Assembly (NCBI GenBank): GCA_905178155.1
Contig: CAJINV010000001.1
Span: 5,243,994-5,307,993, forward strand
DNA length: 64,000 nucleotides
Direction: 5' to 3'
Source of the DNA: Amoebophrya sp. A120
Lineage: Eukaryota > Protista > Dinoflagellata
Part shown: piece after piece, positions 1 through 64,000 of the stretch
Numbering within the stretch: position 1 is the stretch's first letter
Layout: each line of letters opens with the position of its first letter
The notes under the pieces: generated by a model
Told to the model about the DNA's origin: nothing
What the model saw: the letters and a program-made list of their open reading frames with translations, nothing else
Databases searched by the model: none
Program-made: the position numbers and the translations under genes

Positions 1-55
1 TCGTCTTTCACTTTTCTTTCAGAAAAGGTTGGTAAAGATCAAAACCTAAAAATTG

Positions 56-982
56 CTACCACTCAGCAGGTCGAAGAAAAGCAATATAGTGTCCATACCA
101 AATCACCATCGTGACGAAGTAAGCGTAGTTGTCTGCATTAGCGAACTGCTCCCGCCGTGTCAGTGTCTCGATGGGGCGCTGGTTCATCAAACCGTCCGCA
201 TACTCGATGTCATCCGTTCCCAGCACCGCGTGGGTCCCCTCGTGGATCAGAATCAGCGTCTGCGGCTGCTTGGCCAGGTTCCAGACGTCTGGGTCGTAGA
301 CAACCCCGGATACTGGCATTTCGGCCATGTTTTTCATGACCCACACACTGAACGGGCCCTTGTGCCACGCAAACTGCGGCCGCATCGTGTAGGTGTAGGT
401 GTAAGCCAGCGCCTGCGCGTTTTCCGGGTTGTAGCCCGGGCGCAGCTTCAACCCAACCGAGGGAGTTTCCCTGTCCCCGGAAGGGCGGAGCACTTCGGCC
501 AGACGCTGCAGATTCTGAGACAGCTCGTGCCAATGTGAGTCGGCATCTATGGAGAACAGTCGGTAGGCATGCCGTTCCACGCTCGCAAGCACCTGGGCGG
601 CGAAATGTTCGTGAACACCGAGAATGGTGCGTCGCTGGTGCGCCCGCGCTTCCACCGCGTCCGCCACCAGCGAGGTCTGCAATCCAGCGTGCTTCAGAAC
701 CACGTTCCACAAGTCGGCAGTGTCGTGCGCAAACATCTTCTTTTCGTGCTCCTGCTGCCCGTTCAAGGTGAGGTCGTTCGCATCCTTTCGCATGCGCCCG
801 TCCGGGCTCGGTGGCGTCCAGTGGTCCTCGTTTCTGCGCATGTCCACGTTGTCCGTTTGGCTGCTCACCAGGTCCAGGTAGCTGCGGGCCGCAACGTCGT
901 GCACCAGCAGAACCACTGTGGTCAGCGTCCACACTGGTGCTGACCACCAGCCACTGCGCAAGCCGGTGAAAAAAGCTCTCAT
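56..982 (-). CDS. Secreted M35/aspzincin (lysine-specific metalloendopeptidase-like) zinc protease, paralog 1; probably spliced to further exons beyond the left window edge
   Basis: Hydrophobic N-terminus (TLTTVVLLVHDVAA). Zincin motif LIHEGTHAVLGTDD (HExxH + GTxD) followed by NADNYAYF. A GT donor after VIW (TG|gtatgg) sits at the same position as in paralogs 2 and 3. Confidence 0.85.
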   Translation of the reverse strand: MRAFFTGLRSGWWSAPVWTLTTVVLLVHDVAARSYLDLVSSQTDNVDMRRNEDHWTPPSPDGRMRKDANDLTLNGQQEHEKKMFAHDTADLWNVVLKHAGLQTSLVADAVEARAHQRRTILGVHEHFAAQVLASVERHAYRLFSIDADSHWHELSQNLQRLAEVLRPSGDRETPSVGLKLRPGYNPENAQALAYTYTYTMRPQFAWHKGPFSVWVMKNMAEMPVSGVVYDPDVWNLAKQPQTLILIHEGTHAVLGTDDIEYADGLMNQRPIETLTRREQFANADNYAYFVTMVIWYGHYIAFLRPAEW

Positions 983-1150
983 CCCTCTGTCTCAGCCCGG
1001 CGAGTGAGGCTGTCAATCTTTTTTCCGTCCGTGCCAGCAGCAACTTCTCCACCTTTCTCGGGTATTTACAAAAAATGTTGAGCTTTGTTATTTTGTAACT
1101 TTGGAATGCGAAAGTGAAGAAAATGCTGCTCCTATGCAAAGCTCTTCTAA

Positions 1151-1199
1151 TCGTTGACAACTGTTTCCGGTTTTAAATAGTCGTTGACAACTGTTTCCG
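1151..1199. repeat. 19-bp direct repeat (tcgttgacaactgtttccg x2) upstream of M35 paralog 1
   Basis: Identical copies at 1151-1169 and 1181-1199. Confidence 0.8.
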
Positions 1200-2353
1200 A
1201 AAGGATGAAATCAAAACCCGAAGTAGAAGACAGCAACACAAACCGTAAAAGGCTGCGGCTTTCATTCCATAGATATTTATACACTTACACAAGCGCTGTT
1301 GCATTAAGAGTAAAGCCAACAGGCCTGCTTGCAATTTCTGGGGCTCATTCTAATTGCTGTTCAGCATTCGGAACCACCTAGAGTCGCGTATATACGCACC
1401 AACTCGAACGGGGCGCGCTCGTCGTGTTTCACAGCAAGGATCACAGCAGAACATGCAAAGAGGATCTGCTTGCAACACACGAGAGGTTCGAGATTCCTCG
1501 GAAAAGAAGATCTGTGGACCAGACGAGGAAATAATGCTTACACCGAGCACGGTCTTCGATGCTGATCTTTCCTTTCCGCCAGCGTCTGCGACCGCAACGT
1601 CTGCGAGCGTCACTTAATGCGAATGAAAGATGAAGACTCCGACAACGAAACATCGTGAAACAGGATCAGTGATCGCCTCTTCGCAAAGTTCTCGTGATCA
1701 TCTCGATGGAGATCTGTTGGTACCGTCATCACGAAGGATCAGCATTCTGTTTCGACCCTTGGTCGGCAGAAGTACTAGGAAGAAGCTGATCGAAATCATG
1801 CAAGCCGCAAGCGTGCGGTGGCGAAAATTCCAGCAACGCGACTACGCAAGTCTCGTCCTTTTGGAAAATGCGACGGCTGCATCGTGATGCTTCCCGCCCC
1901 TGCCGCTAGCTGCAAAAACGCGGGACATTGGTTTTTAGTCTAGTGCTTTATATACGAGAACCACAGTCGCTATCAGGGAACGTTGACCTAGCGCTGACCA
2001 CTTGCATTCTTCGTCACAGATTTGGTTCTCTTTCCAAATATCACGGGCGGATTACGTGAGTAGTATACTTACATACAGTATGTAAAGTCCTCTACTGCGA
2101 AAATGCGATCGTACACCAGAATTTAGAATTGAATTGAAATTTCCAGACGTGAAGCTAGTCTGGAAAGAAAGTTGAACCGTTGCAAACACCTGCTCGTCGA
2201 GCAGGCCTGCTCATCCCAGAAATTCAAGGCTGCTACGCGTGCCGACATGCGGCGAGCTCGAGGAAAACCCCTTCACCAGAGCGTCGCTGCTCGCACGTCG
2301 TACTCCGGAAAAAAACCCGTCAAGTGACTCCTTACAGCTCTTCCGCTGACCTC

Positions 2354-4861
2354 TTACTGCGCATCCGGATCTCGACGGGTCTCCCACTTCATACAGAGGA
2401 ACCGCAGTAGCTTGATCGAGTCGTCGATGTGGTGGTCAAGCTCGTAGGTGATTCCGTGCTGCTATGCAATGCAAACATGTCTGGGTCTGAAGAGGTGCAA
2501 ACCTGTATTAATGCAGCTAGGTTCGGATCACACAAAGCCGTGTGTTGCGTCGGGTGCCAAAAGCTTTCCCTTTCTTGCCGCGCAAGGAACAAGTTTCTCA
2601 TGCTGTACAGGCATCGTCAAGCCTCCGCAAAACCTGTAATCCTTTTGGGTGCACTTCTTCAGGTGGACATTTATTGATTTTTGTGAATGTGATAGAAAAG
2701 ACGGCCAGTCATCCAGACCCAGACACATTTGCATTTGATAGCTGCCTCTGATGCCGAATTTCTCGTGGTTGCAGCGCATACGGAACAGCTGTATAAATTT
2801 CAATTTGAGGGTGCCGAAACTTTGAAAATAATCGGATTTCAACCTCCTACCGTCTAGATGAAATGAAATAAATATTGTGCCACAAGAAAGCTCTACGTAG
2901 TTTTGTTACGAAAACAAAACACAAGAAAGCTCGACGTAGTTTTGTTACGAAAACAAAAATGAAGTCGCGCAGTGCTGTACGTGGGAAGTCCATCGCTTTC
3001 ACGTCCTTCGGCGACCTTTTCGTGCAGGTGTCTGGGTGAAGCCAGTCCCTGATCTGAGTGGCAAACATTTGCTGCGTCGCTCGGGACTCGACTTCGGTTT
3101 CAAAGCTCTTGTTTGGCATATCGAAGATAAACTTCCCATCGCTCTTGGTCCGTAGTTCGATCGTGTCTGCCTTGTTGGCGTACTCCGCGTATCAAATGCA
3201 AACACGCGTTGGCCTAGAAGACCGCACTGTTCATACAAGCTAGGTAGAGGCCGCTTCATACACAAAGTTCAAGACACGAGGTTCATCAGACGACAACTAC
3301 TAGGCGCAGCTACCAACACATCTTTGCATTTGGTACCGGATCGTCCGGGTTGCTTCGCCGGATCAGATCCCTGAAAAAAAAGTAATTCATCGCTGAAGAA
3401 GACAGACTGGGTGCTCGCATCTGTTCCTTAAGACTAGGATAAGCAGTTTCCGTTTGCGATAGCCGCATGCGCATGCGGATGCACTGGCCTGATTTGTATC
3501 TTTATATATATTGGCGCAACGTCCTCAACGAAATGTTTTCGCAGGTGCCATGCAGAAGAAAAAATTGGCGGATCCACCATCATCTGTAGAATGAACTAGA
3601 GGCAAGAAAAAAAGTGTAAAAAAAAACAATACTCCACAACGGATTCCACAAAATAAGCCCAGTTGTCAGCATTGCTGAACTGCTCCGCGCGATTGAGTTG
3701 CTGCGGGATCACAAAAATACGCCCTTTCTGCCAGCACTGTGTAAAGACGCTGCAAATAATTTTTGCTGTCCCCTCTTCAATGTGAGCTGTGGCCTGATGC
3801 GACTTTTCATGCCTTTATTCCTGAGCGATAGCATTTTAACTTTTACCGGCGATCGACGAGCCTAATAAATTACAATTAGCTGCTCTGCCTCTGAGTGCGT
3901 TCCTCAACTGTGCCAGCTCGTAGCTCGCTTCACTATTCGTATTCCTTTACCTTTCGCTTTTATTTCGCTCTCACATGACATGGACCACGACATCATGGTG
4001 GACGTACAAAAATCTAAAACAGCAATCTGGGTTCTACAATATGCTGCAAAAAAAACCTCAAGCAATTCTTATCATATCGAGAGGCGACTGGTCCAGCCAT
4101 CCGCGGGAATATTTGTGGTCCTCGCAATTCAGAACGCAGTGCGCTGCTTCGTGAATAAGAATCATCGTCTGGCTCTGCCGTCTTTTTGCCCAGGCGCGAG
4201 GATCATAATTTGCCCCCGAAACGACCAAATCAGCCATGCTCTGCATGATCCACACACTGTAGGGCCCGTCAGCAGTTACATGCTTTTGATAAGTGCAGTA
4301 GCGGTAAGTATACGCGATCCAATTCTTCCCTTCGGGGTTGTACCCTGGACGCAGCTTCAGGCGGTAGTCGCCGTTCCCCGTCTTGCGGCACATACTCTGG
4401 GTAAGCTTCTCGACGTCTACCTTCAACTTCTGCCAGTGTTCCGTAGACTCAACCCGAAAAAGGCGCGCCGCGTGCCTTCGCACGCTCTCCTCGAGAATGC
4501 GAAAGTGCTTGTCTGCCACACCCACCACGGCCCGGCGACCGTCTACAATGGCTGCGACCACGTCCGACACCAGCTCCGCGTGCATGGATGCGTGCTTCAG
4601 AATCACGTTCCACAGATGCTCGGTGTTGTAGGCGAACTTGGCCCGCTCTTCCTCGTGTTGCCCGTCGAGGGTAAGGCCCTTGTGGTTTCCCCCGCCAAAG
4701 AACCCCTGTGCCTCAGCCGCAGCTTGCTCCTTGCCTTCGAGGTCAATGTCCTCGGGCTGGTCGTCGATCAGATCTAGATAATTCGCCCAAGCCACTTCGA
4801 TCGTCTGCAGACTGCACAGCCAGGCAGCGTGCAACAGGAGTCGTCGAGCGCAGTGCCTCAT
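2354..4861 (-). CDS. Secreted M35/aspzincin metallopeptidase, paralog 2, multi-exon, with an unknown C-terminal domain
   Basis: Exon 4861-~4075 has a signal peptide and LIHEAAHCVLNCED. Exon from 3700 reads QLNRAEQFSNADNWAYFVESVV. Exon ~3190-2985 reads GKFIFDMPNKSFE...IRDWLHPDTCTKRSPKDVKAMDFP. The last exon reads ...DDSIKLLRFLCMKWETRRDPDAQ with its stop at 2354. Each of these exons has a counterpart in paralog 3. Confidence 0.75.
2881..2958. repeat. 39-bp tandem duplication (2 copies, 1 mismatch) inside an intron
   Basis: cacaagaaagctc(t/g)acgtagttttgttacgaaaacaaaa at 2881-2919 and 2920-2958. Confidence 0.9.
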
Positions 4862-5775
4862 GTTGACGGCTATGACACTTGTCTTCCTAGCTGCAAGACG
4901 AACGAGGCACGCGCGCGAATCAAACGCTCAGAAGCTCTTGTGTAGCACTCCCGAGTTGCTACGCAGCTGCGCTCCGCCGGACCCCGCGAAGTTCCACTTT
5001 TAGTACTTACGTGAGATGTCGAAGAAATCAACGTAGTGCCCGTTGTTTTTGTGCAGCCTACATGTAGTCCCACGTTTGCTCGATAGTTTTCGTTTTCGAT
5101 AAAACCAACTGTACTATTAGAGGCATGTGCGGAAGAGAGGAACAAGTTTGCTGGTCGTCGTGTGCGAAAAAGTCATTGTTTAAAGATCCCATGATCGCAG
5201 TCCTTGCTACGCAAGGTCGAAATTGAGAAACCACCATGGATACGTCCACAAGGAGCCAGTATGGATCCAAGTTGAAGTGTCGCGATCTGCTGCGTTCAGA
5301 CCTGCTCGGGATCACTGTAGTACTTACTCGAAAGATCGATCGGATCGCAATGTGACCACACCACGACGTAGATCCAAATCCTTCAGAGCAGACACCTTCC
5401 TTCACACAAGTAGATTACTTCACAGTGCAGCCACGGCTCGGAAAAACGAAGCTTCTATCTCGGTTCTATGTCATCCATCGTTCGGCTTTCAAAAGTCATA
5501 TACCAGAAAGAGGCCACCCAAAAAACCAATAGCCCATTCCTTCTCTGCTGGAGCCCTTATGGTGGCGGCTGGAAGTAATACTCGTATTTCAGCACCAATC
5601 ACGCTGCAGTCAGACGAGTTTACGAAGTGAAAATCGTACATGTTTTTTTAGTATCGATCATCTTTGAAATATCCAGCTCGCAGGGGCCGGAGAAGCACAT
5701 CAAGTCCAGGATATTGAATTTCAAATCGCCACCGCGAATTTCGGTAGTCAACATCCTCACGCCAAGACAGGAAGG

Positions 5776-8700
5776 TCAAGACAAACCTCGACTAGGTTCC
5801 AGCTTCGGTGGAATGGCCGCTTGCGCGTGCTTTCCCAAGTCGTAAATTTTGACCGTTGGGAGCGGTTGACTCGTGGCGCTATGCAGCCACAGCGGTTCGT
5901 GTTCGGCCTTGACCTGTCCGCCGCTCCCCACGTGAACCAGCTGCACTTGCCACCAGGTCGCCAGCGCCTGCTCTACGGCGGCGTTGTTGCGGAAGACGTG
6001 GCCCTGGTCTGATCCCATAGACGCGCTCCCGGGATCCTGGAACTTTTCCAGAAATCGCTGCACCAAAAGTTTGTCCTCCGGCGTCAGCGGGTCGCCCTCG
6101 TCCTCCTCGTCCGTCGCGGCACCTTCACCCGGAATAAGCGCTACACTGGCAGCACCGCCGAAACCGGCGATCCTTGCTCCACTTTCTGGTAAAGAACTGG
6201 AAGATCGCGATCGGCTGGACGATGAAACACCGGCAGCGCCTGTGCGATGCTTGTGTCCGAACAAATTGATCTCCGGCGAGTTGTCCTCGGCAATGGGTGA
6301 CCCTCCCGGACCACAGCAGCAAAAGTCGCTTCCGAGCGTCTGGCTACCAGGGGTACTTCCACTTGGTAGCACCATTCCTTGTTCCTTCGAAACGGCGGTC
6401 CGCGCAAGAACCCCCTCAGCTCTTGGCTTGCCCGCGTACGGTTTGCTGTCGGCGTCCATTTGCACAGGTTCTGAAATGCTTCTGGAAACGGCCACAGACC
6501 CGCGCGCCGGGCCGTACGAGCAATCCGCCTGGAATTTCGTTGACCGGGCCACACCAGTGGTCTTGCTGCTGGGAAGATCCGGAAGCCGCAAATCCCCCTA
6601 TGCAGTGGGAACGAAACTATGAGTATCTCTTACTCCTCGTCCGCAAAACCGCCCGTCGCTTTCGTTGGTCCATGAGAGCGACAGTCACGGACACGGGCTT
6701 TTACGTTAAACGAGCAAACTGCTCTATCAGCCGTACAAAAAAGAACCTGGAACTGTCGTTTCTAAATCGACAGCGACAGGGAGACGCTACTCAGTACTCA
6801 GGAATTACACAAGAAAATAAATCAATAGGACTTGGAGCGACAATCAGCCTATTTCACGTTCACGTCGATAACATTCCGGTGCCCTCAATAATGCCGATAA
6901 GATAATCCGAGAAAACGTCGTACAGTCGCATCTCGTCTTCGTTCTTTCGTCGCAAATTGTAGCTGTCCCGATCTCGGAGCCAGTCGACCAGACCTTGATG
7001 CATGCTTCTCCCGTCACGAGGCAGGCTTTCGGGTCTTCCATTCGCTCCACCCAGTGCCAAGTCTTTATTGTTTTTGATTGTAGAATCTGGTGCTGGTCAG
7101 GCTCAGAAATCACGTACCTACAGAAGTATCATAATCATTTTTCGAAAGCTGCAGCAGCATTGCTTTTTGTTCGTGACCATGAGTGCCAAAACCCATCAAG
7201 TGAGTGTCTGATCGTCCAAGCGGAACGAGATGAAGGGAAGAAGTAGCAGACCCTTGCTTTTACTTAGCTTACCAAACAAAAACAAAAATCTAGAGCATAC
7301 CGCCTGTAAAGTGCAACATCCGCAAGGCCTCGTGCCACGAGTTGAAGTAGCAGTTACCCCCGTTCGATCCACAGTCGACGGCCCAACCACCATCCGCCCA
7401 ACGATGCGGTTGCGAAGTATGCGGTGCGGGAACGAACTGACACTCCTCCACGTCACGCGGGTGATTATACCGCGCCGAATTACCAGCGGCAGCGTTGGCT
7501 GATCTTCGTCCTCGGCTTCCGGCGGCCGCAAATGGTTGTGAGATTCCTGAGTTTGAGCAGGAGATCCCTCCGGGGGCAGCGTCCGCAGAAGATCCCTGAC
7601 GTGTTCCTGCTCCAGCAGGAGGGTGCAGCTGATCCTGAGCAAATACCAATCCTGCAGAACTCTGCCCTCTCGGCGGCAGAACGGCCCGTTTCGGTTGGAA
7701 ACGGTCCGTCGCCCGGTCCATCGCGCACCCGCTCTGCGGAAAGACAAGAGCAAGACACCGGAACAGCCTCATCCTTGCCCCTCCTACTTCTCCTCGGCTG
7801 TGGCTGCTGCGCAAGGTACTTACCAGGAAGCTGCTGTCTGCCACAAGTGAGCGCTCAGATAAATCTCCTGCGTGTATGCTGGTTGGGCCCGTGGGGTATC
7901 GTGCGCAACCAACGACCTGGGCTGCGAAATAGGGAGAGATGTAGGGTATTACAGAAATGGCCCACTACTTTTGATACTACGTCCCCGTATCTTATGCTGC
8001 GATCGGGGTGCGGTAACTTTATTTTCCAAATTACAGTGTGCGTGTGGACATTATGAAGGGAAACAACAACAGTAATATCAAGTGACGAAGAACGTGAGCT
8101 CATGTGAAGTCAGGTTGATTCATCGCTCTTTATTTTTCTTTTCGTGGTTTTCTGCTCGAGTTGGTCGAGGTTGCAGTTGCATTCCATTTGCTTAAAAACG
8201 CGCTCAATTACAGATGCAGGAGAAATAAACGACGATCGGGGCGAAAAAATTGAGATCCAGATCGCGGAACTACATCGACTCTTTCGATGAAAAACAGTCA
8301 ACGAGAACTCGATCCAGACCAAACAACACCTGTCACAAGATCCTGCCTTGGAAAACGTGAACGGATCTTTTGGCATTACAAAGTATCGGATCTCCTTTTC
8401 TTATGGAGAACCTCTGAAGCGAGACCGCCTGAAAGCGAATCGGATCCTTTTGAGCGCTTCCGCCAATAACACTGCTCAACGCGAACGCAGTATGGTCTGC
8501 TACTATTTTCTCATCCCCAGTTCTCCTTTCTCAGAAAAATCTCTGAAGCTGATTTTCTATCTCCTCCCGAGTAGGCTTCGGTTCAATGGCTCTGTGAAAC
8601 TGCTCACCAGAACCGAAAGAATGTCATTTCGACAGGACCAGGAGAGCGCACACAGCATCTTTTTGACCGTCATTGTACACATTTTAGACTGGCCGCCCTA

Positions 8701-8925
8701 GCGTTGCCCCGCACCTGCACCGCAGGTCTTGATGCTTCCTGTGACGCTACAACCACTTGCATCGCCGCGCCGTTCACGTTGCTGCATTCCAGGCCCCCGG
8801 TCCCGTTTGTCATGCTGGAAATTCAAAGTCAAAAGATTCGGCCACCCCTGCACATGGGTCCAATATGGAAAAAAAAACCTGATCCCGATCCTACTCCTAG
8901 GTGGGAGCCATGCAACGCCAAACAA
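5776..8925 (-). CDS. Hypothetical multi-exon protein (exon structure unresolved)
   Basis: GC-rich coding-like blocks at 5776-6591, 6860-7060, 7200-7840 and 8700-8900, separated by AT-richer spacers. Weak motif echoes of the 16-19 kb gene (VRDLL; GDP..LT..DK). Confidence 0.35.
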
Positions 8926-9095
8926 TGCAGATGTTTATGTTTTGCTTATATGCCAACAAACGCCAACGTATATCCAGGTTGCTTTACATATTCGTACCTT
9001 CACTAAGAGAGCACGCAACAACTACATGCACAACCACACACAGTTTCCACAAGAGTGACGAGCAGCGGTCTCGGCTCCAGGAGCAGCGCTAGGAT

Positions 9096-12000
9096 TCATT
9101 TCCATGCCGTACCCGCCTCCGCGTCTTCGCGGTGGTTCCACTTCATCAGCTGTAGTCGCAGCAGGATGATCGCGTCCTGCACGTGGTAATCAAAGGGATA
9201 CTGTACACCGGCCCGCCGCATCTCTCGAGGCTGCAGCGGCCCAGGAATAGCTGTAGTGTCCAGGAGTTATTTTCGATTCTCATCTGTCTGCTGCTGCTCT
9301 CGCAGTGCCAACACGAAGGCATAGCTTCTAAGTAAGTACTTGCGTCACGTGATCATGTAAGTACTTAATCTTGCAGGACAAATATCAGACGAGGACGACT
9401 GAGAAGTACTTCTATCTTTAACACTGTACGGGTACCTATACACTGACTCGCTAGTAGCAAAACGTGATCAGGTGACTCTCTATACCTGGAAAATCCATTG
9501 ACTTTATGTCTCGGGGATGGCCACCGGTGCAAACCTTGGGGTTCAGATATTCCCGGACCAGTCGGCCGACGTTTGCCTGATCTGCGTTGCGATCACTTTC
9601 TCCTATCACACAAAAAAAACTCGAGTCAGGCACAACGAACTGTCGCACTGCAGCCAAGGACTGTGATATCGAATGAGGAGGAATACAAACAAACTTTGAT
9701 TTTTTTCTTTTCTTGCCATGCAACCATGGGTATTTCTATTTTCCAGCATCAGCGCAGCCACGTCCTCCTGCAATAGCATGCAGCTGCAGCTCTAACCTCT
9801 TGGAGGTTGGCCCTAGAGTTTTGGTGGAACGATGCATCAGAAGGAGGCTAGGGTGTCAGTAGCAGCGCACATCGTCTCGGGTCTGACTCTCATGTTGGCT
9901 ACCGTCTTCGTAGGTCTTGTTCGGGCGGTCAAACAAAAACCGACCCTGTTCGGTGGTATAGCAGTGAAAAAAATCCTCCCGGTTCCGGAACTCTGGATCG
10001 CTTTCATCACCCTCGCGGATAAGGTCCCTGTTATTCGAAATGGAGGTGATGTACAAAGATAAACAAGATTAGTCACTCAGTACAGAATTGCCCATCTAGA
10101 CAAAGGTTTGCATATCAAAATCAGACGAACAAAAGTCAATGTGAAGTCATCAGCAAGAGACAACGACAAGGAGAAAGGATAAAACGACGTACCAGACTAC
10201 GCTCTCGATGAAGTACGCGTAGCTGTCTGCGTTGCCCAATTGCTTCTTCTCAATCATTTATGACACGAAAACGCTGTCGTGTCACCAAATCTCGAATGAC
10301 ACGACCCGAATGAAGTGCTGAGCAGCGCGTTCCGTTCGCAGAAAATATTCTTGGTAGCTTGCTAGTAGTGGAAATTGCACAACCTGCTGCATCCGCAGAG
10401 AGACCACCGGAAACACGGCTACTACATGCAAAAAGAAAAGACCAATATATGCGCCTGTGTTGCATATTTCGCCACAATAGCACGTGCACATCTTTCGGAA
10501 ACACACAGCATGGCAAGTGTAGTTTAGTTTTCTCGTCTCTGTGGTAGCCACATACGAGTTCCCTTCTCTAGACGTCTCTGCTTGCCGAAGCCATCTGCGT
10601 ATTCCCAATCTTGTGTACTCAACGCTACGTGGGATGACTCGTGGATGAGCACCAGCACCTGGGATTCTCGACCTGCATTCCAAACTTTCTTGTCGTACAG
10701 GGCACCTGACACTTTGTAGTCCTGTTGCAGCTTCTCCATCACCCACACCGAGTAGGGCCCGCCCCCTTCGTCGGGCTTCGCAAGGTTATGCCCTTCGTCC
10801 ATGTAGTTGTAGGTGTAAGCAGTGTATGCAAATAAATAGAAAGTCTTTCACAATTGCGGACCTACTGGAAGATCGGCTCCAGGTTCATGATCTCAAATAG
10901 GAGAAGACAAATCTGATGATGATGGGGGGAAGCCTGCTCCGACAGCTACAACACCTCCTGCGTGCCGGCTGCAGCTAGAAAACCTACTGTGTACGACAAA
11001 TCGAAAAACAAAACGTCCATAATCATATCATCTCCATGCATAAATTTTGGGGTTTGAAAAGTCAAACTTAAAGTAGTGCGATTGTGATACAGTAATTTCT
11101 TTTCTTCATCGTACCGTCGCCTTTTGAACCAGTATCATAGCAAAATCTTGAAGCAAGCGTGTACCTACGACATCGCTGACGCGACTACAACTGGAGTAGC
11201 AAATGCTGTGCGTCTGCGTCATACACAAGTGCCGCAACTTAAAAAAGAAAAAACAAACGTCCATAACAAAAGGTCTGTAGAATACAGGCAGGCTTACAAA
11301 TTGGACTCAATGTCAATACAGCTTTCGACGGCATAATAGCAAGTCTCGACCATTCTATATTCGTGAGAACGCGCTAGTGTCGCAATGGTAACGCACTCCA
11401 GGTATCCGGCTGATAGGCTGTCCGTCCAACTTTAGCCCAGGCCGCAATTTAAGAAACGGCCCTCCCCCACCGTCCCGCTCGCCCAAAACTTGTGCCATCT
11501 TCTCGACATTGCCGGCCAGGGTAGGTCCGTTTGTGGCCGCGGCGCCACCCGCCTGAAAGTCCACGTCAAAAAGCCGCTTCGCATGCGCGTCCACAGATCG
11601 TAGCAGCACCTGCAGCAATTTATCGGAGACCCCCGGTATGGAACGGAGCTTCCCCGTGCGTACTGCAAGTCCGCTATCGCTCGAGCAACTGTCCCTGCTA
11701 GCGCCCTCTTTCTACAAAAGTTGACATCTTCGAAGTTACTGGAGCATTCGCAAGTTCATACATCACATAAGAAGGAACTGACTGCGCCTGCCTGGGCAAG
11801 AACAGAATCTGAATCTTTTTGCTTTTGATGCAACCTGCGATTTTTGCCAAGACACAGACATGAGAGGAGTCATGACTGAGGGTAAGTAGGTATGCGGGGA
11901 CAGTTTTCCTCACGATACACGTCTGCGACCAGCTCTGTGTGCCACTGTGCGTGCTTCAGAACGGTGGTCCACAGATACTCCATATTGTAAGCAAACTTTT

Positions 12001-12244
12001 TCAGTTCGGCGGGATCCCGCCCATTGAGCGACACAGCCGGAGGCCTAGCGAAGCCCATGCCCATTTTCTCGTCGCCTGATCGCGGCTTTCTGTTGTTGCT
12101 CCGAAACTCCATATCTGTGGGCTGTTGCCGGATGCGGTCCAGGTAGCCTGCGCGCCGTCGTCCAAGGCCCAAAGTCAAACTGGTCGTGAGTGGCACGAGT
12201 TGTTGCATGGCCAGGCAAACTACGAACCGAAGTACGCCCCGCAT
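9096..12244 (-). CDS. Secreted M35/aspzincin metallopeptidase, paralog 3, multi-exon
   Basis: Signal peptide MRGVLRFVVCLAMQQLVPLTTS. Exons include KFAYNMEYLWTTVLKHA, FLKLRPG, GPYSVWVM...LIHESSHVALSTQD, QLGNADSYAYFIESVVW (~10245-10190), GRFLFDRPNKTYE, VREYLNPKVCTGGHPRDIKSMDFP and DAIILLRLQLMKWNHRED. All are colinear with paralogs 1 and/or 2. Confidence 0.75.
11674..11918 (-). mobile_element. Degenerate TIR introner forming a GT-AG intron in M35 paralog 3
   Basis: 5' end gtatcgtgaggaaaactgtcccc versus reverse complement of the 3' end ctatcgctcgagcaactgtccct. Flanks are CGT/CGG. Removal gives ELVADV-GLAVRTGK, colinear with the intronless paralogs. Confidence 0.6.
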
Positions 12245-13563
12245 TGTCGTGCCCTGACGGTCCGGAGTGGGGCTCCTTCGTTGTAGACCCGTCCACACAC
12301 GGCTACATCCGAAACTCAAGTGCATCTCGTAGACTTGGCCCTCCCTCCTTTCTTCTTCACTTATCAAGCGACCAGGTGAAACTACACTCCGAAGCGGAGA
12401 GCGCTTCTTGACAGATGACAGTAAATATCTTCAGATAGAGATGAATGAAAAGTATTTCTATTAGAACGCTGCTGCGGAAGCGGATCATGTAATTGTTAAA
12501 ATTATAATTGATGTTTCTATGAGCGTCAGACGTGGCAGGAACCACAACCTTATTTCAGAAAGTATCTTCCGGGCACTGCTGCTTATACTTGTTCTGTGTT
12601 CCTACAACTTTCTGGCGACAGCGATAATTCTTTTCGGTCGCAAGGAGGCGCGTTGCCCCGTGTTTCCGTGATGAATAATCACTCTATATATGTATTACTC
12701 GTCTCAATCCAGCAAGCGACCATCTTCTCGTTCGACAGCGACACAACTGCTACGAGGATCCATGAAGAAGAGCACGGACTTACCAGCACATGATCATGAT
12801 CCAAATGAAACTGATCCCGCGTGGTAGCGATGATTATGTTGATGACACCGAGGCAAAAAGCAGATCTGCACACGAAGCGGATCCATGTGAGAACTTCCGT
12901 AGCTCACTCCTTACAGAGGGCAAAACGTTCCGATATTACGACGTCCATGGTAAACAACAGCTGCAGAAAAACGGCCTACATATCATACAGGGAGACCGCT
13001 CTCGGGACTGTCCTGCGGTTATCACTGGATTGATCTCGGTATCAGCGCCACTCCTATTTTTTTTCTTATGTTTCCGTCTCTGTAAAAATCGGCTGTTTAT
13101 TTTACTTAGTGTTTGCTTCTATCTCTAGCACCTTATGTGTTATATTCAACAGCATTCTCCACGCCGCAACGACCCGACAACCTGTCAGGAACTATTGCAC
13201 AGGAAGTCATTTTTTACACACCAAATGCGCAAGCAGCAGGATCTGGTCCGTAGTTCCTACCACCGAAAATTAAGCTCAGGCGAGAGAAGATCAGACGCAG
13301 CAGTCCCAGTGCCTCCTGTAGTATTTTTCGTGCATGTATATCATTCTCGGCAGGAGGAAGCGACTAGACTCAACAGTTTGCTTCGCTTTGCAAACTCATC
13401 AACGAGCACTCTACTTCTTTCAACGACCATGATGAAGAACGCGGAAGACCGGCTCCTTGTCTTTCTTCCTAGCCAACATTACATAGCAGTTTTGTAATTG
13501 TACTCAAACATAGGTCCCTCCGGAACTTCGACCACAGTCGACATCGACCATGTCCGTCCTCCC

Positions 13564-14528
13564 TCAGACAGCGGCGGCAGGTTCGCCTTCTCCGGCCTGG
13601 AATACTAGGAAAAAAGGTCATCATCTCACTTCACCCAAAAAATGCAAATAATTCCAAGTAAATCCGGAATGCAAGCGCTGGCTCCAAGCATATGCAGTAG
13701 AAGCGATTCCTCTACTTTTTTGCGGAGCGATTCCTTTTTCTTTGCAAAAGATTGTGCTGGAACATGCAAATTTTTCACTCGAGCCGAAGAAATTTGTTCG
13801 GGGTTGACAGTAGGACGAAAACCGGTCTCCATTTGGTAAAACGCCTGCCATTATCGCATCAAAGTCGATCGGCGTGAACGGAACATTCTGTCCCTTTGCC
13901 ATGCGTCCTGAAATGATGTTCATATGCGGGCTCTGGCCGTTTCGTGTCTGTCCACCTTTATTTCGGTTGTAAACTTCGAGGGCATCCGTAATCGTCATGT
14001 GATCATACTTCTTGTCCCGCGTCACCACCGGGGCTCCGCAAATCGTACCCTGAAATAAGTATATGATTGATTTGTATTTTGGAAACGCACCATGCAGCTA
14101 CGATTCATGCTTCCGAGTGGCACTGCGAGCCTGAGAGAGGTGCCTGAACTTCCGGGAAAAGTAGATGATAACGCCCACAGCAGTGGCTCGCTGCCCATAC
14201 TGAGTGATCAAGCGAGCGAGAAGCAGGACCAAAAGCAATGACCCGAATTCGAAACGATATATTTATGACCACAGCAACTAACCAAACGATCAGTAGAACC
14301 ATCGCAAATTTGCGAAAATTGAGCCGAAAAGCGGGTCTGCACCGAGCGGAAGCAATTGAGATATACCGCGTCAAGCTGCGCTCTTCCCGTTGCCTGGGCG
14401 ATGCGATCCCGAAACTCGCCAACCGTCATAGTATCAATGTTGATTTCTAGTTCTGTGCTAGCTCCGGCCGGCTTGATCTTCACTACGCGTCCTCCTGCTG
14501 GTCCGGAAGAGGACGCCGACGTGAGCAT
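13564..14528 (-). CDS. Ubiquitin-like (beta-grasp) small protein, family member 1, multi-exon
   Basis: VVKIKPAGASTELEINIDTMTVGEFRDRIAQATG resembles ubiquitin beta1-beta2-alpha1, and DHMTITDALEVYN resembles DGRTLSDYN. A GT-AG splice gives C-terminal DFDAIMAGAGEGEPAAAV*. Start and signal peptide are uncertain. Confidence 0.5.
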
Positions 14529-16412
14529 GAGCCCAATGACATCCCAGTCAAGAAACGCGATGAATCCAGCACAGAATTTGTATAAGTCTTGCTACGCCTC
14601 TCGGTAATAAGAGCATTCATCGTTGCGTGCACAATGGAAAATCAGCTCCTCACCTGGTGTACACTCGCTTGTCCTATCCATCTATTCTATTGGAAAATTT
14701 CTTCCAACTCAAGCGCAACATGCATCGGGCTCGGGCCAGGTACATGAACTAAAAAAGTGCGTTTCTGTGATGGACGCATCAGCATCAGATACACTGTGCG
14801 TACTGGGTCGTGGGAGCGAAACAGAGCAAAGCCGCACAGAAAAGCGCGAGCACCGCCTGTCGCAAGTAGCCTCGGAAAGCCTGCATCCCGTCGGTGTGTG
14901 TGGGTGTGTGGCCGAGGCGCTTCTCACGAAACCCGGATAGCTGGTGGAGGAGGAGGGAGATTGATTGTCCACAGAAAGGCTTCAAGGTGCAGGCTATTCG
15001 TCCACGCGCTGCGCCTGGTAGATTATACACAACTCCGCGATGGTGGAATTGCTGCGGTAATCACAAGGAGATAATGTACTGAATGGACGAATTTTAGAGA
15101 GAATGAACTTTAGTGGTGTGATACACAAAGCCGTACGTTTTGTTTTTGTTCAGGCTCGAATACGAGAGAATCTCAGAAGGAAGGCGGTCTTTTTCACCAG
15201 CAACGGCGTTGCTTGTCTGTAGTTGCCTCTGCTGGAGTTAGAATTCCACATTTCCCCGTGTTGCAAGCGAACAAAAGGCTATCGCATCTGTATCTTCTCA
15301 TGAATATGCAAGAGCATCAAGACGCGTCAAAACACAATGATGATGAAAATGAATTGTAACGATGAAGGCAGCGATCTTGCTAAGGAAGACGAGGATGATC
15401 GACGGTACCTGGATCTTCTTTCGGAAAAAACTAAGATCTCAGGAGCAGTAAGAGGACCAGGTCTTCTTTGTCTTTCAGTAAGTACACGTACACGTAGGTA
15501 CTGGAGAAAAAAAAACTTCTTTCTGATCCTGGATAGCGGGATCTTTTCCTGATTAATTCACTTACGAGAGAGGACTGATACCTGACCATGATCCTCATCC
15601 TCTAGCACTACTCGCTTCAATCAGACGTCGACCTCGTGGCAACGCACAGGCAGTTGCGACTGCCCACGAAAAAACAACCATAGGAAGGCACACGCTACGG
15701 CTACCTCCCAATGCCTATGAAACCATCTGCTCGTGGATCTTCGATGATGGCATTTTCCTACTCTTTATCATTTTGGTAGTTCCGAGTCGTCGAGCAGCCG
15801 GCGCAGCGAAAAAACCGTTCCTCCGGCCACGGACCGGCTGATCTCACAAAAACAGTGCTCCACACTGTATTACAATGCCAATGCGTACAGTTGCCACGTC
15901 TTTTTTCGAAAAAAGAACCGTTATCGATACTTATCCATAGACACGTGGCACTCGGTAGCTCTAAGTTTTCAACACCGTGCTGTCCTGTGAGCGCGTGCAC
16001 CAACGTGTCCAAGTGTTTCCATTATCCTCCCGGCTATCATATCCGACGAGAAGCAGAGACAAGTCCATACAACCTGCGAAATTATAATTATTTATTGTTG
16101 CACTAGGAGCATTAACTTGTCCGAGCAGCAGGTCAGCCTAGCTCCGCTGCATCGCAAAAATACCCGCTCGACAAGCTTCTTTTTCCCTATGCCTGCAAAA
16201 AGTGATCAAGAGCATGTCAAAAAAAAGGCAGAAGCTGGCGTCACTCAACTGGTTTCACTACAAGATTGACTGGCTCCTGGGTCTGCGAGCACAAACGCCC
16301 TTGTTGGGTTCAAGTATAACTCAAATTTGCAGACTGCCACCGGTAACAAATACCTTCTTTCCGATCCCGAGTCAGAATCACAGTCCTTGTCCGGATCTGT
16401 AAGCTGGCTACT

Positions 16413-19392
16413 TCACCCTTCCTGCTCAAACTGAAAGTCCGGGAGCGGCACCAGATCACCGTGCGGGAAGAGCGTGGCGAGTGGGCCCGAGTACTCCGCG
16501 GCTATGGTCATTTGCCGCTGCGCCTGTTCCGCCACGTTCCTCGCGGCGGGCGGCAGCTCATCGAGAAACCGGCCACTGGTGGCCGCCAGCATCCCCGTTG
16601 TTCGGATGAACTCCTCGATGCGCTTGTCGACCTCTGTCAGCTTCTCCGGGTCGCCGCGATGGCTGTCGCCGCCGTCCTCCTCCGCGTCCCCCGGTCCGCC
16701 CTCGTCAACATCCATCGGACCTTCATTGCCGGGCCCGGGAGACGAACCTCCCCCGGGAGAGGAACCTCCCCCTGCTGTGTTGCTGCCCCCGCCAGTTTCC
16801 TGAGTGTCGCCTCCCGGCGGACCAGCAGAGTCACCATTGTTTTCCTGAGTAGGTGGTTCTGGACCGCTGTGACCGTCGCCTGCAAAATTGTCAAGTAGGT
16901 AAATTGTCTTCATTTACGGTTGAAATTTTTCATCCGATTTCCACATGCGCACTTATCAATTTTCCATAAAATAATAACGAGTCGGGCTACAACGCTGGTG
17001 CTCTTCCAAATAAAGCGAGAGCGCGTCTCTGCGAACATTTGAACATGCCAAAATCAATCACGTAGATCTAGTTTGAGCTTCCGCTGCCGCCCCTACTGCC
17101 AGCTGGGTCCCTGTGAACTGCCTTAAGTACTGAAGTACCTCCGGCCACATTCGTGTTCGTGCTGTCTCCGCCAGCAGTGCCGGGTTGTCCTCCACCAGGG
17201 GCAGGGGGCGGCGACACCACGCTGTCCGTAGCAGGTACATCCCTCGGAGGTGAGCTTTCGCCCTCTCCCGGCTCGTCAACATCGTCATCATCGTCAGCCT
17301 CGTCGCCCGTGATTTCCTCGCCGGTTTCCTCGGTATACTCGTAAAATATTGTGTATCCAATAAGCTCCTTGTTCCGAAAGACATGTTTTATTTGCAAAGC
17401 CGGCTGATCCTGCATCAGTCTGCCACGAGCGCAGGAACGCTTGCAACTGCAAGTAGATTGACACGCAAGATGCAAGCACGAATGCAAAAGTATTGAAAAC
17501 ACAACTTTTTGTTTCTGCGTGGTACTCGTCCACAATAATCCAATCCTCACGCTCATCACTGTAGACCAGACGGGCGCGCCCCGAACTTCCGGAGGAAGAA
17601 ACAGCCATGCACATGGGCTGCGCTGCCGTTCCCGGCCGCGGCAGTTTCTGGCGGAATGGATCGATCAGCAAGCTGACAAGCTCCTTCTTCCGACTATTCA
17701 TACGACCCTGCGTTCTTGCACCACGCCGGGTACCACCACCCGCACCGCTGCGATCGGCGCGCAGAAATCCTGGTTGCCGCCGCGCGCTGCCGGGACGCCG
17801 CGCAAGCATCATCATCGGTCTCGCCCCGTCCCCGCCCTGGTGAGCTCCCGCATTTCGCGGACCAAGCAGTTCCCGCGCCAGCTGACGCAGCAAAAGTGCG
17901 AGATCGAGTACCTGGTAGATCTCGTGCTGCGAAAAACAATGTCCGCGCACGTGCGTGAAACCCGATAGCAGGACCGGAGACCGCAGGTTTTCCGCCCCCG
18001 GCTCGGTCGCCTGCGACGGATCGCGGAATTCGCCGTTCGGAAGCGAGAGAAGGCGGAGCGTGACCCGTGGAAGTAGCTCGCGCGTCGACGGCGCCCAGTG
18101 TGACACATGCCCTCTGCCGTACCACACATCCTGCCAGGCGGGAACGAGAAGCGACTCGAGCATGTCCAGCACGAAGGGAAACCAGGTGTTCCGCGTCCAC
18201 TCGTACTTCAACTTCTGGCTACGAGCGTCGGGGACGTCTGCTGGACGGACCATCATAATCGCCATGTAGTCGGGATTCTTCTCAATGTCGTCCTCCCACG
18301 AAGTGGTCTATCCCGGTGGGGAAAAAAACACATTTTTCCTTCCTGCTCCCGAACTCGGGCGGGCACTGGTGTCGTGATTATTTCAAACAGTTTTTATCAC
18401 AAGTGACGGTTGTCACCTGAGCATGTAGTGGAAGAACTTCTTCTGTCGTCAATTATGACACGAAACCCGATATTACTTCTTCATAAAAGGTGATAGAGAT
18501 TGGGCAAGCATCGGGCTATTTGAAATAAGTTAGTAGCCTGATGCTTGCCCAACCGCTCGTGATGACATCCATCAGCAAGACCGGAGCGCCGCTCCGGGAG
18601 CGGGAATTTCAAATGTGTAATTTTTCAAACTACATAAGAAGGCCGTCTGGTACAAGCGCTGGGCCGCTATCAGCTTTCGGACAGGCTGAATGTCTGTTGT
18701 GATGCTATCCTAACAAAAAAAGTATTTCTCAGCGACAGACAAAAAGTGGCCACGTGTAGACGTGTTCCTATCCAATCGAGGCTTGCATTTGCAGTTGTGC
18801 ATGCACGCTCTACAAATAAAAGCAACTGACACCGCGGAAGGAGATCACGGACAAACTGCAAGTGCGGGTCTTGATCTATCATGCTCACGTGGATAGAAAC
18901 TTGGGCTGCAAAAATGTAGACCTGATGCAATATTTTGTTAGCATAGGTCCCGGCCGAAGGGTCCCCTCGCTGATTAGTGGCGGCGAGGACCGCGTCTGCT
19001 GCTGGAACTGGTTGCACCATTCGTGTCACTGCGGCAAAAAGAAGGGCCAGGTCAGACTGAAAAAAGTGCATTTTCTGGCTGTCCGGAGCCATTCCGTGGT
19101 CGTGCCACTTGCTCGCGGCCTCCAGCACCGCCGTCGACGCCACGCGCTCCGGATTCGGACACAGCACTCCGGTCTCCGGGTTGGGTGCGACTCGGGCTTC
19201 CTCCACCTTTGCGAATGCGGCTTCCAGAATCTCCAAGCGAACCTGCATGGTGCCGCTGTCAGGACGACCAGGAGGCGCGGCAGGAACGGCGCCTGTGGCT
19301 GTGCCGAAAATGCTCGTCCGCAAATAACCAAAGCGGCTGGAGGCCTGGACGCCAACCGCGGCCGCGAAACACAACACCTCGCGGCTTCGCAT
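16413..19392 (-). CDS. Putative secreted hypothetical protein, multi-exon, with acidic and Gly/Pro-rich C-terminal segments
   Basis: N-terminus MRSREVLCFAAAVGVQASS. Long GC-rich ORFs at 18670-19431, 17294-18265, 17068-17340 and 16413-16913. No recognisable family. Confidence 0.5.
18500..18552. repeat. 19-bp inverted repeat (hairpin, 15-nt loop) in a probable intron
   Basis: ttgggcaagcatcgggcta ... tagcctgatgcttgcccaa, one mismatch. Confidence 0.85.
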
Positions 19393-21313
19393 TCTCGCTT
19401 TCTGCGATTGCCAGTTCTGGTCTGAAGGCACAGGAGGGGGCTCGAATCGATGCTGCGCCGCAAAGGTAGTGAAAATGAGTTGGGCTATGGAAAAATCTGC
19501 TCGCGACTTCGAAACGACGGATGAAGAATCGAGACCGACCTCGATGGATTGATTTTTAGATCGTATCTAAACAAGATTTAGACGGTCAGAAAGATATAGA
19601 TTCCTCGTGGTGGAAAAATGTCAATGTGCGGTTTTCTCTTCTACTTTACTCAATCAAGGAATTCTTCTACAATTGTAGGTAGTTGTTCACTGAAAGAACA
19701 ACTTGTGACACAGCAGGGAAATGAACTAGAAAAAGCTGCGTGGTTTGGGACTGAGTTGAATACACGACCTTGTGCCGGCATCATAAGGTATGGCAAGGCG
19801 ACAGCGAGTATCTATCAATCACAACTTGTTTCAACTGCATGCTCAACCGCCTAGCAGCCGGCGCTTCAACACACTGAGCTCCTCGACCCAGCTGATCTTG
19901 GTTATCGCAAAGCACCGCCACCGCTATGAACTTGTTACAGTTACGGTCTCGATGCTTACATAAGAAACTCACGAGATGGAGAGGAACGAACGCAACGCTA
20001 TGAAAGTACAACCATTGAGACCTCTACTTCCAGGGATCTTGAGGTGGATCTTGATCTTCTATGCGGAACTTGCACGAAAACAAAGCTCATCGATCCGGGA
20101 TCACGGCAGCAAGATCTCGGTTCGCCATCAGTCTAATAGGGTGTCTTCATAGTCACTACTTCTACTAACAACCGCACGTATACCACATCCTGCTTGTGGT
20201 GGCGAACTCTATAGCACATCTAGTTCTTGGCGAAAAGTGCAAACATTACAGAAAAAAGGGAAGCCATTACCATATCGGTATAATGATGCGAATCGCAACA
20301 AAGTCGTAGTTCGTTTTCAATAATGTCTTTCTCGTCTGATCTTCAACTGCCCGTGCTGGTGTGTAAGCAGCTTCAGCCTCGAGGGCCTGCGCTAAACGAG
20401 CACATAGTGACAAATCCGCACGCAGCTGAAGCAGCTGAATGGCGTCTTTTGACTTTTTCATTTTCTGTATGTACTTGCACAGCTTAAGTTCTGTGTTCAG
20501 GTCTCCATAACGTTGATTCTCTGCTGCGCCGCAATCGCAGTTGCAAAATACTGATCGTGGTTCGCGCGGGCAGGCTTCACTTTTTCTGCACGAACAGCCT
20601 TTCCTAATTGGCTAGCACACTGTCCAACCTACGTGATACATCGCAAAACTTACCAATGACCTTGTTGACGTCCACGCCTGTGAATGCATGAGTCAACGAC
20701 ACTCCGCAGAGAATGAGAAAAGCACATGCTCGTGTAGATATGCAAGCGGCCGAGGCCGATTCGACAAACGGCGCAGCTGTAATTTTTGCTCGTCATGAGG
20801 AACGCGTCGAGCTAGTAAAGACTCATGCAAGCGCAGGCCTCTTGTCATTGTCATTTCATTACTGCATTCTCATCTATCATATGGACCTCGCCAGCCAACA
20901 GATTCGCGCCGTACCCGTATGCTCGTAAAGCCGATCTGCAATTTCACATCTTGGACTCAGAATTCGTCTGGGAAGTTGAGATCGCTTTTGAAATGGTGCT
21001 TTTCTTTATCAAGCCGAAAATGGAACTGCCACCCCTCCGCAATCTCCGAGTCACCACGAAAAATTTTGCGGACATCAAAAGTTGTTACTCTGTCTTACTT
21101 CAAGGTTGCACGGGGGGCCGCCGTATCTCCCCACCCTTTCTCATGCGCTTTTCTTTGCTTAATACGCAATAGTCCTGCTTCACGGGCCGGGTACACATCA
21201 TGACCTTGAGCGTGTCCAGCTCTCAGGAGTGAGGGGCGGCAAATACGATACATATTTTCTCTTGCGGGTCTGCACATGACAATGCACGATCTAGAGAGCA
21301 GGATGAGGTGGGG

Positions 21314-23504
21314 TTACATATCTTCGTGTTGATAAATGGCCATTTCCCCAACAGCTCTCCAATACGACGCGTCTGCCTTCTCCCCTGCTGCCTCTGCTCC
21401 TGAGGCGATCCACCTGAAGATGTTCTTCGTATGCCGAGAGTAAAGGAAAGTTGCCAGCTGCTCTTTGCAGTGGAGGGTGCCAGTCTACGACCAAAAATTC
21501 ACCATAATTTAAGAATATGTCACTCTCACGACTTCGAGCTTGATTCAATGTGATCGAGCAGGGTGGCATAAGAGTCCTGGTTGAAATCGCAATTCTATGT
21601 ACCTGCGCCACAGTCTCTGCGCCTCAGGATCGTAGGGGGTGTCGACAGTCCCGGCGTCAGGGTGCACCAAGAATTCCCACAAGCGGTCAATCCAGCCGTG
21701 GAGAGAGTAATGCTGGCACTATCCCATGCAAACATGCGTGTGATGGAACTCGTTCCGAGAGCCAACTTAGACTTTAATCGGCCAAAACAACAAAGTTTCA
21801 GTGATGGCTTGCAACCTTTAGTCGGACCGCTGTAAATGGAAAACTTTCGACTTTCACCACAGCAGATACATACTTACTCCTAGTTGTATCTGTTTTTCAG
21901 TAAAAGTAACAAGGTCATCCAAAAACGAATGGCGTCTTGGGGCGCTTTTCGATGTCGCACTCGCACACTTGCGAGCCTGGTAGGCCATGCGCAGAAGTAC
22001 TACTACAAGATCGTTGCACCGGATAGCCAATTACCCTCGGAAATCTTGAAACAGCACCTCCCGCCTGTTTTGTAGGATGAGCGCTTTCCTACCGATGTAC
22101 TCAAGGAAGAAGACACATGCCATCGTGTCATATTATGGTAAAAATTTCTAACTCAGAAGCCTTGCACACTGGGGCTTGAATGAGGCAAATCCATTCCTGG
22201 CTCAGAAAGCTAACTAGTGCAGGACTCATCATGCGGCCGTCCACAAAACAGTTTGCTACAACACTACTCCCTAGCTGGATTAGAGTTAGTATCAATCTTA
22301 CTGGTGCCGCTGTTGTTTATGTGTGCGTGGAACGTCTTGAATTTTGCATAAGCCTGGGGCTGCTCCGGGAGGCGGACCTGCAACGCGTTCGGATCCTTGT
22401 AAATATTCCAGCCTTCAGGCACCGAAAACCCATCCGGAATCATTATCTTGAAGTGCTGTAAAGGCAGTAGTGGCACATTCATTGCAGGGTGGAGAAAAGT
22501 CAGTCTACGCAAGCTCAAAAGAAAAATGCTATAGTATTTCTACTCCGTGCGGACCATGACGATATTCATTTTCTGCATCATCTGCAACCCCGCAGCGGGA
22601 AAAAAGCAAGCTGAAGTCATCGCTATTCAAAGGTACAAACATGTTCCTGCGTGCATCAGTGAGTCCGTGCAAACCTTTATACCATCAACAGTCCGTGGTA
22701 GTTTTGATAAGGGAAGCTGTGTGTCGTCGAGAAGGTCTTCTGGTCGGGCAGGAAGTCTACCAACAAATTTCCGTCATCCGTGACTTTGGCATGGAGCGCT
22801 ATGCATTCGCAAAACTATCATGACACCACGCCTGGGCATACACACGCTGCAACAATTTCTAATGATCCATCAGCACCTTCAATACAAGCAGACAGAGCAA
22901 ATCTGCAGCTGTTGCCAAGTATTTATATATAGAAAAGGAAAACTGGCACGTTGACCGTGACAGCGCCAGGTTCCAACATGTGAGATTGTTTTGCCCCTGA
23001 TAAATTCGGGCTCGTCACCATTGTCCCACTGCGCATTGATGTAACCTTCCACCCAACGCTCCAAGGCGGCCTGTATTTTCAATATTTTTTCTTCAACGGG
23101 TGGATATCATATTCATAGATACCGATCGTTGCAATTAGGAAAACAAAGTCCAACGTCGACGAGCAAGATGTGCTAGTGTAAGTATGTCTGTCACTCACGA
23201 ACAGGAATTCACGAGAAGCAGCATGTGGAAGCAAAGCAGCTGCGAAAATGGCTGTGCAACGCTTGGATCAACAGACCTTCCAGACGTAAGAATTACTATT
23301 CAAAAGGACGTCAGAATTACTATTCAAAATAGTTATGACTTCCATTGCATCATCTACAACAAAGTTCCACCATGCCATGTTGCAGTATCAAATTGAACAC
23401 ACTCACACTTACTGTACCTTTTTGTCTCCGTCCCCGCCGCGAAGAGTGACCGCCAAGGTTTGCGCCGCAAGGCAGCACGCCAAAAACAGGGTCTGCTTCA
23501 TCAT
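21314..23504 (-). CDS. Signal-peptide-bearing divergent E2 (UBC-fold) protein, paralog A, multi-exon
   Basis: Signal peptide MMKQTLFLACCLAAQTLA. Exons: ALERWVEGY..EPEF; VTDDGNLLVDFLPDQ..YQNYHG; FKIMIPDGFSVPEGW..QPQAYAKFKTFHAHINN; HYSLHGWIDRLWEFLVHPDAGTVDTPYDPEAQRLWR; ..SYWRAVGEMA. The exon carrying the catalytic Cys was not resolved. Confidence 0.65.
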
Positions 23505-25474
23505 CCTTGTCGGCTGAGAACCGTGGTTTGGACTGGACCACAATGGTATCCTCGGATACGGACGCGCCGGAGATGCGTGAGTAGAAAAGAAGTGGCGCAA
23601 TACAAGACGCCTGCTTTCGCTTGGGTTTGCCGATTCGTAGATCTTCTACTTCGAACCGATGGTCAATGTGTTTCACGAATACACGTCACGAATACACGCG
23701 CAAGAACTTGCTCTGGTATCGTAAAACCTTTAGAGGGATCAGCGGAAGGATTTTTTTCGAAATGTATGTATTCTTTATTTCTGTTTTGTATCTAAGTTGC
23801 GAACTAGAGTGTCGTCCAGCTGCTGTCTTTACTCTGATGAGGATGTACAGAGCCTCCAAACCTGATTTGCCTGAAAATCGTTATGGAATGAGATGTCCAC
23901 CGGGTGCCTGCATGATCAGTACGGTTGAAACAGAAAACGAGGGATCCGTGCCCGGAAGGAAGAAACAGCACAGTGAGCACATGAAAAGGATCCTATGCCA
24001 TCTTCACCTCTATCATCAAGAAAACCACGCGACGCCAGCAGTGGATCGTTCTTCTTTGCAAAAACGTCGAGCCCTTTATTGCTGGCTTCCCAACGCATCT
24101 CCTGAACTTCTAAAAAGAACGCACAGTGGCACAGCATGGATTGTGGTGATGTTGTAGGTCTACGACACAAGAAACGGATCATCTTTCAGTCCCAAATCGA
24201 GAGGAGCCACGCACACAGCGCTGATCTTCCGCTGACCATAGCGGTTTGATCTTCCGTTAGGACGAGCGAGAGCGTGGTCTTTCAGCACAGTTACAACACT
24301 TCAGGCTCGATCCAGATCCACTTTGGCAGACTACATCAATATGAACTTGCGACTACCCATCAGATCCTCTTTCTAGGGACGCCATTCCTCGTGTCTGAAG
24401 ATTTCATATAACAACCGTCAGCTCACCTTGGGAATGGATCTGCGTGCCTTCGCTGCTGGTCTTCTTGTCTTGTGAACCAGGATCCCAAGACATCAAAGCG
24501 CAAAAAAAAGTTCCGGTACGAGCGAACTCGGATCCAGTGAACAGTCTCCCTCGGCCAGTACTCCAGGACTGACGGTTCTACTTATTCGTCCACGCAAAGT
24601 CGTGGACCAATCGTGTACAAACAAACGAAAGGCAAAGTACATTGTCCACGTAAATCTACCGAATAATTACCACCGCGCTGCAGTCGACTAGCGGCAGCTG
24701 AGGGAAGAGTAAAATTCAGTGAAAGTAGATAGAAATTGTATACTATTAGTTGTAGAACAAAGTGAAAACATTGTATATCATTGGCGCGCCATCAACCCGT
24801 CCTCAGTTCTTTTTAGGCGCCAAGTTTTAGCAGCGTCTCTGAACGAGCATGTGCGCACGTGTGAAACGTTTCTCGCGAACGGACTGCTGACGCCCCAGAG
24901 ACGGTACGTACCAGTACTGGTTCGTTGTCGTGAACCAGCCATCATCTTACAGAAAATTCCATGCCGGACCTGATAGTGGCGCCCGACGGAAACTCGATCT
25001 CCTCGCCGAATTACATCAAATTTCAGGATAATTCAACAACCTCTGGACCTGAACCAGAAGCTGGATAGAAATAGAAAAGCCTCCTGCTGCTCCGCATGAG
25101 AAACGAACTCAATTCAGAGGGGCAGGCTCCGTCGATGCCCGGACAGACAAGTAAGTGCAGTTACCTCTTCCGTGCGCAGAGGACAGAAGAAGTGAAACAA
25201 TATATAATTCGAAGACAGAGTGATGTGCCGCAGCCGTGCTCGTCTCGCGACCGCGCTACTCGATCGTGTCCGTGAACCTCAGGTCTTTCCTGTAGCGATT
25301 TGCAATGCAAAAATGTCTGAGTCTGGAAAAGTGAAGAGTTTGTCACGCAGGGCTTGCATGCCCCAGAAGGTTTGGAATGCAAAGTTTCAGTTTCTTTGCA
25401 ACGCCACCCAGCATGACAAATTGTCTCTCTGCGTGGGCAAGAGGGGAACGGAAGCGGAACGAAGCTCTTACTGC

Positions 25475-27186
25475 TCATGCATGACAGAATTCTAGTTGAT
25501 TTCTGTGTACTTGAAAAAGAGCATCATAGGTTGGAACTCTTGTTCCAGACCCAGACACCTTTGCAATGCATAACTGATGGCTCGCAGCCATTTGTCCAAC
25601 TGCTTTCCAATAACTCGGATCGCCCTGGGTACTCCACTTTTTCCACAAATCTTGGGCAGCTCTGTCGTAGGGCGTCTCAACCTTTCCCGCATCGGGAGTT
25701 ACAAGAAAAACCCATAACCGCTCAATCCAACCCGCGAGAGAGTAGTGGGGCCATGTATCATCCATAATCCTAAAACAGCAATGCCCGTCGCCACCTGTTG
25801 TATTGAATAAAAAGTATGGAAATTGGAAAGTCCGAAATGGAACAACTCGTTTGCTCGATGAAAAGCAGCAAATTAAACCACTCAGCTATCTTCATCTCGA
25901 ACGGTTTCTACCAGATCTCAGGTCACACGCCAGATTCATGAGATCCAGAGTCGGTGTCATCAATAGAATCTTTTTTCGGCATGCAAAGGAAAATTTTGCA
26001 TGAATACAGCAACATTTAGACTAACCAAAAATGTGAAGATGTAGACTAACCTGCTTTGTTGTTGATATTTGGATGGAAGGTTTTGTATTTGGCGTACGCA
26101 ACCGGCTGAGTCTTCATCTTTACTTTCAAAGACTGTCTGTCTTCAAGGATGCTCCAACCCTCCGGGACGAAGAAGTCGGGGTCCCTGATCACAATCTTGA
26201 AATGCTGTGTAGAGGTTTGCGATGACGAAATGTAAACTCTTCTTCTGTGACAGTAACTCGGGCATGTGGAATTTCTATATCGTCTACCTTTTCGATAACT
26301 AGCATTGAAAACAAGAATCAAGCTACGGCATCCCTGCGGATCATACGGTCGAAGCTGAAAGCGCGGCCACTAGTACAACCGCCATATGCATACCAACGAA
26401 ACCACACCACAAAAAAAATCTTACGCAATCCAATTGTATGAAAACCTCAATCTATATTACCATGTAAATCCCGGAGTAGTTCTCGTATGGCAGCTTTACA
26501 AACGAAATTTCCATGGCAGTTCCATATCTGAAGTCGGACTGAACACACAAATTGCTTAAGTACCCTACTTAGTCTAGCCCGAGCAGGCGGAAGACTACTA
26601 GATACCTGACAGTTAGTCCGTGCGACGAATGCAATGGCGCGCATGCCGACTACTATTGTGCCTGAAACGGCTATAATTTTTCCGCCACAGATCCTACTTG
26701 TGCCCTGCACAGGAAGGTAACCACCTATTTCAGGAAAGGAGCTGCCAAGAGAAACTTCAATGGGATACAACCCGCCGCGTCGCGTCAAATTCTTGCTGGT
26801 CCGGCTCGAATGCCACCAGCAAGTTTCCGTCTTCCGTAACCTTCGCACGAAATGTGGGCTCGGGCTCCCCGTTTTCCACCTCCTCCCATTTTTTTCCGAT
26901 GTAACCTTCGATGAACCGTTCCAAGCTTGCCTGAGTTTCATGTAAGTTGGAGCTTATCATCAGTTTTGCAAACCGGAAGCTGCACACCAAAAGTGCAATT
27001 GCTTCATCCTTCATCTCCACATGTAGTCATCATGAACAGTAATACGTAGCACAGCAAAGCACGTATTGGTTGCGAGGGGAAAGTAGCTACCTTCTTCTCC
27101 GACAGTGATTGGTTTTTCAGAGAAAGCCCGGCCGCAGACCCAAAGGCAAAGATACCCACTACCGACGTAATCAAACCGCGTCTCAT
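25475..27186 (-). CDS. Signal-peptide-bearing divergent E2 ubiquitin-conjugating-like enzyme, paralog B, multi-exon
   Basis: Signal peptide MRRGLITSVVGIFAFGSAAG. SLERFIEGY..EPTFRAKVTEDGNLL; FKIVIRDPDFFVPEGW..QPVAYAKYKTFHPNINNKAG spliced (GT-AG) to GDGHCCFRIMDDTWPHYSL..LVTPDAGKVETPYDRAAQDLWK. The HPN motif and downstream Cys match the UBC active site. Confidence 0.75.
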
Positions 27187-28938
27187 TTTGCAGGCGGATC
27201 AAATAAAACTCGCCTTCGCGGTCTCAGCAATCGCAATGTGTCGCTTCGATGTAGTCAGTGCAGTAATTGATGAAAAGAATGTGTGTCCTATGCGTATGCT
27301 TAATTTTGAAAGTAGTAATGGTACAAAAACTAGAATTGAATTTGAATGCGACACCTGTCACGAAATTCAAAATACGGCACTAGATACGCATGGATTCATT
27401 TACCTGTGAAGTATAGAAGACGGCTCCGGCCGTAGTAAGCGAGAAGTAAGGAAAGACATCAAAGCCCATAGGTACATGTGTAGACGACCAACCGGCAAGA
27501 GAGGCTCCATGCAGCCGGGACGATGAGCACACTGACACTCTGTGCCCGCTGCAAACGACGAATATATTTCGAGAAACGAAAAAAACGCATGTTCAGCAAC
27601 CTAAGTACGTTGATCCTTGGTAAGAAGACCAAAACGATCAATGATCACATAGCGTGTCGGGCAGACGAGCAGATCTTCTAATGTGGCCTCGACTACCAAG
27701 GGGACCATTGCGATGATCTTCTGCGTCAAAATGTACTTGTTCGCGAGTGCCCAGATGTTCAGTCGTCCTCCTCGTGGTTCGTGGAGGATCTTCCTTGCAT
27801 GATCCTGACAAGAAACGCATCAGAAAGATAGTGCGAGTTCTAGTATTCATCGAAAGTGGTGGAGCGGCGCTTGTGCTACCTATCACCTAGCAACGTACAT
27901 GCTTATCACATGTTGACTCGTTGGCTTTACCAGAACCACAGCTATACTAGAATACGCGCACGGTCCCATGCTTCTTGTCACGCGATCATATGATTCGAAG
28001 TATCGAAAATAGCTTGAAGTACAAAAACATATCTAAACATCGGTACAGTTTTTTCCACTCTGGATCAGGTGCTAGACTCTTCGAACCCCCGGGTTCAAAT
28101 TAACAATTCCATTGCACATCGTGCTGCAGGTTCGGCCTTTCCTACCCGCGGGCATGCTAGAAGAGTAGGTGGACCAGAGCACTGCGCCAGGTGCTCAGAT
28201 TGATTCGGATGGAGGACGCCAGCACTGAGGTCGCCGTTAAAATTCGATCACTAGATTCAACCTGGTCTCCTGGTCCCAAAGATCAGTCGCAACAGAATTC
28301 TTCTTCGGAGCAACTTTTCCAGCGGCTTAGCGGTCCGCAACAGCGGCAAGAATCGCCGCAACAGCGGCAAAAATCGCAGGTGCAGTTCCTGAACCACGGG
28401 CAGATGCGCTCCCACATGAAATTTTCCTGAACTGCGCGTGCATGCAGCAGAGCCGCACGAACACGGTCGATCCCTTCTCTCGGCCCGAGAACCTGCCTGA
28501 CAGCGCCACTTCAAAGTGTTATATCAGTAACCAGGCACCTTGAGGTAGCTTCGAAATTCAGCGATGGAGCTGCTGCTACGGGGATCCTCGACCCACGGAT
28601 AGCCACCATCATCCGTGCTGCGGCCGTAATTATGCGCGCGCGACTGCTATGACCATGAGTGAGCCACCCCGAGCCCCAGATCACAAGTAGTCCTTTTCCG
28701 TACCTTTCTGGCAACAGATAGGGCATGCCAAGACATGTAAAGATCAGTTTATGGCGCTAGACGATGCTGCGCATCAAAAAGAAAATCATATACAGTTACA
28801 GACGAAGCATGCCGACGTGTCGATTACACAAGTACAGGAGTGCTTCATCTGGGCGGACTCCTTTCATCAAATCACTCTCCCTCGGGTCAGTTACAGAAAT
28901 AATTTCCTTAGGAAAAGTAGCGCTGGGGGGTCTGCTCT

Positions 28939-30151
28939 TCATGTGGATACTTTTTCCCAAACCTTATCCCAGTACTTGTTGCGGTCCTCCTTCCACAATT
29001 TTTTCGCCTCGTCGTTGTACATCGAGCCTGTTTGGTCGCAGCCGTCCGGGTCGATAACGAAGCCCTCCCAGAAAGCCATAATCCACGCGCTAAGGGTGTA
29101 CGCCTGCTCCCCCCACGAGCCCATAGTGAAGCAGGCATTTCCACCTGTAACCAAAATTAAATGTTGACACTTACTGCGTAGAGTTCAGCTCGCCCACCAC
29201 TCAATCAGCCCTAGTGGACACGAGTTTTCTACACTCGAAAGAAGTGTGCCGGTTATGAGTAGCCTCTGGAAAAAGTCACGGACGATTCCGCTATCGATAC
29301 TCATACAAATTATGCAAATGCGAGAAGGAAAGCAAACGGAAAAAAACCATAAATGAGTTAGTACTGATGGAAGACATGTGCGGGTGGTAAATGGGATACT
29401 GCGCCATGGCGTGCGGCTGACCGGAAAAACGTACTCTCCTCTCGTCCTTGTCGGAGAGGATACTCCAACCCTCGGGAACACGGAAGTCGTCCGGAATAGA
29501 TATCTTGAACGCCTGTCGGGTGGTTTGTAGATCGTTTTGCCGAGAACTTTACCCGCCTTGGGATAAAATCATACTTGGAGCGTCTGCTTACCACCTGCGC
29601 ACCAAAAAATATCAGATCGATCATCACCAGAGCACCAGGAAGCATAGTTGATGTCGCTGCCTTCATATTGAAAAACAGGAACTCGAAATCGCAATCGGAA
29701 TTAGATTGAGAAGATTACAAAAAAAAAGTACGAGCTCGACCCCCTTGTAGTAGTGTCCGGGCGGCAGCGAAAAATAATTGTCCAGGATCAATAGCGGCGG
29801 CAGGAACACGATGAAGAGATTGCCGTCATCAGTTGCCCACGCACGAAAGCCTGGGTCTTCGTCTTCTCGAATCTTCGTGTTCACGTAGCCCTCAATCCAC
29901 GCCCACACCATGTCCCTTTTCGCGCCCAGAACAGGCTCAATCCCGAAGAAACCAAGTAAAGCGGCACATCTCGCTATCGAAAGAAGAAAATCATACATCT
30001 TCGAGAGGGTCCCCACCACACAAGAACCGCATGCCAAATACAAGCGGATTAAAATTTTTCATCCTCGGCCGATTGGGGTACAGCGATTGCTTGCTTTCGT
30101 TGCACTGCTTACTCCAGCACCGAGGGCGCAAAAGCACAGTGCTCGAATCAT
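28939..30151 (-). CDS. Signal-peptide-bearing divergent E2 ubiquitin-conjugating-like enzyme, paralog C, multi-exon
   Basis: Signal peptide MIRALCFCALGAG. WIEGY..DPGFRAWATDDGNLF..GHYYKG; AFKISIPDDFRVPEGW..QPHAMAQYPIYHPHMSSI spliced (GT-AG) to SGNACFTMGSW..IDPD..YNDEAKKLWKEDRNKYWDKV. This matches the UBC consensus YHPN-x-SG-x-C..W..P..N.EAA. Confidence 0.75.
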
Positions 30152-31536
30152 GGCAATAGAAAACCGCGTCTTTACTTCTGGAAATTGCGGATGTTGCAAA
30201 AGCAAATACAAATTTGAGTGTATGTGTATGCATCTCACACGCTACGGGTATAGAAAACATAAGTCTCAATCTTTTTCGTAGCGAGCCAGACGGAAAAAAG
30301 GCGACGTCCCGTAAACGCCGATACTGCCCGAACCGCACTCCGGCCAGCAACCCTGCCACCAGACTGCCTCATTTCGTTCCCGCGCGATCGTTTATCAAAT
30401 CCTCTTGTCAACCCAGTCTGGAAAAGAAGATCTTTCGACGCACAAGGCTTCGTGACGAGGCCTTTCCGTTTCCGTTATGCTTCGACGCCACCTCTGTGTG
30501 CCGAAAGAGTATGGGTCGTGGTCCAGACAGAATCAGTTTAGGTACTAGTCTCAGAAGTACTCGAATCACGATGAATGATACAAACCTCTTTTTTATTCAA
30601 GCCAGATTCTGCTCCGAGTTCGACTCTTGGTGAAAAAGAGTTCAAATTTGAACCCTACAAGGTGTGTCACAAACTACGACATGCTACGCTGTAGTTTCAA
30701 AGAGAAAGGCGCAACTGGCTGTGGTTTTATTGGGATCATTTGACCTTTCATCACAACGAGCAGCACACTTGCTGGTGTCACTGTGGACGACGTGCATATA
30801 ATCATCATGAGCATGACACTCACTGTGAATGTGCGCTTTACCTTCTCACAGCAGATCCAGATCGTCATCTTTCTGGGGAGCGCACACATCTTCATGATTG
30901 TGCTTTATACTCTTGCGGATCACGCACGAAAAAAGAGCCGGCCGTTCTCTTGCAGAACGTCAGGACCAGTAATTGTGAGCTCAGGTAAATGAATATAACA
31001 CTTTCGTTGAGATCTCGATTACTACGACGGGAAGCAAGCAGTGCAAGTGTTCGATTACTTTTTCTTGAGAAACAGAAAGTGCGTAGCAAAACCGGACCTG
31101 TTCCAAAGTTTCTGCTCTTGCTGCACATCATTCACGATCATCATCTCAGTGCGATATCAATCTGACGCAGTAGAAGAGCGTCAGTGAGTGTGATGCAGGC
31201 TGACTCACTTTCCCAACGCGATGGCGCTCGCATCCTTTATTTTCCTTACTTAGTACATGCCATTGGGAGAGATGGGGACGACGAAAAAACGCTTTTCATC
31301 GTCTTATAAAGTTGAGAAAGCTCTGACAATGTTCGGATTTACAGATGTTACAGCGAACTTATTTTCCACGTGAACTGCAGCTGCCACATTCCTGCACAGT
31401 TCTGTTCATAAATAATAGCCGAAAACGGATTCACATCATAACCTCCGTCAGCATAAACACATGATTTTGCATTACGCTTCAAGTTGCACTTGCGGTGGCT
31501 GCCCCATCAGTATCAGGTGGCATGGAATGGTACGAC

Positions 31537-33191
31537 TTACATCTTTTTCGAACTTCCGAAAACAGCAGGAGGCAGCGCACTTCGTGGCACCGGCTCACCT
31601 ATCAAGCTTCCGCTCATTCCTGTTTTGCAGAACCGGGCGCCTACAGCCGCAAACTGAGACCCCGTGCTCTGGGTGCCTTCATGTTGCAATCGTCGATCCC
31701 GAGCCCAGTGCAACATTGGATTTCGTCTCGCAGTCAGAATTTCCCGCAGCAATATGGTCATCGTGGGAATTCATGATCGGGATGGCCCGTCCTTTTTCCG
31801 CTTGACTTGTGTATAAAATTCTCAAAGCGTTGTAGCACCTCAGGCATTTGTGCACGAAGCACATCAGTAAAGATTTAATGTCATCTATGTGTATTTCGCT
31901 CATTATGCATGATCAGAGGGCAAAAGCTGCTACACGTATCTTGAGGGAATCGCGCTTGCAGAGAAGCTCCTGCAGCTGCAGTGGGCGAGTATGTAAGCTG
32001 ACGAAGACGCACATCATGCATCCACACAATTTACGAAACAGATATCGCAACATCCACCTACGAAAATGCAAACTCGATGTGCTAGCTTTTTTTTCTCTGA
32101 TATCTCTGCGAAGGCAATGAGGTCCGGGCCGCGGCTCGTCAGGTTATCCCGTATGGTCATCGTGAGGTCAGAACTTCCTGGACGTGCAGTTGTGCTCTCA
32201 ACAGCAAGAAAGTCTTTTCCTTTGATCATGTACCTGCGTATTATGATTGAGTATAAAAATCTTGATTGCCTACTTAGGTACAATATTTTCGCTCGAACCG
32301 GGACCAAAAGAAACTGGGCCGAAGGTGATTCCAGGGACAACTTTTGAGCGATGCAAACCTGTCGACGATGGACAGAAGTTTCCATTCAAAGCCAGCTTTA
32401 TGAAGAATTATCAGCGCAGTGGTGGTGCGACTGTGAGTTTGTGCTCGTGGCAATCTTCACGATGAGGGACTCAAGCGAGTAGATGAAATGATCCTGCAGC
32501 AACGGCTGATTCGAAACTGATGCATATAATGACCGGAATAACAAACATCGTACCGTCGGCCCTTTTTCGGTCCGTTGGGATGCAACTGGAAGATCCAGTC
32601 TTTGACTTTCTGCATCTTGTCCTCAAACTCGAACTCGGCCATCCCGACGATATGCAGCAGAAAAGCACACCATTGTATACGCACCACGTGCTGGGAGCAT
32701 ATTCTGGACCGAGAGTTCATGCATTACTGGTACTTTAAATATCTGCCCTTAATGCGCTTCTTACCAATCTGATAGATCAGGCATCCATTTGGCGGTCCAA
32801 AAAACATGTTGCCGGTGCAGCAAGAATCTATTTTACGTAGACAAATTGCAATTGCGTGCGCTCTTTCCGCCTCTTCATGCAAAACGTACAATATACAAGA
32901 AAACACGCTATTCAATCCGGCCTCCAAGGAGGGACTTTAGTACGACAGACTAGTCACCAGCAGCATGCTCGATGTGCCCGCAAGCAGGATAATGCATTCA
33001 GCTACTTTCACTTCTAGTACGTGCAGGGCAGATAGCTGCCAAGCGTGGTGTGCGGATGAAGTGCTACAGTTTTGCTTTTCGTAGAACGGTGCTGAAACAT
33101 AGAGTTTTACTTTCGGCGCAGCCTCCCCGACCCAGACTGTCGCCAGAAGCACCTGTATCAAAAAGAGCGCGCGGCGACCCGCGGCACCCAT
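31537..33191 (-). CDS. Secreted ubiquitin-like small protein, family member 2, multi-exon
   Basis: Signal peptide MGAAGRRALFLIQVLLATVWVGEA. Exons: AEFEFEDKMQKVKDWIFQLHPNG; RYMIKGKDF..SDLTMTIRDNL; PIMNSHDDHIAAG; GEPVP. These share motifs with members 1, 3 and 4. Confidence 0.45.
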
Positions 33192-34612
33192 GGTGTTGCC
33201 GTTGCCGCGCCGATTGCATGGAGAGGCTGCCATCTGGGTGCGATTGAAGGTTACTGCGCCAGGACGAAAGCCTGCGACTCCAACACTACGACTAGCTATT
33301 GCCAGCAAAACGAGATCGTCTGGTCCTGGTACTTCGCATTCACTGTACTTAAACGCCGTATACTCTACAACCCCTAGTAGAAAATAGTAAGAGACTGACA
33401 CTGAGAACGAATATGGAGATAGAGGTGGAGCTCGCGCCCGCGACTACGTACGGACATACCTGCAAGAACGTGCAGTCGTACGCAAGGAAGAAAACTGCAA
33501 AGGAGCAGCTTGCAAGGTAAGCAGTGGATCATGCCTCGCGAACGTGATCACCGGACCTTGTCGAAGCGAACTCGACTTTCACGGATCTCCCTCCGGGACC
33601 ACACCGTTTTCTTCTGGATCTTCGGGTCAAAGGATCGACTTTCCATAGTGTCATGATCACAACGAACAGCAGATGATACTAGTCGTGTCTCTATTTCTGC
33701 CTCGAAACAAAACGCAAGCGAAGACGGGAGTCGCCGGGTTCGGGGTGCAACTGAATAAATAAAAGAAGCAGCCATTTTCCAGCGCGTAAACCTACTTGTT
33801 TGATAGGGTCCTTCTCCTTCGATATAAAGAAAGCATAAACGAGCGACCTCATGATCTTTATCAAAGATTCCAAGGAGCAGGCAATCACCACACCAACCTG
33901 CTTGCCAATTTCTTCTGCGACGCAAACTGTTGCGGTTGTCTAGCAGATGATAAACCTTCGTTCCAACTTATTTCAATCCGTGTGCCAGTGCTCCTGGCAG
34001 ACAAGGTAATCGTAATATTGACGATACTAGGGTAAAGCGCAGACCTGGCCACGTAAGAAGCGGCAACGGGTAGAAAGTTTGCTAGTACGCCTTATTTTCG
34101 TTGTAGTAAACTACTTAATTCAGTGATCCCGCTCGGGCGTCCATCTTTGCCCGCTCTTTGCCTTCCACCTCCTCGATGTTGTATTTGTATTGCGCAGGCC
34201 TCGCGGTTCAAGCGCTAGGGCGCGGTTCGGAGCCGTACCACAGCTCCAGCGACGGCAGATCCCTGTCACCGAACCTCTCGTACTGCATAGCATACCTTCG
34301 CAGCTCCCGAGCGGACGTCCACCACGCCGGCTCCGCGGTGCTCTCTTCGTCCGGACTCGCGAGGGACTTCATCGTCATCCCACCTGCCTCGACCTTGATT
34401 TTGCTTTCCAACAGCATCTGAGTCGTCTCATGTCTTGCGGTTATCCAGTGGAAAATGTCTATCGCCATCGGTCCAACACCATTTCCATTCCTGCTGCCAC
34501 TCAAAAATGCACGATGCGCATCTATGTGTAAAGCTCAAATTAAAGCTTGCGACTCAAACCCGAATTTGCAACTACGTTTTGAAGCAGGTATACCGATTGA
34601 AAAAGACGCATA

Positions 34613-37600
34613 TCATGCAACAACCATAAATGCATAAATCAATATTTTCCAATGAACCGGCCAATGCAAGCTACTATGAATCGGAAGAGCGAGAGACGTT
34701 GACCACAGGATAGCGTGCTGAACGATGTCCCGAAGCGTCGTCTTCAGCGAAAATCCCCGACGAGTCCATTCCTTGCGCAGACGGCCCACTTGCGTCCGCA
34801 CGATGTCCTCGAGCTTCACCGCGGCACGGTCCCCGGAGCCTCCGGACGGCCCGGCCAAAAAGCCACCGCCCCCCTTCGGAGGCCCAGCCGACGCCGCCGG
34901 GTCGGACCAGCCCGACTGCGCGACGGCGTCGATATTGGCCTGTTCCCACGCAGGGTCATTGTATTCGGGGAACGCGCCAATTTGCTGCAGCAATTCGGCT
35001 CGGACGTCCTCGCGGGAGAACGACGCAACCGGAGCCCGCTGTCCATCGCTCGCGGTCATGCCGGGCGGCGCCGGAGCGCCAGGGACGTCCTTCTTCGGAC
35101 CCACTTTCTGCGACAGGCTCCGCTCGATCTGCCGATACAGGTTCAGCGTCGTCTTCAACATCGGGGCGCACACATCGATTGCACCTTCCACCGTGTCGCC
35201 GCCAGCAGGCGCCCCGGTTTCCAGTCGGGATGTGCCTTCGGTAAACCAGCGGTTCCGGACGCTCTCTGCTCCGCGCATAAAATCCACAGCGACCGCCTTC
35301 AACGATGTAAGTCCTCTGGAGGTTTTGCGCTCCAGACTCCGCTGTTGTCCCGGAGACGTACCACCTTGCTTCGGGCTGTCGGGCCGCACCACTGTCTCCA
35401 GCGCGTGACCAATGAGCTCTGCAAGGAGCGCATTCCCGCCTGTGCTTGGCGAGTGAGTCAGCAAAATTTCGCGACAAAACTCTCTAGTGCCGTCGTAGAG
35501 CGTGAGATACTGCGGTATCTTTTCGTCTACCTGCCCCTGCAGGATGTCGCCTTTCTTCACGAAGTACCCCAACCGCACTTGCCATTTGAAAATCCGAATG
35601 GCCAAGTACTCCCGCGCCCACTGCAGTACTCCGCCGAGCGTGGTGGCCGGCACCCGGGCGGTTTCCCAGACTCCCCATTCATCCGCCGTGGCTTCGATGC
35701 TGGCTCGTGATTGGTAGAAGTGCCCCATGTCACTCGACGACGGATTCGCGAGCGTCTTCAGGTCAACCGTATGAGAGTGCACAACTCCCCCTCCCCCTTA
35801 TTTGGATGGCATCCGCAGCAACACAACTCCTGGCACAGATGCAGCTATTGAAGGACAAATTTACGACTGATTGTAGTGGCGATTCGGCTTTGGGAATCTG
35901 TCATGCGAGCAGTGCCACAGAGCAAAGAGTGGATTTGGTATTTTGCATCACAAATGAGGGGGACGAGGGGGGCGAGTTGTGCACTGCCATAAACCGCCTC
36001 GTCGAAACAGTGAACTTTATTTGCACCGCACTTCCGGCGCTTTCTCGCCTGCATCGAACCATCTTCAGACCGATCATACGCCTCTTGGAGCTGCTTTTGC
36101 ACCGTCTTGAACACCTGGATCATGGCTACGCCTGTTGCAGCTGCGGTCACAGCGATCGACGCCGCCCCGATGCGACCGGCAATGCGGGAAACAGCTGCCT
36201 TCTGCATACGCGGGATCTGGTGATTCCGCGCGCGCAGGTTGGCAGCAGAGTACACAAAATCAAGGTGGCTCCACTGATCTTTATCATACTCGAATTTCGC
36301 CACTTCGTCTGAGGACGGCGGTTCCGCAGCGGTGTCCTCCTCGCCCAGCATCGCAGTCAGCCCCCTGACTAACTCGCGGATCCGCAGGAGTGCGGCATCA
36401 TCGGCCGCGCCCGACTCCATTGGCTCCTGCTGCATCGCCTGGGGAGACCAGGGTTTCACGGTCAGACCTGCCGTGCCCCCAACATACTGGAGTGGACGAC
36501 CATGATCGTCAACCACGGCTTCCAAGCTGGGATCAAGTTCGGTCGCCGCCACACGCTGTGGACCTTTCGTTGTGCCGCCGGTCGTCGTGACCGACGACTT
36601 CGCTTTCGAGGACGCCGCCCATTTCGTGCGCTCGCGCAACATGCTCGCTGCCAGCCGAGCCAACAACTGCTTGTGAATCGCCGCGTTGCTCCGGACATAG
36701 GCAGCATGCGTGGAGTCCTCGTGCAGCTGCAGGCCTTCTTGGAAGCTCGGGAATTTGCGTTTCTCGTGAAAAAAGGGCGTGCCATCATCTTCGACCTTGT
36801 CCCGCGGGTACCGGCGTTGCAGGTCGCGCACGGCGTCGTGGAAGTGCAGCCAGAACAGCTGCACGGACAGTTCGGCCGACACGCGTCCGACAAAGCCGTC
36901 GAGTTCCGCGTCCGAAATCAGCGGAGACGTCTCCAACGCGGTCCACAAAGCCACAATCGCCTCGATCCGGAACAATTCTTCACGGCGGCGCGCGAAGTCC
37001 AAGTCGCGCGCCTGGGTTGCGGCCTTCAGCTGCCGCCGCAGGTCCTTCATCGTCACGGGAAATTCGTTGAAAGAGCGTTCGAACACCTCCCGGGCCCAGT
37101 GAACGCAGTCGGCGGCCGTTCGCGGAAACTGCCGCAACTGGCACGCGCGCACATTCGGATCCGGTGCGCCCTTGCTCGCGGAGGACTTCCAGAAGTTGAG
37201 CACCGCAACTTTCCCCTCGTAACTGGAACCCGGCGTTCTCTCGAACCGTTTTGCGTTTCGCCGCAACGACGCGAACTCTGGGGTCTCGTGCCCAACTCCA
37301 GCAGAATCGACCGTAGCAAACACGTCTTCCAGCGCCCCCAGCTTTTCCGCCATCACCGCAGGCGTGTGCGGTCCCCCGTCAGAGAAGTAGGTCCGCACGG
37401 TACTGCCACTCACCGAAAGTACCTCGTGCAGGTACTGCGGAAATTGGCTGTCGCTGGTCCAGTCGTGCCACTTCCAGCAGTTGGTGTGGTAGAGCTGGTA
37501 CATCAAGGTCTTGCCGCTCAAGAGGATCACTGGCTTCCCCTGATGCATGTTCGTAAAGTAGCTATACAGGCTCTGCTGTTGCTTGTTTGTGCATGCACTT

Positions 37601-40600
37601 TCTATTTTGAATCAAAAAATGCGGCGGTTTCGGAAAGAATCAAAACAACTACATGCTCGCGTGAGACAGGCTGTTGTTGATGTTGCTCTGGCGTGACGTG
37701 CAAAGAGTGCAGCCATGAGAATGATTATGATAGATTGATAAGCAAATAAGTAAAAACTACCTCATCGTCCAGCTCGTTCAGAGGCTGATCGGTCGGCAGA
37801 AACGTGACTTGCACTGCAAACGCTTGCGAGGTATCGTCCCCAGCTCCGGTCTCCGTAAGACCATCTTTTCGGTCCCGGAAAGTGGACACAAAAGGGTAGA
37901 TCACGCCAGTCTCGCCGCTGATGCGTGTGCTAGTTCCACAGTTCACAAATGGAATCTGGCAGCGCATGCACATATCCTCAATGTAATACCGCCCGTCCCA
38001 CGTATCCAAAGCGGAGAGCACAACGTCGGTCGACTTCCACTTGGGGAGCAGCCGAGCTGTAGTCTCCGGACAGACCTGACAGTTGTAGTAGTTTAACGCA
38101 TGCAAAATCTCCACGCAGATCGCTACTACCTCCGTAGGAGCTCCGCTGAAAAGACTCAGAGGAATTGCGAAATCAGGCATTTTCAATCAGAACGTAAAGA
38201 GGGAGCAATGCCATCCTGCACTCAATCTCAAGCGTCGCGGTGCTCTAATTGCAATTTATTTCTGTCTGTAGAAGCGAAGGTCGAGAAATTAGAACCACCA
38301 TCAATCAAATAAAGTTTAACTACGTATGCTTGAACGGCTTCATAGCCGATCTCGGGCCAATGCTCGGCCAACGCGTTTCCTGCCACTACCGCCTTGGGCT
38401 GGTTCCAATGATGCGCACGAAAAAGCAGCTGGCGGCTGAGGTTGGACACCTCAATGACATCCGGGTCGAGTAGCACCAGCTTTCCGCCTTTGTCTTTGCG
38501 GGGAAACCCCATGGTCGCCAAGGTCTTCACGTATTCATTTCCGACGGCGCCCACCCCCGGTAGAAGAAAGCGCGTCCGCTGGAGTCGGTCGAGCAGGGCG
38601 TCTCCGAAGAGATAGAGAACGTCCCCCGAGCGCTGATCTTTCCAAGCGTCACAAGTCTGTGGCCCGCTGGTCATGCCACCCAGGTACAGTTCGGTGTCGG
38701 TGTGCGACCGCTTTGAAGAGCGCGAGCGCGGAGCAAAGGTTGCGTCTGCACGTGCTGGTGACGGGGGGCGACAACCGAAGAGCTGCCGCAAGGTGCGCAA
38801 CACGTTTTCTTCGGTCAGAACCGTAAGAAATTGGGCATGCATGAACCCTTCGAGCGGTACTCCCGCTTGCCTCTGCCCCGCAATTTTGGCTATTTCCTGA
38901 GCTACCACGCCAGCCAATACGGCCGACACTGGTAAGAATTCGACTTCTTCCTGAGCAAAGTAAGTCGCCAGAATCAAAGACAGAGGCCACTTCTGGAGAT
39001 CAGATTGCGCACTGGGGCTCGGATCCGCGATCGTGACGGAGACCGTCCCGGGATTTTCCTGAGAGGACCCGCCCGCCGGCGGCGTGGCGTCTGCATCGTC
39101 CTTCCGATCCTGAGACGTTGGCGAATTCAAGTTGGAAAAAGCCTCCACCGGTTCCACGCGAAAGCCACAAGCATCTGCGGCCCCACCCAAATCGGACGTC
39201 TGTGATTCGAACATCTCACGGCGCAGTACTGGTCGAAGCGTACTCTGCCGTGCGGCTTCGCGGAGGATGTCAAAGCAGACCTTCTCTACTTCTGACGCGG
39301 AATAATTATTCAGTCTCGCGGCGTTGTTCATCGCGTGGCGCCGCAACAGCTCGAGTCGATCTTCACCTGGAAAATTGATGTAGATCTAGAAGATTCTCTT
39401 ATATTTAGTGACTGCAACACAAGTGAATATTGTTTACAGAATCTCTTCTGCGTGCAAATGTGGATGCAGACTTTAAGTTCTTCTTCTGGTTTAATTGATC
39501 GCACATCACAATCAAGTGTGCTGCAGCGACGAACCCTAACGAAGAAACTAGCTTTTCTCCTCCTCATGTCCATCACACGACCAATCATACATAGTTGTAA
39601 ATCTCTCATATTGGAGTTCTTACGTGTTGAGTTGGAGCTGATCAGAACTGGATCTGTTGCTGTACCAGCTTCGCCGACGGCTACGCCGGCGCTAGCGGTC
39701 AAGGTGGCCATGAGAGAGCTGTGAATCGAAACTTCGTCCGCCGCGTCCGAGAGGTCCGTCAGGTCATCCAAGCTATCCGGAGCTTCCGCGGCCTCGGAAA
39801 TGCGCTTCGCCTGCGTGTACACAACACGCGGCCATTTCTGGCGGAACGTTCCGCCCACAAGCGTCGGTGGCAGCGGCTCGTGAAAGGTGACGAACCGATT
39901 ATCCTTGTCTACTTTCGCCACGTAGAACCGCTTCGTTTTCAGGCTCTCCGCCCCATCGGTGTTTGTACTTTCGACGTCTTCAAACTCAATCCAGGGGGCG
40001 TTCGGACCGTTGCGCTCGGCTGCTGCAACCTGCTGCAGATCGTGGCTCTCCATGGACCCACCTACGAGCTCCTCCGGTTCAGGAGGCAGGTAATGGATCC
40101 GTCCCCCTTGCACCTTCTCTATCTGAAAGGTCGCATCGAGCTTATCTCTCGCCTCCATAGAGTAGGCCTTCCCAGGATCCTGAAAGATCGAAGCGAAGAG
40201 TCCCTGCGAGCGCGCGTACAAAAAGCGAAAATTTTTTCCCGCCATCGAGGCTTCGTCACGATTTGCATCACGGTCAAGCCCTGGATGCTGCTCTTCCTCT
40301 TCGTTTGGCGGTTTGGACAACATATCGACGTCCCCGTCCGCATCAGGCATTTGCGATTTTGCTGCAGCAACGACGACTTCGTTCCACCGTTGCAGCTGTG
40401 GTAGATCAAGTCCCGGGTGGGTCGCAATGACGACTTTGCTGCTCCCCGGACCATCCAGCCAAGAGGGCAAAAATTCGGTCTCGACCGCACTTGCAGCATG
40501 AGCGACGATGCTTACCCGACAGCGCGGGTTCAACTCCTGCAGTCGCGCTGCCACGATGCCGTCGCAAAAAACCTGGTACCGCGAACCGGACACGCCGGGG

Positions 40601-41184
40601 TCGACCGAGGAGCGCGCAGAGACGTGCTCCACGACGGTTTCTTCCCCGGAGATCTCCCCGCGCGGCGCGGAGCCAGCACGGCTACTTTGCAAAAAAGACA
40701 AAGCCGCTGGTAACTGGTTGCACATCAGCCCGAAGCAACGGCTCGTCAACGACGACTGCCGGGACCCCGAGAGAGAGGGCATGGACCGAGGGGACGTTGC
40801 CGCCCCGCGGGACATCACAGCTGCGCTCGACTCCGGTGGTAGAAACTGATTCAAGCCGAAGTCGTGGGCTTGCATGGGGGCCGTCGGCTCGGGCTCCACC
40901 AGCGTTAGAGTCGCACATCCCTGCAGCATCGCATTTTTTGCTGTCTCGAAAGCAAGCCCGTTCGTCCCGATGATGGCGATGTGCGTCCGCTGCAGCGATT
41001 CCGTAGCCGCTCGGCCGAGCATTGCATTTTGCCGGGAGAAAAGGTCACTTTCCTCCAGCTGGGCCTGCTGCTGCGGCACCACTCCCGCAGCCGCCGCCGC
41101 GAGCGCCGACCGACCCACGTGCAGCAGCACACAGGCGCCGATGGCGGCGCGTACCCGGAGGAATCGAGATGGAAAATCTGGCAT
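34613..41184 (-). CDS. UBA1: UBA1-type E1 ubiquitin-activating enzyme with an N-terminal signal-peptide-like segment, multi-exon, with large insertions
   Basis: Inactive adenylation half: LFSRQNAMLG..HIAIIGTNGLAFETAKNAMLQG..RLQELNP. Active half: LPGVGAVGNE..DPDVIEVSNLSRQLLFR..PKA; DVVLSALDTWDGRYYIE..C..P..NCGT. Catalytic Cys: PDPNVRACQLRQFP..CVHWAREVFE. C-terminal FEYDKD..HLDFVYSAANLRA..IAGRI. N-terminus MPDFPSRFLRVRAAIGACVLLHVGRSALA. GT-AG intron at 39367-39665. Confidence 0.9.
35776..35985 (-). mobile_element. Inverted-repeat-bounded (introner-like) non-canonical intron in the E1 gene
   Basis: Left end agtgcacaactccccctcccccttatttggatg versus reverse complement of the right end agtgcacaactcgcccccctcgtccccctcatttgtgatg. 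It lies exactly where the E1 reading frame shifts (EAVYG to SHTVDL). Confidence 0.7.
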
Positions 41185-42516
41185 TGTCAGTAAAAAATGA
41201 AGCTTGTACAAGAATAGGAGTGTTCCATAGAGTCACACAGAATCAGGAAAGAATGGTATACGAGACACGGCGTCACGATAACGATATCGAAACTGAATGT
41301 AAGTATACAACGACAATCTCGTACTCGGGTGGGGAATGAACCAAGTTGAACAATACGTATCTTATTTATATTTATGTTACTTTGTAATGCGAGGAGAGAC
41401 GAGGATGTTATAGTTTGGGTATTTGTTTATATATCGAAATCGATGTAGATGTAATAACGCCTAGTCGTAACTGCGGTTCCAATCAACGCGTAAAGCAAGG
41501 AAATGCCCAGGTGATCTTTATATACGAGGAATCAGCAACGAAAGTCATCATCTGGCAAGCAGCTCTTCTACTTGCTCTTCCACTAGTTCTTCGAAGAAGG
41601 AATGCGGTCATGTCGCGCACGAGCACGACCTGATTTCTATTGGACGCGATCATTTTTCGAGCCTGCTGCCCGAGCCATCGATCCAACCTGAGATCTGTCC
41701 GCCTCACAACTGGCGCCTTGATCCGTCTCTACTTGATCCAGAAAAGTGGATGGCGTATCCACTTCGCCATTGCGGTACGGATCATCCTTCAGCACCATTG
41801 TGAAACCCGCTGCGAACCTGAGCCTAGAACGTATATGCCTCCTGAATCTGATCTAGTGTGGACATTAGAGCGCCTATCGAGATGCAGTCGAAATGGTCTG
41901 TCTGGCTCATTGACACGAAATTGCAACAAGTAACACGCAGCCTTCATCCACTTTCCATCCTAGCGAAGAGAGAACAGCACCAACACTGCGGCGTGTAGCT
42001 TACATTGCATACTGTTCCAGGCCATTGCGGCCGCTGCCGCTCCCGCTGTCAGTCAAAGTTTATGAAAAAAACTGGCTGCCGACGTCCGAGGAATCCGGGC
42101 CGGCCTAGTACCTATTGGACGCTGAGGCGAATGCAGCTGCCTCCTTCGTCCGATTCGACAACGAACTCTGCCTCTGTGTCTGTCCAAGTCAGGAATAAAA
42201 GTACCTATTATTTTCTAGATAATATCTGTGCTGAAAGTGAGAGCCAAGAATACACCAAATCCGTCTTGATTCGTTCTCTGACACGAAGCACTTCTATATA
42301 GTATATACGATTGTCCCTCGATCGCGCAACAGCGAGTCGGCGGTTTTTGTTCAAGACATTAAGCCGAAACGACGGGACACCAAATTCTAGCAGGACCGAT
42401 TCGTTCCGCGCGGAGACTCTCAACCTCGCCCTTCGAAGCGGTCGCGTCACCCACTAGGGAAACCGTCTCCTATTGAAAATCGGAAGCATCTGTTGGCACT
42501 GCCTTGCTACAAGATT

Positions 42517-43513
42517 TCAGTCGCGTGACACCCCTCCGCGCTGCTGTGCAACTTGCTCGTCGAGGTCTCTGTCTGGCGGCTCATCTCCTTCGCCTGCAGC
42601 TGCTAGGGCGTCGTCGAAGTTCCTGTATTTCAAGATAGGTAGAAGCGGATTGTAGAGCTCATGCACCACCAACCCGCAGCAGGCCGAAAATGAATACCTA
42701 GTTGATCCATACTTTTTCCAGTGCCTGGCACCGCCTTTTAAGACCTGCAGCGAGAGGTACACCGGCTTCATCGAAAACTTCTCGTGGTTATGCAAAAGCA
42801 AATGCCGCTCACCTGAATACACGCGCCTCTTGCATATACATTTACATACGACAATCAAATAAGGGATTACGAAGTAAGTATGTGCAGTACACAATGATGG
42901 GCGCGAGTTTTCCTTGGCTTTGCCACTTCCTCACCACTTGCGACAGTCCCGGGTGTGAGTTCATGTGGCTTTGGATCGTGCGGCTCAAGTCGGTCCTAAT
43001 GCTGTAAAACTTCCCAGTCTGATGATCGTATAAAAACGGCTGACCTGCGATCGTAGCCCTGCGTTGCAAAAATGTAGCCATCTAATTTATGTATCATCAG
43101 AAAAGAATCCGGCAGTCGCTCCCGGCTGAAAAGAGATGATCACGAGCCCAAAAAACCCAAAACCAACACTCATGCTATAAGGGAAGATACTTAGATTCTG
43201 AATTTCTACTTACCCATGCATGGCACACAAACACAGCCACCATCAGTGCTCAGCAAAAGCATCACGAAGATCTTCCGAAAAATAAACGGTACCGCATGTA
43301 GAAGCTGTTCCGCTTCGTACTGCCCTTTGCGTCCGCTTCTGCGCATAACCAGTTATACACCTCTTGCATCGTTCCGGATTCGAAGCTGAAGCTCTTCTGA
43401 GAAGCAATAAAACCGCCTGCTTTGAACGTAATCGTGGTCGCGCTTGCGAGTCCACAGTACGGTAGGAGCATGAATAACATGCGCAAGACCGTCCCATAGC
43501 ATCGGCCGCACAT
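42517..43513 (-). CDS. Secreted ubiquitin-like small protein, family member 3, ending in RGG plus a 4-residue tail
   Basis: Signal peptide MCGRCYGTVLRMLFMLLPYCGLASA. TTITFKAGGFIASQKSFSFESGTMQEVYNWL; RTDLSRTIQSHM; RNFDDALAAAGEGDEPP..QQRGGVSRD*. Confidence 0.5.
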
Positions 43514-44749
43514 CGTGATCGTGTTGCGGTTAGCTTTCGTAAAGTGGAACCTTGCGTTGTGAACCGAAGTCGTGTGTTCCCCCGTGGGGGCGTCGGTGAA
43601 TGTACTACAGCAAAGAACAACAATTTTGATGTACTTTTTCAACCTCTGGCGGCGGCATCTGTAGCCAAAAGAATCTTTGTCTTTTTCTAGCGTGCTTGAA
43701 ACAGACGGGACGACCTACTGCAGTGGTCGCAGCTGCCTAGATTATCTGTTTACTCGTTTTTGGGCCCGTGTCTCAGGTCGCGATCCTGCTTTACTAAATA
43801 TCACGACACTCGATGAAAAAGCGCCAGTGACGAAACCGTCTAAGTCGACGAACAACATCCAACATCAAGCTGCTCCGAGGCGTCACAGAAATCATCCGAG
43901 AAAAAGTAAAAGACCTATGATCAAGTGGATCCAAATAAAGCCGAACTGCTTATGGTATTCATTTTGTGGAGCATGCTTACCTCCGCAGCGTAGAACTAGA
44001 AGCTAGCAGAATCAAAAAAAATCAGAGGCAAAAAGATCCAGCGCTTTTCTGACCACTGACAGACGAAAGATCTACGTCCGAGGAGTCCAGCCTAATCGTC
44101 GATCACCAAGAGATCTTTTTGTTTTGCGTACTCGCAGAGCCAGAGCCGCACACCATAAGATGAGGGTCCAACGAACCAATGCGGCAGCGAACTTCAGAAT
44201 CAACCCATCAGAAGAAGCTAAACAACTATCAACTTGTAGATCATGAGCATTGCAGCCTTGAATTGCGATTATCGCTTAATATCGTTTCGTCCACGGAGAA
44301 GCACTGTGCTCGTCTCAAGAACCCGGTGACGCCGCTCGTCATCTCGCGTTGCTCGCATTTTTTCTTCGTTTCGCGGGTTCACGAGGCGCGGGACGAACTG
44401 TCGACTTTAGAAAATAGAGGATTTGATTTTGTGGCCCTCTTTCGCAGCGATCTCTCACCAATATTAACGCGTTTCGGTTTTTTATATTGCATTTCTTTTC
44501 TGTATCACTTGCTGCAACTTGCAACAAGTGGTGTGGTATTCTTTTCAAATCATACTTATGGCCATTACCGTGGCAAGTCCTGTGCCTATCCACAGCACAG
44601 TCGAAAAACCCTTCCATACGCTTTTCGTGCCTTGTAGAACTTATTGGAGAAAGAGTAGTGGCATGCACACGCAGCATCAACCTTCCTCCGACTTCTGTTT
44701 CCAATTCCTCACTATTGCACGCCCGCGCATGACAGTTCGAGCAACCTCG

Positions 44750-46549
44750 CTAGGCCGGTTCCTCGCGCCTACGCTTCCCGGCTGGTGCGCGCAGTTCCTC
44801 TGCCACCCCTTCCAAAGCAGCGGCAATCGAGTCGTTGTGATTCCTGTTTTCGTCAATGTGAAAATGAACGTGGACTGTCCGTCCTGAGCGGTGGGTCCCG
44901 AGTCGTGATCGAGATCGTTTGTGTTATGGTTCCTCGAAGTATATCATCATGAATATTTTTTCTTTTTTAACAAGTAGGATATGTGTAAACTATGATGCGA
45001 TGGGCTTGAAAATAGCGTTTCTACAAGGAAAAGTAAAAGCAAAAGCTCAAGGTCCTCGATCATAGAAAACAAATTAGTACACGATGAGGATAGGCGGCAT
45101 CTTTCCCCCTCTAAAGTTGCTGACGACCGGTGCTAGCTGCCGTTCCCTTTCCATGTGCTGCTTTATGGTCAGACTCAGGTCGGTTTTCAGGTGGGCGTTG
45201 TCGTGTCCACATGAAACGCACTAATGCCCACAAGATTCACATACTCACAAAAGTTGCCCCTTTCTCTGTAATGCCTTCCGTGAGGATCCGACGGGTGGAG
45301 CTGATTGATCACACCCAAGTGATCGACATTCGTCGTACCATCTATGATTACTACGCTGACAGTGACATTCACACCAAAAAGTACACATACATACCAAAGA
45401 AGCAGTACTAAGAGAAAGCAGAATGAAAGCATGATCAATCAGAGATCAGTGCGCTTTCCAGAATGATAAAACTCCGATAGTGTTGGGGTCGAACAGAAAC
45501 GGCGCTCCGCGGCACGTCACGCTGAATTATGAGCAGTTGCGATTATTATATGTCTTGACTCCTTTTCCACGACAAGTTCAACTCCAACAGAGAATGAAAG
45601 CATGCGTTGTATAGACAAAAAAAACAACTCAGACAACAGAAATTTCATATCTTACGACAAAAAAAATCCGTTGGCTTTATCCTGTGTAAGAACGTCCCCG
45701 CGATAGAGCCATCAAGGTGCAACCTTTACGAAACAGATCCAGAAGTTGGGCGCGTTTTCAGCGACAAACCTGGCCTCATACATTCATAGTGTACTGACGG
45801 GTTGGTCGTCTTTTCCATATACAGAGCCAGTTGCATATTGTGGTTCGAGCATATACAGATTCCCTCCTTTGTACAGGACTACGACTAGCACGTTTCTGCT
45901 ATGGGGAGACGCCGTTCTCAACATGTAAGATCTGCACGACAAATCAGCTCAGAGATTGGGACGTCCTTATATTACATAGTTCCTGGTGGTCTGGCGCGTG
46001 GCGAGTTGCCGCTCCACCTCCCCTTTGATCCACTGGAAAACCTCCCCCATGGCAATATCGTCGAAAAACCTTGGACTGCTGCGAGCCGTTTACTACCTAG
46101 TCTTGTTGCGAGCGCACACACTACACCTAGGGAGAGTCCCGTGAGGACAGGTGCTAGGCGGCAGTGCTTCATGAAGTACTCCAGCCGCCCTTCCCCGTGC
46201 TGCATCGCCGATTTTGAATCAAGATGCACGACACAGTACCGGTGAAAATGGCAGTCTGTACAAATAGAAATACCAAATCTCTTCTCCCATAAATCTTCAT
46301 CCGATGCAAATACACGAAGTACCGTTCGGCAAATCATGACCCTTACAAGAGAACATAGTAAGCTCAGACGCCCAGCAGTATTTCTCTCGTTCGATACGTG
46401 TTGGTTTCGTAAATGAAGGTCTCCTCAGGTTTCGCCGCGAGAAAGCCGCCGCCGATGAATTTGATCGGTGTCGCACACACGCCTGGCACCTGCTCGTGGA
46501 GCATCGCAAGGATGACCGACGGCAGGAGCTTCTTCAAGAGGGCCCGCAT
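44750..46549 (-). CDS. Secreted ubiquitin-like small protein, family member 4, multi-exon
   Basis: Signal peptide MRALLKKLLPSVILAMLHEQVPGVCA. TPIKFIGGGFLAAKPEETFIYE; FFDDIAMGEVFQWIKGEV; NRNHNDSIAAALEG..KRRREEPA*. Closest to member 3. Confidence 0.45.
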
Positions 46550-48110
46550 CTCGTGCCGGTCCGCACTTGTGCTGCTGAGAGAGTTGGAAGCCCTGGGAAG
46601 GTGGCGTGCACGTGATTATCAATGTATGATAGAGGTGGAATATTTCAACTGCGAGCAGGAACTACTTCCTTCGTATCTGGCGATTAATCAGGTAGTGACG
46701 TAGCGCTCCCGCGAAACCTCCAGGAGACGGACTTTACACTTGTCAAATGTCGTGCTCAGATGAACTACCTGAACCACTTAGAAGGCGGTCCTTTCTTTCT
46801 TGTAAGGAGAACGAATAGCGGTTTATCGCTTCGAAGATATAGTCTCTGAGGTTGTGACTCTGAAATGAAGACTCTTCATATCGTTCACGTTCAGTATGTT
46901 GACTGGAAGATTCTCAAGCTGCTATAATTGGAGCCACACATTCACGAATAGATTTACTTACATCGTGAATTGCGATAGATACTTTCTTATCGCTTCTCAG
47001 CGACTTTTTCTCCGTGTCTTCGACGAGAGGCACAGGCGCAACTACACGCGAGGGGGAGGGCCAGAAAATCAAAATCAGGCGCTACTAGCTAGCATGATAT
47101 GTCAGCAACAGCATGACCAGAAAAAAGCATCAGCTGCACATATTACAGATGATCCACGCGGCGAGGTCGAGAGTTCTTCGACGAGCAAGGGAGCCAAGAC
47201 CTAGAGATCCTTCCTGAACGCCCCCAAGTGACGAAAAACGGATCCGCGTCCGAGGGCTGGAGATGAGCGATTGCTTGAATACCAAGCCAAAACAGATCCA
47301 TAAACCAGCGGAGAGCTCGCTTGATCAGGATACGGTTGATCTTCGGATCTACAAATGAAATCAGGTCCGCTTGGACCAATCCACGAGAGGAGATCGTACT
47401 TTCTTCTGATGCAAGATCGGAGGAAACGCACAAGATTCCGAGATGGAGTGAGCACGTCCTTACGTTTTGAAAATACTTAACCAAAACAAGCTGACAGCAC
47501 TTGCTTGCGACAGTGCATTGAAGACAGATACTCGAATTGCGGATAGGACACACAAATAGTATTCGCTTGACACAACTGCGCATCGCGGCGACGGTCCGTG
47601 TTCCTTATTTGGTACTTACTGCACTCGGTTTAGAAGTCTAGTTGTCGGGCGCACTGAGATGCAACGAACCTTCGCGCAGTATGTGCACGCCCTCTGATGT
47701 ATTCGGTGCAGTAAAGTTGTCCTGCTAGTGGTGGGTTATTCCAAAAGCTTCCATCCTGCAACCACCCTGACCATGCTCGAACGATGCATCGCCACGGACC
47801 ATGACAGGTCTTCCACTTCAGGACCTCTCACTTCTTTATTGAGTTGCGGGAGTAGACTGTTTTTCATTTCAAACGCTGACTTTCTGCGTTCTCGACATTT
47901 GTCATATCGTGCCAGTATGTCTTCCATTTTTTCATCATACCACTACAGCATTTCACTTTTCGTTGAGGCGCACTGTGATCAATACGAAACCTCCGACGGC
48001 CGTGGCCCCAAAAAGCACGCGCGCCAACCCTTTGTTCTGACAGAACAAAGTCACGTCATTCGTCGTTTCTTTGCGTCGGTAGTGCCTTGCGGGATGATTC
48101 TTCTAATAGC

Positions 48111-50836
48111 TTACTGCCCCCACAAGCTCCAGCCTCGCCCTTGCTGGGGCTCCTGGTCTGCGTTCGCCCGCGGTACGTCCGGTCCAGACAGTATCGAGGT
48201 TGCGTGAATCCCGGCGATATTCACATAAATGGTGGGGGGCTCGCCTCCTCGCGGTCCCTCAGGCTGGCGGGCAGACGGGTTCGGGAAGCCTCTCCGTTGC
48301 ACGTCTGGGAGCGCAGCCTCGTGAAACTTCGGGAGGGGGTTGCGACCAACCGTGGAGGGCGGGTACCACTTTTGATCCATGGCCTGTTCCGGCTCCACCA
48401 ACGGCGACACCGCTCGGTCGACAATCTGCCAAAGCCGCACCTGCACGGGGCGTTGAAGAGATATTCTAGTCCGAATTCACAAAGTTGGCACGAGCATGAA
48501 CATCATGCCGCGAACAGCTACTCCGGATCCAATACGATGAAAAGATCGTTCATCCGCGCAGCACTTTTCTCCGAGCCAGACCACATCATTCAAAAAATTT
48601 TACTTATGGATGCATATGATTTACCTGAAACATAGCACACACGGCCTCACGCGCAAACTGCGGATTCCACAGTTGGTCCTGCTGGCTGTGCGGGACGTTT
48701 CCATCACGTGTCGCGTAAAGCCACAACGCTCCTGTTGCGGTAAGCGGAAAGTCGCCCCCAATCGACGACGGTCGGTACATGCCTCCGCCACGCTGCCCGC
48801 CCCCGCAGCGGTCGTGGTAGCGCTGTTCGTACGTCGAGGACTGCCCCCCGCCCATGGTGCCGCCTTGACCGTTCTTCTTGCCCTTCCTTTGTTTCTTGTC
48901 GGAGGTGGACGAACTAGGCCAAAAACCTATTGAGATGGAAAGTTCTCAACATGGCCTTGACTATTAAGTGTTTCTGTCAAGAATCCAATTACGAAGGCAG
49001 TGGTTTCTTCACGCACCTGCTTAAGTGCTTCAGCAGAAGACATTCATTGATTTTGATTGAGATCCTAGTAAATATTAGTGAAGCGAACGCAATAGATGAG
49101 CAGACCGGAAAAACATCGCTACTATTAAATGGAGCAAAGTAAACTGCTCCCAAGAAGAGATAAGTACACGAGTTTCCTGCGTCATCATCATTGCTCGAAC
49201 AACTTTCGTGGCCGTCAGAACTGCCACGGCTGCCCGGGGTGTCGACGATCTGCAAGTCACTCGGAAGTGGCAGCTTTATCAGGTGCGGAAGTTCATCCCC
49301 GACTTCGAACGAGGCCTGAGCGTGATCGGTGGGAATCTTGTTCGCAACCGCATCTCCCTGTTCATACACCCTTTGCTCCGGCTTGTAAAACTGCGGAGCG
49401 AACGCGCTGGCGCTGGCGAACACAGACGGTTCTTCGATTTGTTGTTGCTCCCAGAGCCTCCGCATCTCCTCTTCCGTGCGCAACCCCCAAAACTTCTTGA
49501 AGTTTTCGTACGAGCTCCACTTCAGTACCTTGGGATTGCCAAGCTTGTCCCGCATATTCGGGACGGTCCACTGGCGCACCTGGTCCTCCCACTTGTTCCC
49601 CCGCTGCCGCATGTGCTGGTCCCACGCCTCCTTCATCCTGATTTCAAATTTCAAACGATCATGAAGGGCCAGATGAAAACAGAAAGAAAAAGAAACTAGT
49701 GGTGCCATCTATCATTCACATTTTCAGTACGGTGCCAACACATTTTACGATTTGCTTGATAGATTGTAAGAAGACTGGCATTGAAAAAAAAATTCTATCA
49801 TTACGTATGTATGAGCTTCTTGTCAACAGACAAAATATGTAGTACTGGGCCTTCATGGGCTCTTGCAATTGCGTGGTCACCCAGCCTTCAAACACATTCA
49901 TAAGCATGTCGTGGCGTTCAAGGTTGGTCTCGGAGCCTCGCGGTTTCCACAGCAACCAGTCAGCGACGTGTTGCCGCAACTGCTCCCCCGTGTACGGGCG
50001 TCCGGTCTCGTGGTTATTGATTCGTGCGCGGATCGCCAGCTGGTGCGCAGCGGAATGAAACCTGTGATACACGCGATGTTGTTAGACCTCCTTGACGGTC
50101 ATTCTGCAAAATGGGTGCGCAGATGTCTAGTACAGCCTAGCACAAAAGCCCGCACACTGCTCCTTCCTCATACGTAGACACGAGAGGGAGTTTGAGTGGT
50201 AGTCGTTCGCAAAACGAAGAATTACAGCTATAATAAATCAGTAGTAAATAGTGACAAATTCACTAATTTTCATCAACCTTATTTACGAGTGAGATCGACT
50301 GCACTTCAAGAACGCATCTGAAGAAGGTATGAAGCGACACTGCCGACGAAATTCAGTCGGGTTCTGGCTTCTTTAGGAGAGCGAGTAACTGTTTGGCATA
50401 CTCTTTGCGTTCCTTCTTGTAAGTAGCAGATGGTCTGTGTGTCAACTGACCACCACCGGAACTTGAATTTTTCCGACGAAATTCAACAAGAAATGCCACA
50501 CTACTTCTTCAGCTGCTTAAAAATATACCAACAGTTTCCGCCCCCTCCACATTCGCGTGTTTCGTAGTTCCTGGTATATGGACTAGAATGAGATGATCCG
50601 CCTCGACCTCGGCCCGAATTCGAAGCGCCGCGATTCTGCTGCCGAGCGACCATCTCATCCACGACTAGCTCCAGTTTCCCCAGGGCAAGTCGTTCTACCT
50701 CGACCCTATTGACTGGCTGACCGAGTCCATTCGCTTCCTGCAGTTCTTGCCGTGCTTCCTCCAGATACGCTTGGTACTCGTCGGGGTAGGTTTGGCGCAG
50801 GTGCAGGAAGCGCAGCTCCTCCGGGTCAACATCCAT
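48111..50836 (-). CDS. OTU-like cysteine protease (putative deubiquitinase/Ubl protease), multi-exon; both ends uncertain
   Basis: GT-AG intron 50062-50528 joins YETRECGGGGNCW to FHSAAHQL..EQLRQHVADWL (OTU Cys box xDGNCLFxAxxxQL). Later AREAVCAMFQVRLWQI and a His-box-like PTIYVNIAGIHATSI. Confidence 0.6.
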
Positions 50837-51154
50837 GGGCGCGCTGTGGTCCAGCGTATCGTCCAGAAAAATGCTACAGCACGTGCTGCGTAGGCTGCGC
50901 TGCAGAGGCAGAGTTCGGGCAAATGCAGAAGCAGTGTTAGCTTGCTTGAGATAGGAGCGAACATACCCTCAACGTACATGTTTGTGCGTCGGAATGGTCT
51001 GCTCCACTCTTTCTCTTTCGAGCAACGAATCAGATTGATAAATCAATATAGGCTTCATACAAGACCCTACAATACAGGAAATTGTAATTGATCGTATCCA
51101 TAACGGAGACATCGACATTTGCACCGCCAGCGGCATGAGAAATACATCATCAGG

Positions 51155-53270
51155 CTAGCGCTTTTCTGTGTGATATCTTCGTGCTCCTGTCTCGCGAGAT
51201 GACACGCCTCCAGCCGCAGGCCGTCCCTGTCCTCCAAGCGCAGGCGTGGCGACTATTTGACCAGCACCAGTGACACGGTCATATTCATACCCATATCCAC
51301 CCATCAGCTCGTCGCCCTGACCCGTGTTAGAGTTTTGAGTTTTTAGTATTCCGCCAGGCACAGAGGTTGGCCTGTTCGCGACAAAATGTGTGTACCAAGG
51401 CCCTGGGTGAACTTCTAATCTTGTGCCGAACAACATGTTGAAGCTCCAGAAGGTCGGGGTGTAAGGAATACCGCTATCTAATTGAAAATGGTCCCTGAAG
51501 CAACTGCAAATGATCTGTTGTCATGCTTAGCAGAATGAGTTTCGCACTTAGAATGAAAATTCTCGAAGCATGTGCCGGCTATGCAAAAGCGCCATCCGAT
51601 TCCCGACAACACTAGCTTACGTGCAGCACTTCTTGTGTAGTTTATTCCGCGACCACGCCGTTTCGTGGAATGACAGTCCTCAAATGCGACCAGCTACTCA
51701 GCACCATTTTCATCGCCATAAGCAACACTCGTCGGCGGTGGAATCTGATACGAGCGAAGGAAAGAAACGTAATAGGCATGCTGGTGCCTCAAGTAGCAAT
51801 CGCTGACTCTGAGCTTCAGGCAGCACCGATTTAACATCTCGGAAAATTTGTAGAACGCTGCGCTGATGCGCAATACCGCAGGCGTCCTCAAGGAACCTCG
51901 ACGACGACCCTACGTATCCACATGCCGGTGACCTCCAAGCCCCGGCCAGAAATGCTCGCATCTAGAACCTGCGGACGAACTATGGTCTGGGCACCGCCCT
52001 TTGTAACCCGGCGGCCCCCACCACTCACATAAACCGCCATCAAACACTTGCAGTGAGCACTTTGTTCTTCTTCCCTCATCGAGCCGAGCTCATTGAGAAT
52101 TAACATAGGCACGAAGAAAGGAAATGAGAAACTTGTGAAGGGCTAATCAAAACAGAATGACTTCTAGGATTGTATACTTGTCCGGTGCCCGTATGGCCTT
52201 GCGGTGCCACGACCTGAACACCAGCACCTTGTAGGGTCGGGTTCGAGTGGGCCGTATTCGTAAGGAACGCGTGCCCGGTTCCTGCATGGTGGCCTGGCGG
52301 AGTTACACCGCGTCTATGGGAATGACGGCGCAAACACGAACAAGGGCTGCCTCGTATATCTATGTATGTAGTGCATCAATGTCCGAAGCGGAGGTCCACC
52401 ACGGAGAATCAATGGTGATGTTCTTCATCCGGATTCCAATTTCACACTTCTCAGTACGGCTACTTCTGTATTTGTATAACTGGGTAGTTATCATGCCATA
52501 TAACTCAAAGCAGAGTGTTTGCCCGATGTACTGGCATATGCCCAATTCCGACCAGAAGGCGATCTGGGGTCGCGAGGACCACGACTCGCCTCCACCCCTC
52601 CAGGCTGCAGAAGTAACAAGTACACCACCGTGGCCGAAGCCATGTACTTAGCCGTCGCCCCGTGCCACATCGTTTTGATCGCCGAGGTGAAGAAAGTTCG
52701 TCCCTCGGCGTCGGTAAATCTCGGTCGGTGCGTTCCTCGTGGTCTGAGACAGTACGGAGCTCCCCAGTACTGAACACAAAAATTCGTAGTTTTTAGTAGC
52801 AAGAAGTACAGAAATGACAATTGATAGGGCGTAAGTCCCGGTGGGCCTCACTTCCCTCTAAAGTTAGATGACCGAAACTCCGGACTCTGAAAGTGGCAGT
52901 GCTCGAACGCGCTTTTGCTTGATACTGGTAAGTAAAGGAGTCGTGTGTATTACCTGCTCTAGGATGTTCTTCTTTTCTTGTACAATGAATCGGTAAGTGA
53001 GGAGACCTAGTAGACCGCGGCAGATGAGTAATGTGCTCACTACCCTGACTGCCCTATGTCCCAACTTTGACTGGAGATTTATGGAAAGAAAAAGCGACTG
53101 TAAGCGTCCTCGCAGAAGTGGATACAAAGACGACCGAGAACTACGTCTGCATGTTGAAATCTGAATGACGATTACATTCGGATCTTGCTACTTGGAGACG
53201 AAAAATGAAAAGCTGCATCACTCGCCAGCAGCACCGCCACCGGCTATAGCGAGGAGGAGGTACATGTGTT
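51155..53270 (-). CDS. Hypothetical multi-exon protein, possible H-Y-E class (PARP-like) ADP-ribosyltransferase domain
   Basis: TMWHGAT..SGRNWAYASTSGKHSALSY..CKCLMAVYVSGG resembles the HG[ST]..G.Y.S/T..A..Y..C.V.G layout. Short hydrophobic start MYLLLAIAGGGAAG near 53265. Confidence 0.35.
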
Positions 53271-54128
53271 CACAAGCCGCATCGGTGAAAGAGGAAAGAA
53301 CGTAGTGAGCCTTGTGATCCCGTTGGGTGTGATCCTTCCAGATTGAACGGCTGGAATATTGAGAGCCTGATCCAGCGACCTGCTGACCCATAGCGCAGCA
53401 GCAAATGGAGCCCGATCATGTCAGCTGGCAGATGCAGACTGACAATGTCCGCAAAGGGGATCCCTCAGAATCAGAAAGCTGCAGTGGAACAAATTGAAAG
53501 ATTGAGCAAAAGATCATCTACTTCACGCCGACATCACTATGTTGATCTCCTCGATCTTTCCTACGGAGACAGGACTCCGCTAGACCGTGCAGCATATCCT
53601 TCTTCAACATCACCACTGCGAAGTGCTTAGGAGCATCCTCATGATCTTCGACTTCGACCACAGACCGCTGCTTCTAGTCGTACTATAAAGGTACTCAAGG
53701 TAGTAGACGCTAGGGAAAATAACAATTGCATTGGAACAGGCAAGTGTTACCACACGATAGCATGTGCTGCACGAGGTTGAACCGCGTGACAGAAAGGCAA
53801 GCTACTTGTACTCCACTGAATTATCAATATGAACAGAAGGAGAAGTCTTCTCTTTGTTCTTGGTTAGTGCATAATGACATTCCGCAGAAGGCATGACACG
53901 ACATGCTCTCTTACTCTTGTCGAAATGTCCTGTGTTTGCAGCTTCTACACAAACTGCACTGGCTCGCGGCTGCCGGAGAGGTAAGGAACCGGAGTAAGGC
54001 CGCCCCAGACGGAAAACAGAAACACTAAACAGAGTGATTGTCGTGATGCACTCGCATTACTTTAACCCTTCTGTTCGCGGTCCTCCAGCCCCAGAGCGGA
54101 TATTTGCGACGTGCAACATTTCCTCCTC

Positions 54129-55375
54129 TCACGTCTTCAGCACCACCTGAGGTTTGAGCGCACACAGGTGCGTCAGATCCCGATACTTTTCCTGGTGGTC
54201 GAGCGAATACCCGACCACAAACTCGGTGCTGGGCAGCGTGAAACCGCAAAAGTCCGCCTTGAGCGGCACGTCGCTGGACTGACGCTTTTCCAGCAGCGTG
54301 GCAATCCGCAGTGACTTCGGTCCGTACTCGCGCAGCTTGGCGCAGAACAGAGCCAGGGTCTATCCTGAGGAAAAACGTCCCCACACCAGAGTCAAGTTGG
54401 GGACTTAGCAACACAAATCCAGAAGTTTTGGGAGCCACGCAGGACAAGTTGCAGTCCGTAGTGTAGTGCATGTTAGCAAGGAAAACCGCATCACAAATCC
54501 ATCTTCTTATCCTGTTTGCAGCATTACAAATTTAAAAACACGACTGGTAATGCCTCCCATGGAGATGCGCATTACAAGTCTTCCTGTCATCGCAAATCTG
54601 CATGACAACTCTGGGGCGGGGACATTTTTACTCAGGATACGGTCTTTCCGGTGTTTATCAAATCCTCGCACACTAGCACATGCTTGTCCCGAACGCATGC
54701 CAGGTTCTCCGACACAATCGTGATCTCGTGCGAGTGGTTGTCGCCCAGTCGCGCGATAACCTGAAATTCGAGGAAGAGCATCGTCTTTTCGCGCAGTTCA
54801 CGATTGATATCGCAAAGCAAGCACCTACTCTACTTCCACTTGCATTCATACATTAGTGAAAAGTCAACCTAGCAGGAGCGAAACCGAAAGCAAACTAGAC
54901 ACACGCTGGTATGAAATTCAAATTCTGCTGCACAAATCTGACCTTATACTATTGACACCGACAAACACATCAAACACACCGTGCAGAAATTTTCGAACCG
55001 ACTAGACAGTACCTCGGACTCGCTTTTACTGCCCTCGGCCCCGGGCTGCAAAATCCTGGCGTAGTGTTCGAGAAAGGGTGCCTGCGAGCTGCTCGAGTAG
55101 CATGCCATGCGAGTCAGGTACTTCAGCAGGGTGGTAAAGAAGCCCCGACTTCCCTTCAAAACGCACATGAGATGCAGCTCCTCGTCGGGGTTGTACTGGT
55201 TTCTGATGTCCATGGCGAGCTTCTCGATGCGGTCCTGAATCATCCCGTTGGAAGCCAGCACCTTGCTCACGTCGTCCTGGTAGTGGTAGGACAACAACAG
55301 ATGCGCATTCTGCAGCGCAATGGTTTCCTGCGACCGCGTCAGGTCGATGGGCTGGTGGCCGGACGCCGCCGGCAT
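54129..55375 (-). CDS. HPRT: Hypoxanthine-guanine phosphoribosyltransferase, 3 exons (55375-55013, 54760-54641, 54359-54129)
   Basis: IQDRIEKLAMDI..MCVLKGSRGFF; PRPP loop VLVCEDLINTGKT; SLRIATLLEKR..ADFCGF..FVVGYSLD..YRDL. Both introns are GT-AG. Confidence 0.93.
54360..54640 (-). mobile_element. MITE-like TIR introner (281 bp) forming HGPRT intron 2, with 3-bp TSD ACC
   Basis: 33-bp imperfect TIRs gtatcctgagtaaaaatgtccccgccccagagt / ctatcctgaggaaaaacgtccccacaccagagt. On the + strand, ggt flanks both sides (54357-54359, 54641-54643). The element ends supply GT and AG. Confidence 0.85.
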
Positions 55376-56334
55376 GATTCTTGCGTTGGTTCTTTCTTGC
55401 GAAAATGGCAAGAAAGACCCTGAAGGACGTGCAGATGCAGCCCAACGCTCGTTACTGATTCCTGAGACGGAAGAAGATGATCCTGAAATTCTGTATTTAC
55501 CACACCGATGCGAAGCAAAGGCTCCGGCAGTCGTACAGTTCCTGAGAGTGCTCGAACAGAAATTCGGTGCTTCGTCCCCCTTGGCTCGGAATGGGCTCTT
55601 GAAGTGAAAGCAGTAAGAACGTGACTTACTACAATATTCCTGAGTTACGACACAGTCAGCTTCTATCGTCGATCGTGTACTACACAGTGTGCTGCACCTG
55701 CATACCGAACGTGCGGTGTCGACGTCACCTGGTGTTTTATAGCCGACAACGAATAAAGCTCCACATCGCCAGAGGAACTTGTTGTTGTTACCGGCTAACA
55801 ACAAGAACAACAACCGCCCTGCTGCCTGAATTATTTCATTGGGTCACGTCTTGAAGACAGCTGATCGTGTCGCTTCAATGTCGCGGCGCGCTCGCACACT
55901 CCCTGCGTTCTCCGGCTTCGCCCGCTCCTGTTGACAATCTGTTCCTGCTGGCGCAAACCTGTTTTGCATCACTGGCCCGACAGAAACACTGGCTCCGTCG
56001 AGACTTTTCACTTTGATGAACTATTACACGACGCTAAGGAACGACCACACCTAGCGAAAGAACCTGAAAATTATGGTGCGGATCTGGAATGGGCGCGGAT
56101 CTTGCTTTTCATCGATCCCGTTGGTGCGTGAGGTAAAACAAGCGGATCCGACTTCACGCTTTTTAAGATAAGTACTCACACGGGTCTCGGTTGTGGATAT
56201 TGATAACTGCACAAAAAACGCTTGATGCCGATGTTGATGGTGATCACTTTTGCAGTGACGGGATGGTTGTGCTTCTGGTAGTGTTTGGACGAAGAACAAA
56301 CTACTAGCGTTGGAGCGACAAACAGAGACTCAAA

Positions 56335-56500
56335 CTTGTTGACGATTGATGGTGGTGGTGCTTGTTGGTGGTTTGTGTTGCTTGTTGGTGGTTTGTGGTG
56401 CGTGTTGGTGCTTGTTGGTGGTTTGGGAAGACAAAGACAGACTCAAATTTGTTGATGATGATGGTGGTGGTGGATGTTGGTTGTTGGTGGTGGTAATTGA
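56335..56500. repeat. G/T-rich low-complexity tract (ggt/gtt microsatellite with tgcttgttggtggtttg x3)
   Basis: Directly visible repeats in intergenic DNA. Confidence 0.8.
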
Positions 56501-57229
56501 AATAAGTGTCTGTTGCTTTGCATGATGGTGCGTGCGATCGTTGGTGATGCGTCTCGTCTCGTTTCGCAACAATTAGCTGGACAGACCCTATGTATTCGAA
56601 CTCCCCGCGATAGCGGCGTCTACAGCTGGAGACTTTGATCGCCTGTATATCACTACTCCTTGCTCGAGAGATCTGCTTCTTGACTTCGTTGCTACTTTGC
56701 TCGTTAGAACACTTTCAACACAACGGATAGTGTCAATGTGGATCTTGATCGCTGTGTGATTCATTGCTATCACCAGAATTGTGAGTTGTGCACGTGCAGG
56801 ATGCTGGTGCAGTGCTTATTCATTGTCAGAACAAGACTTCCTCGTGACATCCTCGACTTCTTCGTGATTCTACTGTCGATCATTTGTCGAAAGGCCCTTG
56901 CTGCGCCACAAGATTCGGACAGGCGTCTCAGTAGCCTGAAAACAAGAAAGTACTGGTTTCCAACAAGATCGTGTACTTCTTTCTACACGACAGTAGTCAT
57001 CCTGCCGCTGCTGCCCAGCCTGAAACGTACCGTTATCCAGCGCGCATCAGCATTTTCCTGTTTGTCATCGCCAAAGGACACCAACATGAATGCTGCATGG
57101 CAAAGTACAACAAGCAACATCCGGGGCATTATACTCGGAGACGTTCCTCGCCACGTCGGCGCAGCGTCAGCTGCGCGCCACCATATTCGATCGTCGTTCC
57201 TCTACTTCAACACCTATGATAGCCGAAGA

Positions 57230-59230
57230 TCACTCGATCGACCCGGTGGTGCTGGGCGTGCGTGGAGCGAACTTTCCGTCGCGGGCGTCGCGGACGAACC
57301 GCGCTACGCGTTCCAGCCCGACGGCCAACGTGTCCGGCGAACAGCCCGCAAAGCACAGGCGCAGGTGGTAGCACGCGTCTCCGAGGGCGGGCGCGTCGAA
57401 GAAACTGTGGCCCGGCGCCAGGAAGACGCGGTACTCCTCGAGCAGGATCGAAAACAGGTCCGCGCTCGGGATCCCGAACTCCGAGAAGTCCACCCAAACA
57501 AACACGCCGCCGTCCGCCCGTTTCCCCACCTCCGGCAGGTCGATGGACAGCCGGAGCTCGTCCACCAGCTTTTTCCGCACTGCCTGGCGCGCGAGCTGCA
57601 GTTCCTGGCACAGATCCGCCAGGTACTTGTCGATGAACCCCTTGTCCGCCAGCACCTCTGCTAGGACCGTCTGGTAGATGGCCGGCAGCTGCATGGGCTC
57701 GGCGTAGGTGCGCGCCTTGCGGAACAGCGAAGCGTGCGGCGAGTACATCACTCCGCACCGCAAACCCGCAAGTCCGATGTCCTTCGACAGCCCCCAAAGC
57801 GTCACATCGGCGTACCGCCACAGGCTCTGGAACCGCTCAGGAACTACGCTGCCGCTCTTCGCAGTCGATCCTGATGAGGGCGCGCCGGGAGCGGGATCGT
57901 CAATCACGAGGACCACAGTGCTGTCTCTGCGATCTTCTCGTGTAGGAGTAGTAGTCGCAGCCGCCCACTGTGGCGACTTGGCGTAGATCTCGTCGCTGAC
58001 GAGCAAAACCTCGTTTTGCCGGCACCAGGCCACCAGGCGCAGGCACTCCGCGCGAGTCCACACGTACCCCGTCGGGTTGTCGGGGTGGCACAACACACAC
58101 ATCCGCACGGCAACGCCGGCCTTCGTCTGCTCTTCCAGAAACCGGTCCAGCTCCGCAGCCGTTGGCAGCATATCGAAAGGAAAAATCCCCCCTCCCCATA
58201 TCGAAAACGAAATCTGTGATGCTGTATTTGAGGTCACAAATCAGATTTGTCTTGCTGGCGAGGACTGCAGGCCCAGATCAGGCCTGAGTAGACAAGTTTT
58301 GGCCTAGGCACTTAGCATGGCTGACGTCTACGCTGTAGGAGCAACAGCATGACAAACCGCCTGTAGAATGTGGCGGAGCCTGTAGACTTGCCTTCATGCA
58401 ATACAGCGACGATTTGTGGTCTCAAATCTGCATCACAAATTTTCAGAAGTGTCCCGGTTTGGTATGGGGACGGGGGATTTTTCCTCACAATACAGCATCC
58501 CCGGTGTCCGCAAGGGCAACTCCACGCACTTCACCCCGGCCTGCCCGCCGAAGTCAAATACAAAGCCCGGGTACCGCGGCGAAAAGTACATGATGGCGTC
58601 GGTCCTGCCGTCGGGGGCCCGGTCCGTCGCGCAGTCCGCCACCGTGAGGGCCAGGATTTGCATGCTCGAGGCCAGTCCGTTGGATATAAAGAGGTTCTCG
58701 TGCGGGATCGTGGTTGGGTTAGGGTTGTCCTTGTCGCCGTCTGGCAAGGCAGCAACATGAGGAACGTCCTCATCCTCATCGCTTTCCACAAAAACGTGGT
58801 CTAACAACACCCGCGCCATGGCGTCCTTGAGCTGCGGCGTGCCGTCGGTGTGCCCGTAGGAAAAGTGGGTCCCGCAGGATACTTTGACCCGGCATTGTTC
58901 GAGTCGGTGTTGGAATCGAGACGCCAGCAGCTTGTTCTCCGCCACTCCGAACCGAATGACCCCCTCCGGGTTGGTCTCGGGATCGTACAAAGGCTGTTGT
59001 GAAATCAGCTTCAGGTACTCCGGAACCGGGAACGTGTTGACGCGGCGGGACAAATAGGTTGTAGAATTGTCCATGCTCACCGGGTGCTTGGCAGGCCGCG
59101 TGATCTGGGACGGCAGACTGCCTGATGAGCAGGCGGAGGGAGGTTGATCGGGGATCCGTTCGTCCCGTTCGCCCGCCCTGGCCGGGACGGTAGTAGTGCC
59201 CATCGTCACAGGACCGCTGCAAGGCGACAT
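57230..59230 (-). CDS. ACC-synthase-like PLP-dependent enzyme (aminotransferase class I/II), 2 exons
   Basis: YDPETNPEGVIRFGVAENKL; YGHTDGTPQLK; SPRYPGF; LCHPDNPTG; LVSDEIYA; PLP lysine motif WGLSKDIGLAGLRCG; PGHSF..LRLCFA. The start may be 59074. Confidence 0.9.
58170..58493 (-). mobile_element. MITE-like TIR introner (324 bp) forming a non-canonical GT..AT intron, with 3-bp TSD GCT
   Basis: ~65-75-bp gapped TIRs gtattgtgaggaaaaatcccccgtccccatacc..atttgtgatgcagatttgagaccacaaatc / atatcgaaaggaaaaatcccccctccccatatc..atctgtgatgctgtatttgaggtcacaaatc. On the + strand, agc flanks both sides. Excision restores RTPGMLLPT in frame. Confidence 0.85.
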
Positions 59231-59990
59231 TTTGGCAGGCTCTTCCCCGCGAAGTTCAAGAAGTGATCAAATTTATTGATACAACTTACTTAGTGACGTT
59301 GGTGGAGATGCATTTGTTATTTGCAATAGTTTTGATGACAGGACCGTCGTTCGTCAACGTTATTCTGTTCAGCTAGACGGTCAGTGGCAAACACAAAGGA
59401 AGCCACGTGACAGCTGCGGTAAAACTGGTAGGAAAAAAGTCAGAAAGCACAAAAGTAGCACACAGAGTGGCATTGTTCACGACTTTCACGCACGATCCAC
59501 GGATCGATTTTGTTTCGTCGACCTTGCAGAAGATTTCGCACGAGGAGAACGAGTTCTGGTATTTGAGTACCGACAGCGATCAAATCATCTTCCTTTTGTG
59601 TAATTACATTCTTCACGGCGGGAAAACGGATCTACAAGAGGTCACAAGAAGAGATCGCCGATGACTTTTTTCATGCCATGTGAACCGCAGATTTCCTCTT
59701 GGAAAATTCCCGATACCAACATATTTGCTGCAATAAAGAGAGCGCGCGCCCCAGCCGATTCATGGTACCGATTTGGCATGCGAAGAGAATACTCCTGTTC
59801 CTGAACTGAGCATTTCTTCAAATTGAAAAAGAAAACGATCAGCATTTTCTCGTGTGCCGGCAGCGCGGACTTATTTGAGGAGACAGGTTTAGCTCCACGT
59901 AGTTCGTGGGGATCATCGATCATGTAGTAAACTTTCTACACCTGTTGAAATTTCGGATCTTCCCGAAAGCAGAACTGCCGTTGTCCTGAA

Positions 59991-61610
59991 CTACGATTTC
60001 CCGCCGAATTTCCGCGTGTACAATTTCGTGAGCTCGTGCTCGAAGAAGGTCTGCGCGAGATTCGGCTGCCGCATCCACACCTCGCAGGAGGAGCGCTGCA
60101 ACATTTCGTTCGCGATGACGATGCAATCGTGGATGTGGTCCTCCGTGACCACCGTGTGATCTTCCTCCAATTCGCGCGCCGACACGATCCCCGTTTTGTA
60201 CAGCAATTCCAGCTTCTCCCGCTTCGCCGGGTCCGCAGTCTTGTAGGTGCTCGCCCAGCTCCCGTTCCCCAGCCGCACCGACCCACGGCTGGGGTCCAGC
60301 TGGAGTCTCCACTCGCTCGGGTCCGACGGGTCGTGGTTGCTACTCGCACTCACGGAATGGGTGGACCGCTCCGGCGGAACAGGCTGTGCCGAGGCCGACG
60401 CCGATCCCATCCCGCCGCCGAACAGATTCGCAGCGGGGTTGCTAGTATAGAACTCTCCACTCATCCGCGCGCCGCCGCCGATCGAAGTAGTAGTTCCGGA
60501 CAGTCGGTAGTCGTGGTCCCGTCGCTGCAGAGCGACGGCGCCGCTGATCGACGATTCGAGTGCGGCGGCGCGCGACTGCTGCTGTCGCAGCACTTGCGGA
60601 CTAGGCTGAAACTTCGGGCCGGTCTGCGGAACGTTCTGCCGCCGCTCGATGTATTCTGTTTTCGGGCCCCCGTCGGGCTCGGGACGGCCGGAGGCGGACG
60701 GACTGGACCGCACGGTCCCGGATACCGACGGAGAACTGGTTGCGCCGTCCGGCGACGACGCCACCTTCGACCCGCGCGCGACCGGAGCGTAGTGGCTGCT
60801 CGGCTGCGTTGCCGCCGCGAGCGCCCGGTACCGCCGCTCGGCAGACGTTGTTTCCAGGTCGCGCGCATGGGCAGTGCTGTAGACCTCCGACGCAGGGGGC
60901 GCGGGGGCAGAGGAAAATGTCAGATTGTCCGCAAAACTTCCCTGGTAGAGCGGCGGTGCCGCCCCTCCGTTTCCACCGAACTCGGAGCTGGTGGCGCTCG
61001 CGGCCGCCAGACTTTGACTGGTGGCAAGGTTGCTGCGCGGGTTGAAGTCCATCGCCACGGTCCGCTGGGAATCGGGCGCCGCACCGCGGTTCAGCGCGCT
61101 CGGAGATGCAGCAGATCCTCCGGCGGTGTGGACAAGCTGCACAGGAGCCTGGCTACGAGGTTGCGCCGCAGTGGTCTGCGCGGGCAGGATCGGGGTTCCT
61201 GCCAGGATGGTGCTCTGCACCAGGCTGCTGGGCGTCAGGGTGCCACCCGCCTCATTCCTCTCCGATGTAGTGACTACAGTTTGCTCCACATAATTTGATG
61301 AGCGTGACCGGCACAATTCGCGCAGGACTTGGAAAAACCGTTCTACAGCCGTTTTCGGCTCGTTTTCGGGAGCCGTTGCAGGCAAGGAGGGGAGAAACGC
61401 TGCCTCGCGAGCCGCAGATTTCTCAAGGACGTCGAAGTAGGCTTCTATCTGGTTAATCTTTCCAATGTGGCTTGTGAAGAAGCTCACCGATCGCTCCAAA
61501 ACAGCAAGGTGCTTCTGCAGCTCCTCCACTTGTCGCCCCAGCCGCCGCACCTCGGACGACGCGTCACCAGTAACCGTTAGTAACGCCGGTGAATCGGGCC
61601 CGTCAGACAT
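59991..61610 (-). CDS. Hypothetical protein: N-terminal coiled coil, Ser/Pro/Ala-rich linker, globular C-terminal domain
   Basis: Uninterrupted 539-aa ORF with coding-like composition. Heptad-like VRRLGRQVEELQKHLAVLE and an ordered C-terminus WASTYK..LELLYKTGIV..FFEHELTKLY. Confidence 0.75.
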   Translation of the reverse strand: MSDGPDSPALLTVTGDASSEVRRLGRQVEELQKHLAVLERSVSFFTSHIGKINQIEAYFDVLEKSAAREAAFLPSLPATAPENEPKTAVERFFQVLRELCRSRSSNYVEQTVVTTSERNEAGGTLTPSSLVQSTILAGTPILPAQTTAAQPRSQAPVQLVHTAGGSAASPSALNRGAAPDSQRTVAMDFNPRSNLATSQSLAAASATSSEFGGNGGAAPPLYQGSFADNLTFSSAPAPPASEVYSTAHARDLETTSAERRYRALAAATQPSSHYAPVARGSKVASSPDGATSSPSVSGTVRSSPSASGRPEPDGGPKTEYIERRQNVPQTGPKFQPSPQVLRQQQSRAAALESSISGAVALQRRDHDYRLSGTTTSIGGGARMSGEFYTSNPAANLFGGGMGSASASAQPVPPERSTHSVSASSNHDPSDPSEWRLQLDPSRGSVRLGNGSWASTYKTADPAKREKLELLYKTGIVSARELEEDHTVVTEDHIHDCIVIANEMLQRSSCEVWMRQPNLAQTFFEHELTKLYTRKFGGKS

Positions 61611-62438
61611 GGTAGCAAGTATTTTGACAAAAGAAAGACGCGAATGTAAGTTAGTATCTTAGAACGTCGTATGGAACTTCCTTGGAGTAGAAAGGCTTAC
61701 AAGCGAAGGAGATCCCGAGAACAATTTGAATTATTACCGGGTCTTACTAAGAGTCTCGGCTAAACCTAGATGACCTCTTTACACTTGTTGGATCTTCCTG
61801 ATCTCCTGTGCCCTCTGGAACTCTCACGCGTAACCCTCTGAAATGAAGCGGACGAGAAAAAACTGTCGAGCTCTCGCATGCACCGTGGAAAAAACTCTCC
61901 TCTTCCGAGTTGAAAAGTCCTCCATATGCTCCACCACTACTTATCATCACACAGGCACGCGGTCACTTTAACAAACAAGAACACGAAGGCTGCGTATCAA
62001 GCCGTCCCTTTTGCGGCCGTGACAGAACCAGATTGGTTTTTTTTGATGTCGTACGGTTTTGAGCGTCCAATACATTGCTACCCGAAGACTCGATTGCTTT
62101 TCGGGCAGAAGGTGGTTTTTCAGGCAAAAAATCTCATCATCAATTTCATCACGATCTGGAAACATCCTTCAAAACCCTCTGGAAGTAGCGGAGTCGTTGT
62201 TTACATGAACCGGCTGTCCACACTTTCGTGATCCCCCCCTTCTCCGCCCATCGCAACCCTCTTCTTGCGATCCTTCTCCGCGTCCATTAGCTCCCTGTGA
62301 TAGTAGTGGTGATGTGGGTTATTTCCAAAAAATCCAGTTCATGTCGTTTTAATTCACCAATGAAGCAGAAGCATGTCGCTGTTCTGAATGAACGAACGAA
62401 GAGATGCTACCGTAGTAGTACACAACAAAAACTCTCTA

Positions 62439-63404
62439 CTACTCAACATGATCAAAAAAACATCTATACATGACGTAGAGGATGATAATTCCAACGGCCA
62501 CGACCCCGAGCAAGCACTCGGCGTAAAACCAGAGATCGGTGCCCTCTTCCTCCACGGCCGCGGCAGTTGTGGAGGTGGTTTCTGTCGTTTTTGTGCCATT
62601 GGTTGAATTCGTTGTATTTGTCGCGTCCTCGTCCGCGTCCTCGTCGTCTCCTAAGAAACCCGTTTGCAGCCCACTGCTTCGCTTCCGCGTCGTGGTTCTC
62701 AGCGCATGTTGACCCCTTGTTTCAACCTCTGCTCTGCTCAAGTGACTTGTGGCTACAATCGGTCGGCGCGAAGAAGCATAGTTTTTTCGGTCGTGGAAGG
62801 AAGAGCCCTGGGTACTAGAGGTTCTTGTTGGGTCTAGGTCGGACGACTGCGGTTCAACAGCCATAAGTTTTAACAGGGTGCCGTCCAGGGATTGCTGCTG
62901 TTCGCCTTGTGCAGATTTTGCTGTTGAGGCTTTTCCGTTTTTTCCAAGCGCCGACGGTGCTGGTGACATCAATCTAGAGGAAGTACTATTCTCGCGATTG
63001 TGCAGTCCTTGTAGACCGGGATTGCTCGGTTGATGTTCTGCGGTCGCGGAAGCCAGACCTCGCCGCACAGCTTTTCTCGGGTGGTCGGCCCGCGCGGATT
63101 TTCGAACGGACACGGAGTCGTCGTTACTGGGCTGGGTTTCACGAAGGCCGCCGCTCCTGATTCGCAGCTTGGCCTCCCCTCCAGAAGCAGAAGCCGTTGC
63201 ATCTACGAGCTCATCTTGTGTTGCCACCTCCCCGGCGGCATCGAGCGAGGCAGCATCAGCAGTCCGCCTTTCTGGTTTCCGAAGCAATGCGAAGTCGGTG
63301 TCGAGCCCGGAAGCACACGGGGTCCAGAAAGCAGATGTCACCATTGAAGCGACGAAGAAGCTTGCATAGCGCGTCACCATGCAGAGGTTTTGGGCAAGAA
63401 ACAC
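62439..63404 (-). CDS. Type I membrane/surface protein with a Ser/Thr-rich ectodomain
   Basis: Signal-like N-terminus (YASFFVASMVTSAFWTPCASG), Thr-rich stalk, and C-terminal TM LLGVVAVGIIILYVMY. Confidence 0.7.
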   Translation of the reverse strand: MFLAQNLCMVTRYASFFVASMVTSAFWTPCASGLDTDFALLRKPERRTADAASLDAAGEVATQDELVDATASASGGEAKLRIRSGGLRETQPSNDDSVSVRKSARADHPRKAVRRGLASATAEHQPSNPGLQGLHNRENSTSSRLMSPAPSALGKNGKASTAKSAQGEQQQSLDGTLLKLMAVEPQSSDLDPTRTSSTQGSSFHDRKNYASSRRPIVATSHLSRAEVETRGQHALRTTTRKRSSGLQTGFLGDDEDADEDATNTTNSTNGTKTTETTSTTAAAVEEEGTDLWFYAECLLGVVAVGIIILYVMYRCFFDHVE

Positions 63405-64000
63405 AAAACGCGATGGCCACGAGAAGGTTTTACCGCGTTGCGCAGTAGCATCGTGTTTTTGACGGAATTCTTAGCTTTGCAGATGAGTTTCGGTATTCAA
63501 TCATCGTTTTCGTCGTACAAATCCAACTAGTATTCTTTGGTCCGATAATTGCAGTAATTCTACAAACCAGCTCTTTTTTTCGTTCTCTTGAGTACCAAAA
63601 GTACCTACGCGATCTGAATCACAGAGCGTGCGAGACGAAGCGCTCTAACGAATTTGAAACGACTGCAGCGACATCAAAACCTCATCGAGATGCGATTCCA
63701 AAAACGATTGCGATCTGCGAACCCCAGTGTGTGGTCAGATATGAAAGTTCCATGCGTACGTACCTATCAAGCTCCGAGACTTTTCGTCCTTCTCGGAGGA
63801 GCACCACCCCCACCCCGTTCGTCCCTTTACTAACCCCAGCTACACAACAAACACAACTCCTGCTTGCAAATAAATTTGAAGCCACAAATTTGAAATTGCA
63901 ACACATCGTTGAAGACACGATGATTGCAATCGAATCTTCGTTCTCGCGTCGACAGTAGAGGTTGTACAAGCAGCCCTTTCAGCTTTTTTCGAAGTTAATA

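Follow-up and report, generated by a model that had tools for sequence, protein, structure and literature searches.

A leader-bearing gene cluster of Amoebophrya sp. A120 encoding an E1, three E2s, small candidate beta-grasp proteins and an OTU-like enzyme: a possible exported ubiquitin-like cascade

To our knowledge, ubiquitin-type cascades are cytosolic or nuclear, and SELMA plastid import is the one known exception whose components bear leaders. Pathogen effectors that act on host ubiquitin include secreted E3s, DUBs, ubiquitin-extension proteins and BfUbb from Bacteroides, E2s occur in giant viruses, and the peptidase of the bacterial Bil/Bub operons is of the JAB type. The SELMA arm of red-lineage complex plastids is described as comprising s_Uba1, s_Ubc (e.g., TGME49_295990), PUBL and an apicoplast DUB (PMC12412216; PMC5487736). 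In the literature, we found no description of any eukaryotic parasite that exports a whole tagging system of its own.

Amoebophrya is a major killer of bloom-forming dinoflagellates. The A120 parasite is marine and grows within the nucleus of its dinoflagellate host, whose chromosomes are reported to shrink about 3.5-fold at a stage when a membrane still encloses the young trophont (PMC9478091); plastid and SELMA are reported absent (PMC7789003), the former also according to PMC10624901. The window analyzed here, a 64,000-nucleotide stretch of contig CAJINV010000001.1, contains a gene set clustered within ca. 40 kb (13564..53270, all on the minus strand) and comprising (i) an E1, (ii) three E2s, (iii) four small proteins, A to D, and (iv) an OTU-like ORF, with a tandem fifth small protein, P0012, nearby. 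Since eight of the cluster genes carry near-consecutive model numbers (3479-3488) and a hydrophobic segment precedes each domain, the clustering is not attributed to chance. The first-pass annotation had singled out a one-strand cluster; the coordinates bear out the clustering, whereas the one-strand layout is unremarkable, being described as the norm of the A120 genome (PMC7789003). The proposed setting among other leader-bearing genes, including M35 metalloproteases, also holds, with at least five further window ORFs outside the cascade set displaying leaders by hydropathy. A leader-bearing gene without an assigned function, probably model 3487, sits between E2-3 and D (16413..19392, minus strand) and returned no Pfam match, and no E3 ligase was recognized within the window. 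The cluster gene numbers are absent from the supplements of PMC6176090 and PMC7789003, in which an A120 "ubiquitin-activating enzyme E1", given without a gene number, is up-regulated early in infection.

The E1 (GSA120T00003482001, P0001; 34208..41184, minus strand) is a single-chain protein of the UBA1/6/7 type, with 1915 aa encoded by six exons and an architecture of tandem ThiF-like adenylation domains, inactive and active, plus the SCCH (IAD, AAD, SCCH). Pfam ThiF (127 bits) and UBA_E1_SCCH (PF10585, 80 bits) both exceed the cut-off, and the motif alignment preserves the Arg51 finger, GxGxxG at 791, SNLxRQ, the Mg-binding Asp and Cys1106 (codon at 37143-37141), which aligns with the catalytic cysteine of UBA6, confirming the annotated UBA1-type enzyme with intact ATP and catalytic cysteine motifs. 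The best PDB sequence matches are UBA6 (146 bits) and UBA7 (144), followed by UBA1 (130 and lower). Between the adenylation domain and Cys1106, the crossover loop displays an insert of about 154 aa (aa 940-1093; 37180..37862, minus strand) with exon lengths that agree with the spliced contig; a comparison gave no support for the insert being an extra copy of the small-protein domain. At the pocket for ubiquitin Arg72 one residue is changed, and the Asp closing the Arg72-binding stretch is retained. No ubiquitin-fold domain (UFD) was detected by Pfam or a local profile in the last 426 aa (aa 1490-1915), a point against its placement in an E1-E2 cascade. A complex prediction combining E1 aa 770-1530, B aa 26-140 and ATP/Mg scored 0.00 twice, with alignments unused and controls not folded, and thus speaks neither for nor against a pairing of the two.

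The three E2 genes, all on the minus strand, encode E2-1 (263 aa, P0011, model 3484; 28524..30372), with a His-Pro-His motif and Cys164, E2-2 (233 aa, P0010, model 3485; 25256..27186), with an HPN motif and Cys154, and E2-3 (231 aa, P0009, model 3486; 20957..23504), with a His-Ala-His motif and Cys145. The catalytic cysteine is thus invariant in all three, the full HPN is present in E2-2 only, and a His-x-His replaces it in the others; in alignment, Cys154 is matched to the active-site cysteine of Plasmodium Ubc13. The Pfam match of E2-2 to UQ_con (E 0.0067) falls under the cut-off, and its predicted model (pLDDT 58) retrieves, by Foldseek, E2 chains or E2 complexes in 40 of the 40 rows shown (best E 5e-4) and, by VIA, UBC-fold entries or E2 complexes at ranks 1-30 except for one Hook/FTS complex (best match, Z 8.3, rmsd 3.7, 146 aligned). 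The UBC fold of E2-1 and E2-3 follows from their identity to the modelled E2-2 (35% and 53%, respectively), and the three mutually related UBC-fold genes of the first-pass annotation stand, although none is as much as 20% identical to any solved E2. A PDB search with the E2 profile placed designed WD40 repeats in the top rows, a match rejected because its score is summed over repeats, with E2s below them (E 0.06-0.95). Pattern scans for E2 relatives gave 0/179, 0/34 and 0/78 matches in metagenome, viral and prokaryote contigs, respectively, introns weakening such scans, and a viral origin was discarded, as viral fold matches are weaker than cellular ones.

The small proteins are likewise encoded on the minus strand, each with a leader. 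A (168 aa, P0015, model 3479; 44750..46549) and B (164 aa, P0013, model 3481; 42517..43513) comprise a predicted beta-grasp-like domain, C (166 aa, P0016, model 3483; 31679..33233) belongs to the A/B family, and D (164 aa, P0014, model 3488; 13564..14886) has a ubiquitin-like domain according to an ESM model. The four had been described as mutually related, which is true of A, B and C (leave-one-out 51, 51 and 18 bits, reached by 0/500 shuffles) but not of D (-0.4 bits, reached by 74/500). Their Ubl-like character, in turn, finds no match to Ubl or ubiquitin by Pfam or PDB sequence search and is suggested by the low-confidence ESM models of D and P0012 (pTM 0.49, 0.31), whose neighbors, where a family is shown, are mostly beta-grasp (TM 0.42-0.57, all structural scores lying below the Atlas naming bar), including FERM_N, USP7 Ubl, ubiquitin, ubiquilin, PB1, UBX and SIN1 RBD, with PB1 and UBX domains nearest to P0012. 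The AF2 model of B (pLDDT 45), too poor to read, gave no Foldseek match at E 0.001 and a best VIA Z of 3.9 without a beta-grasp row. A di-glycine, either C-terminal or directly behind the last strand, occurs in none of the small proteins. Single glycines lie further downstream in B, C and D, within a common Asp-x-Ile/Leu-Ala-Ala/Met-Gly-like tail behind the domain that ends at Gly140, Gly146 and Gly153, respectively (Gly137 being a further candidate end in D), and the tail glycine of A comes two residues later. In addition, A contains an internal Arg-Gly-Gly (128-130) and a basic C-terminal cluster, B an Arg-Gly-Gly (158-160) four residues short of its end, and the tandem paralogue P0012 has a glycine after neither repeat.

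The OTU-like ORF (681 aa, eight exons, seven spliced joints; 48111..52670, minus strand) displays a leader followed by Cys242 (50533-50531), a Trp near 558 and His652, separated by long inserts, in what we take, by eye, to be the OTU order. The annotated OTU protease is supported at motif level by its ordered boxes and not by profiles, as OTU Pfam gave no match with single exons (five of this gene, three pieces of its paralogue); judged by its sequence, the ORF is likely an OTU-type deubiquitinase. A probable second OTU-like gene, outside the cluster span (5776..7772, minus strand), shows three boxes in the same order, with an ordered three-block score of 104 that 0/500 shuffles reach (best shuffle, 103); its single blocks are reached by 13, 2 and 345 of 1000 shuffles, and a PDB search with its cysteine exon returned no match.

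Leaders were scored by hydropathy, not by SignalP. Values range from 1.85 to 2.96 in 9/9 cluster proteins scored together, with 2.22 in the 681-aa ORF, compared to 0.01-1.60 in 7/7 control UBA1s and 0.52-1.25 in 3/3 housekeeping-type neighbors, a measure that is not specific, since 37 of 106 near-full-length E1s reach 1.8 in their first 40 residues, mostly owing to the first strand of the domain. The leaders claimed for the E1 and the three E2s are supported on this scale, and those claimed for three small proteins are in fact present in all four. The E1 leader (about aa 1-29; 41098..41184, minus strand) lies ahead of the first domain, unlike in housekeeping cytosolic UBA1, and is covered unbroken by a spliced contig; the start codon is the first in-frame ATG after a stop, and the next Met (55) lies beyond the Arg finger. 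In E2-1, an alternative start at 29998 would shorten the leader. Transcript-based models, as called for by the first-pass annotation, gave intact spliced frames in the four genes tested (E1, OTU-like ORF, A and B), with A and B rebuilt from spliced joints identical to P0015 and P0013. Spliced contigs of 6536 nt (41518-33715; another of 6065 nt) for the E1 and 2912 nt (53076-47657) for the OTU-like ORF include the leaders and extend 334 and 406 nt, respectively, upstream of the start codons. In E2-2, E2-3, A and B, some 1-12 residues separate the leader from the start of the domain, so that a transit peptide would have little space, and weak basic NLS-like clusters occur in the E1, A, C and the OTU-like ORF. 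A leader implies entry into the ER but does not imply that the protein reaches the host, and exported catalytic cysteines would need to survive an oxidizing lumen.

The extreme divergence proposed for the set is borne out. The E1 reaches 36% identity at best in the tree set, with a terminal branch of 3.0 changes per column; no close relative was found in sequence searches including 1.84 billion representatives, where the second-best match scored only 154 bits, and its exon 2 gave 0/80 pattern matches in metagenomes, a scan weakened by introns. The E2 and small-protein searches returned only A120 proteins of one scaffold (3/77 and 5/1907 candidates). To judge by these sequences, the E1, the E2s and the small proteins have diverged together. 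A housekeeping UBA1 of A120 was absent from the 20 of 149 matches whose names were looked up.

Our preferred reading, to which we assign a probability of about 40%, is that the locus encodes a private cascade of E1, E2s, modifiers and a protease that is exported and acts inside the host. From the secretory pathway, which all the clustered proteins would enter, the exported set would end up in the cytoplasm or nucleus of the host cell, both of which supply ATP. In what is the weakest step, a protease, plausibly OTU-like, would trim the small proteins to the tail glycine (Gly140 in B, Gly146 in C, Gly153 in D), after which, by family knowledge, the E1 would adenylate the trimmed end, load it on Cys1106 and pass it to an E2 cysteine. 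The E2s would tag host proteins either without a locus-encoded E3 or via an unrecognized one, the OTU-like enzymes would reverse or edit the tag, and the crossover-loop insert together with the changed Arg72-pocket residue would set the preference of the E1 for private modifiers.

It is rather unlikely that the set instead serves parasite endomembranes or the surrounding membrane in SELMA-like translocation or sorting, possibly as a repurposed relic of lost plastid import. Among E1/E2/Ubl sets, only SELMA is known to bear leaders, its PUBL displaying C-terminal extensions (PMC12412216), and leader length is no separator (48 aa in the A120 E1, 29-129 aa in 11 other leader-bearing E1s). FastTree places the E1 beside a leader-bearing clade (support 0.965), a grouping that the mixture model did not reproduce and that may reflect long-branch attraction. 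Both mixture-model trees place the E1 among leaderless E1s (P0023, P0026 Eutreptiella, oomycete and labyrinthulid rows) and separate it by several supported branches from the leader-bearing clade, the SELMA identity of which is inferred from leaders, with members mostly unnamed and no apicomplexan sequence identified in the set. The first-pass annotation had set the genes apart from SELMA; the best E1 tree agrees, whereas a placement inside the putative SELMA clade is not rejected by an AU test on 30 rows, four other long rows being left out (p-AU 0.083). Against such a role, A120 is described as lacking plastid functions, with host-type Cdc48, Der1/2 and Ufd1 (PMC7789003, Table S3, in which E1, E2 and Ubl are not covered), and the window contains secreted-type proteases with no Derlin, Cdc48 or Ufd1 seen.

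We regard as unlikely a role in which the exported E1 and E2s charge ordinary ubiquitin, whether the host's or the parasite's own, and the small beta-grasp proteins serve as unconjugated adaptors or decoys of the PB1/UBX kind. The lack of terminal di-glycine, the P0012 repeats joined without glycine, their PB1 and UBX nearest models and the retained Asp of the E1 all agree with it; nevertheless, a near-invariant partner should require neither a 154-aa insert nor such E1 divergence, in three of the four small proteins the domain is followed by a common tail that ends in glycine, and the dinoflagellate host has its own E1. Quite unlikely is that the genes form no single cascade, each belonging on its own to a fast-evolving island of secreted proteins, or that some of them are decaying duplicates. 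The other leader-bearing window ORFs would fit, tandem duplication accounts for the E2 and small-protein copy numbers, and gene neighborhood is reported to have no general link with function or expression in the A120 genome (PMC7789003), but E1, E2, beta-grasp and OTU-like genes lie within about eleven adjacent models, all leader-bearing, catalytic residues are kept despite saturation elsewhere, and the spliced frames of the four genes tested are intact.

A bolder version of the exported cascade, slightly less probable than the preferred reading, is a complete, operon-like and orthogonal Ubl system secreted into the host nucleus that would tag and dismantle host chromatin or nuclear proteins. 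It would take in the E1, the three E2s, OTU editors and a new family of beta-grasp modifiers whose maturation ends at a non-canonical glycine, and in its boldest form it would be the lost plastid's SELMA machinery weaponized. A leader-bearing cluster in a plastid-less parasite would represent a new effector strategy, in which a whole cascade is brought along instead of one step being hijacked, a novel family of modifiers, or a remnant of a plastid that had been thought to leave no trace (PMC10624901). The locus provides named candidates for how Amoebophrya degrades host chromosomes before engulfing them, a process for which no clear genetic signature is reported in PMC9478091, and an orthogonal E1/E2/modifier set, if real, would have value as a laboratory tool as well.

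Like SELMA, the A120 set would combine an E1, E2, divergent Ubl and DUB, all with N-terminal secretory leaders (PMC12412216; PMC5487736; PMC10795397), and PUBL modifiers also carry C-terminal extensions (PMC12412216). On the other hand, A120 is plastid-less, its genes are clustered and multiplied, its small proteins lack sequence similarity to ubiquitin, whereas PUBL is clearly ubiquitin-similar and requires its di-glycine in Toxoplasma, and the best tree puts its E1 elsewhere, although not decisively. The canonical UBA1/UBA6/UBA7-E2-Ub/FAT10/ISG15 cascades resemble it in the single-chain E1 (IAD, AAD, SCCH), the ATP and cysteine motifs and the UBC-fold E2s, but not in the leader, 1915-aa length, crossover-loop insert and unrecognizable UFD of the A120 E1, the low identity (<20%) of its E2s to solved ones, the candidate modifiers without di-glycine, or the clustering. 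Bacterial Bil/Bub operons combine E1, E2, beta-grasp protein(s), including tandem ones, and a peptidase per locus (PMC11601596; PMC11601603), which the A120 locus would resemble, whereas A120 displays a eukaryotic UBA1-type E1, an OTU-like enzyme, intron-rich genes and secretory leaders, with prokaryotic relatives of its E2s not found (0/78 pattern matches). Finally, pathogen effectors are also parasite-made parts aimed at the host ubiquitin world, viral E2s being weak fold matches, but they plug into the host cascade as single parts, whereas the A120 locus joins activating and conjugating steps with candidate modifiers, all bearing leaders.

All genes discussed here lie on the minus strand and carry numerous non-canonical introns, an arrangement that bears out the single-strand layout described in the first-pass annotation and that, according to the available part of PMC7789003, is usual in the A120 genome. 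The locus is real and unusual, and splicing of four of its genes is documented by contigs.

The E1 (41184-34208, minus strand) comprises six exons, the longest matching a 1915-residue A120 protein at 100%, and contigs from X3 and X4, two sequencing runs of one sample, presumably RNA, lack its introns and restore the reading frame. Pfam recognizes ThiF (127 bits) and SCCH (80 bits), and both adenylation domains, the inactive and the active one, align to a profile of seven UBA1 sequences, as does the cysteine domain, with conservation of (i) Arg51, (ii) the GxGxxG motif at 791, and (iii) Cys1106, so that the ATP-binding and catalytic cysteine motifs first reported as intact are indeed found. The nearest solved structures are UBA6 and UBA7, followed by UBA1; the crossover loop displays an insertion of ~154 residues, and no UFD is detectable in the last 426 residues. 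In the alignments, a glycine replaces the Gln of UBA1 or Glu of UBA6 at a site that we take to lie near the ubiquitin-Arg72 pocket. As to whether transcripts begin downstream of the hydrophobic signal-peptide-like N-terminal segment (leader), an X3 contig runs continuously from 41518 through the start codon. The leader is very likely translated, because the ATG at 41184 is the earliest in-frame one after a stop and initiation at the next Met would remove the Arg finger.

The three-exon E2 profile search returned exactly three proteins of 77 candidates, all from A120; E2-2 shares 53% and 35% identity with its two paralogues. Pfam gives a sub-threshold UQ_con match for E2-2 and none for E2-1 and E2-3. 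The AF2 model of E2-2 (pLDDT 58) retrieves E2s all through the Foldseek list and at the top ranks in VIA (best Z 8.3, rmsd 3.7, 146 aligned residues), and in alignment its Cys154 falls on the active-site cysteine of Plasmodium Ubc13, a position invariant across the three proteins. The proposal of three mutually related UBC-fold genes thus holds, the fold resting on the E2-2 model and the cysteine being kept in all. Helix 1 of each (P0009, P0010, and P0011) bears acidic or neutral residues at the positions where canonical E2s carry basic, E1-binding ones, as would be expected if the contact between E1 and E2 had changed.

The small-protein search yielded five A120 proteins of 1907 candidates, A-D and P0012. 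The last is a leader-bearing paralogue of B with two repeats (about 77% identical; model GSA120T00003497001) on the same scaffold, nine model numbers past D. It lies off the window's left end, and the island continues outside the window. Rebuilding A and B from spliced joints reproduces their annotated models; gene A includes a 17-nt micro-exon (45656-45672) flanked by one non-canonical and one canonical intron, backed by spliced contigs. The described kinship of four small genes stands for A, B, and C, which form one family by sequence, but not for D, which shows no score against this family and nevertheless shares its tail pattern. Their Ubl-like character is predicted with low confidence: neither Pfam nor PDB sequence searches match them to ubiquitin. 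In low-confidence Atlas models of D and P0012, most structural neighbours are beta-grasp, at TM 0.42-0.57, below the score needed to name a fold. Neighbours include ubiquitin, ubiquilin, FERM_N, and the USP7 Ubl for D, and PB1, UBX, and the SIN1 RBD for P0012; D also gives a ubiquitin-family feature match of 0.87, a lead only, and the AF2 model of B was uninformative in fold searches.

None of the five ends in di-glycine. Two candidate mature ends comprise (i) a glycine about eight residues past the final predicted strand (A 150, B 140, C 146, D 153), missing in P0012, which has no glycine at its repeat junction or end, and (ii) an invariant glycine ahead of the same strand (A 130, B 123, C 130, D 137), more likely structural. 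Gly160 of B is a further candidate.

The predicted leaders of the E1 and E2s agree with the original description, and all four small proteins, rather than three, carry one: hydropathy in an 11-residue window reaches 1.85-2.96 in all cluster proteins versus 0.01-1.60 in controls. The score is non-specific, since 37 of 106 E1s reach 1.8, and the case is made by the hydrophobic segment preceding the domain start in every gene, not by the score alone. Leaders also occur in two unknown ORFs of the window and in three tandem M35 (aspzincin-like) metalloprotease genes with HExxH-type motifs (56-982, 4058-4861, and about 10500-12325; Pfam E 9e-7, 0.011, and 0.016), candidate secreted proteases. A further leader-bearing gene inside the cluster (16413-19392), without a Pfam match, may encode an E3 or substrate adaptor that escaped recognition.

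Seven spliced joints give a 681-residue, leader-bearing open frame from 52670 (52670-48111), with Cys (242), Trp, and His (652) boxes separated by long inserts, a pattern that we take to be that of OTU proteases; the OTU assignment is tentative, and none of the five exons scanned matches an OTU profile. Residues 205-239 and 482-515 form a short internal repeat (40% identical) that copies the stretch before the cysteine box and contains a second cysteine. A second OTU-like gene (7772-5776), absent from the first-pass annotation, repeats this set of boxes, at borderline statistical significance, and sits among the metalloproteases. The right border of the island is set by leaderless genes of HGPRT-like and class I/II aminotransferase type (54025-55375, 57230-59230, 59991-61610, and 62439-63380); the ORF at 63380 has a leader and, at its C terminus, a hydrophobic stretch.

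The most likely mechanism, with a probability of roughly 40%, is a private cascade that the parasite exports into its host. The genes themselves, their clustering and catalytic residues, the E2 fold, and the splicing of four genes are established; secretion, destination, modifier role, partners, and targets we infer, the mature end and modifier role of the small proteins being the weakest link. An exported E1/E2 pair that would use ubiquitin itself, with beta-grasp proteins as adaptors, is unlikely. Still less probable is an island of unrelated genes, to be weighed against the clustering of leader-bearing genes with conserved catalytic residues. In the available parts of the sources, A120 grows inside the nucleus of the dinoflagellate that it infects (PMC7793755, PMC9478091), and ubiquitin and SUMO pathway genes, proposed to act in transforming host proteins, are up-regulated early in infection (PMC6176090), a text in whose available part secretion and signal peptides do not occur. 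The available parts of PMC13693241 and PMC12005148 hold nothing specific to the locus. The literature covered, mostly outside subscription journals, preprint supplements, and per-gene expression tables, yielded neither an account of this locus, apparently new, nor a eukaryotic parasite described as exporting an E1-E2-modifier set; an earlier mention or co-expression data may exist elsewhere.

A SELMA-like machine, related to the E1/E2/Ubl apparatus of plastid import and acting within the parasite or at the membrane around it, is the least improbable alternative to the exported cascade, though doubtful. A plastid is reported absent from A120 in the parts available of PMC7789003 and PMC10624901, and the SELMA check in the former was confined to Cdc48, Derlins, and Ufd1, without the E1, E2, or Ubl. 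The E1 core has 4908 matches at E 0.001 in a set of 1.84 billion representatives; as the second-best match scores 154 bits, the search brought up no close orthologue from other Amoebophrya strains. Leaders occur in 11 other E1s of 157 aligned, and ten rows holding most of them form one clade, probably the SELMA s_Uba1 described in the available part of PMC12412216. Phylogeny against these putative SELMA E1s gave a divided answer: FastTree places the A120 E1 beside this putative s_Uba1 clade, whereas the IQ-TREE mixture model, with 73 or 30 rows, places it outside, with leaderless E1s on a branch of 3.0, and the SELMA grouping remains in the AU confidence set (p 0.083). As the origin of the A120 E1, we tentatively lean towards a duplicated housekeeping-type E1.

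Follow-up and report, generated by a model that had tools for sequence, protein, structure and literature searches.

We identified a 33-kb block on the reverse strand of the Amoebophrya sp. A120 genome in which genes for an E1, three predicted E2s and four small proteins of ubiquitin-like (Ubl) fold are clustered (Table 1). The block lies within a 64,000-nucleotide stretch of DNA, referred to here as the window. An earlier interpretation made from the letters alone (the sequence-only reading) had proposed a family of four Ubl-like proteins, M1–M4, flanking the E1. Its coordinates proved exact, as the stop of M1 ends at 13564 and the ATG of M4 lies at 46549, and the four small spliced genes (164–168 aa) are present there, with M1 and M2 downstream and M3 and M4 upstream of the E1. 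The signal-peptide-like N-termini and the three E2 genes were missing from that reading, and they alter the nature of the locus.

Table 1. Genes of the E1–E2–Ubl block, in window positions
Gene (protein)	Position	Strand	Product	Layout	Basis
M1 (P0002)	13564..14886	-	164 aa, 4 exons	signal-peptide-like N-terminus, Ser-rich linker, predicted beta-grasp domain, tail DFDAIMAG + 10 aa	contig joints, database protein, predicted model
Spliced gene of unknown family	15782..19392 (lower end approximate)	-		signal-peptide-like N-terminus (hydropathy)	contig pieces
E2A (P0005)	20957..23504	-	231 aa	signal-peptide-like N-terminus	contig joints, alignment
E2B (P0006)	25256..27186	-	233 aa	signal-peptide-like N-terminus	Pfam, Atlas model
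E2C (P0007)	28524..30372	-	263 aa (start uncertain)	N-terminal region with hydrophobic stretch	database model
M2 (P0004)	31679..33233	-	166 aa, 4 exons	signal-peptide-like N-terminus, family domain, tail HDDHIAAG + 20 aa	contig joints, database protein, profile test
E1 (P0009)	34208..41184	-	1915 aa (1901 aa by contig joints)	single-chain UBA1/6/7-type	
M3 (P0001)	42517..43513	-	164 aa, 3 exons	signal-peptide-like N-terminus, predicted beta-grasp domain, tail NFDDALAAAG + 24 aa, end QRGGVSRD	contig joints, database protein, predicted model
M4 (P0003)	44750..46549	-	168 aa, 6 exons including a 17-nt microexon	signal-peptide-like N-terminus, family domain, tail NHNDSIAAALEG + 18 aa	contig joints, database protein

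The exons of M1–M4 are joined on single transcripts in transcript-like contigs, and the concern that they might not belong together did not materialize. All four joined ORFs are identical, stops included, to database proteins (P0002, P0004, P0001 and P0003, respectively). The joints come from contigs of two runs that we guessed to be RNA, none being on record as such. Run X5 covers 11.5–31.3 kb as one unjointed piece, and the raw-read runs X8 and X9 yielded 2 and 0 reads, too few to gauge expression level. For M2, the second Met (residue 15) is a likelier start than the first Met of the database model.

M2–M4 are homologous in sequence and have an intron position in common; M4 and M3 are 44% identical. 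M1 is tied to them solely by its fold, by motifs and by an intron displaced by 1 nt. Scored against a profile built from the remaining four proteins, among them a fifth paralog (P0008) on a different contig, M1 was not significant (81 of 1000 shuffles scored equally well or better), and at the sequence level it is the weakest member of the family.

We found no homologue outside A120, which does not imply absence from A25 or other strains. The family profile retrieved four matches among 1.84 billion representatives, all from A120, and word searches, run for the family and for the E2s, brought up no proteins beyond those of the window itself. M1–M4 and P0008 have no family match in Pfam; the best hit, EF-hand_13 at E 0.11, was ignored. 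Against PDB sequences the profile gave five matches (E 0.08–1.2), none of them ubiquitin-like, and M3 had no usable match in the Atlas. Scans of viral contigs and prokaryote genomes at the DNA level returned no match. The sole DNA match, a metagenome locus, is a GC-rich, bacterial-looking ORF with only a short word in common and was rejected. Ubiquitin-like entries of a viral fold library appeared at E 0.015 or weaker, which does not indicate a special viral link.

The C-terminal motif previously claimed for all four proteins, [NF].D.[ILM]AA[AG]..GE.EP, occurs in none of them as written. Its first half is present in one and GE.{1,2}EP in two, GE.EP being missing from M2 and M4; P0008 lacks the motif. 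The GEP ascribed to M2 lies beyond the stop in another frame and is therefore absent from the protein, and the M1 C-terminus had been given without a Val (the true reading is DFDAIMAGVAGEGEP). A relaxed pattern chosen post hoc, D.[ILM][AM]A[AG], is found in all four proteins, and a six-frame scan gave four occurrences against a shuffle mean of 0.42 (maximum 2 in 60 shuffles). Two further motifs, each said to be shared by three members, hold when loosened: F.[FY]E..M.[EK]V..W[IL] is literal in one protein and present in three if a spacer of 2–3 is allowed, and D[LH].[MR]TI is literal in two, with D.{2,3}TI in all four. The proposal that the proteins are cognate modifiers or Ubl-domain adaptors is partly supported, by fold and single transcripts, although the shared C-terminal motif was overstated.

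The predicted structures of both modelled members, M1 and M3, are beta-grasp domains carrying two inserted helices, with the same order of strands and helices, so that a fold other than beta-grasp, which would have refuted the sequence-only reading, did not arise for these two; M2 and M4 are predicted to share the fold by homology. The AlphaFold model of M1, folded using an alignment of other family members, has a pLDDT of 74 (69–74 across five models) and that of M3 a pLDDT of 67. M1 superposes on ISG15 (Z 6.5, rmsd 2.4 Å, 71 residues) and M3 on the FAF1 UBX domain (Z 6.6, rmsd 2.1 Å, 69 residues), as part of a second-look search in which both matched compact targets at middling scores (Z 6.5–6.8, rmsd 2.1–2.8 Å, about 70 residues), where Z below 8 may reflect a common arrangement only. 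Ubiquitin or SUMO is named in 31 of the 48 Foldseek matches listed for M3, and no Foldseek match reached E 0.001. UBX and PI3K lead the structural matches of M3, together with a membrane-anchored ubiquitin-fold protein bound to an E2.

The E1 contains GxGxxG, SNLSRQ and LDTWDGR motifs, a catalytic Cys1106 and large insertions. Pfam matched ThiF and SCCH domains, and the PDB matches are UBA6, UBA7 and UBA1 (E 5e-42 to 7e-28), the ATP motifs and the Cys aligning with UBA6/UBA1. The protein thus has the two ThiF-type repeats, ATP motifs and SCCH domain with catalytic Cys of a canonical single-chain UBA1/6/7 enzyme. For the C-terminal ubiquitin-fold domain that recruits E2 in such enzymes, Pfam gave no match; a stretch beyond residue 1500 can be loosely aligned to the corresponding part of two UBA1 proteins. 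The catalytic Cys is invariant in the three E2s, which are divergent (Cys145, Cys154 and Cys164 in E2A, E2B and E2C), and the HPN motif is intact only in E2B, being replaced by HAH in E2A and HPH in E2C. In alignments, E2A is 53% identical to E2B and 34% to E2C. E2B matched UQ_con in Pfam under the cutoff (E 0.0067), and its Atlas model resembles UQ_con clusters (TM 0.66–0.74; feature matches 26 of 30 UQ_con), so that a UBC fold is predicted for E2B by its model and for E2A and E2C by homology. Apart from the top five PDB matches of the E2 profile, WD40 repeats that we rejected as summed weak repeats, 16 of 17 were E2 or UBC entries (E 0.06–0.95).

Type I Ubls were defined by a Gly at the C-terminus, either already exposed or freed through processing, that lies about five residues beyond the final strand. 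The superposed ranges end at residue 107 of M1 on ISG15 residue 154 and at residue 108 of M3 on residue 152, which places the Gly that first follows the final strand at about +2 from Gly157 in both. The spacing of this Gly in M2 equals that in M3, and in M4 it lies two residues farther out. Family similarity stops at this Gly, and the tails beyond differ (2 to 24 residues). The putative cleavage of the candidate modifiers at an alternative Gly, as already envisaged, fits the register in the M1 and M3 models. The claim that only one member has a di-Gly holds for the C-terminal end, where M3 is alone, whereas a di-Gly occurs somewhere in three of the four. We set aside the QRGG of M3 as a processing site, given its distance of 28 residues from the last strand and the lack of an equivalent in M1, M2 or M4.

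The small proteins could instead be non-conjugated beta-grasp effectors or adaptors, comparable to UBX, Hub1 or membrane-anchored ubiquitin-fold proteins, with the exported E1 and E2s using host ubiquitin or another modifier. We consider this unlikely. None of the four window proteins has a di-Gly in ubiquitin register, the tail is helical in both models (at low confidence, pLDDT 36–65), no deconjugase protease of a known class was identified in the window, and the best structural matches of M3 point the same way. However, single-Gly modifiers do not require a di-Gly, the Gly lies within about two residues of a ubiquitin-like terminus in both models with unconserved sequence beyond it, and P0008 ends in a di-Gly plus three residues. 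In addition, the E1 segment opposite VNLALP of UBA1, which we take to be the ubiquitin-binding stretch, is altered in our alignment by eye.

All eight proteins of the proposed cascade (E1, three E2s and M1–M4) open with a signal-peptide-like sequence. Judged from hydropathy alone, the nine scored genes between 13.5 and 46.5 kb, and P0008, each have a 9-residue peak of 2.27–2.92 within the first 40 residues, after a Lys or Arg; the controls gave -0.22 to 1.12 (four chosen ORFs of the window) and 1.46 and 1.87 (two ordinary UBA1 proteins). It seems very unlikely that these stretches are membrane anchors or unused and that the cascade works in the parasite cytosol or on the ER surface. Such a location would offer ATP and reducing conditions, the leader calls come from hydropathy, and the database models of M2 and E2C begin upstream of the hydrophobic stretch. 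Nevertheless, eight N-termini that are unrelated or have diverged repeat the pattern of a basic residue, a short hydrophobic core and small residues immediately ahead of the folded domain, and the leaders of M4 and P0008 are identical at 25 of 26 residues although the domains are 58% identical overall. M35-like genes nearby also bear signal-peptide-like leaders, so the leaders may mark a general secreted-gene block.

By eye, no more than about a dozen residues separate the hydrophobic leader from the folded domain in seven of the eight proteins, which leaves them no space for a transit peptide; M1 has a 15-residue Ser-rich linker. This argues against derivation of the cluster from SELMA (s_Uba1, s_Ubc and PUBL) as a diverged relic that still serves a cryptic plastid-derived compartment or was re-used after plastid loss, an origin that we regard as distinctly improbable. 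SELMA, known from apicomplexans, diatoms and haptophytes, is the sole known alveolate system that sends E1, E2 and Ubl alike into the secretory pathway, and its PUBLs are in some cases extended at the C-terminus (PMC12412216, PMC5487736). Plastid functions and SELMA are reported as missing in A120 (PMC7789003), but the search by Farhat could have overlooked such divergent proteins. The lineages are related and all components bear secretory leaders in both systems, but SELMA has a plastid import role and bipartite leaders, whereas the A120 leaders look simple and the organism is reported to be aplastidic. PUBL is alignable to ubiquitin in sequence and, in Toxoplasma, requires its terminal di-Gly and is replaceable by ubiquitin (PMC5487736), whereas A120 has four to five clustered modifier paralogs without a Pfam match and unmatched to ubiquitin in sequence.

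Given that the Ubl-fold, E1 and E2 genes adjoin and bear likely export signals, the parasite probably carries its own tagging kit for use outside its cytoplasm, possibly within the host cell. On balance we lean towards a private E1–E2–Ubl cascade that is routed through secretion and whose precursors are processed at a single Gly. Clustering, splicing and retention of the catalytic cysteines of the E1 and E2s are the observed steps of this proposal. The small proteins, as predicted beta-grasp domains with two inserted helices, would lose their leader in the ER, and a putative protease would cut the unconserved acidic tail back to the Gly following D-x-[ILM]-x-A. The E1 would then adenylate the trimmed end and hand the modifier from Cys1106 to one E2. 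The ER lumen is oxidising and unfavourable to thioester chemistry, so an additional export step has to be assumed; transfer would occur where ATP is plentiful and conditions are reducing, the most plausible site being the host cytosol or nucleus, where the strain grows, and the targets would be proteins outside the parasite cytosol. No E3 was identified in the window, and we speculate that the two E2s without HPN may take non-lysine acceptors and may dispense with one.

More tentatively, A120 may inject this orthogonal set (E1, three E2s, four to five single-Gly modifiers) into the cytosol or nucleus of its dinoflagellate host and tag host proteins in a form that host deubiquitinases cannot read. 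We found no description in the literature of a eukaryotic effector cascade of this conjectural kind. The parasite effectors known so far rely on host E1 and E2, and the only known secretory-pathway E1–E2–Ubl set serves a plastid.

UFM1, ATG8 and ATG12 are single-Gly modifiers. Like these and UBA7–ISG15, the proposed system would combine a beta-grasp precursor trimmed to Gly (predicted in A120) with its own E1 and E2; unlike it, those systems are cytosolic and their genes unlinked, and UFM1 and ATG8 depend on non-canonical E1s, in contrast to the single-chain UBA1/6/7 type of A120. Bacterial Bil/Bub operons likewise hold adjacent E1, E2 and Ubl genes as a unit, but are prokaryotic, cytosolic and antiphage with a protease in the operon (PMC11601596), whereas the A120 genes are spliced, eukaryotic and leader-bearing, and no protease was identified among them. 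Cyst nematode GrUBCEP12 and RHA1B resemble the proposed effectors in that the parasite exports either a C-terminally extended ubiquitin precursor or an E3 into host cells; they involve true ubiquitin and host enzymes, and the available text of PMC6461251 does not describe a supply of own E1 or E2.

If true, the exported-cascade reading would add new ubiquitin-like modifiers, from a plastid-less intranuclear parasite. It would also show genes of one function grouped in an operon-like manner, although gene order in this genome was reported to be unrelated to function (PMC7789003). For takeover of the host nucleus, for which the available text of PMC9478091 identifies no parasite genes, it would offer a concrete candidate in a bloom-controlling marine algal parasite. 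If the cluster were SELMA-derived, it would be the first molecular trace of lost plastid import machinery in Syndiniales. With eight small-to-medium proteins, either reading is directly testable in vitro.

The block contains one further spliced gene, of unknown family, between M1 and E2A. Its scanned exons had no Pfam or PDB sequence match, and it is at most a candidate member of the proposed cascade.

The window is eukaryotic in its gene organisation: introns measure 130-460 nt, and many are non-canonical. Amoebophrya sp. A120 is described as a Syndiniales parasite that crosses the cytosol of its dinoflagellate host, Scrippsiella, and grows inside the nucleus (PMC9478091). Exon joints over 11.5-47 kb were taken from contigs of presumed-RNA runs; a single joint-free piece in run X5 covers 11.5-31.3 kb, and one M2 joint is seen in two raw RNA reads. 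The joined exons of the four small genes M1, M2, M3 and M4 equal database proteins P0002, P0004, P0001 and P0003, stops included, in every case. This match is not independent evidence, since the A120 database models are reported to be transcript-based (PMC7789003), perhaps from the same data. With joints in transcript-like contigs, the exons fall within single transcripts, and the span proposed by the sequence-only reading (13564-46549) is borne out, its exact ends being the M1 stop and the M4 start. The database numbering jumps by one between M3 and M4, implying a further annotated gene there.

Between M2 and M3 a spliced gene encodes a single-chain E1 (P0009) in which Pfam recognises ThiF and SCCH domains; its best PDB matches are UBA6, UBA7 and UBA1 (E 5e-42 to 7e-28). 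The GxGxxG, SNLSRQ and LDTWDGR motifs are intact and Cys1106 aligns with the catalytic Cys. The protein has heavy insertions, shares 27-29% identity with the two ordinary UBA1 proteins that were found, and is 14 residues longer in its database model than in the contig joint at one junction. Three paralogous genes between M1 and M2, 34-53% identical to each other, are E2s. E2B has an under-cutoff Pfam UQ_con match (E 0.0067) and an Atlas model whose TM against UQ_con clusters is 0.66-0.74; the Cys is retained in all three, and the upstream motif reads HAH in E2A, HPN in E2B and HPH in E2C. HPN-less E2s are reported to include enzymes modifying non-lysine acceptors (PMC9527308), for E2A and E2C no more than a lead. 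No E3, and no protease of a known deconjugase class, was identified in the window. In another spliced gene of the cluster, the exons scanned matched nothing by sequence in Pfam or PDB; it may encode the missing E3 or protease.

All nine genes scored at 13.5-46.5 kb, as well as P0008, a fifth paralog of the M proteins on a different A120 contig, carry a basic residue followed by a hydrophobic core, with peaks (9-residue hydropathy maxima in the first 40 residues) of 2.27-2.92, compared with at most 1.12 in four other window ORFs and at most 1.87 in two ordinary UBA1 proteins. In most, the folded domain follows the core directly. For M2, scoring started at the second Met; in the database model of E2C the core is found at residue 28. 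A KDEL-type signal is not apparent at the C-termini. The leaders were called from hydropathy and not with a signal-peptide predictor. We consider a cytosolic or ER-surface system very improbable. Outside the cluster, peaks reach 1.91-2.53 in three M35-like protease genes and 1.99 in a gene at 62-63 kb, so that the region may be generally rich in secreted genes. The M35-like genes lie directly downstream of M1 and are candidate tail trimmers or independent secreted enzymes.

Features of the window beside the M, E1 and E2 genes
Feature	Position	Strand	Remarks
Three paralogous M35 aspzincin-like metalloprotease genes	59-982, ~3650-4860, ~10500-12240	-	signal-peptide-like starts, HExxH intact
Inverted-repeat element	2458-2745 (2.5-2.7 kb)
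Spliced gene in cluster	15782-19392	-	hydrophobic leader, acidic low-complexity C-terminal half
E2B intron	25294-25572		ends match very many other sites in DNA run
E1 intron	35765-35991		25-nt inverted arms at ends, loose contig ends
Implied annotated gene	43600-44700
Phosphoribosyltransferase-like ORF and class I/II aminotransferase	54947-55843 and 57233-59266	-	without leaders; controls

Pairwise alignment scores of M1-M4 were judged against 2000 shuffles per pair. The M3-M4 (206) and M2-M3 (70) scores beat every shuffle, while shuffles scored as high for M2-M4 in 22 cases, M1-M3 in 33, M1-M2 in 844 and M1-M4 in 1654. In leave-one-out profiles M2, M3, M4 and P0008 stand above every scored shuffle, and M1 is equalled or beaten by 81 of 1000. 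M2, M3 and M4 have a phase-2 intron at one shared site, immediately ahead of the residue four positions before the invariant Gly. M1 has an intron 1 nt from this site, and M3 and M4 also have the last intron in common. By sequence scores and gene structure, M2-M4 are thus one family, of which M1 is a probable distant member. P0008 shares 58% identity with M4 and has nearly the same leader, and more of the system could adjoin it. All homologues found are from A120, which does not imply absence from other strains, because the alignments are shallow and the proteins fast-evolving.

The C-terminal motif [NF].D.[ILM]AA[AG]..GE.EP, proposed as common to the four proteins, survives only in part: the full pattern occurs in none, its first half in one and GE.{1,2}EP in two, and the GEP assigned to M2 lies in the wrong frame, past the stop codon. 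A relaxed pattern picked post hoc, D.[ILM][AM]A[AG], occurs in all four; across six frames its four occurrences compare with a shuffled mean of 0.42, and none of 60 shuffles reaches four. The proposed internal helix motif is present in three of the four once a spacer of 2-3 is allowed. D.{2,3}TI and G.[PD][FV][LV] are found in all four and in P0008, which lacks the D..AA segment.

AlphaFold2 models of M1 (pLDDT 74; five models 69-74) and M3 (67; 45-67) were built on alignments of 4-5 rows, some of them shared between the two. Each model runs strand, strand, helix, strand, strand, helix, helix, strand, helix, the last M3 strand being short, and we read both as a predicted beta-grasp with two extra helices ahead of the last strand. 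Foldseek gave neither a match at E 0.001. Among the matches listed, ubiquitin or SUMO is named in 31 of 48 for M3, and the best for M1 comprise the UBL domain of NLE1 (at E 0.0066 and probability 0.97), PB1, USP7 Ubl, NEDD8, SUMO1 and ISG15. A second-look aligner, its candidates drawn from Foldseek's own matches, gave middling Z values: 6.5 for M1 against ISG15 (rmsd 2.4 A, 71 residues) and 6.6 for M3 against the FAF1 UBX domain (2.1 A, 69 residues). Its 50 rows for each protein are ubiquitin-fold domains by title, except FERM, PI3K, PB1 and pre-60S rows, which we take to be ubiquitin-fold domains as well. The models thus agree with the beta-grasp expected by the sequence-only reading, and with its view of M1 as most ubiquitin-like: M1 is somewhat nearer ubiquitin-like modifiers than M3, at 14-17% identity in the top rows.

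The aligned ranges end with M1 residue 107 on ISG15 residue 154 and M3 residue 108 on 152, which places the Gly of IMAG (M1) and of AAAG (M3) each two residues past ISG15 Gly157, with an accuracy of roughly one residue; in the alignment to ISG15 bound to E1, the last M1 residue is 113, on 157. The Gly spacing of M2 equals that of M3, in M4 the first Gly comes two residues later, and P0008 has GG followed by three final residues. Past the first-Gly point similarity ends and tails of 2-24 residues, often acidic, follow, so that the M proteins resemble precursors. Counting against precursors, no M protein of the window has an in-register di-Gly, and the segment at the first Gly is modelled as a low-confidence helix. 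Non-conjugated effectors or adaptors seem unlikely.

Adjacent E1, E2 and beta-grasp precursor genes, all with leaders and all far diverged from cytosolic counterparts, are most simply explained by joint action outside the parasite cytosol, the reading towards which we lean. Of this account, the clustering, the splicing and the catalytic residues are directly observed, and the fold is a prediction. Leaders would be cleaved, M-protein tails trimmed, the E1 charged with the M proteins, and the set exported to its targets. Thioester chemistry requires ATP and reducing conditions, suggesting as its site the host cytosol or nucleus, or a periplastid-like compartment. The last recalls the plastid-import set SELMA, whose s_Uba1, s_Ubc and PUBL all bear leaders (PMC12412216). 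We regard a SELMA relic as improbable: A120 is reported without plastid functions and without SELMA, in a main text that leaves ubiquitin unmentioned (PMC7789003). Toxoplasma PUBL is reported to require its di-Gly (PMC5487736). The SELMA account mentions neither Amoebophrya nor Syndiniales (PMC12412216).

Partial likenesses are found in bacterial Bub operons, which cluster E1, E2 and Ubl (PMC11601596), and in nematodes, where a ubiquitin precursor or E3 is secreted (PMC6461251). An expression study describes ubiquitin-pathway genes as up early in infection and mentions neither signal peptides nor secretion (PMC6176090). We found no literature on Amoebophrya ubiquitin with signal peptides and, by title or abstract opening, none on such an E1-E2-Ubl cluster, in a literature search with few subscription journals, to which any claim that the cluster is not in print is limited. 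Within that scope, the ubiquitin-fold precursors are a real and apparently undescribed family, set within a clustered, leader-bearing group of E1 and E2 genes.

Two introns of the cluster deserve separate mention. The E2B intron, with the inverted-repeat element, is likely an introner element, and the E1 intron is non-canonical and introner-like.

Follow-up and report, generated by a model that had tools for sequence, protein, structure and literature searches.

What would three E2 paralogues with N-terminal leaders, lined up with an E1, be doing in Amoebophrya sp. A120? Ubiquitin-type conjugation is normally cytosolic or nuclear. In the window analysed here (the whole stretch of 64,000 nucleotides), one minus-strand row holds three E2 paralogues (A, B and C), the E1, four small proteins, an OTU-like candidate and further leader-bearing genes, and six annotated genes (ids 3482-3486 and 3488) lie on that one strand. 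The host of this marine parasite, which grows within algal nuclei, is a dinoflagellate alga. The three E2 genes are the following.

20957..23504, minus strand: E2 paralogue A (P0001, GSA120T00003486001), 231 aa, 8 exons with 7 spliced joints, leader, HAH, Cys145
25256..27186, minus strand: E2 paralogue B (P0002, GSA120T00003485001), 233 aa, 6 exons, leader, HPN, Cys154
28524..30372, minus strand: E2 paralogue C (P0003, GSA120T00003484001), 263 aa, 5 exons, HPH, Cys164

Gene models were assessed with the spliced contigs of run X1, which we guess to be RNA because its contigs carry spliced joints, and with run X5, an unspliced, DNA-like comparison. For the introns of A, B and C, 15 of the 16 joints were present in one X1 contig set, and the first intron of C was found in a further X1 comparison; none of the 15 E2 joints looked for in X5 was seen. 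No run registered as RNA covers this DNA, and runs X9 and X10 gave 0 reads, which speaks neither for nor against the models. The spliced contigs give intact frames for all three genes, and the translations are identical to the annotated proteins P0001-P0003, so the genes are not pseudogenes. The preliminary description had proposed three paralogous genes, and this stands: the identity of B is 53% with A and 35% with C, all on the minus strand. Two of its gene boundaries had to be moved. The proposed start of C, ATG 30151, lies within the intron 29971-30281, the first exon of C being 30372-30282, and the spliced contigs rule out ATG 29998 as well; A does not end at 21314 and runs on to 20957 via a non-canonical intron. 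The N-terminus of C has an Arg-rich region followed by a hydrophobic stretch, and C also carries a C-terminal extension. Expression by stage was sought in supplementary files of PMC6176090 (10 files), PMC7789003 (1) and PMC9478091 (5), none of which contained the ids of the cluster genes.

Structure prediction bears out the E2 assignment. The AF2 model of B, of middling quality (pLDDT 57.9, built from three sequences), has the UBC fold: all 40 listed Foldseek rows were E2 structures or complexes (E 5e-4), the best 30 rows in VIA were all UBC-fold or E2-containing entries (Z 8.3, rmsd 3.7, 146 aligned), and Atlas gave TM values of 0.57-0.59 by query against UQ_con clusters. Viral E2 structures gave no closer fit to B than cellular E2s did (best E 4e-3). 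Paralogues A and C align with B end to end, and their fold is assigned from this sequence alignment alone. At the level of the UQ_con profile (PF00179), a weak match was obtained for B (16.5 bits, E 0.0067, under the 27-bit curated cut-off) and none for A or C.

The active-site triads are as first described, HAH at A132, HPN at B140 and HPH at C153. The catalytic cysteine had been recovered in B and C but called unresolved in A; it is found there in the context GRCCF, as Cys145 on a transcript-supported 38-nt exon (22063-22026). Cys145 of A, Cys154 of B and Cys164 of C occupy one alignment column, that of the second Cys of CC. Since A keeps its catalytic Cys, the earlier suggestion of a UEV-like pseudo-enzyme was abandoned. 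The spacing from triad to Cys is 11 residues in A, 12 in B and 9 in C, compared with 8 in canonical E2s. HPH is the signature of Ube2W, which needs no E3 to modify N-termini (PMC4630614), and an HXH triad occurs in the apicoplast E2, which is essential and Cys-dependent (PMC3681736); an E2 that has lost the triad Asn therefore need not be inactive. The earlier idea of non-lysine or E3-independent chemistry may yet apply to the set. The likeness to Ube2W concerns the single paralogue C; the B model, which has two C-terminal helices, gives a Z of 4.2 with Ube2W and a higher one, about 8, with canonical E2s.

The segment VPEGW[SN]I..D.....V is invariant in all three proteins, as previously noted, although the insertion that contains it measures about 18 residues rather than about 15. 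From the Pro after strand 3 to the triad His there are 36 residues in A and C and 18 in Ubc13 of P. falciparum. A weak phmmer alignment (E 0.2) pairs VPEGW with PYEGG and has no insertion at that place; the original register is favoured on the basis of the AF2 strand order of B (59-63, 69-73, 96-101, 133-137). The motif [WF][IV]EGY is likewise common to the three and lies at the C-terminal end of predicted helix 1 (28-38 in B). In sum, the paralogues resemble canonical Ubc4/Ubc13/Ube2K-type E2s in a fold that extends from helix 1 through both C-terminal helices and in a His-x-[N/H] followed by Cys, with the downstream Trp also present in A and B, and differ from them by an identity of 10-19%, a leader, the insertion in place of YPxxPP and a sub-cut-off Pfam score.

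Such scores, together with triad-to-Cys spacings of 9-12, could mean that the E2s are catalytically dead or in decay, or that they are cytosolic and their hydrophobic N-termini incidental; fast protein evolution, described as a general feature of the A120 genome (PMC7789003), points the same way. However, the frames are open and the transcripts spliced, the His, the Cys and the active-site context are retained in three of three at 35-53% identity, and the leaders, each encoded on a separate first exon in A, B and C, recur on every neighbouring component. We consider this explanation very improbable. The genes of A, B and C are intact and spliced, and their products, which have the E2 fold and keep the catalytic Cys, are predicted enzymes.

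The partner expected upstream of an E2 is encoded in the same row.

34208..41184, minus strand: UBA1-type E1 (P0008, GSA120T00003482001), 1901 aa (transcript) or 1915 aa (annotated), 5 joints

This protein matched the Pfam families ThiF (127 bits) and SCCH (79.7 bits) and the E1s in the PDB (E 5e-42; best matches UBA6, UBA7 and UBA1). It shares with these monomeric E1s the IAD-AAD-SCCH order, the ATP-binding Gly motif (GxGxxG, intact), SNLxRQ and the context of the catalytic Cys (region of Cys1105, intact). It differs by its leader and about 900 extra residues, with long insertions and a C-terminal extension that bring it to almost double the normal length; the FCCH, 4HB and UFD domains had no Pfam match, and the E1 aligned patchily to the UFD of the control. 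In the alignment the leader sits before the point where canonical UBA1 starts, and the main X1 contig stops at 41083, before reaching it. The E1 also is leader-bearing, and its single other database match shares only 26% identity with it, which makes the suggested co-evolution of the E2s with this neighbour plausible.

The preliminary description had missed four small candidate modifiers and an OTU-like gene, both of which change the reading of the E2 set. The small proteins stand on both sides of the E1 and E2 genes.

31679..33233, minus strand: P0011 (GSA120T00003483001), candidate ubiquitin-like modifier, leader, 3 spliced joints
13564..14886, minus strand: P0010 (GSA120T00003488001), candidate ubiquitin-like modifier, leader, annotated model, without RNA support here
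42517..43513, minus strand: gene F, leader-bearing paralogue of P0011, GT-AG model of 164 aa, without RNA check
44750..46549, minus strand: gene G, leader-bearing paralogue of F, five in-frame pieces, two junctions provisional

Shuffling tests related F to P0011 (z 6.8/9.9), G to F (z 17/35) and G to P0011 (z 4.6/5.7), each with 0 of 2000 shuffles, and a phase-2 intron falls in the same codon of the alignment in F and P0011. P0010 is the most divergent of the four, and its pairwise comparison with P0011 was not significant by itself. On these alignments we assign P0011, P0010, F and G to one family. They have in common an NxxDxIAA segment followed by single-Gly candidates (in P0011, HDDHIAAG and then an extension); the candidate Gly does not occupy one aligned position across the four, G having Leu there. 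A C-terminal diglycine is absent from all four. A first model of F with an apparent LKGG diglycine was dropped when its paralogue G showed that exon 2 continues; the revised model was chosen by its fit to G and is partly circular. The tail of the small proteins comprises at least 10 residues, and that of ubiquitin 6. No sequence match of the small proteins to ubiquitin, Pfam or the PDB was obtained, nor did exon profiles of the family match the PDB. The AF2 model of P0011 (pLDDT 38.7) gave a Foldseek list dominated by Ubl entries at weak scores (E 0.07 or worse, TM < 0.3), and in VIA this low-confidence model had no Ubl among 39 rows and no Z of 5 or above. For P0010, Atlas structure matches had TM values of 0.37-0.49, mostly to beta-grasp families, with feature scores < 0.9. 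Independent models of P0011 and P0010 thus weakly point to a beta-grasp, below every threshold, and the four proteins are likely ubiquitin-like.

The missing diglycine and the weak fold support leave room for another explanation, in which exported, active E1 and E2s use host or parasite ubiquitin, or another host modifier, and the small proteins are binders that are not themselves conjugated, decoys or unrelated effectors from one island of secreted genes. The best PDB matches of the E1 would suit this, and M35 metalloprotease genes, leader-bearing, on the same strand and unrelated to conjugation, are also close by. Yet the E1 is divergent and greatly enlarged, the E2s are without the YPFxPP loop, and the four small genes on both sides of them belong to one paralogous set. 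We regard the use of ubiquitin as unlikely. Two further neighbours may belong to the system.

48111..52670, minus strand: OTU-like candidate deconjugase, leader, multi-exon, Cys motif spanning the GT-AG intron 50528-50062
16413..19392, minus strand: leader-bearing gene between P0010 and A (presumably GSA120T00003487001), model provisional

The former has motifs like motifs 2 and 3 of the rice OTU and a candidate His strand; its single exons had no match in Pfam or the PDB. The latter had no Pfam match either, and its position alone would suit a ligase or adaptor. No E3 was identified within the cluster.

We then considered where these proteins might act. Leaders were evaluated by hydrophobicity only, comparing the best 11-mer within the first 40 residues with 2000 shuffles. 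The score was reached by 85 shuffles for A, 15 for B and 55 for C, compared with 759 for the canonical UBA1 control, and an N-terminal hydrophobic stretch was found in all eight cluster genes tested (5-244 of 2000 shuffles, the highest count being that of the gene at 16413..19392); gene G and the OTU-like gene scored 2.0 and 2.2, without shuffles. Only about 9-21 residues separate the hydrophobic stretch from the first domain (with a Ser/Gly linker in P0010), which leaves little space for a transit peptide. A leader alone does not reveal the final destination. Among the printed C-termini of the cluster proteins there is no KDEL/HDEL-type end, A ending in PDEF.

Our preferred reading, to which we give about an even chance, is that the E2s, the E1 and the four small proteins form a private conjugation cascade of the secretory pathway, likely exported into the dinoflagellate host; the predicted secretion signals on all three kinds of component suggest that the parasite likely exports its own complete tagging kit. 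In such a cascade, the ER would cleave the signal peptides, and a small protein would have its C-terminal extension trimmed to a single Gly after NxxDxIAA, possibly by the OTU-like protease. The E1 would adenylate the small protein and form a thioester at its conserved Cys, from which it would be transferred to A, B or C. The altered helix 1 and the 18-residue insertion would fit the parasite's own E1 and modifier, and not the ubiquitin, E1 or RING ligases of the host. Finally, HPN, HPH and HAH, with their differing triad-to-Cys loops, might direct the tag to different acceptors, and the HPH of C may target N-terminal amines, as Ube2W does. A partial parallel is the nematode HsUbiI (PMC3595553), a ubiquitin-type protein that a eukaryotic parasite secretes into host cells and whose C-terminal extension can be cleaved off. 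That system secretes the modifier only, whereas in A120 the E1 and E2s are also leader-bearing and the candidate modifiers are far from ubiquitin.

The same private cascade might instead act in the parasite's own endomembranes (ER lumen, vacuole, phagotrophic vacuoles or tubular network). The leaders specify ER entry only, A120 forms phagotrophic vacuoles as well as a network of intravacuolar tubules (PMC9478091), and the apicoplast precedent works in an internal compartment (PMC3681736). This reading is, however, at odds with the lack of KDEL/HDEL-type ends, and tandem expansion with absence from the other searched genomes seems to resemble effector evolution. Thioester chemistry requires ATP and a reducing milieu, to which the host cytosol or nucleus is better suited. 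We judge an internal site of action rather unlikely, somewhat more so than the use of ubiquitin.

That absence comes from searches in which E2 orthologues among 165 candidates were limited to the three proteins of A120 itself. Among 1.84 billion representatives, the E2 search gave six matches, two of them A120's own proteins; the others, P0004-P0007, were multi-stretch, repeat-like matches, three of them on a stretch that also matches WD40 repeats, and were set aside. Scans of metagenome and viral contigs for the E2s and E1 gave no match and are weak tests, given the introns and divergence. None of the searches brought up an apicoplast sequence.

In the literature searched, the only leader-bearing set of E1, E2 and Ubl is that of SELMA and the apicoplast, which serves plastid import. 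This closest system (TgE1Ap/PfsUBA1, TgE2Ap/PfE2Ap, PUBL; PMC3681736, PMC5487736) is likewise nucleus-encoded, equipped with ER leaders and myzozoan, and its E2Ap conserves an HXH triad, resembling A and C in this, and needs its Cys. The cluster could therefore descend from symbiont-derived SELMA machinery (E1Ap, E2Ap, PUBL, DUB) repurposed after plastid loss, an origin compatible with export. The genome paper places a plastid in the myzozoan ancestor and none in A120, and its SELMA table has Cdc48, Derlin and Ufd1 only, with E1, E2 and Ub missing (PMC7789003); the tabled components cluster with host-type clades or apart from every known Cdc48. SELMA also needs a plastid and bipartite leaders, whereas the leaders of A120 are short and leave a transit peptide little space. 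PUBL shares 56% identity with ubiquitin and depends on its C-terminal diglycine, unlike the small proteins. The triad-to-Cys spacing of E2Ap is 8 (H565-C573), and in A120 three E2s and four candidate modifiers without diglycine lie in one gene cluster. Because B keeps HPN, HXH may have arisen inside the cluster. Descent from SELMA thus appears improbable, though less so than dead copies.

The fullest form of the preferred reading, an exported private cascade, is more tentative than its core: an entire orthogonal system from one cluster, made up of E1, three E2s of differing chemistry, four novel single-Gly tags and a deconjugase, would mark nuclear proteins of the host with a private code, illegible to host deubiquitinases, possibly as a repurposed SELMA remnant. 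A120 lives first in a parasitophorous vacuole and later in the host nucleus (PMC9478091), and the cluster offers named candidates for its takeover of that nucleus, a point left open by the imaging paper (PMC9478091). The HPN, HPH and HAH triads on one scaffold constitute a natural experiment on the role of the triad Asn. If the proposal is true, the E1, E2 and modifier set would be naturally orthogonal and useful as a tool, and a clustered, leader-bearing cascade without a plastid would represent a new use of this chemistry, as a self-contained effector or lumenal system.

The gene models of the three E2 paralogues A, B and C (proteins P0001, P0002 and P0003) were assessed against the public sequencing run X1, which is taken as RNA. 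The window is eukaryotic in character, with many introns. Spliced X1 contigs cover all three genes at 15 of the 16 joints, with C's first intron recovered from a second set of X1 contigs, and none of those 15 joints was present in the unspliced, DNA-like run X5. After splicing at the X1 coordinates, the frames of A, B and C are open and identical to the annotated proteins, a cDNA-type check that shows intact rather than frameshifted genes. Of the 24 transcript-supported introns, 10 fit neither a GT-AG nor a GC-AG reading, which agrees with the 65% of non-canonical introns given for the A120 genome (PMC7789003, supplement). Because of such introns the preliminary description had missed three exons: the first of C and, in A, both the last and the one with the catalytic Cys. 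This Cys, which it had left unresolved, is in fact present in A.

Several introns have features of their own. Between 21 and 36 kb, seven of the ten non-canonical introns are readable with a TA start, mostly TAT. The final intron of B, a non-canonical one, has a 32-base end (25543-25574) with very high X5 depth and many short contigs, likely a repeated introner end. The non-canonical intron of the E1 gene at 35765-35991 is introner-like, with a 12-base terminal inverted repeat, a 5-base direct repeat at the junction and matches in other contigs. On either side of gene C (27731-28160 and 30360-30724), X1 contigs carry approximately 250 letters that match nowhere in the window.

The triads at the HPN position are HAH in A, HPN in B and HPH in C, as first described, and the following Cys falls in a single alignment column in all three. 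It lies 11 (A), 12 (B) and 9 (C) residues past the third triad position; the corresponding distance is 8 residues in both P. falciparum Ubc13 (hand count) and TgE2Ap (PMC3681736). A phase-0 intron ahead of strand 3 and a phase-1 intron immediately before the Cys are common to A, B and C, confirming their tandem duplication. The VPEGW segment proved invariant across the three proteins, as previously noted, but it amounts to approximately 18 added residues, not 15, in the register favored by the AF2 strands, and an alternative phmmer register (E 0.2) has no insertion.

Evidence for the E2 fold came from structure rather than from profiles. In Pfam, A and C had no match and B, at 16.5 bits, fell short of the 27-bit cut-off. 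Folding covered B alone, and its AF2 model was built from three sequences (pLDDT 57.9). All 40 matches listed by Foldseek for this model were E2 structures (best E 5e-4), and the best 30 VIA matches were all UBC-fold or E2-containing entries, with a best Z of 8.3, a middling value (rmsd 3.7, 146 residues). The Atlas's own model of B matched UQ_con clusters with query-based TM values of 0.57-0.59. No E2 relatives were found in any protein, metagenome or viral sequence set searched, a result limited by fast evolution in the genus; A, B and C, all from Amoebophrya sp. A120, were the sole matches to a profile of their shared exon (165 candidates). By analogy, an E2 that lacks the triad Asn may still be active: HPH is the defining feature of Ube2W, which can modify N-termini with no E3 present (PMC4630614), and active apicoplast E2s have HXH with an essential Cys (PMC3681736). 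The YPxxPP loop and helix 1 are generally regarded as the usual E1/E3 contact surfaces of E2s (in part PMC4630614), and their replacement and alteration in A, B and C would fit specialization to the neighboring E1.

This UBA1-type E1 (P0008) and the small protein P0011 (166 aa) are encoded directly upstream of C, and both genes are spliced in X1. P0008 matched ThiF (127 bits) and SCCH (79.7 bits) in Pfam, and its best PDB matches were UBA6, UBA7 and UBA1 (E 5e-42 to 5e-34); only one further match was found at E 1e-10 among the 7987 candidates scored, with 26% identity. The ATP-binding Gly motif is intact and the catalytic Cys context is kept. At its N-terminus the protein has an insert of 37 residues, hydrophobic at the core, that is absent from a canonical UBA1. 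The main X1 contig of the E1 stops 100 bases short of the ATG. At 39365-39663, the first E1 intron as spliced in X1 yields a protein 14 aa shorter than annotated (1901 vs 1915 aa), through an alternative donor or an annotation difference.

Upstream of the E1 lie two additional small genes, F and G (modeled from genomic sequence), and a gene without assigned family and that of P0010 (164 aa) lie downstream of A. The relationship among F, G and P0011 is clear, with z from 4.6 to 35 and no score equaled in 2000 shuffles in any of six tests; a phase-2 intron also interrupts the same codon of the F-P0011 alignment in both genes. F is in turn linked to P0010, its score being reached by 1 and 21 of 2000 shuffles; P0010 was not significant against G or P0011 in these tests. 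Sequence searches with the small proteins, including Pfam and PDB, gave no match. The poor single-sequence AF2 model of P0011 (pLDDT 38.7) opens strand-strand-helix-strand-strand, and of the 48 Foldseek matches listed for it nearly all were ubiquitin, NEDD8, SUMO, UBL or related beta-grasp proteins, with E no better than 0.07 and TM < 0.3; none of the 39 listed VIA matches was a Ubl. For the Atlas model of P0010 (pLDDT 0.54) there were ten matches with TM between 0.37 and 0.49: PF00240 was the alignment partner in two, and the rest were FERM, USP7, PB1-like and NUB1 entries or had no name. At a feature score of 0.87, a PF00240 cluster also appeared. These models are no more than suggestive of ubiquitin-like proteins, an identity that is the weakest link of the cascade reading. 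None of the four has a diglycine tail; past the last strand they have in common N/D-x-x-D-x-I/L-A/M-A, together with one nearby Gly and a short C-terminal extension. Lack of a diglycine does not preclude conjugation: UFM1 and ATG8, for example, are modifiers with a single Gly.

Upstream of F and G, a multi-exon gene at 48111..52670 (minus strand) encodes GNC-W-FHS, then AHQL and LRQxVADWL across a GT-AG intron, and further on a YVNxxGxH strand. These motifs resemble motifs 2 and 3 of rice OTU proteins (PMC8878984), making the gene a candidate deconjugase; Pfam and PDB searches with its single exons gave no confirming match. No E3 was identified. The six fetched proteins have ids 3482-3486 and 3488. 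A hydrophobic 11-mer within the first 40 residues was found in all eight cluster genes tested, by a crude hydrophobicity score and not a signal-peptide predictor; between 5 and 244 of 2000 shuffles scored at least as high, compared to 759 of 2000 for a canonical UBA1 control. The shuffle for F used a superseded model with a wrong C-terminus, and G and the OTU-like gene scored 2.0 and 2.2 without shuffles. The wider neighborhood holds the following genes.

Genes around the cluster
56-991, 4058-4927 and 11355-12430, minus strand: related leader-bearing genes; two of the three match Aspzincin_M35 (E 9e-7 and 0.011) with HExxH, the third aligns in pieces
54944-55843, minus strand: phosphoribosyltransferase-like gene (E 0.01)
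57230-59266, minus strand: class I/II aminotransferase gene (E 7e-28)
62439-63470, minus strand: single-exon ORF of no family, with an N-terminal hydrophobic stretch, a low-complexity middle and a C-terminal membrane segment

The three M35-related genes adjoining the cluster are candidate secreted metalloproteases, and the leader-rich region ends at the phosphoribosyltransferase-like and aminotransferase genes.

In the mechanism that we propose, the leader-bearing E1, E2s and small proteins would enter the secretory pathway, the neighboring E1 would charge A, B and C, and this private E1-E2-Ubl cascade would most likely act in the host. We judge the whole chain evenly balanced between true and false; that A, B and C are live enzymes charged by the neighboring E1 is the more likely part and quite probable. 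A120 resides first in a parasitophorous vacuole within the host cytosol and later in the host nucleus; there the chromosomes of the host become smaller and are consumed (PMC9478091). An earlier transcriptome study, in the portion available, suggested SUMO/ubiquitin roles in invasion in general terms, without naming secreted enzymes (PMC6176090).

As to origin, descent of the cluster from SELMA is a less likely rival reading, one that does not conflict with export; the apicoplast/SELMA set likewise comprises a leader-bearing E1, E2 and modifier. However, that set needs a plastid, and A120 is reported to lack both plastid and SELMA (PMC7789003), the SELMA table in the accessible supplement covering only Cdc48, Derlin and Ufd1. 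Its modifier PUBL shares 56% identity with ubiquitin and has a diglycine that is essential (PMC5487736), in contrast to the small proteins here, and the cluster leaders leave only ~9-21 residues before the first domain. For these reasons the cluster was not filed as SELMA, and a private secreted cascade remains our preferred reading. Secreted nematode ubiquitin-extension proteins offer a precedent for export of the modifier alone (PMC3595553), and PUBL is the sole compartment-targeted system mentioned in the accessible text of a protozoan Ubl review (PMC7600729). In the literature searched, with subscription journals and some supplements outside its scope, we found no description of the Amoebophrya kit or of secreted E1/E2 in parasites. 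If both export and conjugation of the small proteins hold true, the system would be categorically new.

Follow-up and report, generated by a model that had tools for sequence, protein, structure and literature searches.

The window, the whole 64,000-nucleotide stretch of the Amoebophrya sp. A120 genome analysed here, holds on its minus strand a gene for an E1-type enzyme, together with three genes for small leader-bearing proteins and three E2-like genes. The E1 is CAD7924186.1 (GSA120T00003482001), a protein of 1915 aa encoded between 41184 and 34208 in six exons (41184-39622, 39364-38321, 38072-37761, 37539-35992, 35764-34712 and 34435-34211, with boundaries placed to the codon). The first-pass annotation had ended the gene at 34613, but this position lies within an intron of the deposited model, in which a splice at 34712 leads across a non-canonical intron to the sixth exon. 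Intron 4 (35765..35991) is a non-canonical inverted-repeat introner with 25-nt arms that are 84% complementary. It is high-copy in the genome (summed depth 15465 versus ~42 in DNA run X5), and introners of this type are known from A120 (PMC7789003).

Identity and leader of the E1

The single E1 chain contains two ThiF-type adenylation domains and the N-terminal Arg. Pfam matches were obtained for ThiF (8.6e-37, over two stretches) and UBA_E1_SCCH (4.1e-22), and none for FCCH or the four-helix bundle in the N-terminal half. The PDB sequence matches were UBA6, UBA7 and UBA1 (5e-42 to 5e-34). Judged from its sequence, CAD7924186 is a strongly diverged UBA1/UBA6-type E1. Its best identity to any relative is ~34%, and of 75 conserved columns it retains 56, whereas no relative retains under 60. 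Residue counts were taken over ~150 relatives (148-150 per column; 95 for Arg51). The distance from Arg51 to the P-loop is 740 aa, as compared to a median of 427 in the relatives. Searches beyond A120, among them scans of metagenome and viral contigs, turned up no close relative of either the E1 or the small proteins, and other Syndiniales gave no orthologue.

A hydrophobic leader had been noted ahead of the first E1 motif, and this held. Met1 lies at 41184, where the deposited model also begins, an in-frame stop is present upstream and the hydropathy is high. The predicted signal peptide (residues 1 to ~29, 41098..41184) has a basic n-region, a hydrophobic core and a putative cleavage site of small residues, although the core is short and contains His and Arg. 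Its best 9-residue hydropathy is 2.64. Values of at least 2.63 were obtained for 10 of the 13 leader-bearing matches of the signal-peptide clade, whereas 29 of 30 other E1 matches with a leader of at least 20 aa reached 1.46 or less; the signal-peptide call was made by this hydropathy comparison alone. Arg51 (41032..41034), the invariant N-terminal ATP-contacting Arg, is present in 95/95 relatives with a residue there. Since the second Met is residue 55, behind Arg51, initiation after the leader would cost the enzyme this residue. By eye, the ~20 acidic, Gln-rich residues between the leader and the first E1 motif do not resemble a transit peptide. Hydrophobic leaders were also seen on the small proteins, two of the E2-like genes and nearby metalloproteases.

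No contig fell on the E1 in the examined half of run X1, and runs X8, which gave 2 reads, and X9, which gave none, likewise showed no E1 transcript. Indirectly, the index shares in X1-X4 (0.76-0.81) equal those predicted from the spliced E1 model (0.76-0.81), as against 0.70 and 0.68 without either insert. The gene id was not found in the published supplementary tables searched, and other tables could carry its expression. An up-regulated E1 is listed for each strain, without gene ids, in the supplement of PMC6176090.

Catalytic core, inserts and C-terminal region

The first part of the active adenylation domain (37884..38620, across intron 2) was modelled with pLDDT mostly >90. The P-loop glycines (GxGxxG), D821, D823, SNL-RQ, K845, D892 and R897 are all retained, identical to 148-150 relatives. 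The residues that face the modifier are changed, as the first-pass annotation had observed. GTSTRISG (37914..37937) stands in place of GTxGxKG and makes the GT loop one residue longer than in 150/150 relatives, and T918, E923 and G925 each occur in 0/150. Likewise, IGAASIAVT (36145..36171) stands in place of IIPAIATT in the alignment of relatives; G1431, S1434 and V1437 each occur in 0/148 and A1436 in 1/148. Neither the ubiquitin-Arg72 pocket of housekeeping UBA1 nor its conserved GT and IPAIATTT segments are matched, the changes including Gln to Gly.

The insertion of more than 100 residues reported ahead of the catalytic Cys was also borne out: 192 residues separate the GT motif from the Cys, as compared to 32-43 (median 34) in 150/150 relatives. 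The insert itself, ~158 residues in the crossover loop (37170..37871), contains intron 3 (37760-37540) and is mostly of low confidence in the model. Its exon-like GC content, 0.57-0.60, makes intron retention unlikely; four of the introns lie at 0.39-0.44 and the fifth, the introner, at 0.51. Within the loop, an Asp found in 109/150 relatives is replaced by Gly and a Tyr found in 141/150 by Arg. In E1s the crossover loop selects ubiquitin Arg72 and forms its pocket, as stated in PMC12355090.

The catalytic Cys1106 is conserved in 150/150 relatives and is followed by Q1107, which replaces a Thr, and D1117, which replaces a His (37108..37143). Neither replacement, Gln or Asp, occurs in any of the 150 relatives, and neither had been recorded earlier. 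As read from the sequence, loss of the Thr and His may leave a weakened thioester step.

It had further been claimed that a long unrecognisable C-terminal region replaces the UFD. The Pfam UFD is indeed absent, as it is from 5/9 ordinary E1 matches scanned, but in an alignment-guided AlphaFold model covering residues 767-1624 the match to human UBA1 runs as far as residue 1027, well inside the UFD (Z 30 to UBA1 451-1027, Z 29.9 to UBA6). Language-model (Atlas) features of residues 1452-1915 had E1_UFD clusters as the top three, at 0.79-0.81, which we treat as a lead. HMMs built from the UFDs of 111 relatives were not significant against the E1: one test gave 0.2 bit (4/300 shuffles higher), and in another the best domain scored -1.3 (at least 12/500 shuffles higher) and the last strands had no match. 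In the model, residues ~1515-1615 (35387..35689) are predicted, again as a lead, to make up a degenerate ubiquitin-fold domain over its N-terminal three quarters; behind them lies an unassigned C-terminal extension of 300 residues (34211..35386) in which the last UFD strands were not located. On this lead-level evidence, the UFD is probably kept in a degenerate, extended form rather than replaced.

Small proteins of predicted ubiquitin fold, and E2-like genes

P0157 (164 aa, 42517..43513) is a spliced, leader-bearing protein with a predicted beta-grasp fold, and its joint 43057-43292 was found in X1. Its paralogue P0155 (168 aa, 44750..46549) includes a 17-nt micro-exon, and its three splice joints had depth 267 in X1 and 0 in DNA run X5. 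P0159 (166 aa, 31679..33233) is a more distant paralogue whose last exon is covered in X1; its match is not independent because its own exon stood in the query alignment. P0156 is a two-domain form like ISG15/FAT10. The fold was modelled for P0157 only and was assigned to P0155 and P0159 by alignment; it is predicted to begin right behind the leader (residue 24-25). The P0157 model (pLDDT 59) gave a best VIA Z of 6.6 (rmsd 2.8, 78 aligned), with Z <8 throughout, and at least 47 of the 50 rows listed in the structure search were ubiquitin-type domains, classed by title or known identity. The top Foldseek rows were SUMO, ubiquitin and RBD-like domains (best E 0.016, none <=0.001). The best structural matches were to domains that do not undergo conjugation, UBX among them. 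No ubiquitin match was obtained when the small-protein profile was compared with PDB sequences, Pfam gave unrelated weak matches only, and the Atlas features of P0157 gave no usable match. A Ubl-like stretch at 14328-14522 was rejected as a family member, having no similarity to the small proteins (probability 0.5%).

A terminal Gly-Gly was found in 0/5 small proteins. The tails are 28-40 residues long. A Gly sits 9-11 residues past the last strand in P0155, P0157 and P0159, P0157 carries RGG 28 residues past it, and the word D-x-[IL]-A-A occupies the ubiquitin-tail position in all three window proteins.

The three E2-like genes, examined exon by exon, are paralogues. Gene a (21314..23504) is multi-exon, with a candidate Cys codon near 22053; gene b (25475..27186) has an HPN word near 26070 and a candidate Cys codon near 25777; of gene c we found the 3' part (28939..29911, candidate Cys codon near 29133) and not the first exon. 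Leaders were seen on a and b. By eye, all three show the HPN word, changed in a and c, then G-x-x-C and then C-terminal helices. In alignment A4 the Cys of the third row is probably an intron-edge residue and not the catalytic Cys of gene a. Two separate exons matched E2 structures in the right order, at E 0.56-1.3 and outranked by WD40 and collagen matches; one exon alone had no PDB match, and Pfam UQ_con was found in 0/7 E2-like pieces. Gene a carries LRGG after its leader, and RGG occurs within the first 170 aa in 9/20 E1 matches of the leader-bearing clade versus 4/130 others. The shared strand of the cluster genes carries no weight because A120 genes lie in co-oriented blocks (PMC7789003).

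A possible secretory E1-E2-Ubl module and its alternatives

The first-pass annotation had proposed that specificity has shifted to a non-ubiquitin modifier and to the local E2s. The rebuilt crossover loop and the leader-bearing ubiquitin-fold and E2-like neighbours argue for such a shift, which as a change of function we can infer only from sequence. We consider the chances evenly balanced that the cluster encodes a secretory-pathway E1-E2-Ubl module in which the E1 activates not ubiquitin but the ubiquitin-fold proteins encoded nearby, and which probably acts inside the host. The predicted signal peptide would send the E1 into the secretory pathway, and E1, E2s and modifiers would be co-secreted. 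The E1 would activate the ubiquitin-fold proteins and pass them to the E2-like enzymes, the modifier tails being trimmed, perhaps at D-x-[IL]-A-A; the wider GT loop and the alterations in the IPAIATTT segment and the crossover loop would fit a tail other than Gly-Gly. Such a module would work where ATP and a reducing milieu exist, e.g. the host nucleus or cytosol. During infection A120 traverses a parasitophorous vacuole, and its growth takes place within the host nucleus (PMC9478091). In favour of the module, the enzyme retains Cys1106 and its ATP/Mg residues, whereas its Ubl-facing residues occur in 0-1 of 148-150 relatives, and its gene sits among three E2-like paralogues and the three spliced genes for small proteins. 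Against it stand the missing Gly-Gly ends, the weak E2 matches, the changes beside Cys1106, the low number of conserved E1 columns, the lack of an E1 transcript in the runs examined and the short leader core, and neither an E3 nor a processing protease was identified. More tentatively, and at clearly lower odds, A120 might export this self-made cascade into its dinoflagellate host and tag host proteins with non-Gly-Gly modifiers, possibly ending in Ala-Ala after trimming.

The order IAD-AAD-SCCH-(UFD), the ATP/Mg residues and the catalytic Cys are shared with UBA1, UBA6 and UBA7; the A120 E1 differs from these in its leader, ~850 extra residues, the crossover insert, the changed Ubl-facing motifs, the lost Cys-flanking Thr and His and a UFD undetected by Pfam and HMM. 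Like UBA7-UBE2L6-ISG15, UBA6-FAT10 and NAE-NEDD8, the set would pair a paralogous E1, altered in its Ubl pocket, with a modifier of its own. Those dedicated cascades act in the cytosol of the producing cell and their modifiers end in Gly, whereas all parts of the A120 set are predicted secretory and lack a Gly-Gly end. The cluster also recalls bacterial E1-E2-Ubl operons, and 8tyz appeared (Z 5.2) in the small-protein structure search. A residue-72 logic of E1-modifier pairing is described in PMC12355090.

Alternatively, the secreted E1 could work on ubiquitin or some other Ubl of the host, or do no more than adenylate or sequester it, with the small proteins as non-conjugated binders or decoys. 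The missing Gly-Gly, the closeness of the small proteins to non-conjugated UBX/RBD/PB1 domains, an adenylation site far better preserved than the surroundings of the Cys, and best PDB matches to UBA6 and UBA7, whose Ubl specificity is broader or different, all favour this reading. We regard it as unlikely, since the loop that selects ubiquitin is rebuilt, Cys1106 is kept with candidate-Cys E2-like genes alongside, and the small proteins share a tail word at the ubiquitin-tail position.

The targeted E1-E2-Ubl set that turned up in our literature search is the SELMA plastid-import set (s_Uba1, s_Ubc/E2AP and PUBL of apicomplexans, ochrophytes and haptophytes), and it is the closest known system; the search found no literature on secreted ubiquitin-type proteins of Amoebophrya. 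SELMA has the same trio, leaders included, and a divergent Ubl that in some species lacks the terminal Gly-Gly (some PUBLs are without terminal glycine: PMC12412216; Plasmodium case, PMC5487736). It is distinctly unlikely, though, that the cluster is a SELMA relic kept after plastid loss, repurposed or serving a cryptic compartment. The RGG words of gene a and of the leader-bearing clade agree with such descent, as does the A120 SELMA table, which in PMC7789003 has only Cdc48, Derlins and UFD1 and lacks E1, E2 and PUBL; that same paper reports neither plastid nor SELMA in A120. SELMA is likewise absent from peridinin dinoflagellates (45 species) and plastid-less apicomplexans (PMC7617431), other Syndiniales gave no orthologue, and the Toxoplasma PUBL requires its Gly-Gly (PMC5487736). 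The A120 leaders are not followed by transit peptides, and its genes are clustered and multiplied. In the leader-bearing E1 matches the GT loop and the IPA segment are retained and the crossover loop is short, unlike in the A120 E1.

Phylogeny, suggested earlier as a check, gave a partial answer. Placement was tested on a fixed backbone with a simple model and 2000 replicates; the E1 branch is the longest by far (3.35 versus a median of 0.47). Under this simple model and with this long branch, 28/28 positions inside the leader-bearing clade were rejected (p-AU <0.05), but the position as sister of the whole clade, at p-AU 0.10, was not. The tree cannot place this long branch. The clade was labelled s_Uba1 by inference, named apicomplexan s_Uba1 being absent from the set. 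A FastTree grouping with UBA6-like rows (support 0.44-0.81) was distrusted because of the long branch.

It is improbable that the leader fails to act as a signal peptide, for instance because a further exon lies upstream unseen or because it serves a different targeting route, and that the E1 is a fast-evolving cytosolic paralogue. The short core with His and Arg would agree with this, as would the fast evolution of Amoebophrya proteins noted in PMC7789003 and the lack of a 5' RNA end among the reads, but the deposited model starts at the leader Met, 29/30 ordinary leaders are far less hydrophobic, and similar leaders recur on the neighbours. Most improbable is a decaying duplicate in which relaxed selection, and not a new specificity, accounts for the inserts and altered motifs, as the long branch, the 19/75 changed columns and the lack of an X1 contig might suggest, since the 1915 codons are unbroken, with exon-like composition across both inserts and GC3 of 0.57-0.77 in every part, all catalytic residues are kept, and X1 shows splicing of the adjoining small-protein genes.

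As a rule, pathogens rely on the E1 and ubiquitin of the host and secrete ligases or deubiquitinases. If the secretory module is real, a eukaryotic parasite that lacks a plastid and carries, clustered in one region, leader-bearing E1, E2-like and ubiquitin-fold proteins of its own would represent a new route of host manipulation, in an organism that helps end algal blooms. It would also allow one to ask whether a canonical E1 is able to activate tails lacking Gly-Gly. Descent of the cluster from SELMA would instead make it a remnant of that machinery among dinoflagellates, a lineage in which the former presence of SELMA is regarded as open (PMC7617431). Should the cascade be exported, the ubiquitin machinery of the host could neither read nor erase the tag of the parasite.

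E1 core, Ubl-facing segments and C-terminus

The unusual E1 noted at first pass is real, and a gene cluster restricted to A120 is centred on it, made up of leader-bearing genes of E1, E2-like and ubiquitin-fold type. A protein search with its first exon matched CAD7924186.1 (GSA120T00003482001, Amoebophrya sp. A120) alone, at 100% identity. Mapping of this deposited protein gave a 1915-residue gene with six exons on the minus strand, from 41184 to 34211; the 3' limit of 34613 in the first-pass annotation was a stop met when reading on into intron 5. Introns 1-3 have GT-AG or near-GT-AG ends, and introns 4 and 5 are non-canonical. Intron 4, with 25-nt inverted arms and a summed depth of 15465 versus ~42 in the DNA run X5, is an introner of the type described for the A120 genome in PMC7789003.

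Pfam detected ThiF (8.6e-37) and SCCH (4.1e-22) domains, and the top PDB sequence matches were UBA6, UBA7 and UBA1. The best match in a library of 1.84 billion proteins (1.4e-40) was 34% identical, and no close relative was found there, in a 5.8-billion set, or in metagenome or viral contigs. Compared with the 150 best representatives of 4673 library matches, E1 kept Arg51, the P-loop glycines, D821, D823, K845, D892, R897 and Cys1106, and likewise S828-N829-L830-R832-Q833; judged from sequence, the catalytic core is intact. Modelled with AlphaFold (86 sequences in the alignment, pLDDT 70.5), residues 767-1624 matched human UBA1 451-1027 with Z 30.0 (525 aligned, rmsd 6.6).

The reported alterations of the GTxGxKG and IIPAIATT segments were confirmed. 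The GT loop is one residue longer and carries three substitutions, each in 0/150 matches, and the IPAIATTT segment carries four, each in 0-1/148; both segments presumably line the Ubl tail. The insertion of more than 100 residues claimed before the catalytic Cys is also genuine, the distance from the GT motif being 192 residues as compared to 32-43 in 150/150 matches. It is sited at the crossover loop and mostly unresolved in the model (pLDDT <50 for residues 937-1040). In this loop, described in PMC12355090 as forming an acidic pocket for ubiquitin Arg72, E1 has Arg at a conserved Tyr (141/150) and Gly at an Asp (109/150). Beside the catalytic Cys, Thr is changed to Gln and His to Asp (each 0/150), both unremarked at first pass.

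The UFD, said to have been replaced, was indeed undetectable by Pfam, as in 5 of 9 ordinary E1 matches scanned, and purpose-built UFD HMMs scored no better on E1 than on shuffles. Replacement itself is probably an overstatement: in the alignment-guided model, residues ~1524-1615 form strand-helix-strand-strand-helix-helix (pLDDT 45-76) and superpose on the UBA1 UFD as far as residue 1027, and for language-model features of residues 1452-1915 the leading matches were E1_UFD clusters, whose scores of 0.79-0.81 fall short of the 0.9 mark. The last UFD strands were looked for in E1 and none was located. We read the C-terminus as a probable UFD in degenerate form, extended by a further 300 residues.

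Small proteins of predicted ubiquitin fold, E2-like genes and other neighbours

An exon-piece profile retrieved five proteins among 77 candidates, all from A120 and all with hydrophobic leaders. P0157, P0155 and P0159 are encoded in the window, P0156 (a tandem two-domain member 68% identical to P0157) outside it, and P0158 on another contig. Splice joints in X1, presumed to be RNA, agreed with the P0157 and P0155 models and were missing from X5; a 17-nt micro-exon of P0155 (45655-45672) is seen as letters between a joint in X1. The P0157 structure model (5 sequences in the alignment, pLDDT 59) has the beta-grasp order. Against 48,161 chains its best hit by VIA was UBX (Z 6.6, rmsd 2.8, 78 aligned), ubiquitin-type domains (by title or known domain type) made up at least 47 of 50 rows, and the best Foldseek row was SUMO (E 0.016). 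The predicted ubiquitin-type fold rests on these uniform match lists, the individual scores being modest.

None of the five proteins has a terminal Gly-Gly, nor is there one at the junction of the two P0156 domains. Right after the last strand, D-x-[IL]-A-A is common to P0157, P0155 and P0159 and absent from P0156 and P0158. In the SUMO1 row, residue 136 of the P0157 model is aligned to residue 96; by SUMO numbering this lies at the Ubl tail, and D-x-[IL]-A-A would therefore stand at the position of that tail. According to PMC12412216, PUBL extensions remove the terminal glycine, whereas PMC5487736 shows that Gly-Gly is required in Toxoplasma PUBL and is missing from the Plasmodium protein. 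Contig breaks at 42978-42998, 45144-45185 and 46470-46554, an allele at 43029 in the small-protein gene region and a 1284-nt skip (45185-46470) in both X1 and X5 suggest more close paralogues or alleles of these genes elsewhere.

Three multi-exon E2-like paralogues lie on the minus strand: a (23504-21314) and b (27186-25475), both with hydrophobic leaders, and c (~29911-28939), whose first exon was not found. In each, an HPN-type word precedes G-x-[C/A]-C-F, and helices resembling E2 come after both. In the PDB, the Cys-exon profile matched Rad6-type E2s (positions 4-66, E 0.56-0.93) behind nine WD40-repeat rows, and the HPN-exon profile UBE2D2/D3 (E 0.99-1.3) behind two collagen rows; Pfam matched none of seven pieces. 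As candidates only, the three genes likely encode E2s. The leader of gene a (23504-23410, minus) ends in LRGG. RGG occurs within the first 170 aa of 9/20 leader-clade E1 matches versus 4/130 others, and is absent from P0001, our E1; Toxoplasma PUBL has an uncleaved RGG ahead of its domain (PMC5487736).

Adjoining these genes is a leader-bearing, probably multi-exon gene (16413-19392, minus) with no Pfam match. Its G-H-C-F word near 17940 is, we presume, a faint reminder of RING/U-box domains, making it a possible E3 candidate by sequence. By eye, a stretch at 14328-14522 that comes after a hydrophobic segment resembles the N-terminal half of a ubiquitin-like domain, with the following exon at 13624-14097 (both minus); this region showed neither similarity to the P0157 family nor a PDB match, and Pfam gave just a weak OTU1_UBXL match (E 0.24). 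Leader-bearing metalloproteases of the aspzincin (M35) family, at least three paralogues in number (59-991, 4061-4927 and ~10300-12244, minus; Pfam 8.9e-7, 0.011 and 0.016), are candidate trimmers of the small-protein tails, or merely other secreted enzymes. An aminotransferase class I/II gene (57230-59266, minus; Pfam 7.2e-28) and a phosphoribosyltransferase-like piece (54944-55843, minus; 0.01) are ordinary housekeeping genes outside the cluster.

Leader, origin and competing readings

Next to the main reading, a private and secreted cascade, action of E1 on host ubiquitin, or adenylation only, is unlikely, though the strongest of the alternatives.

A120 resides in a parasitophorous vacuole and then the host nucleus (PMC9478091), and ubiquitin and SUMO pathway genes are up-regulated early in infection according to PMC6176090, which suggests a role on host proteins and, in the passages concerned, names no genes and no secretion. 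In the open-access literature we found no paper on Amoebophrya ubiquitin with a signal peptide, on secreted E1/E2 effectors in parasitoids or on a luminal UBA1; judged by title, none of 15 listed papers on Amoebophrya and ubiquitin describes the E1 locus.

A SELMA relic is distinctly less probable. SELMA s_Uba1, s_Ubc and PUBL are the known set with targeting leaders (PMC12412216). PMC7789003 reports that A120 lacks both a plastid and SELMA, though its SELMA table is limited to Cdc48, Derlins and UFD1 and its main text has no mention of ubiquitin. SELMA transit peptides are Ser/Thr-rich and basic (PMC7617431), whereas the ~20 residues between the predicted cleavage site and first motif of E1 are acidic and Gln-rich. 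Of the 150 matches, 63 entered a tree together with P0001 (64 rows); there, leader-bearing matches formed one clade (SH-aLRT 96), by inference s_Uba1, and E1 was unplaced on a branch of 3.35 (median 0.47). When E1 was tried at all 123 branches of a fixed backbone (LG+F+G4, with 2000 replicates, a small number), all 28 positions inside this clade were rejected. Positions sister to it (p-AU 0.10) and to an alveolate/stramenopile group (p-AU 0.055, label inferred) were kept, as were several among UBA6-like rows (labels inferred).

A cytosolic paralogue is improbable given the hydrophobic leader, whose reported presence ahead of the first E1 motif was upheld. An in-frame stop precedes Met1, and the next Met (Met55) is behind Arg51; therefore a start after the leader would remove an essential residue. 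Among 44 sequences with leaders of at least 20 aa, the leader hydropathy of E1 was 2.64, as compared to at least 2.63 in 10/13 of the leader-bearing clade and at most 1.46 in 29/30 others; on this argument, from hydropathy and not a predictor result, the E1 leader ranks with that clade. A His that immediately follows or lies inside the hydrophobic core in the leaders of E1 (41184-41100), two aspzincins (~980-880, ~4860-4790) and P0155 (46549-46490) is possibly a lineage habit.

A decaying gene is the least credible reading. Of 75 columns with high conservation, E1 retains 56, fewer than any match (minimum 60, median 73). Both large inserts are exon-like in GC and GC3 (GC 0.56-0.63 in exons, 0.39-0.44 in four introns, 0.51 in the introner). 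With its neighbours, E1 would work like a dedicated E1-E2-Ubl cascade, and a private, secreted conjugation cascade is the most likely reading of the mechanism, one that we hold with moderate confidence.
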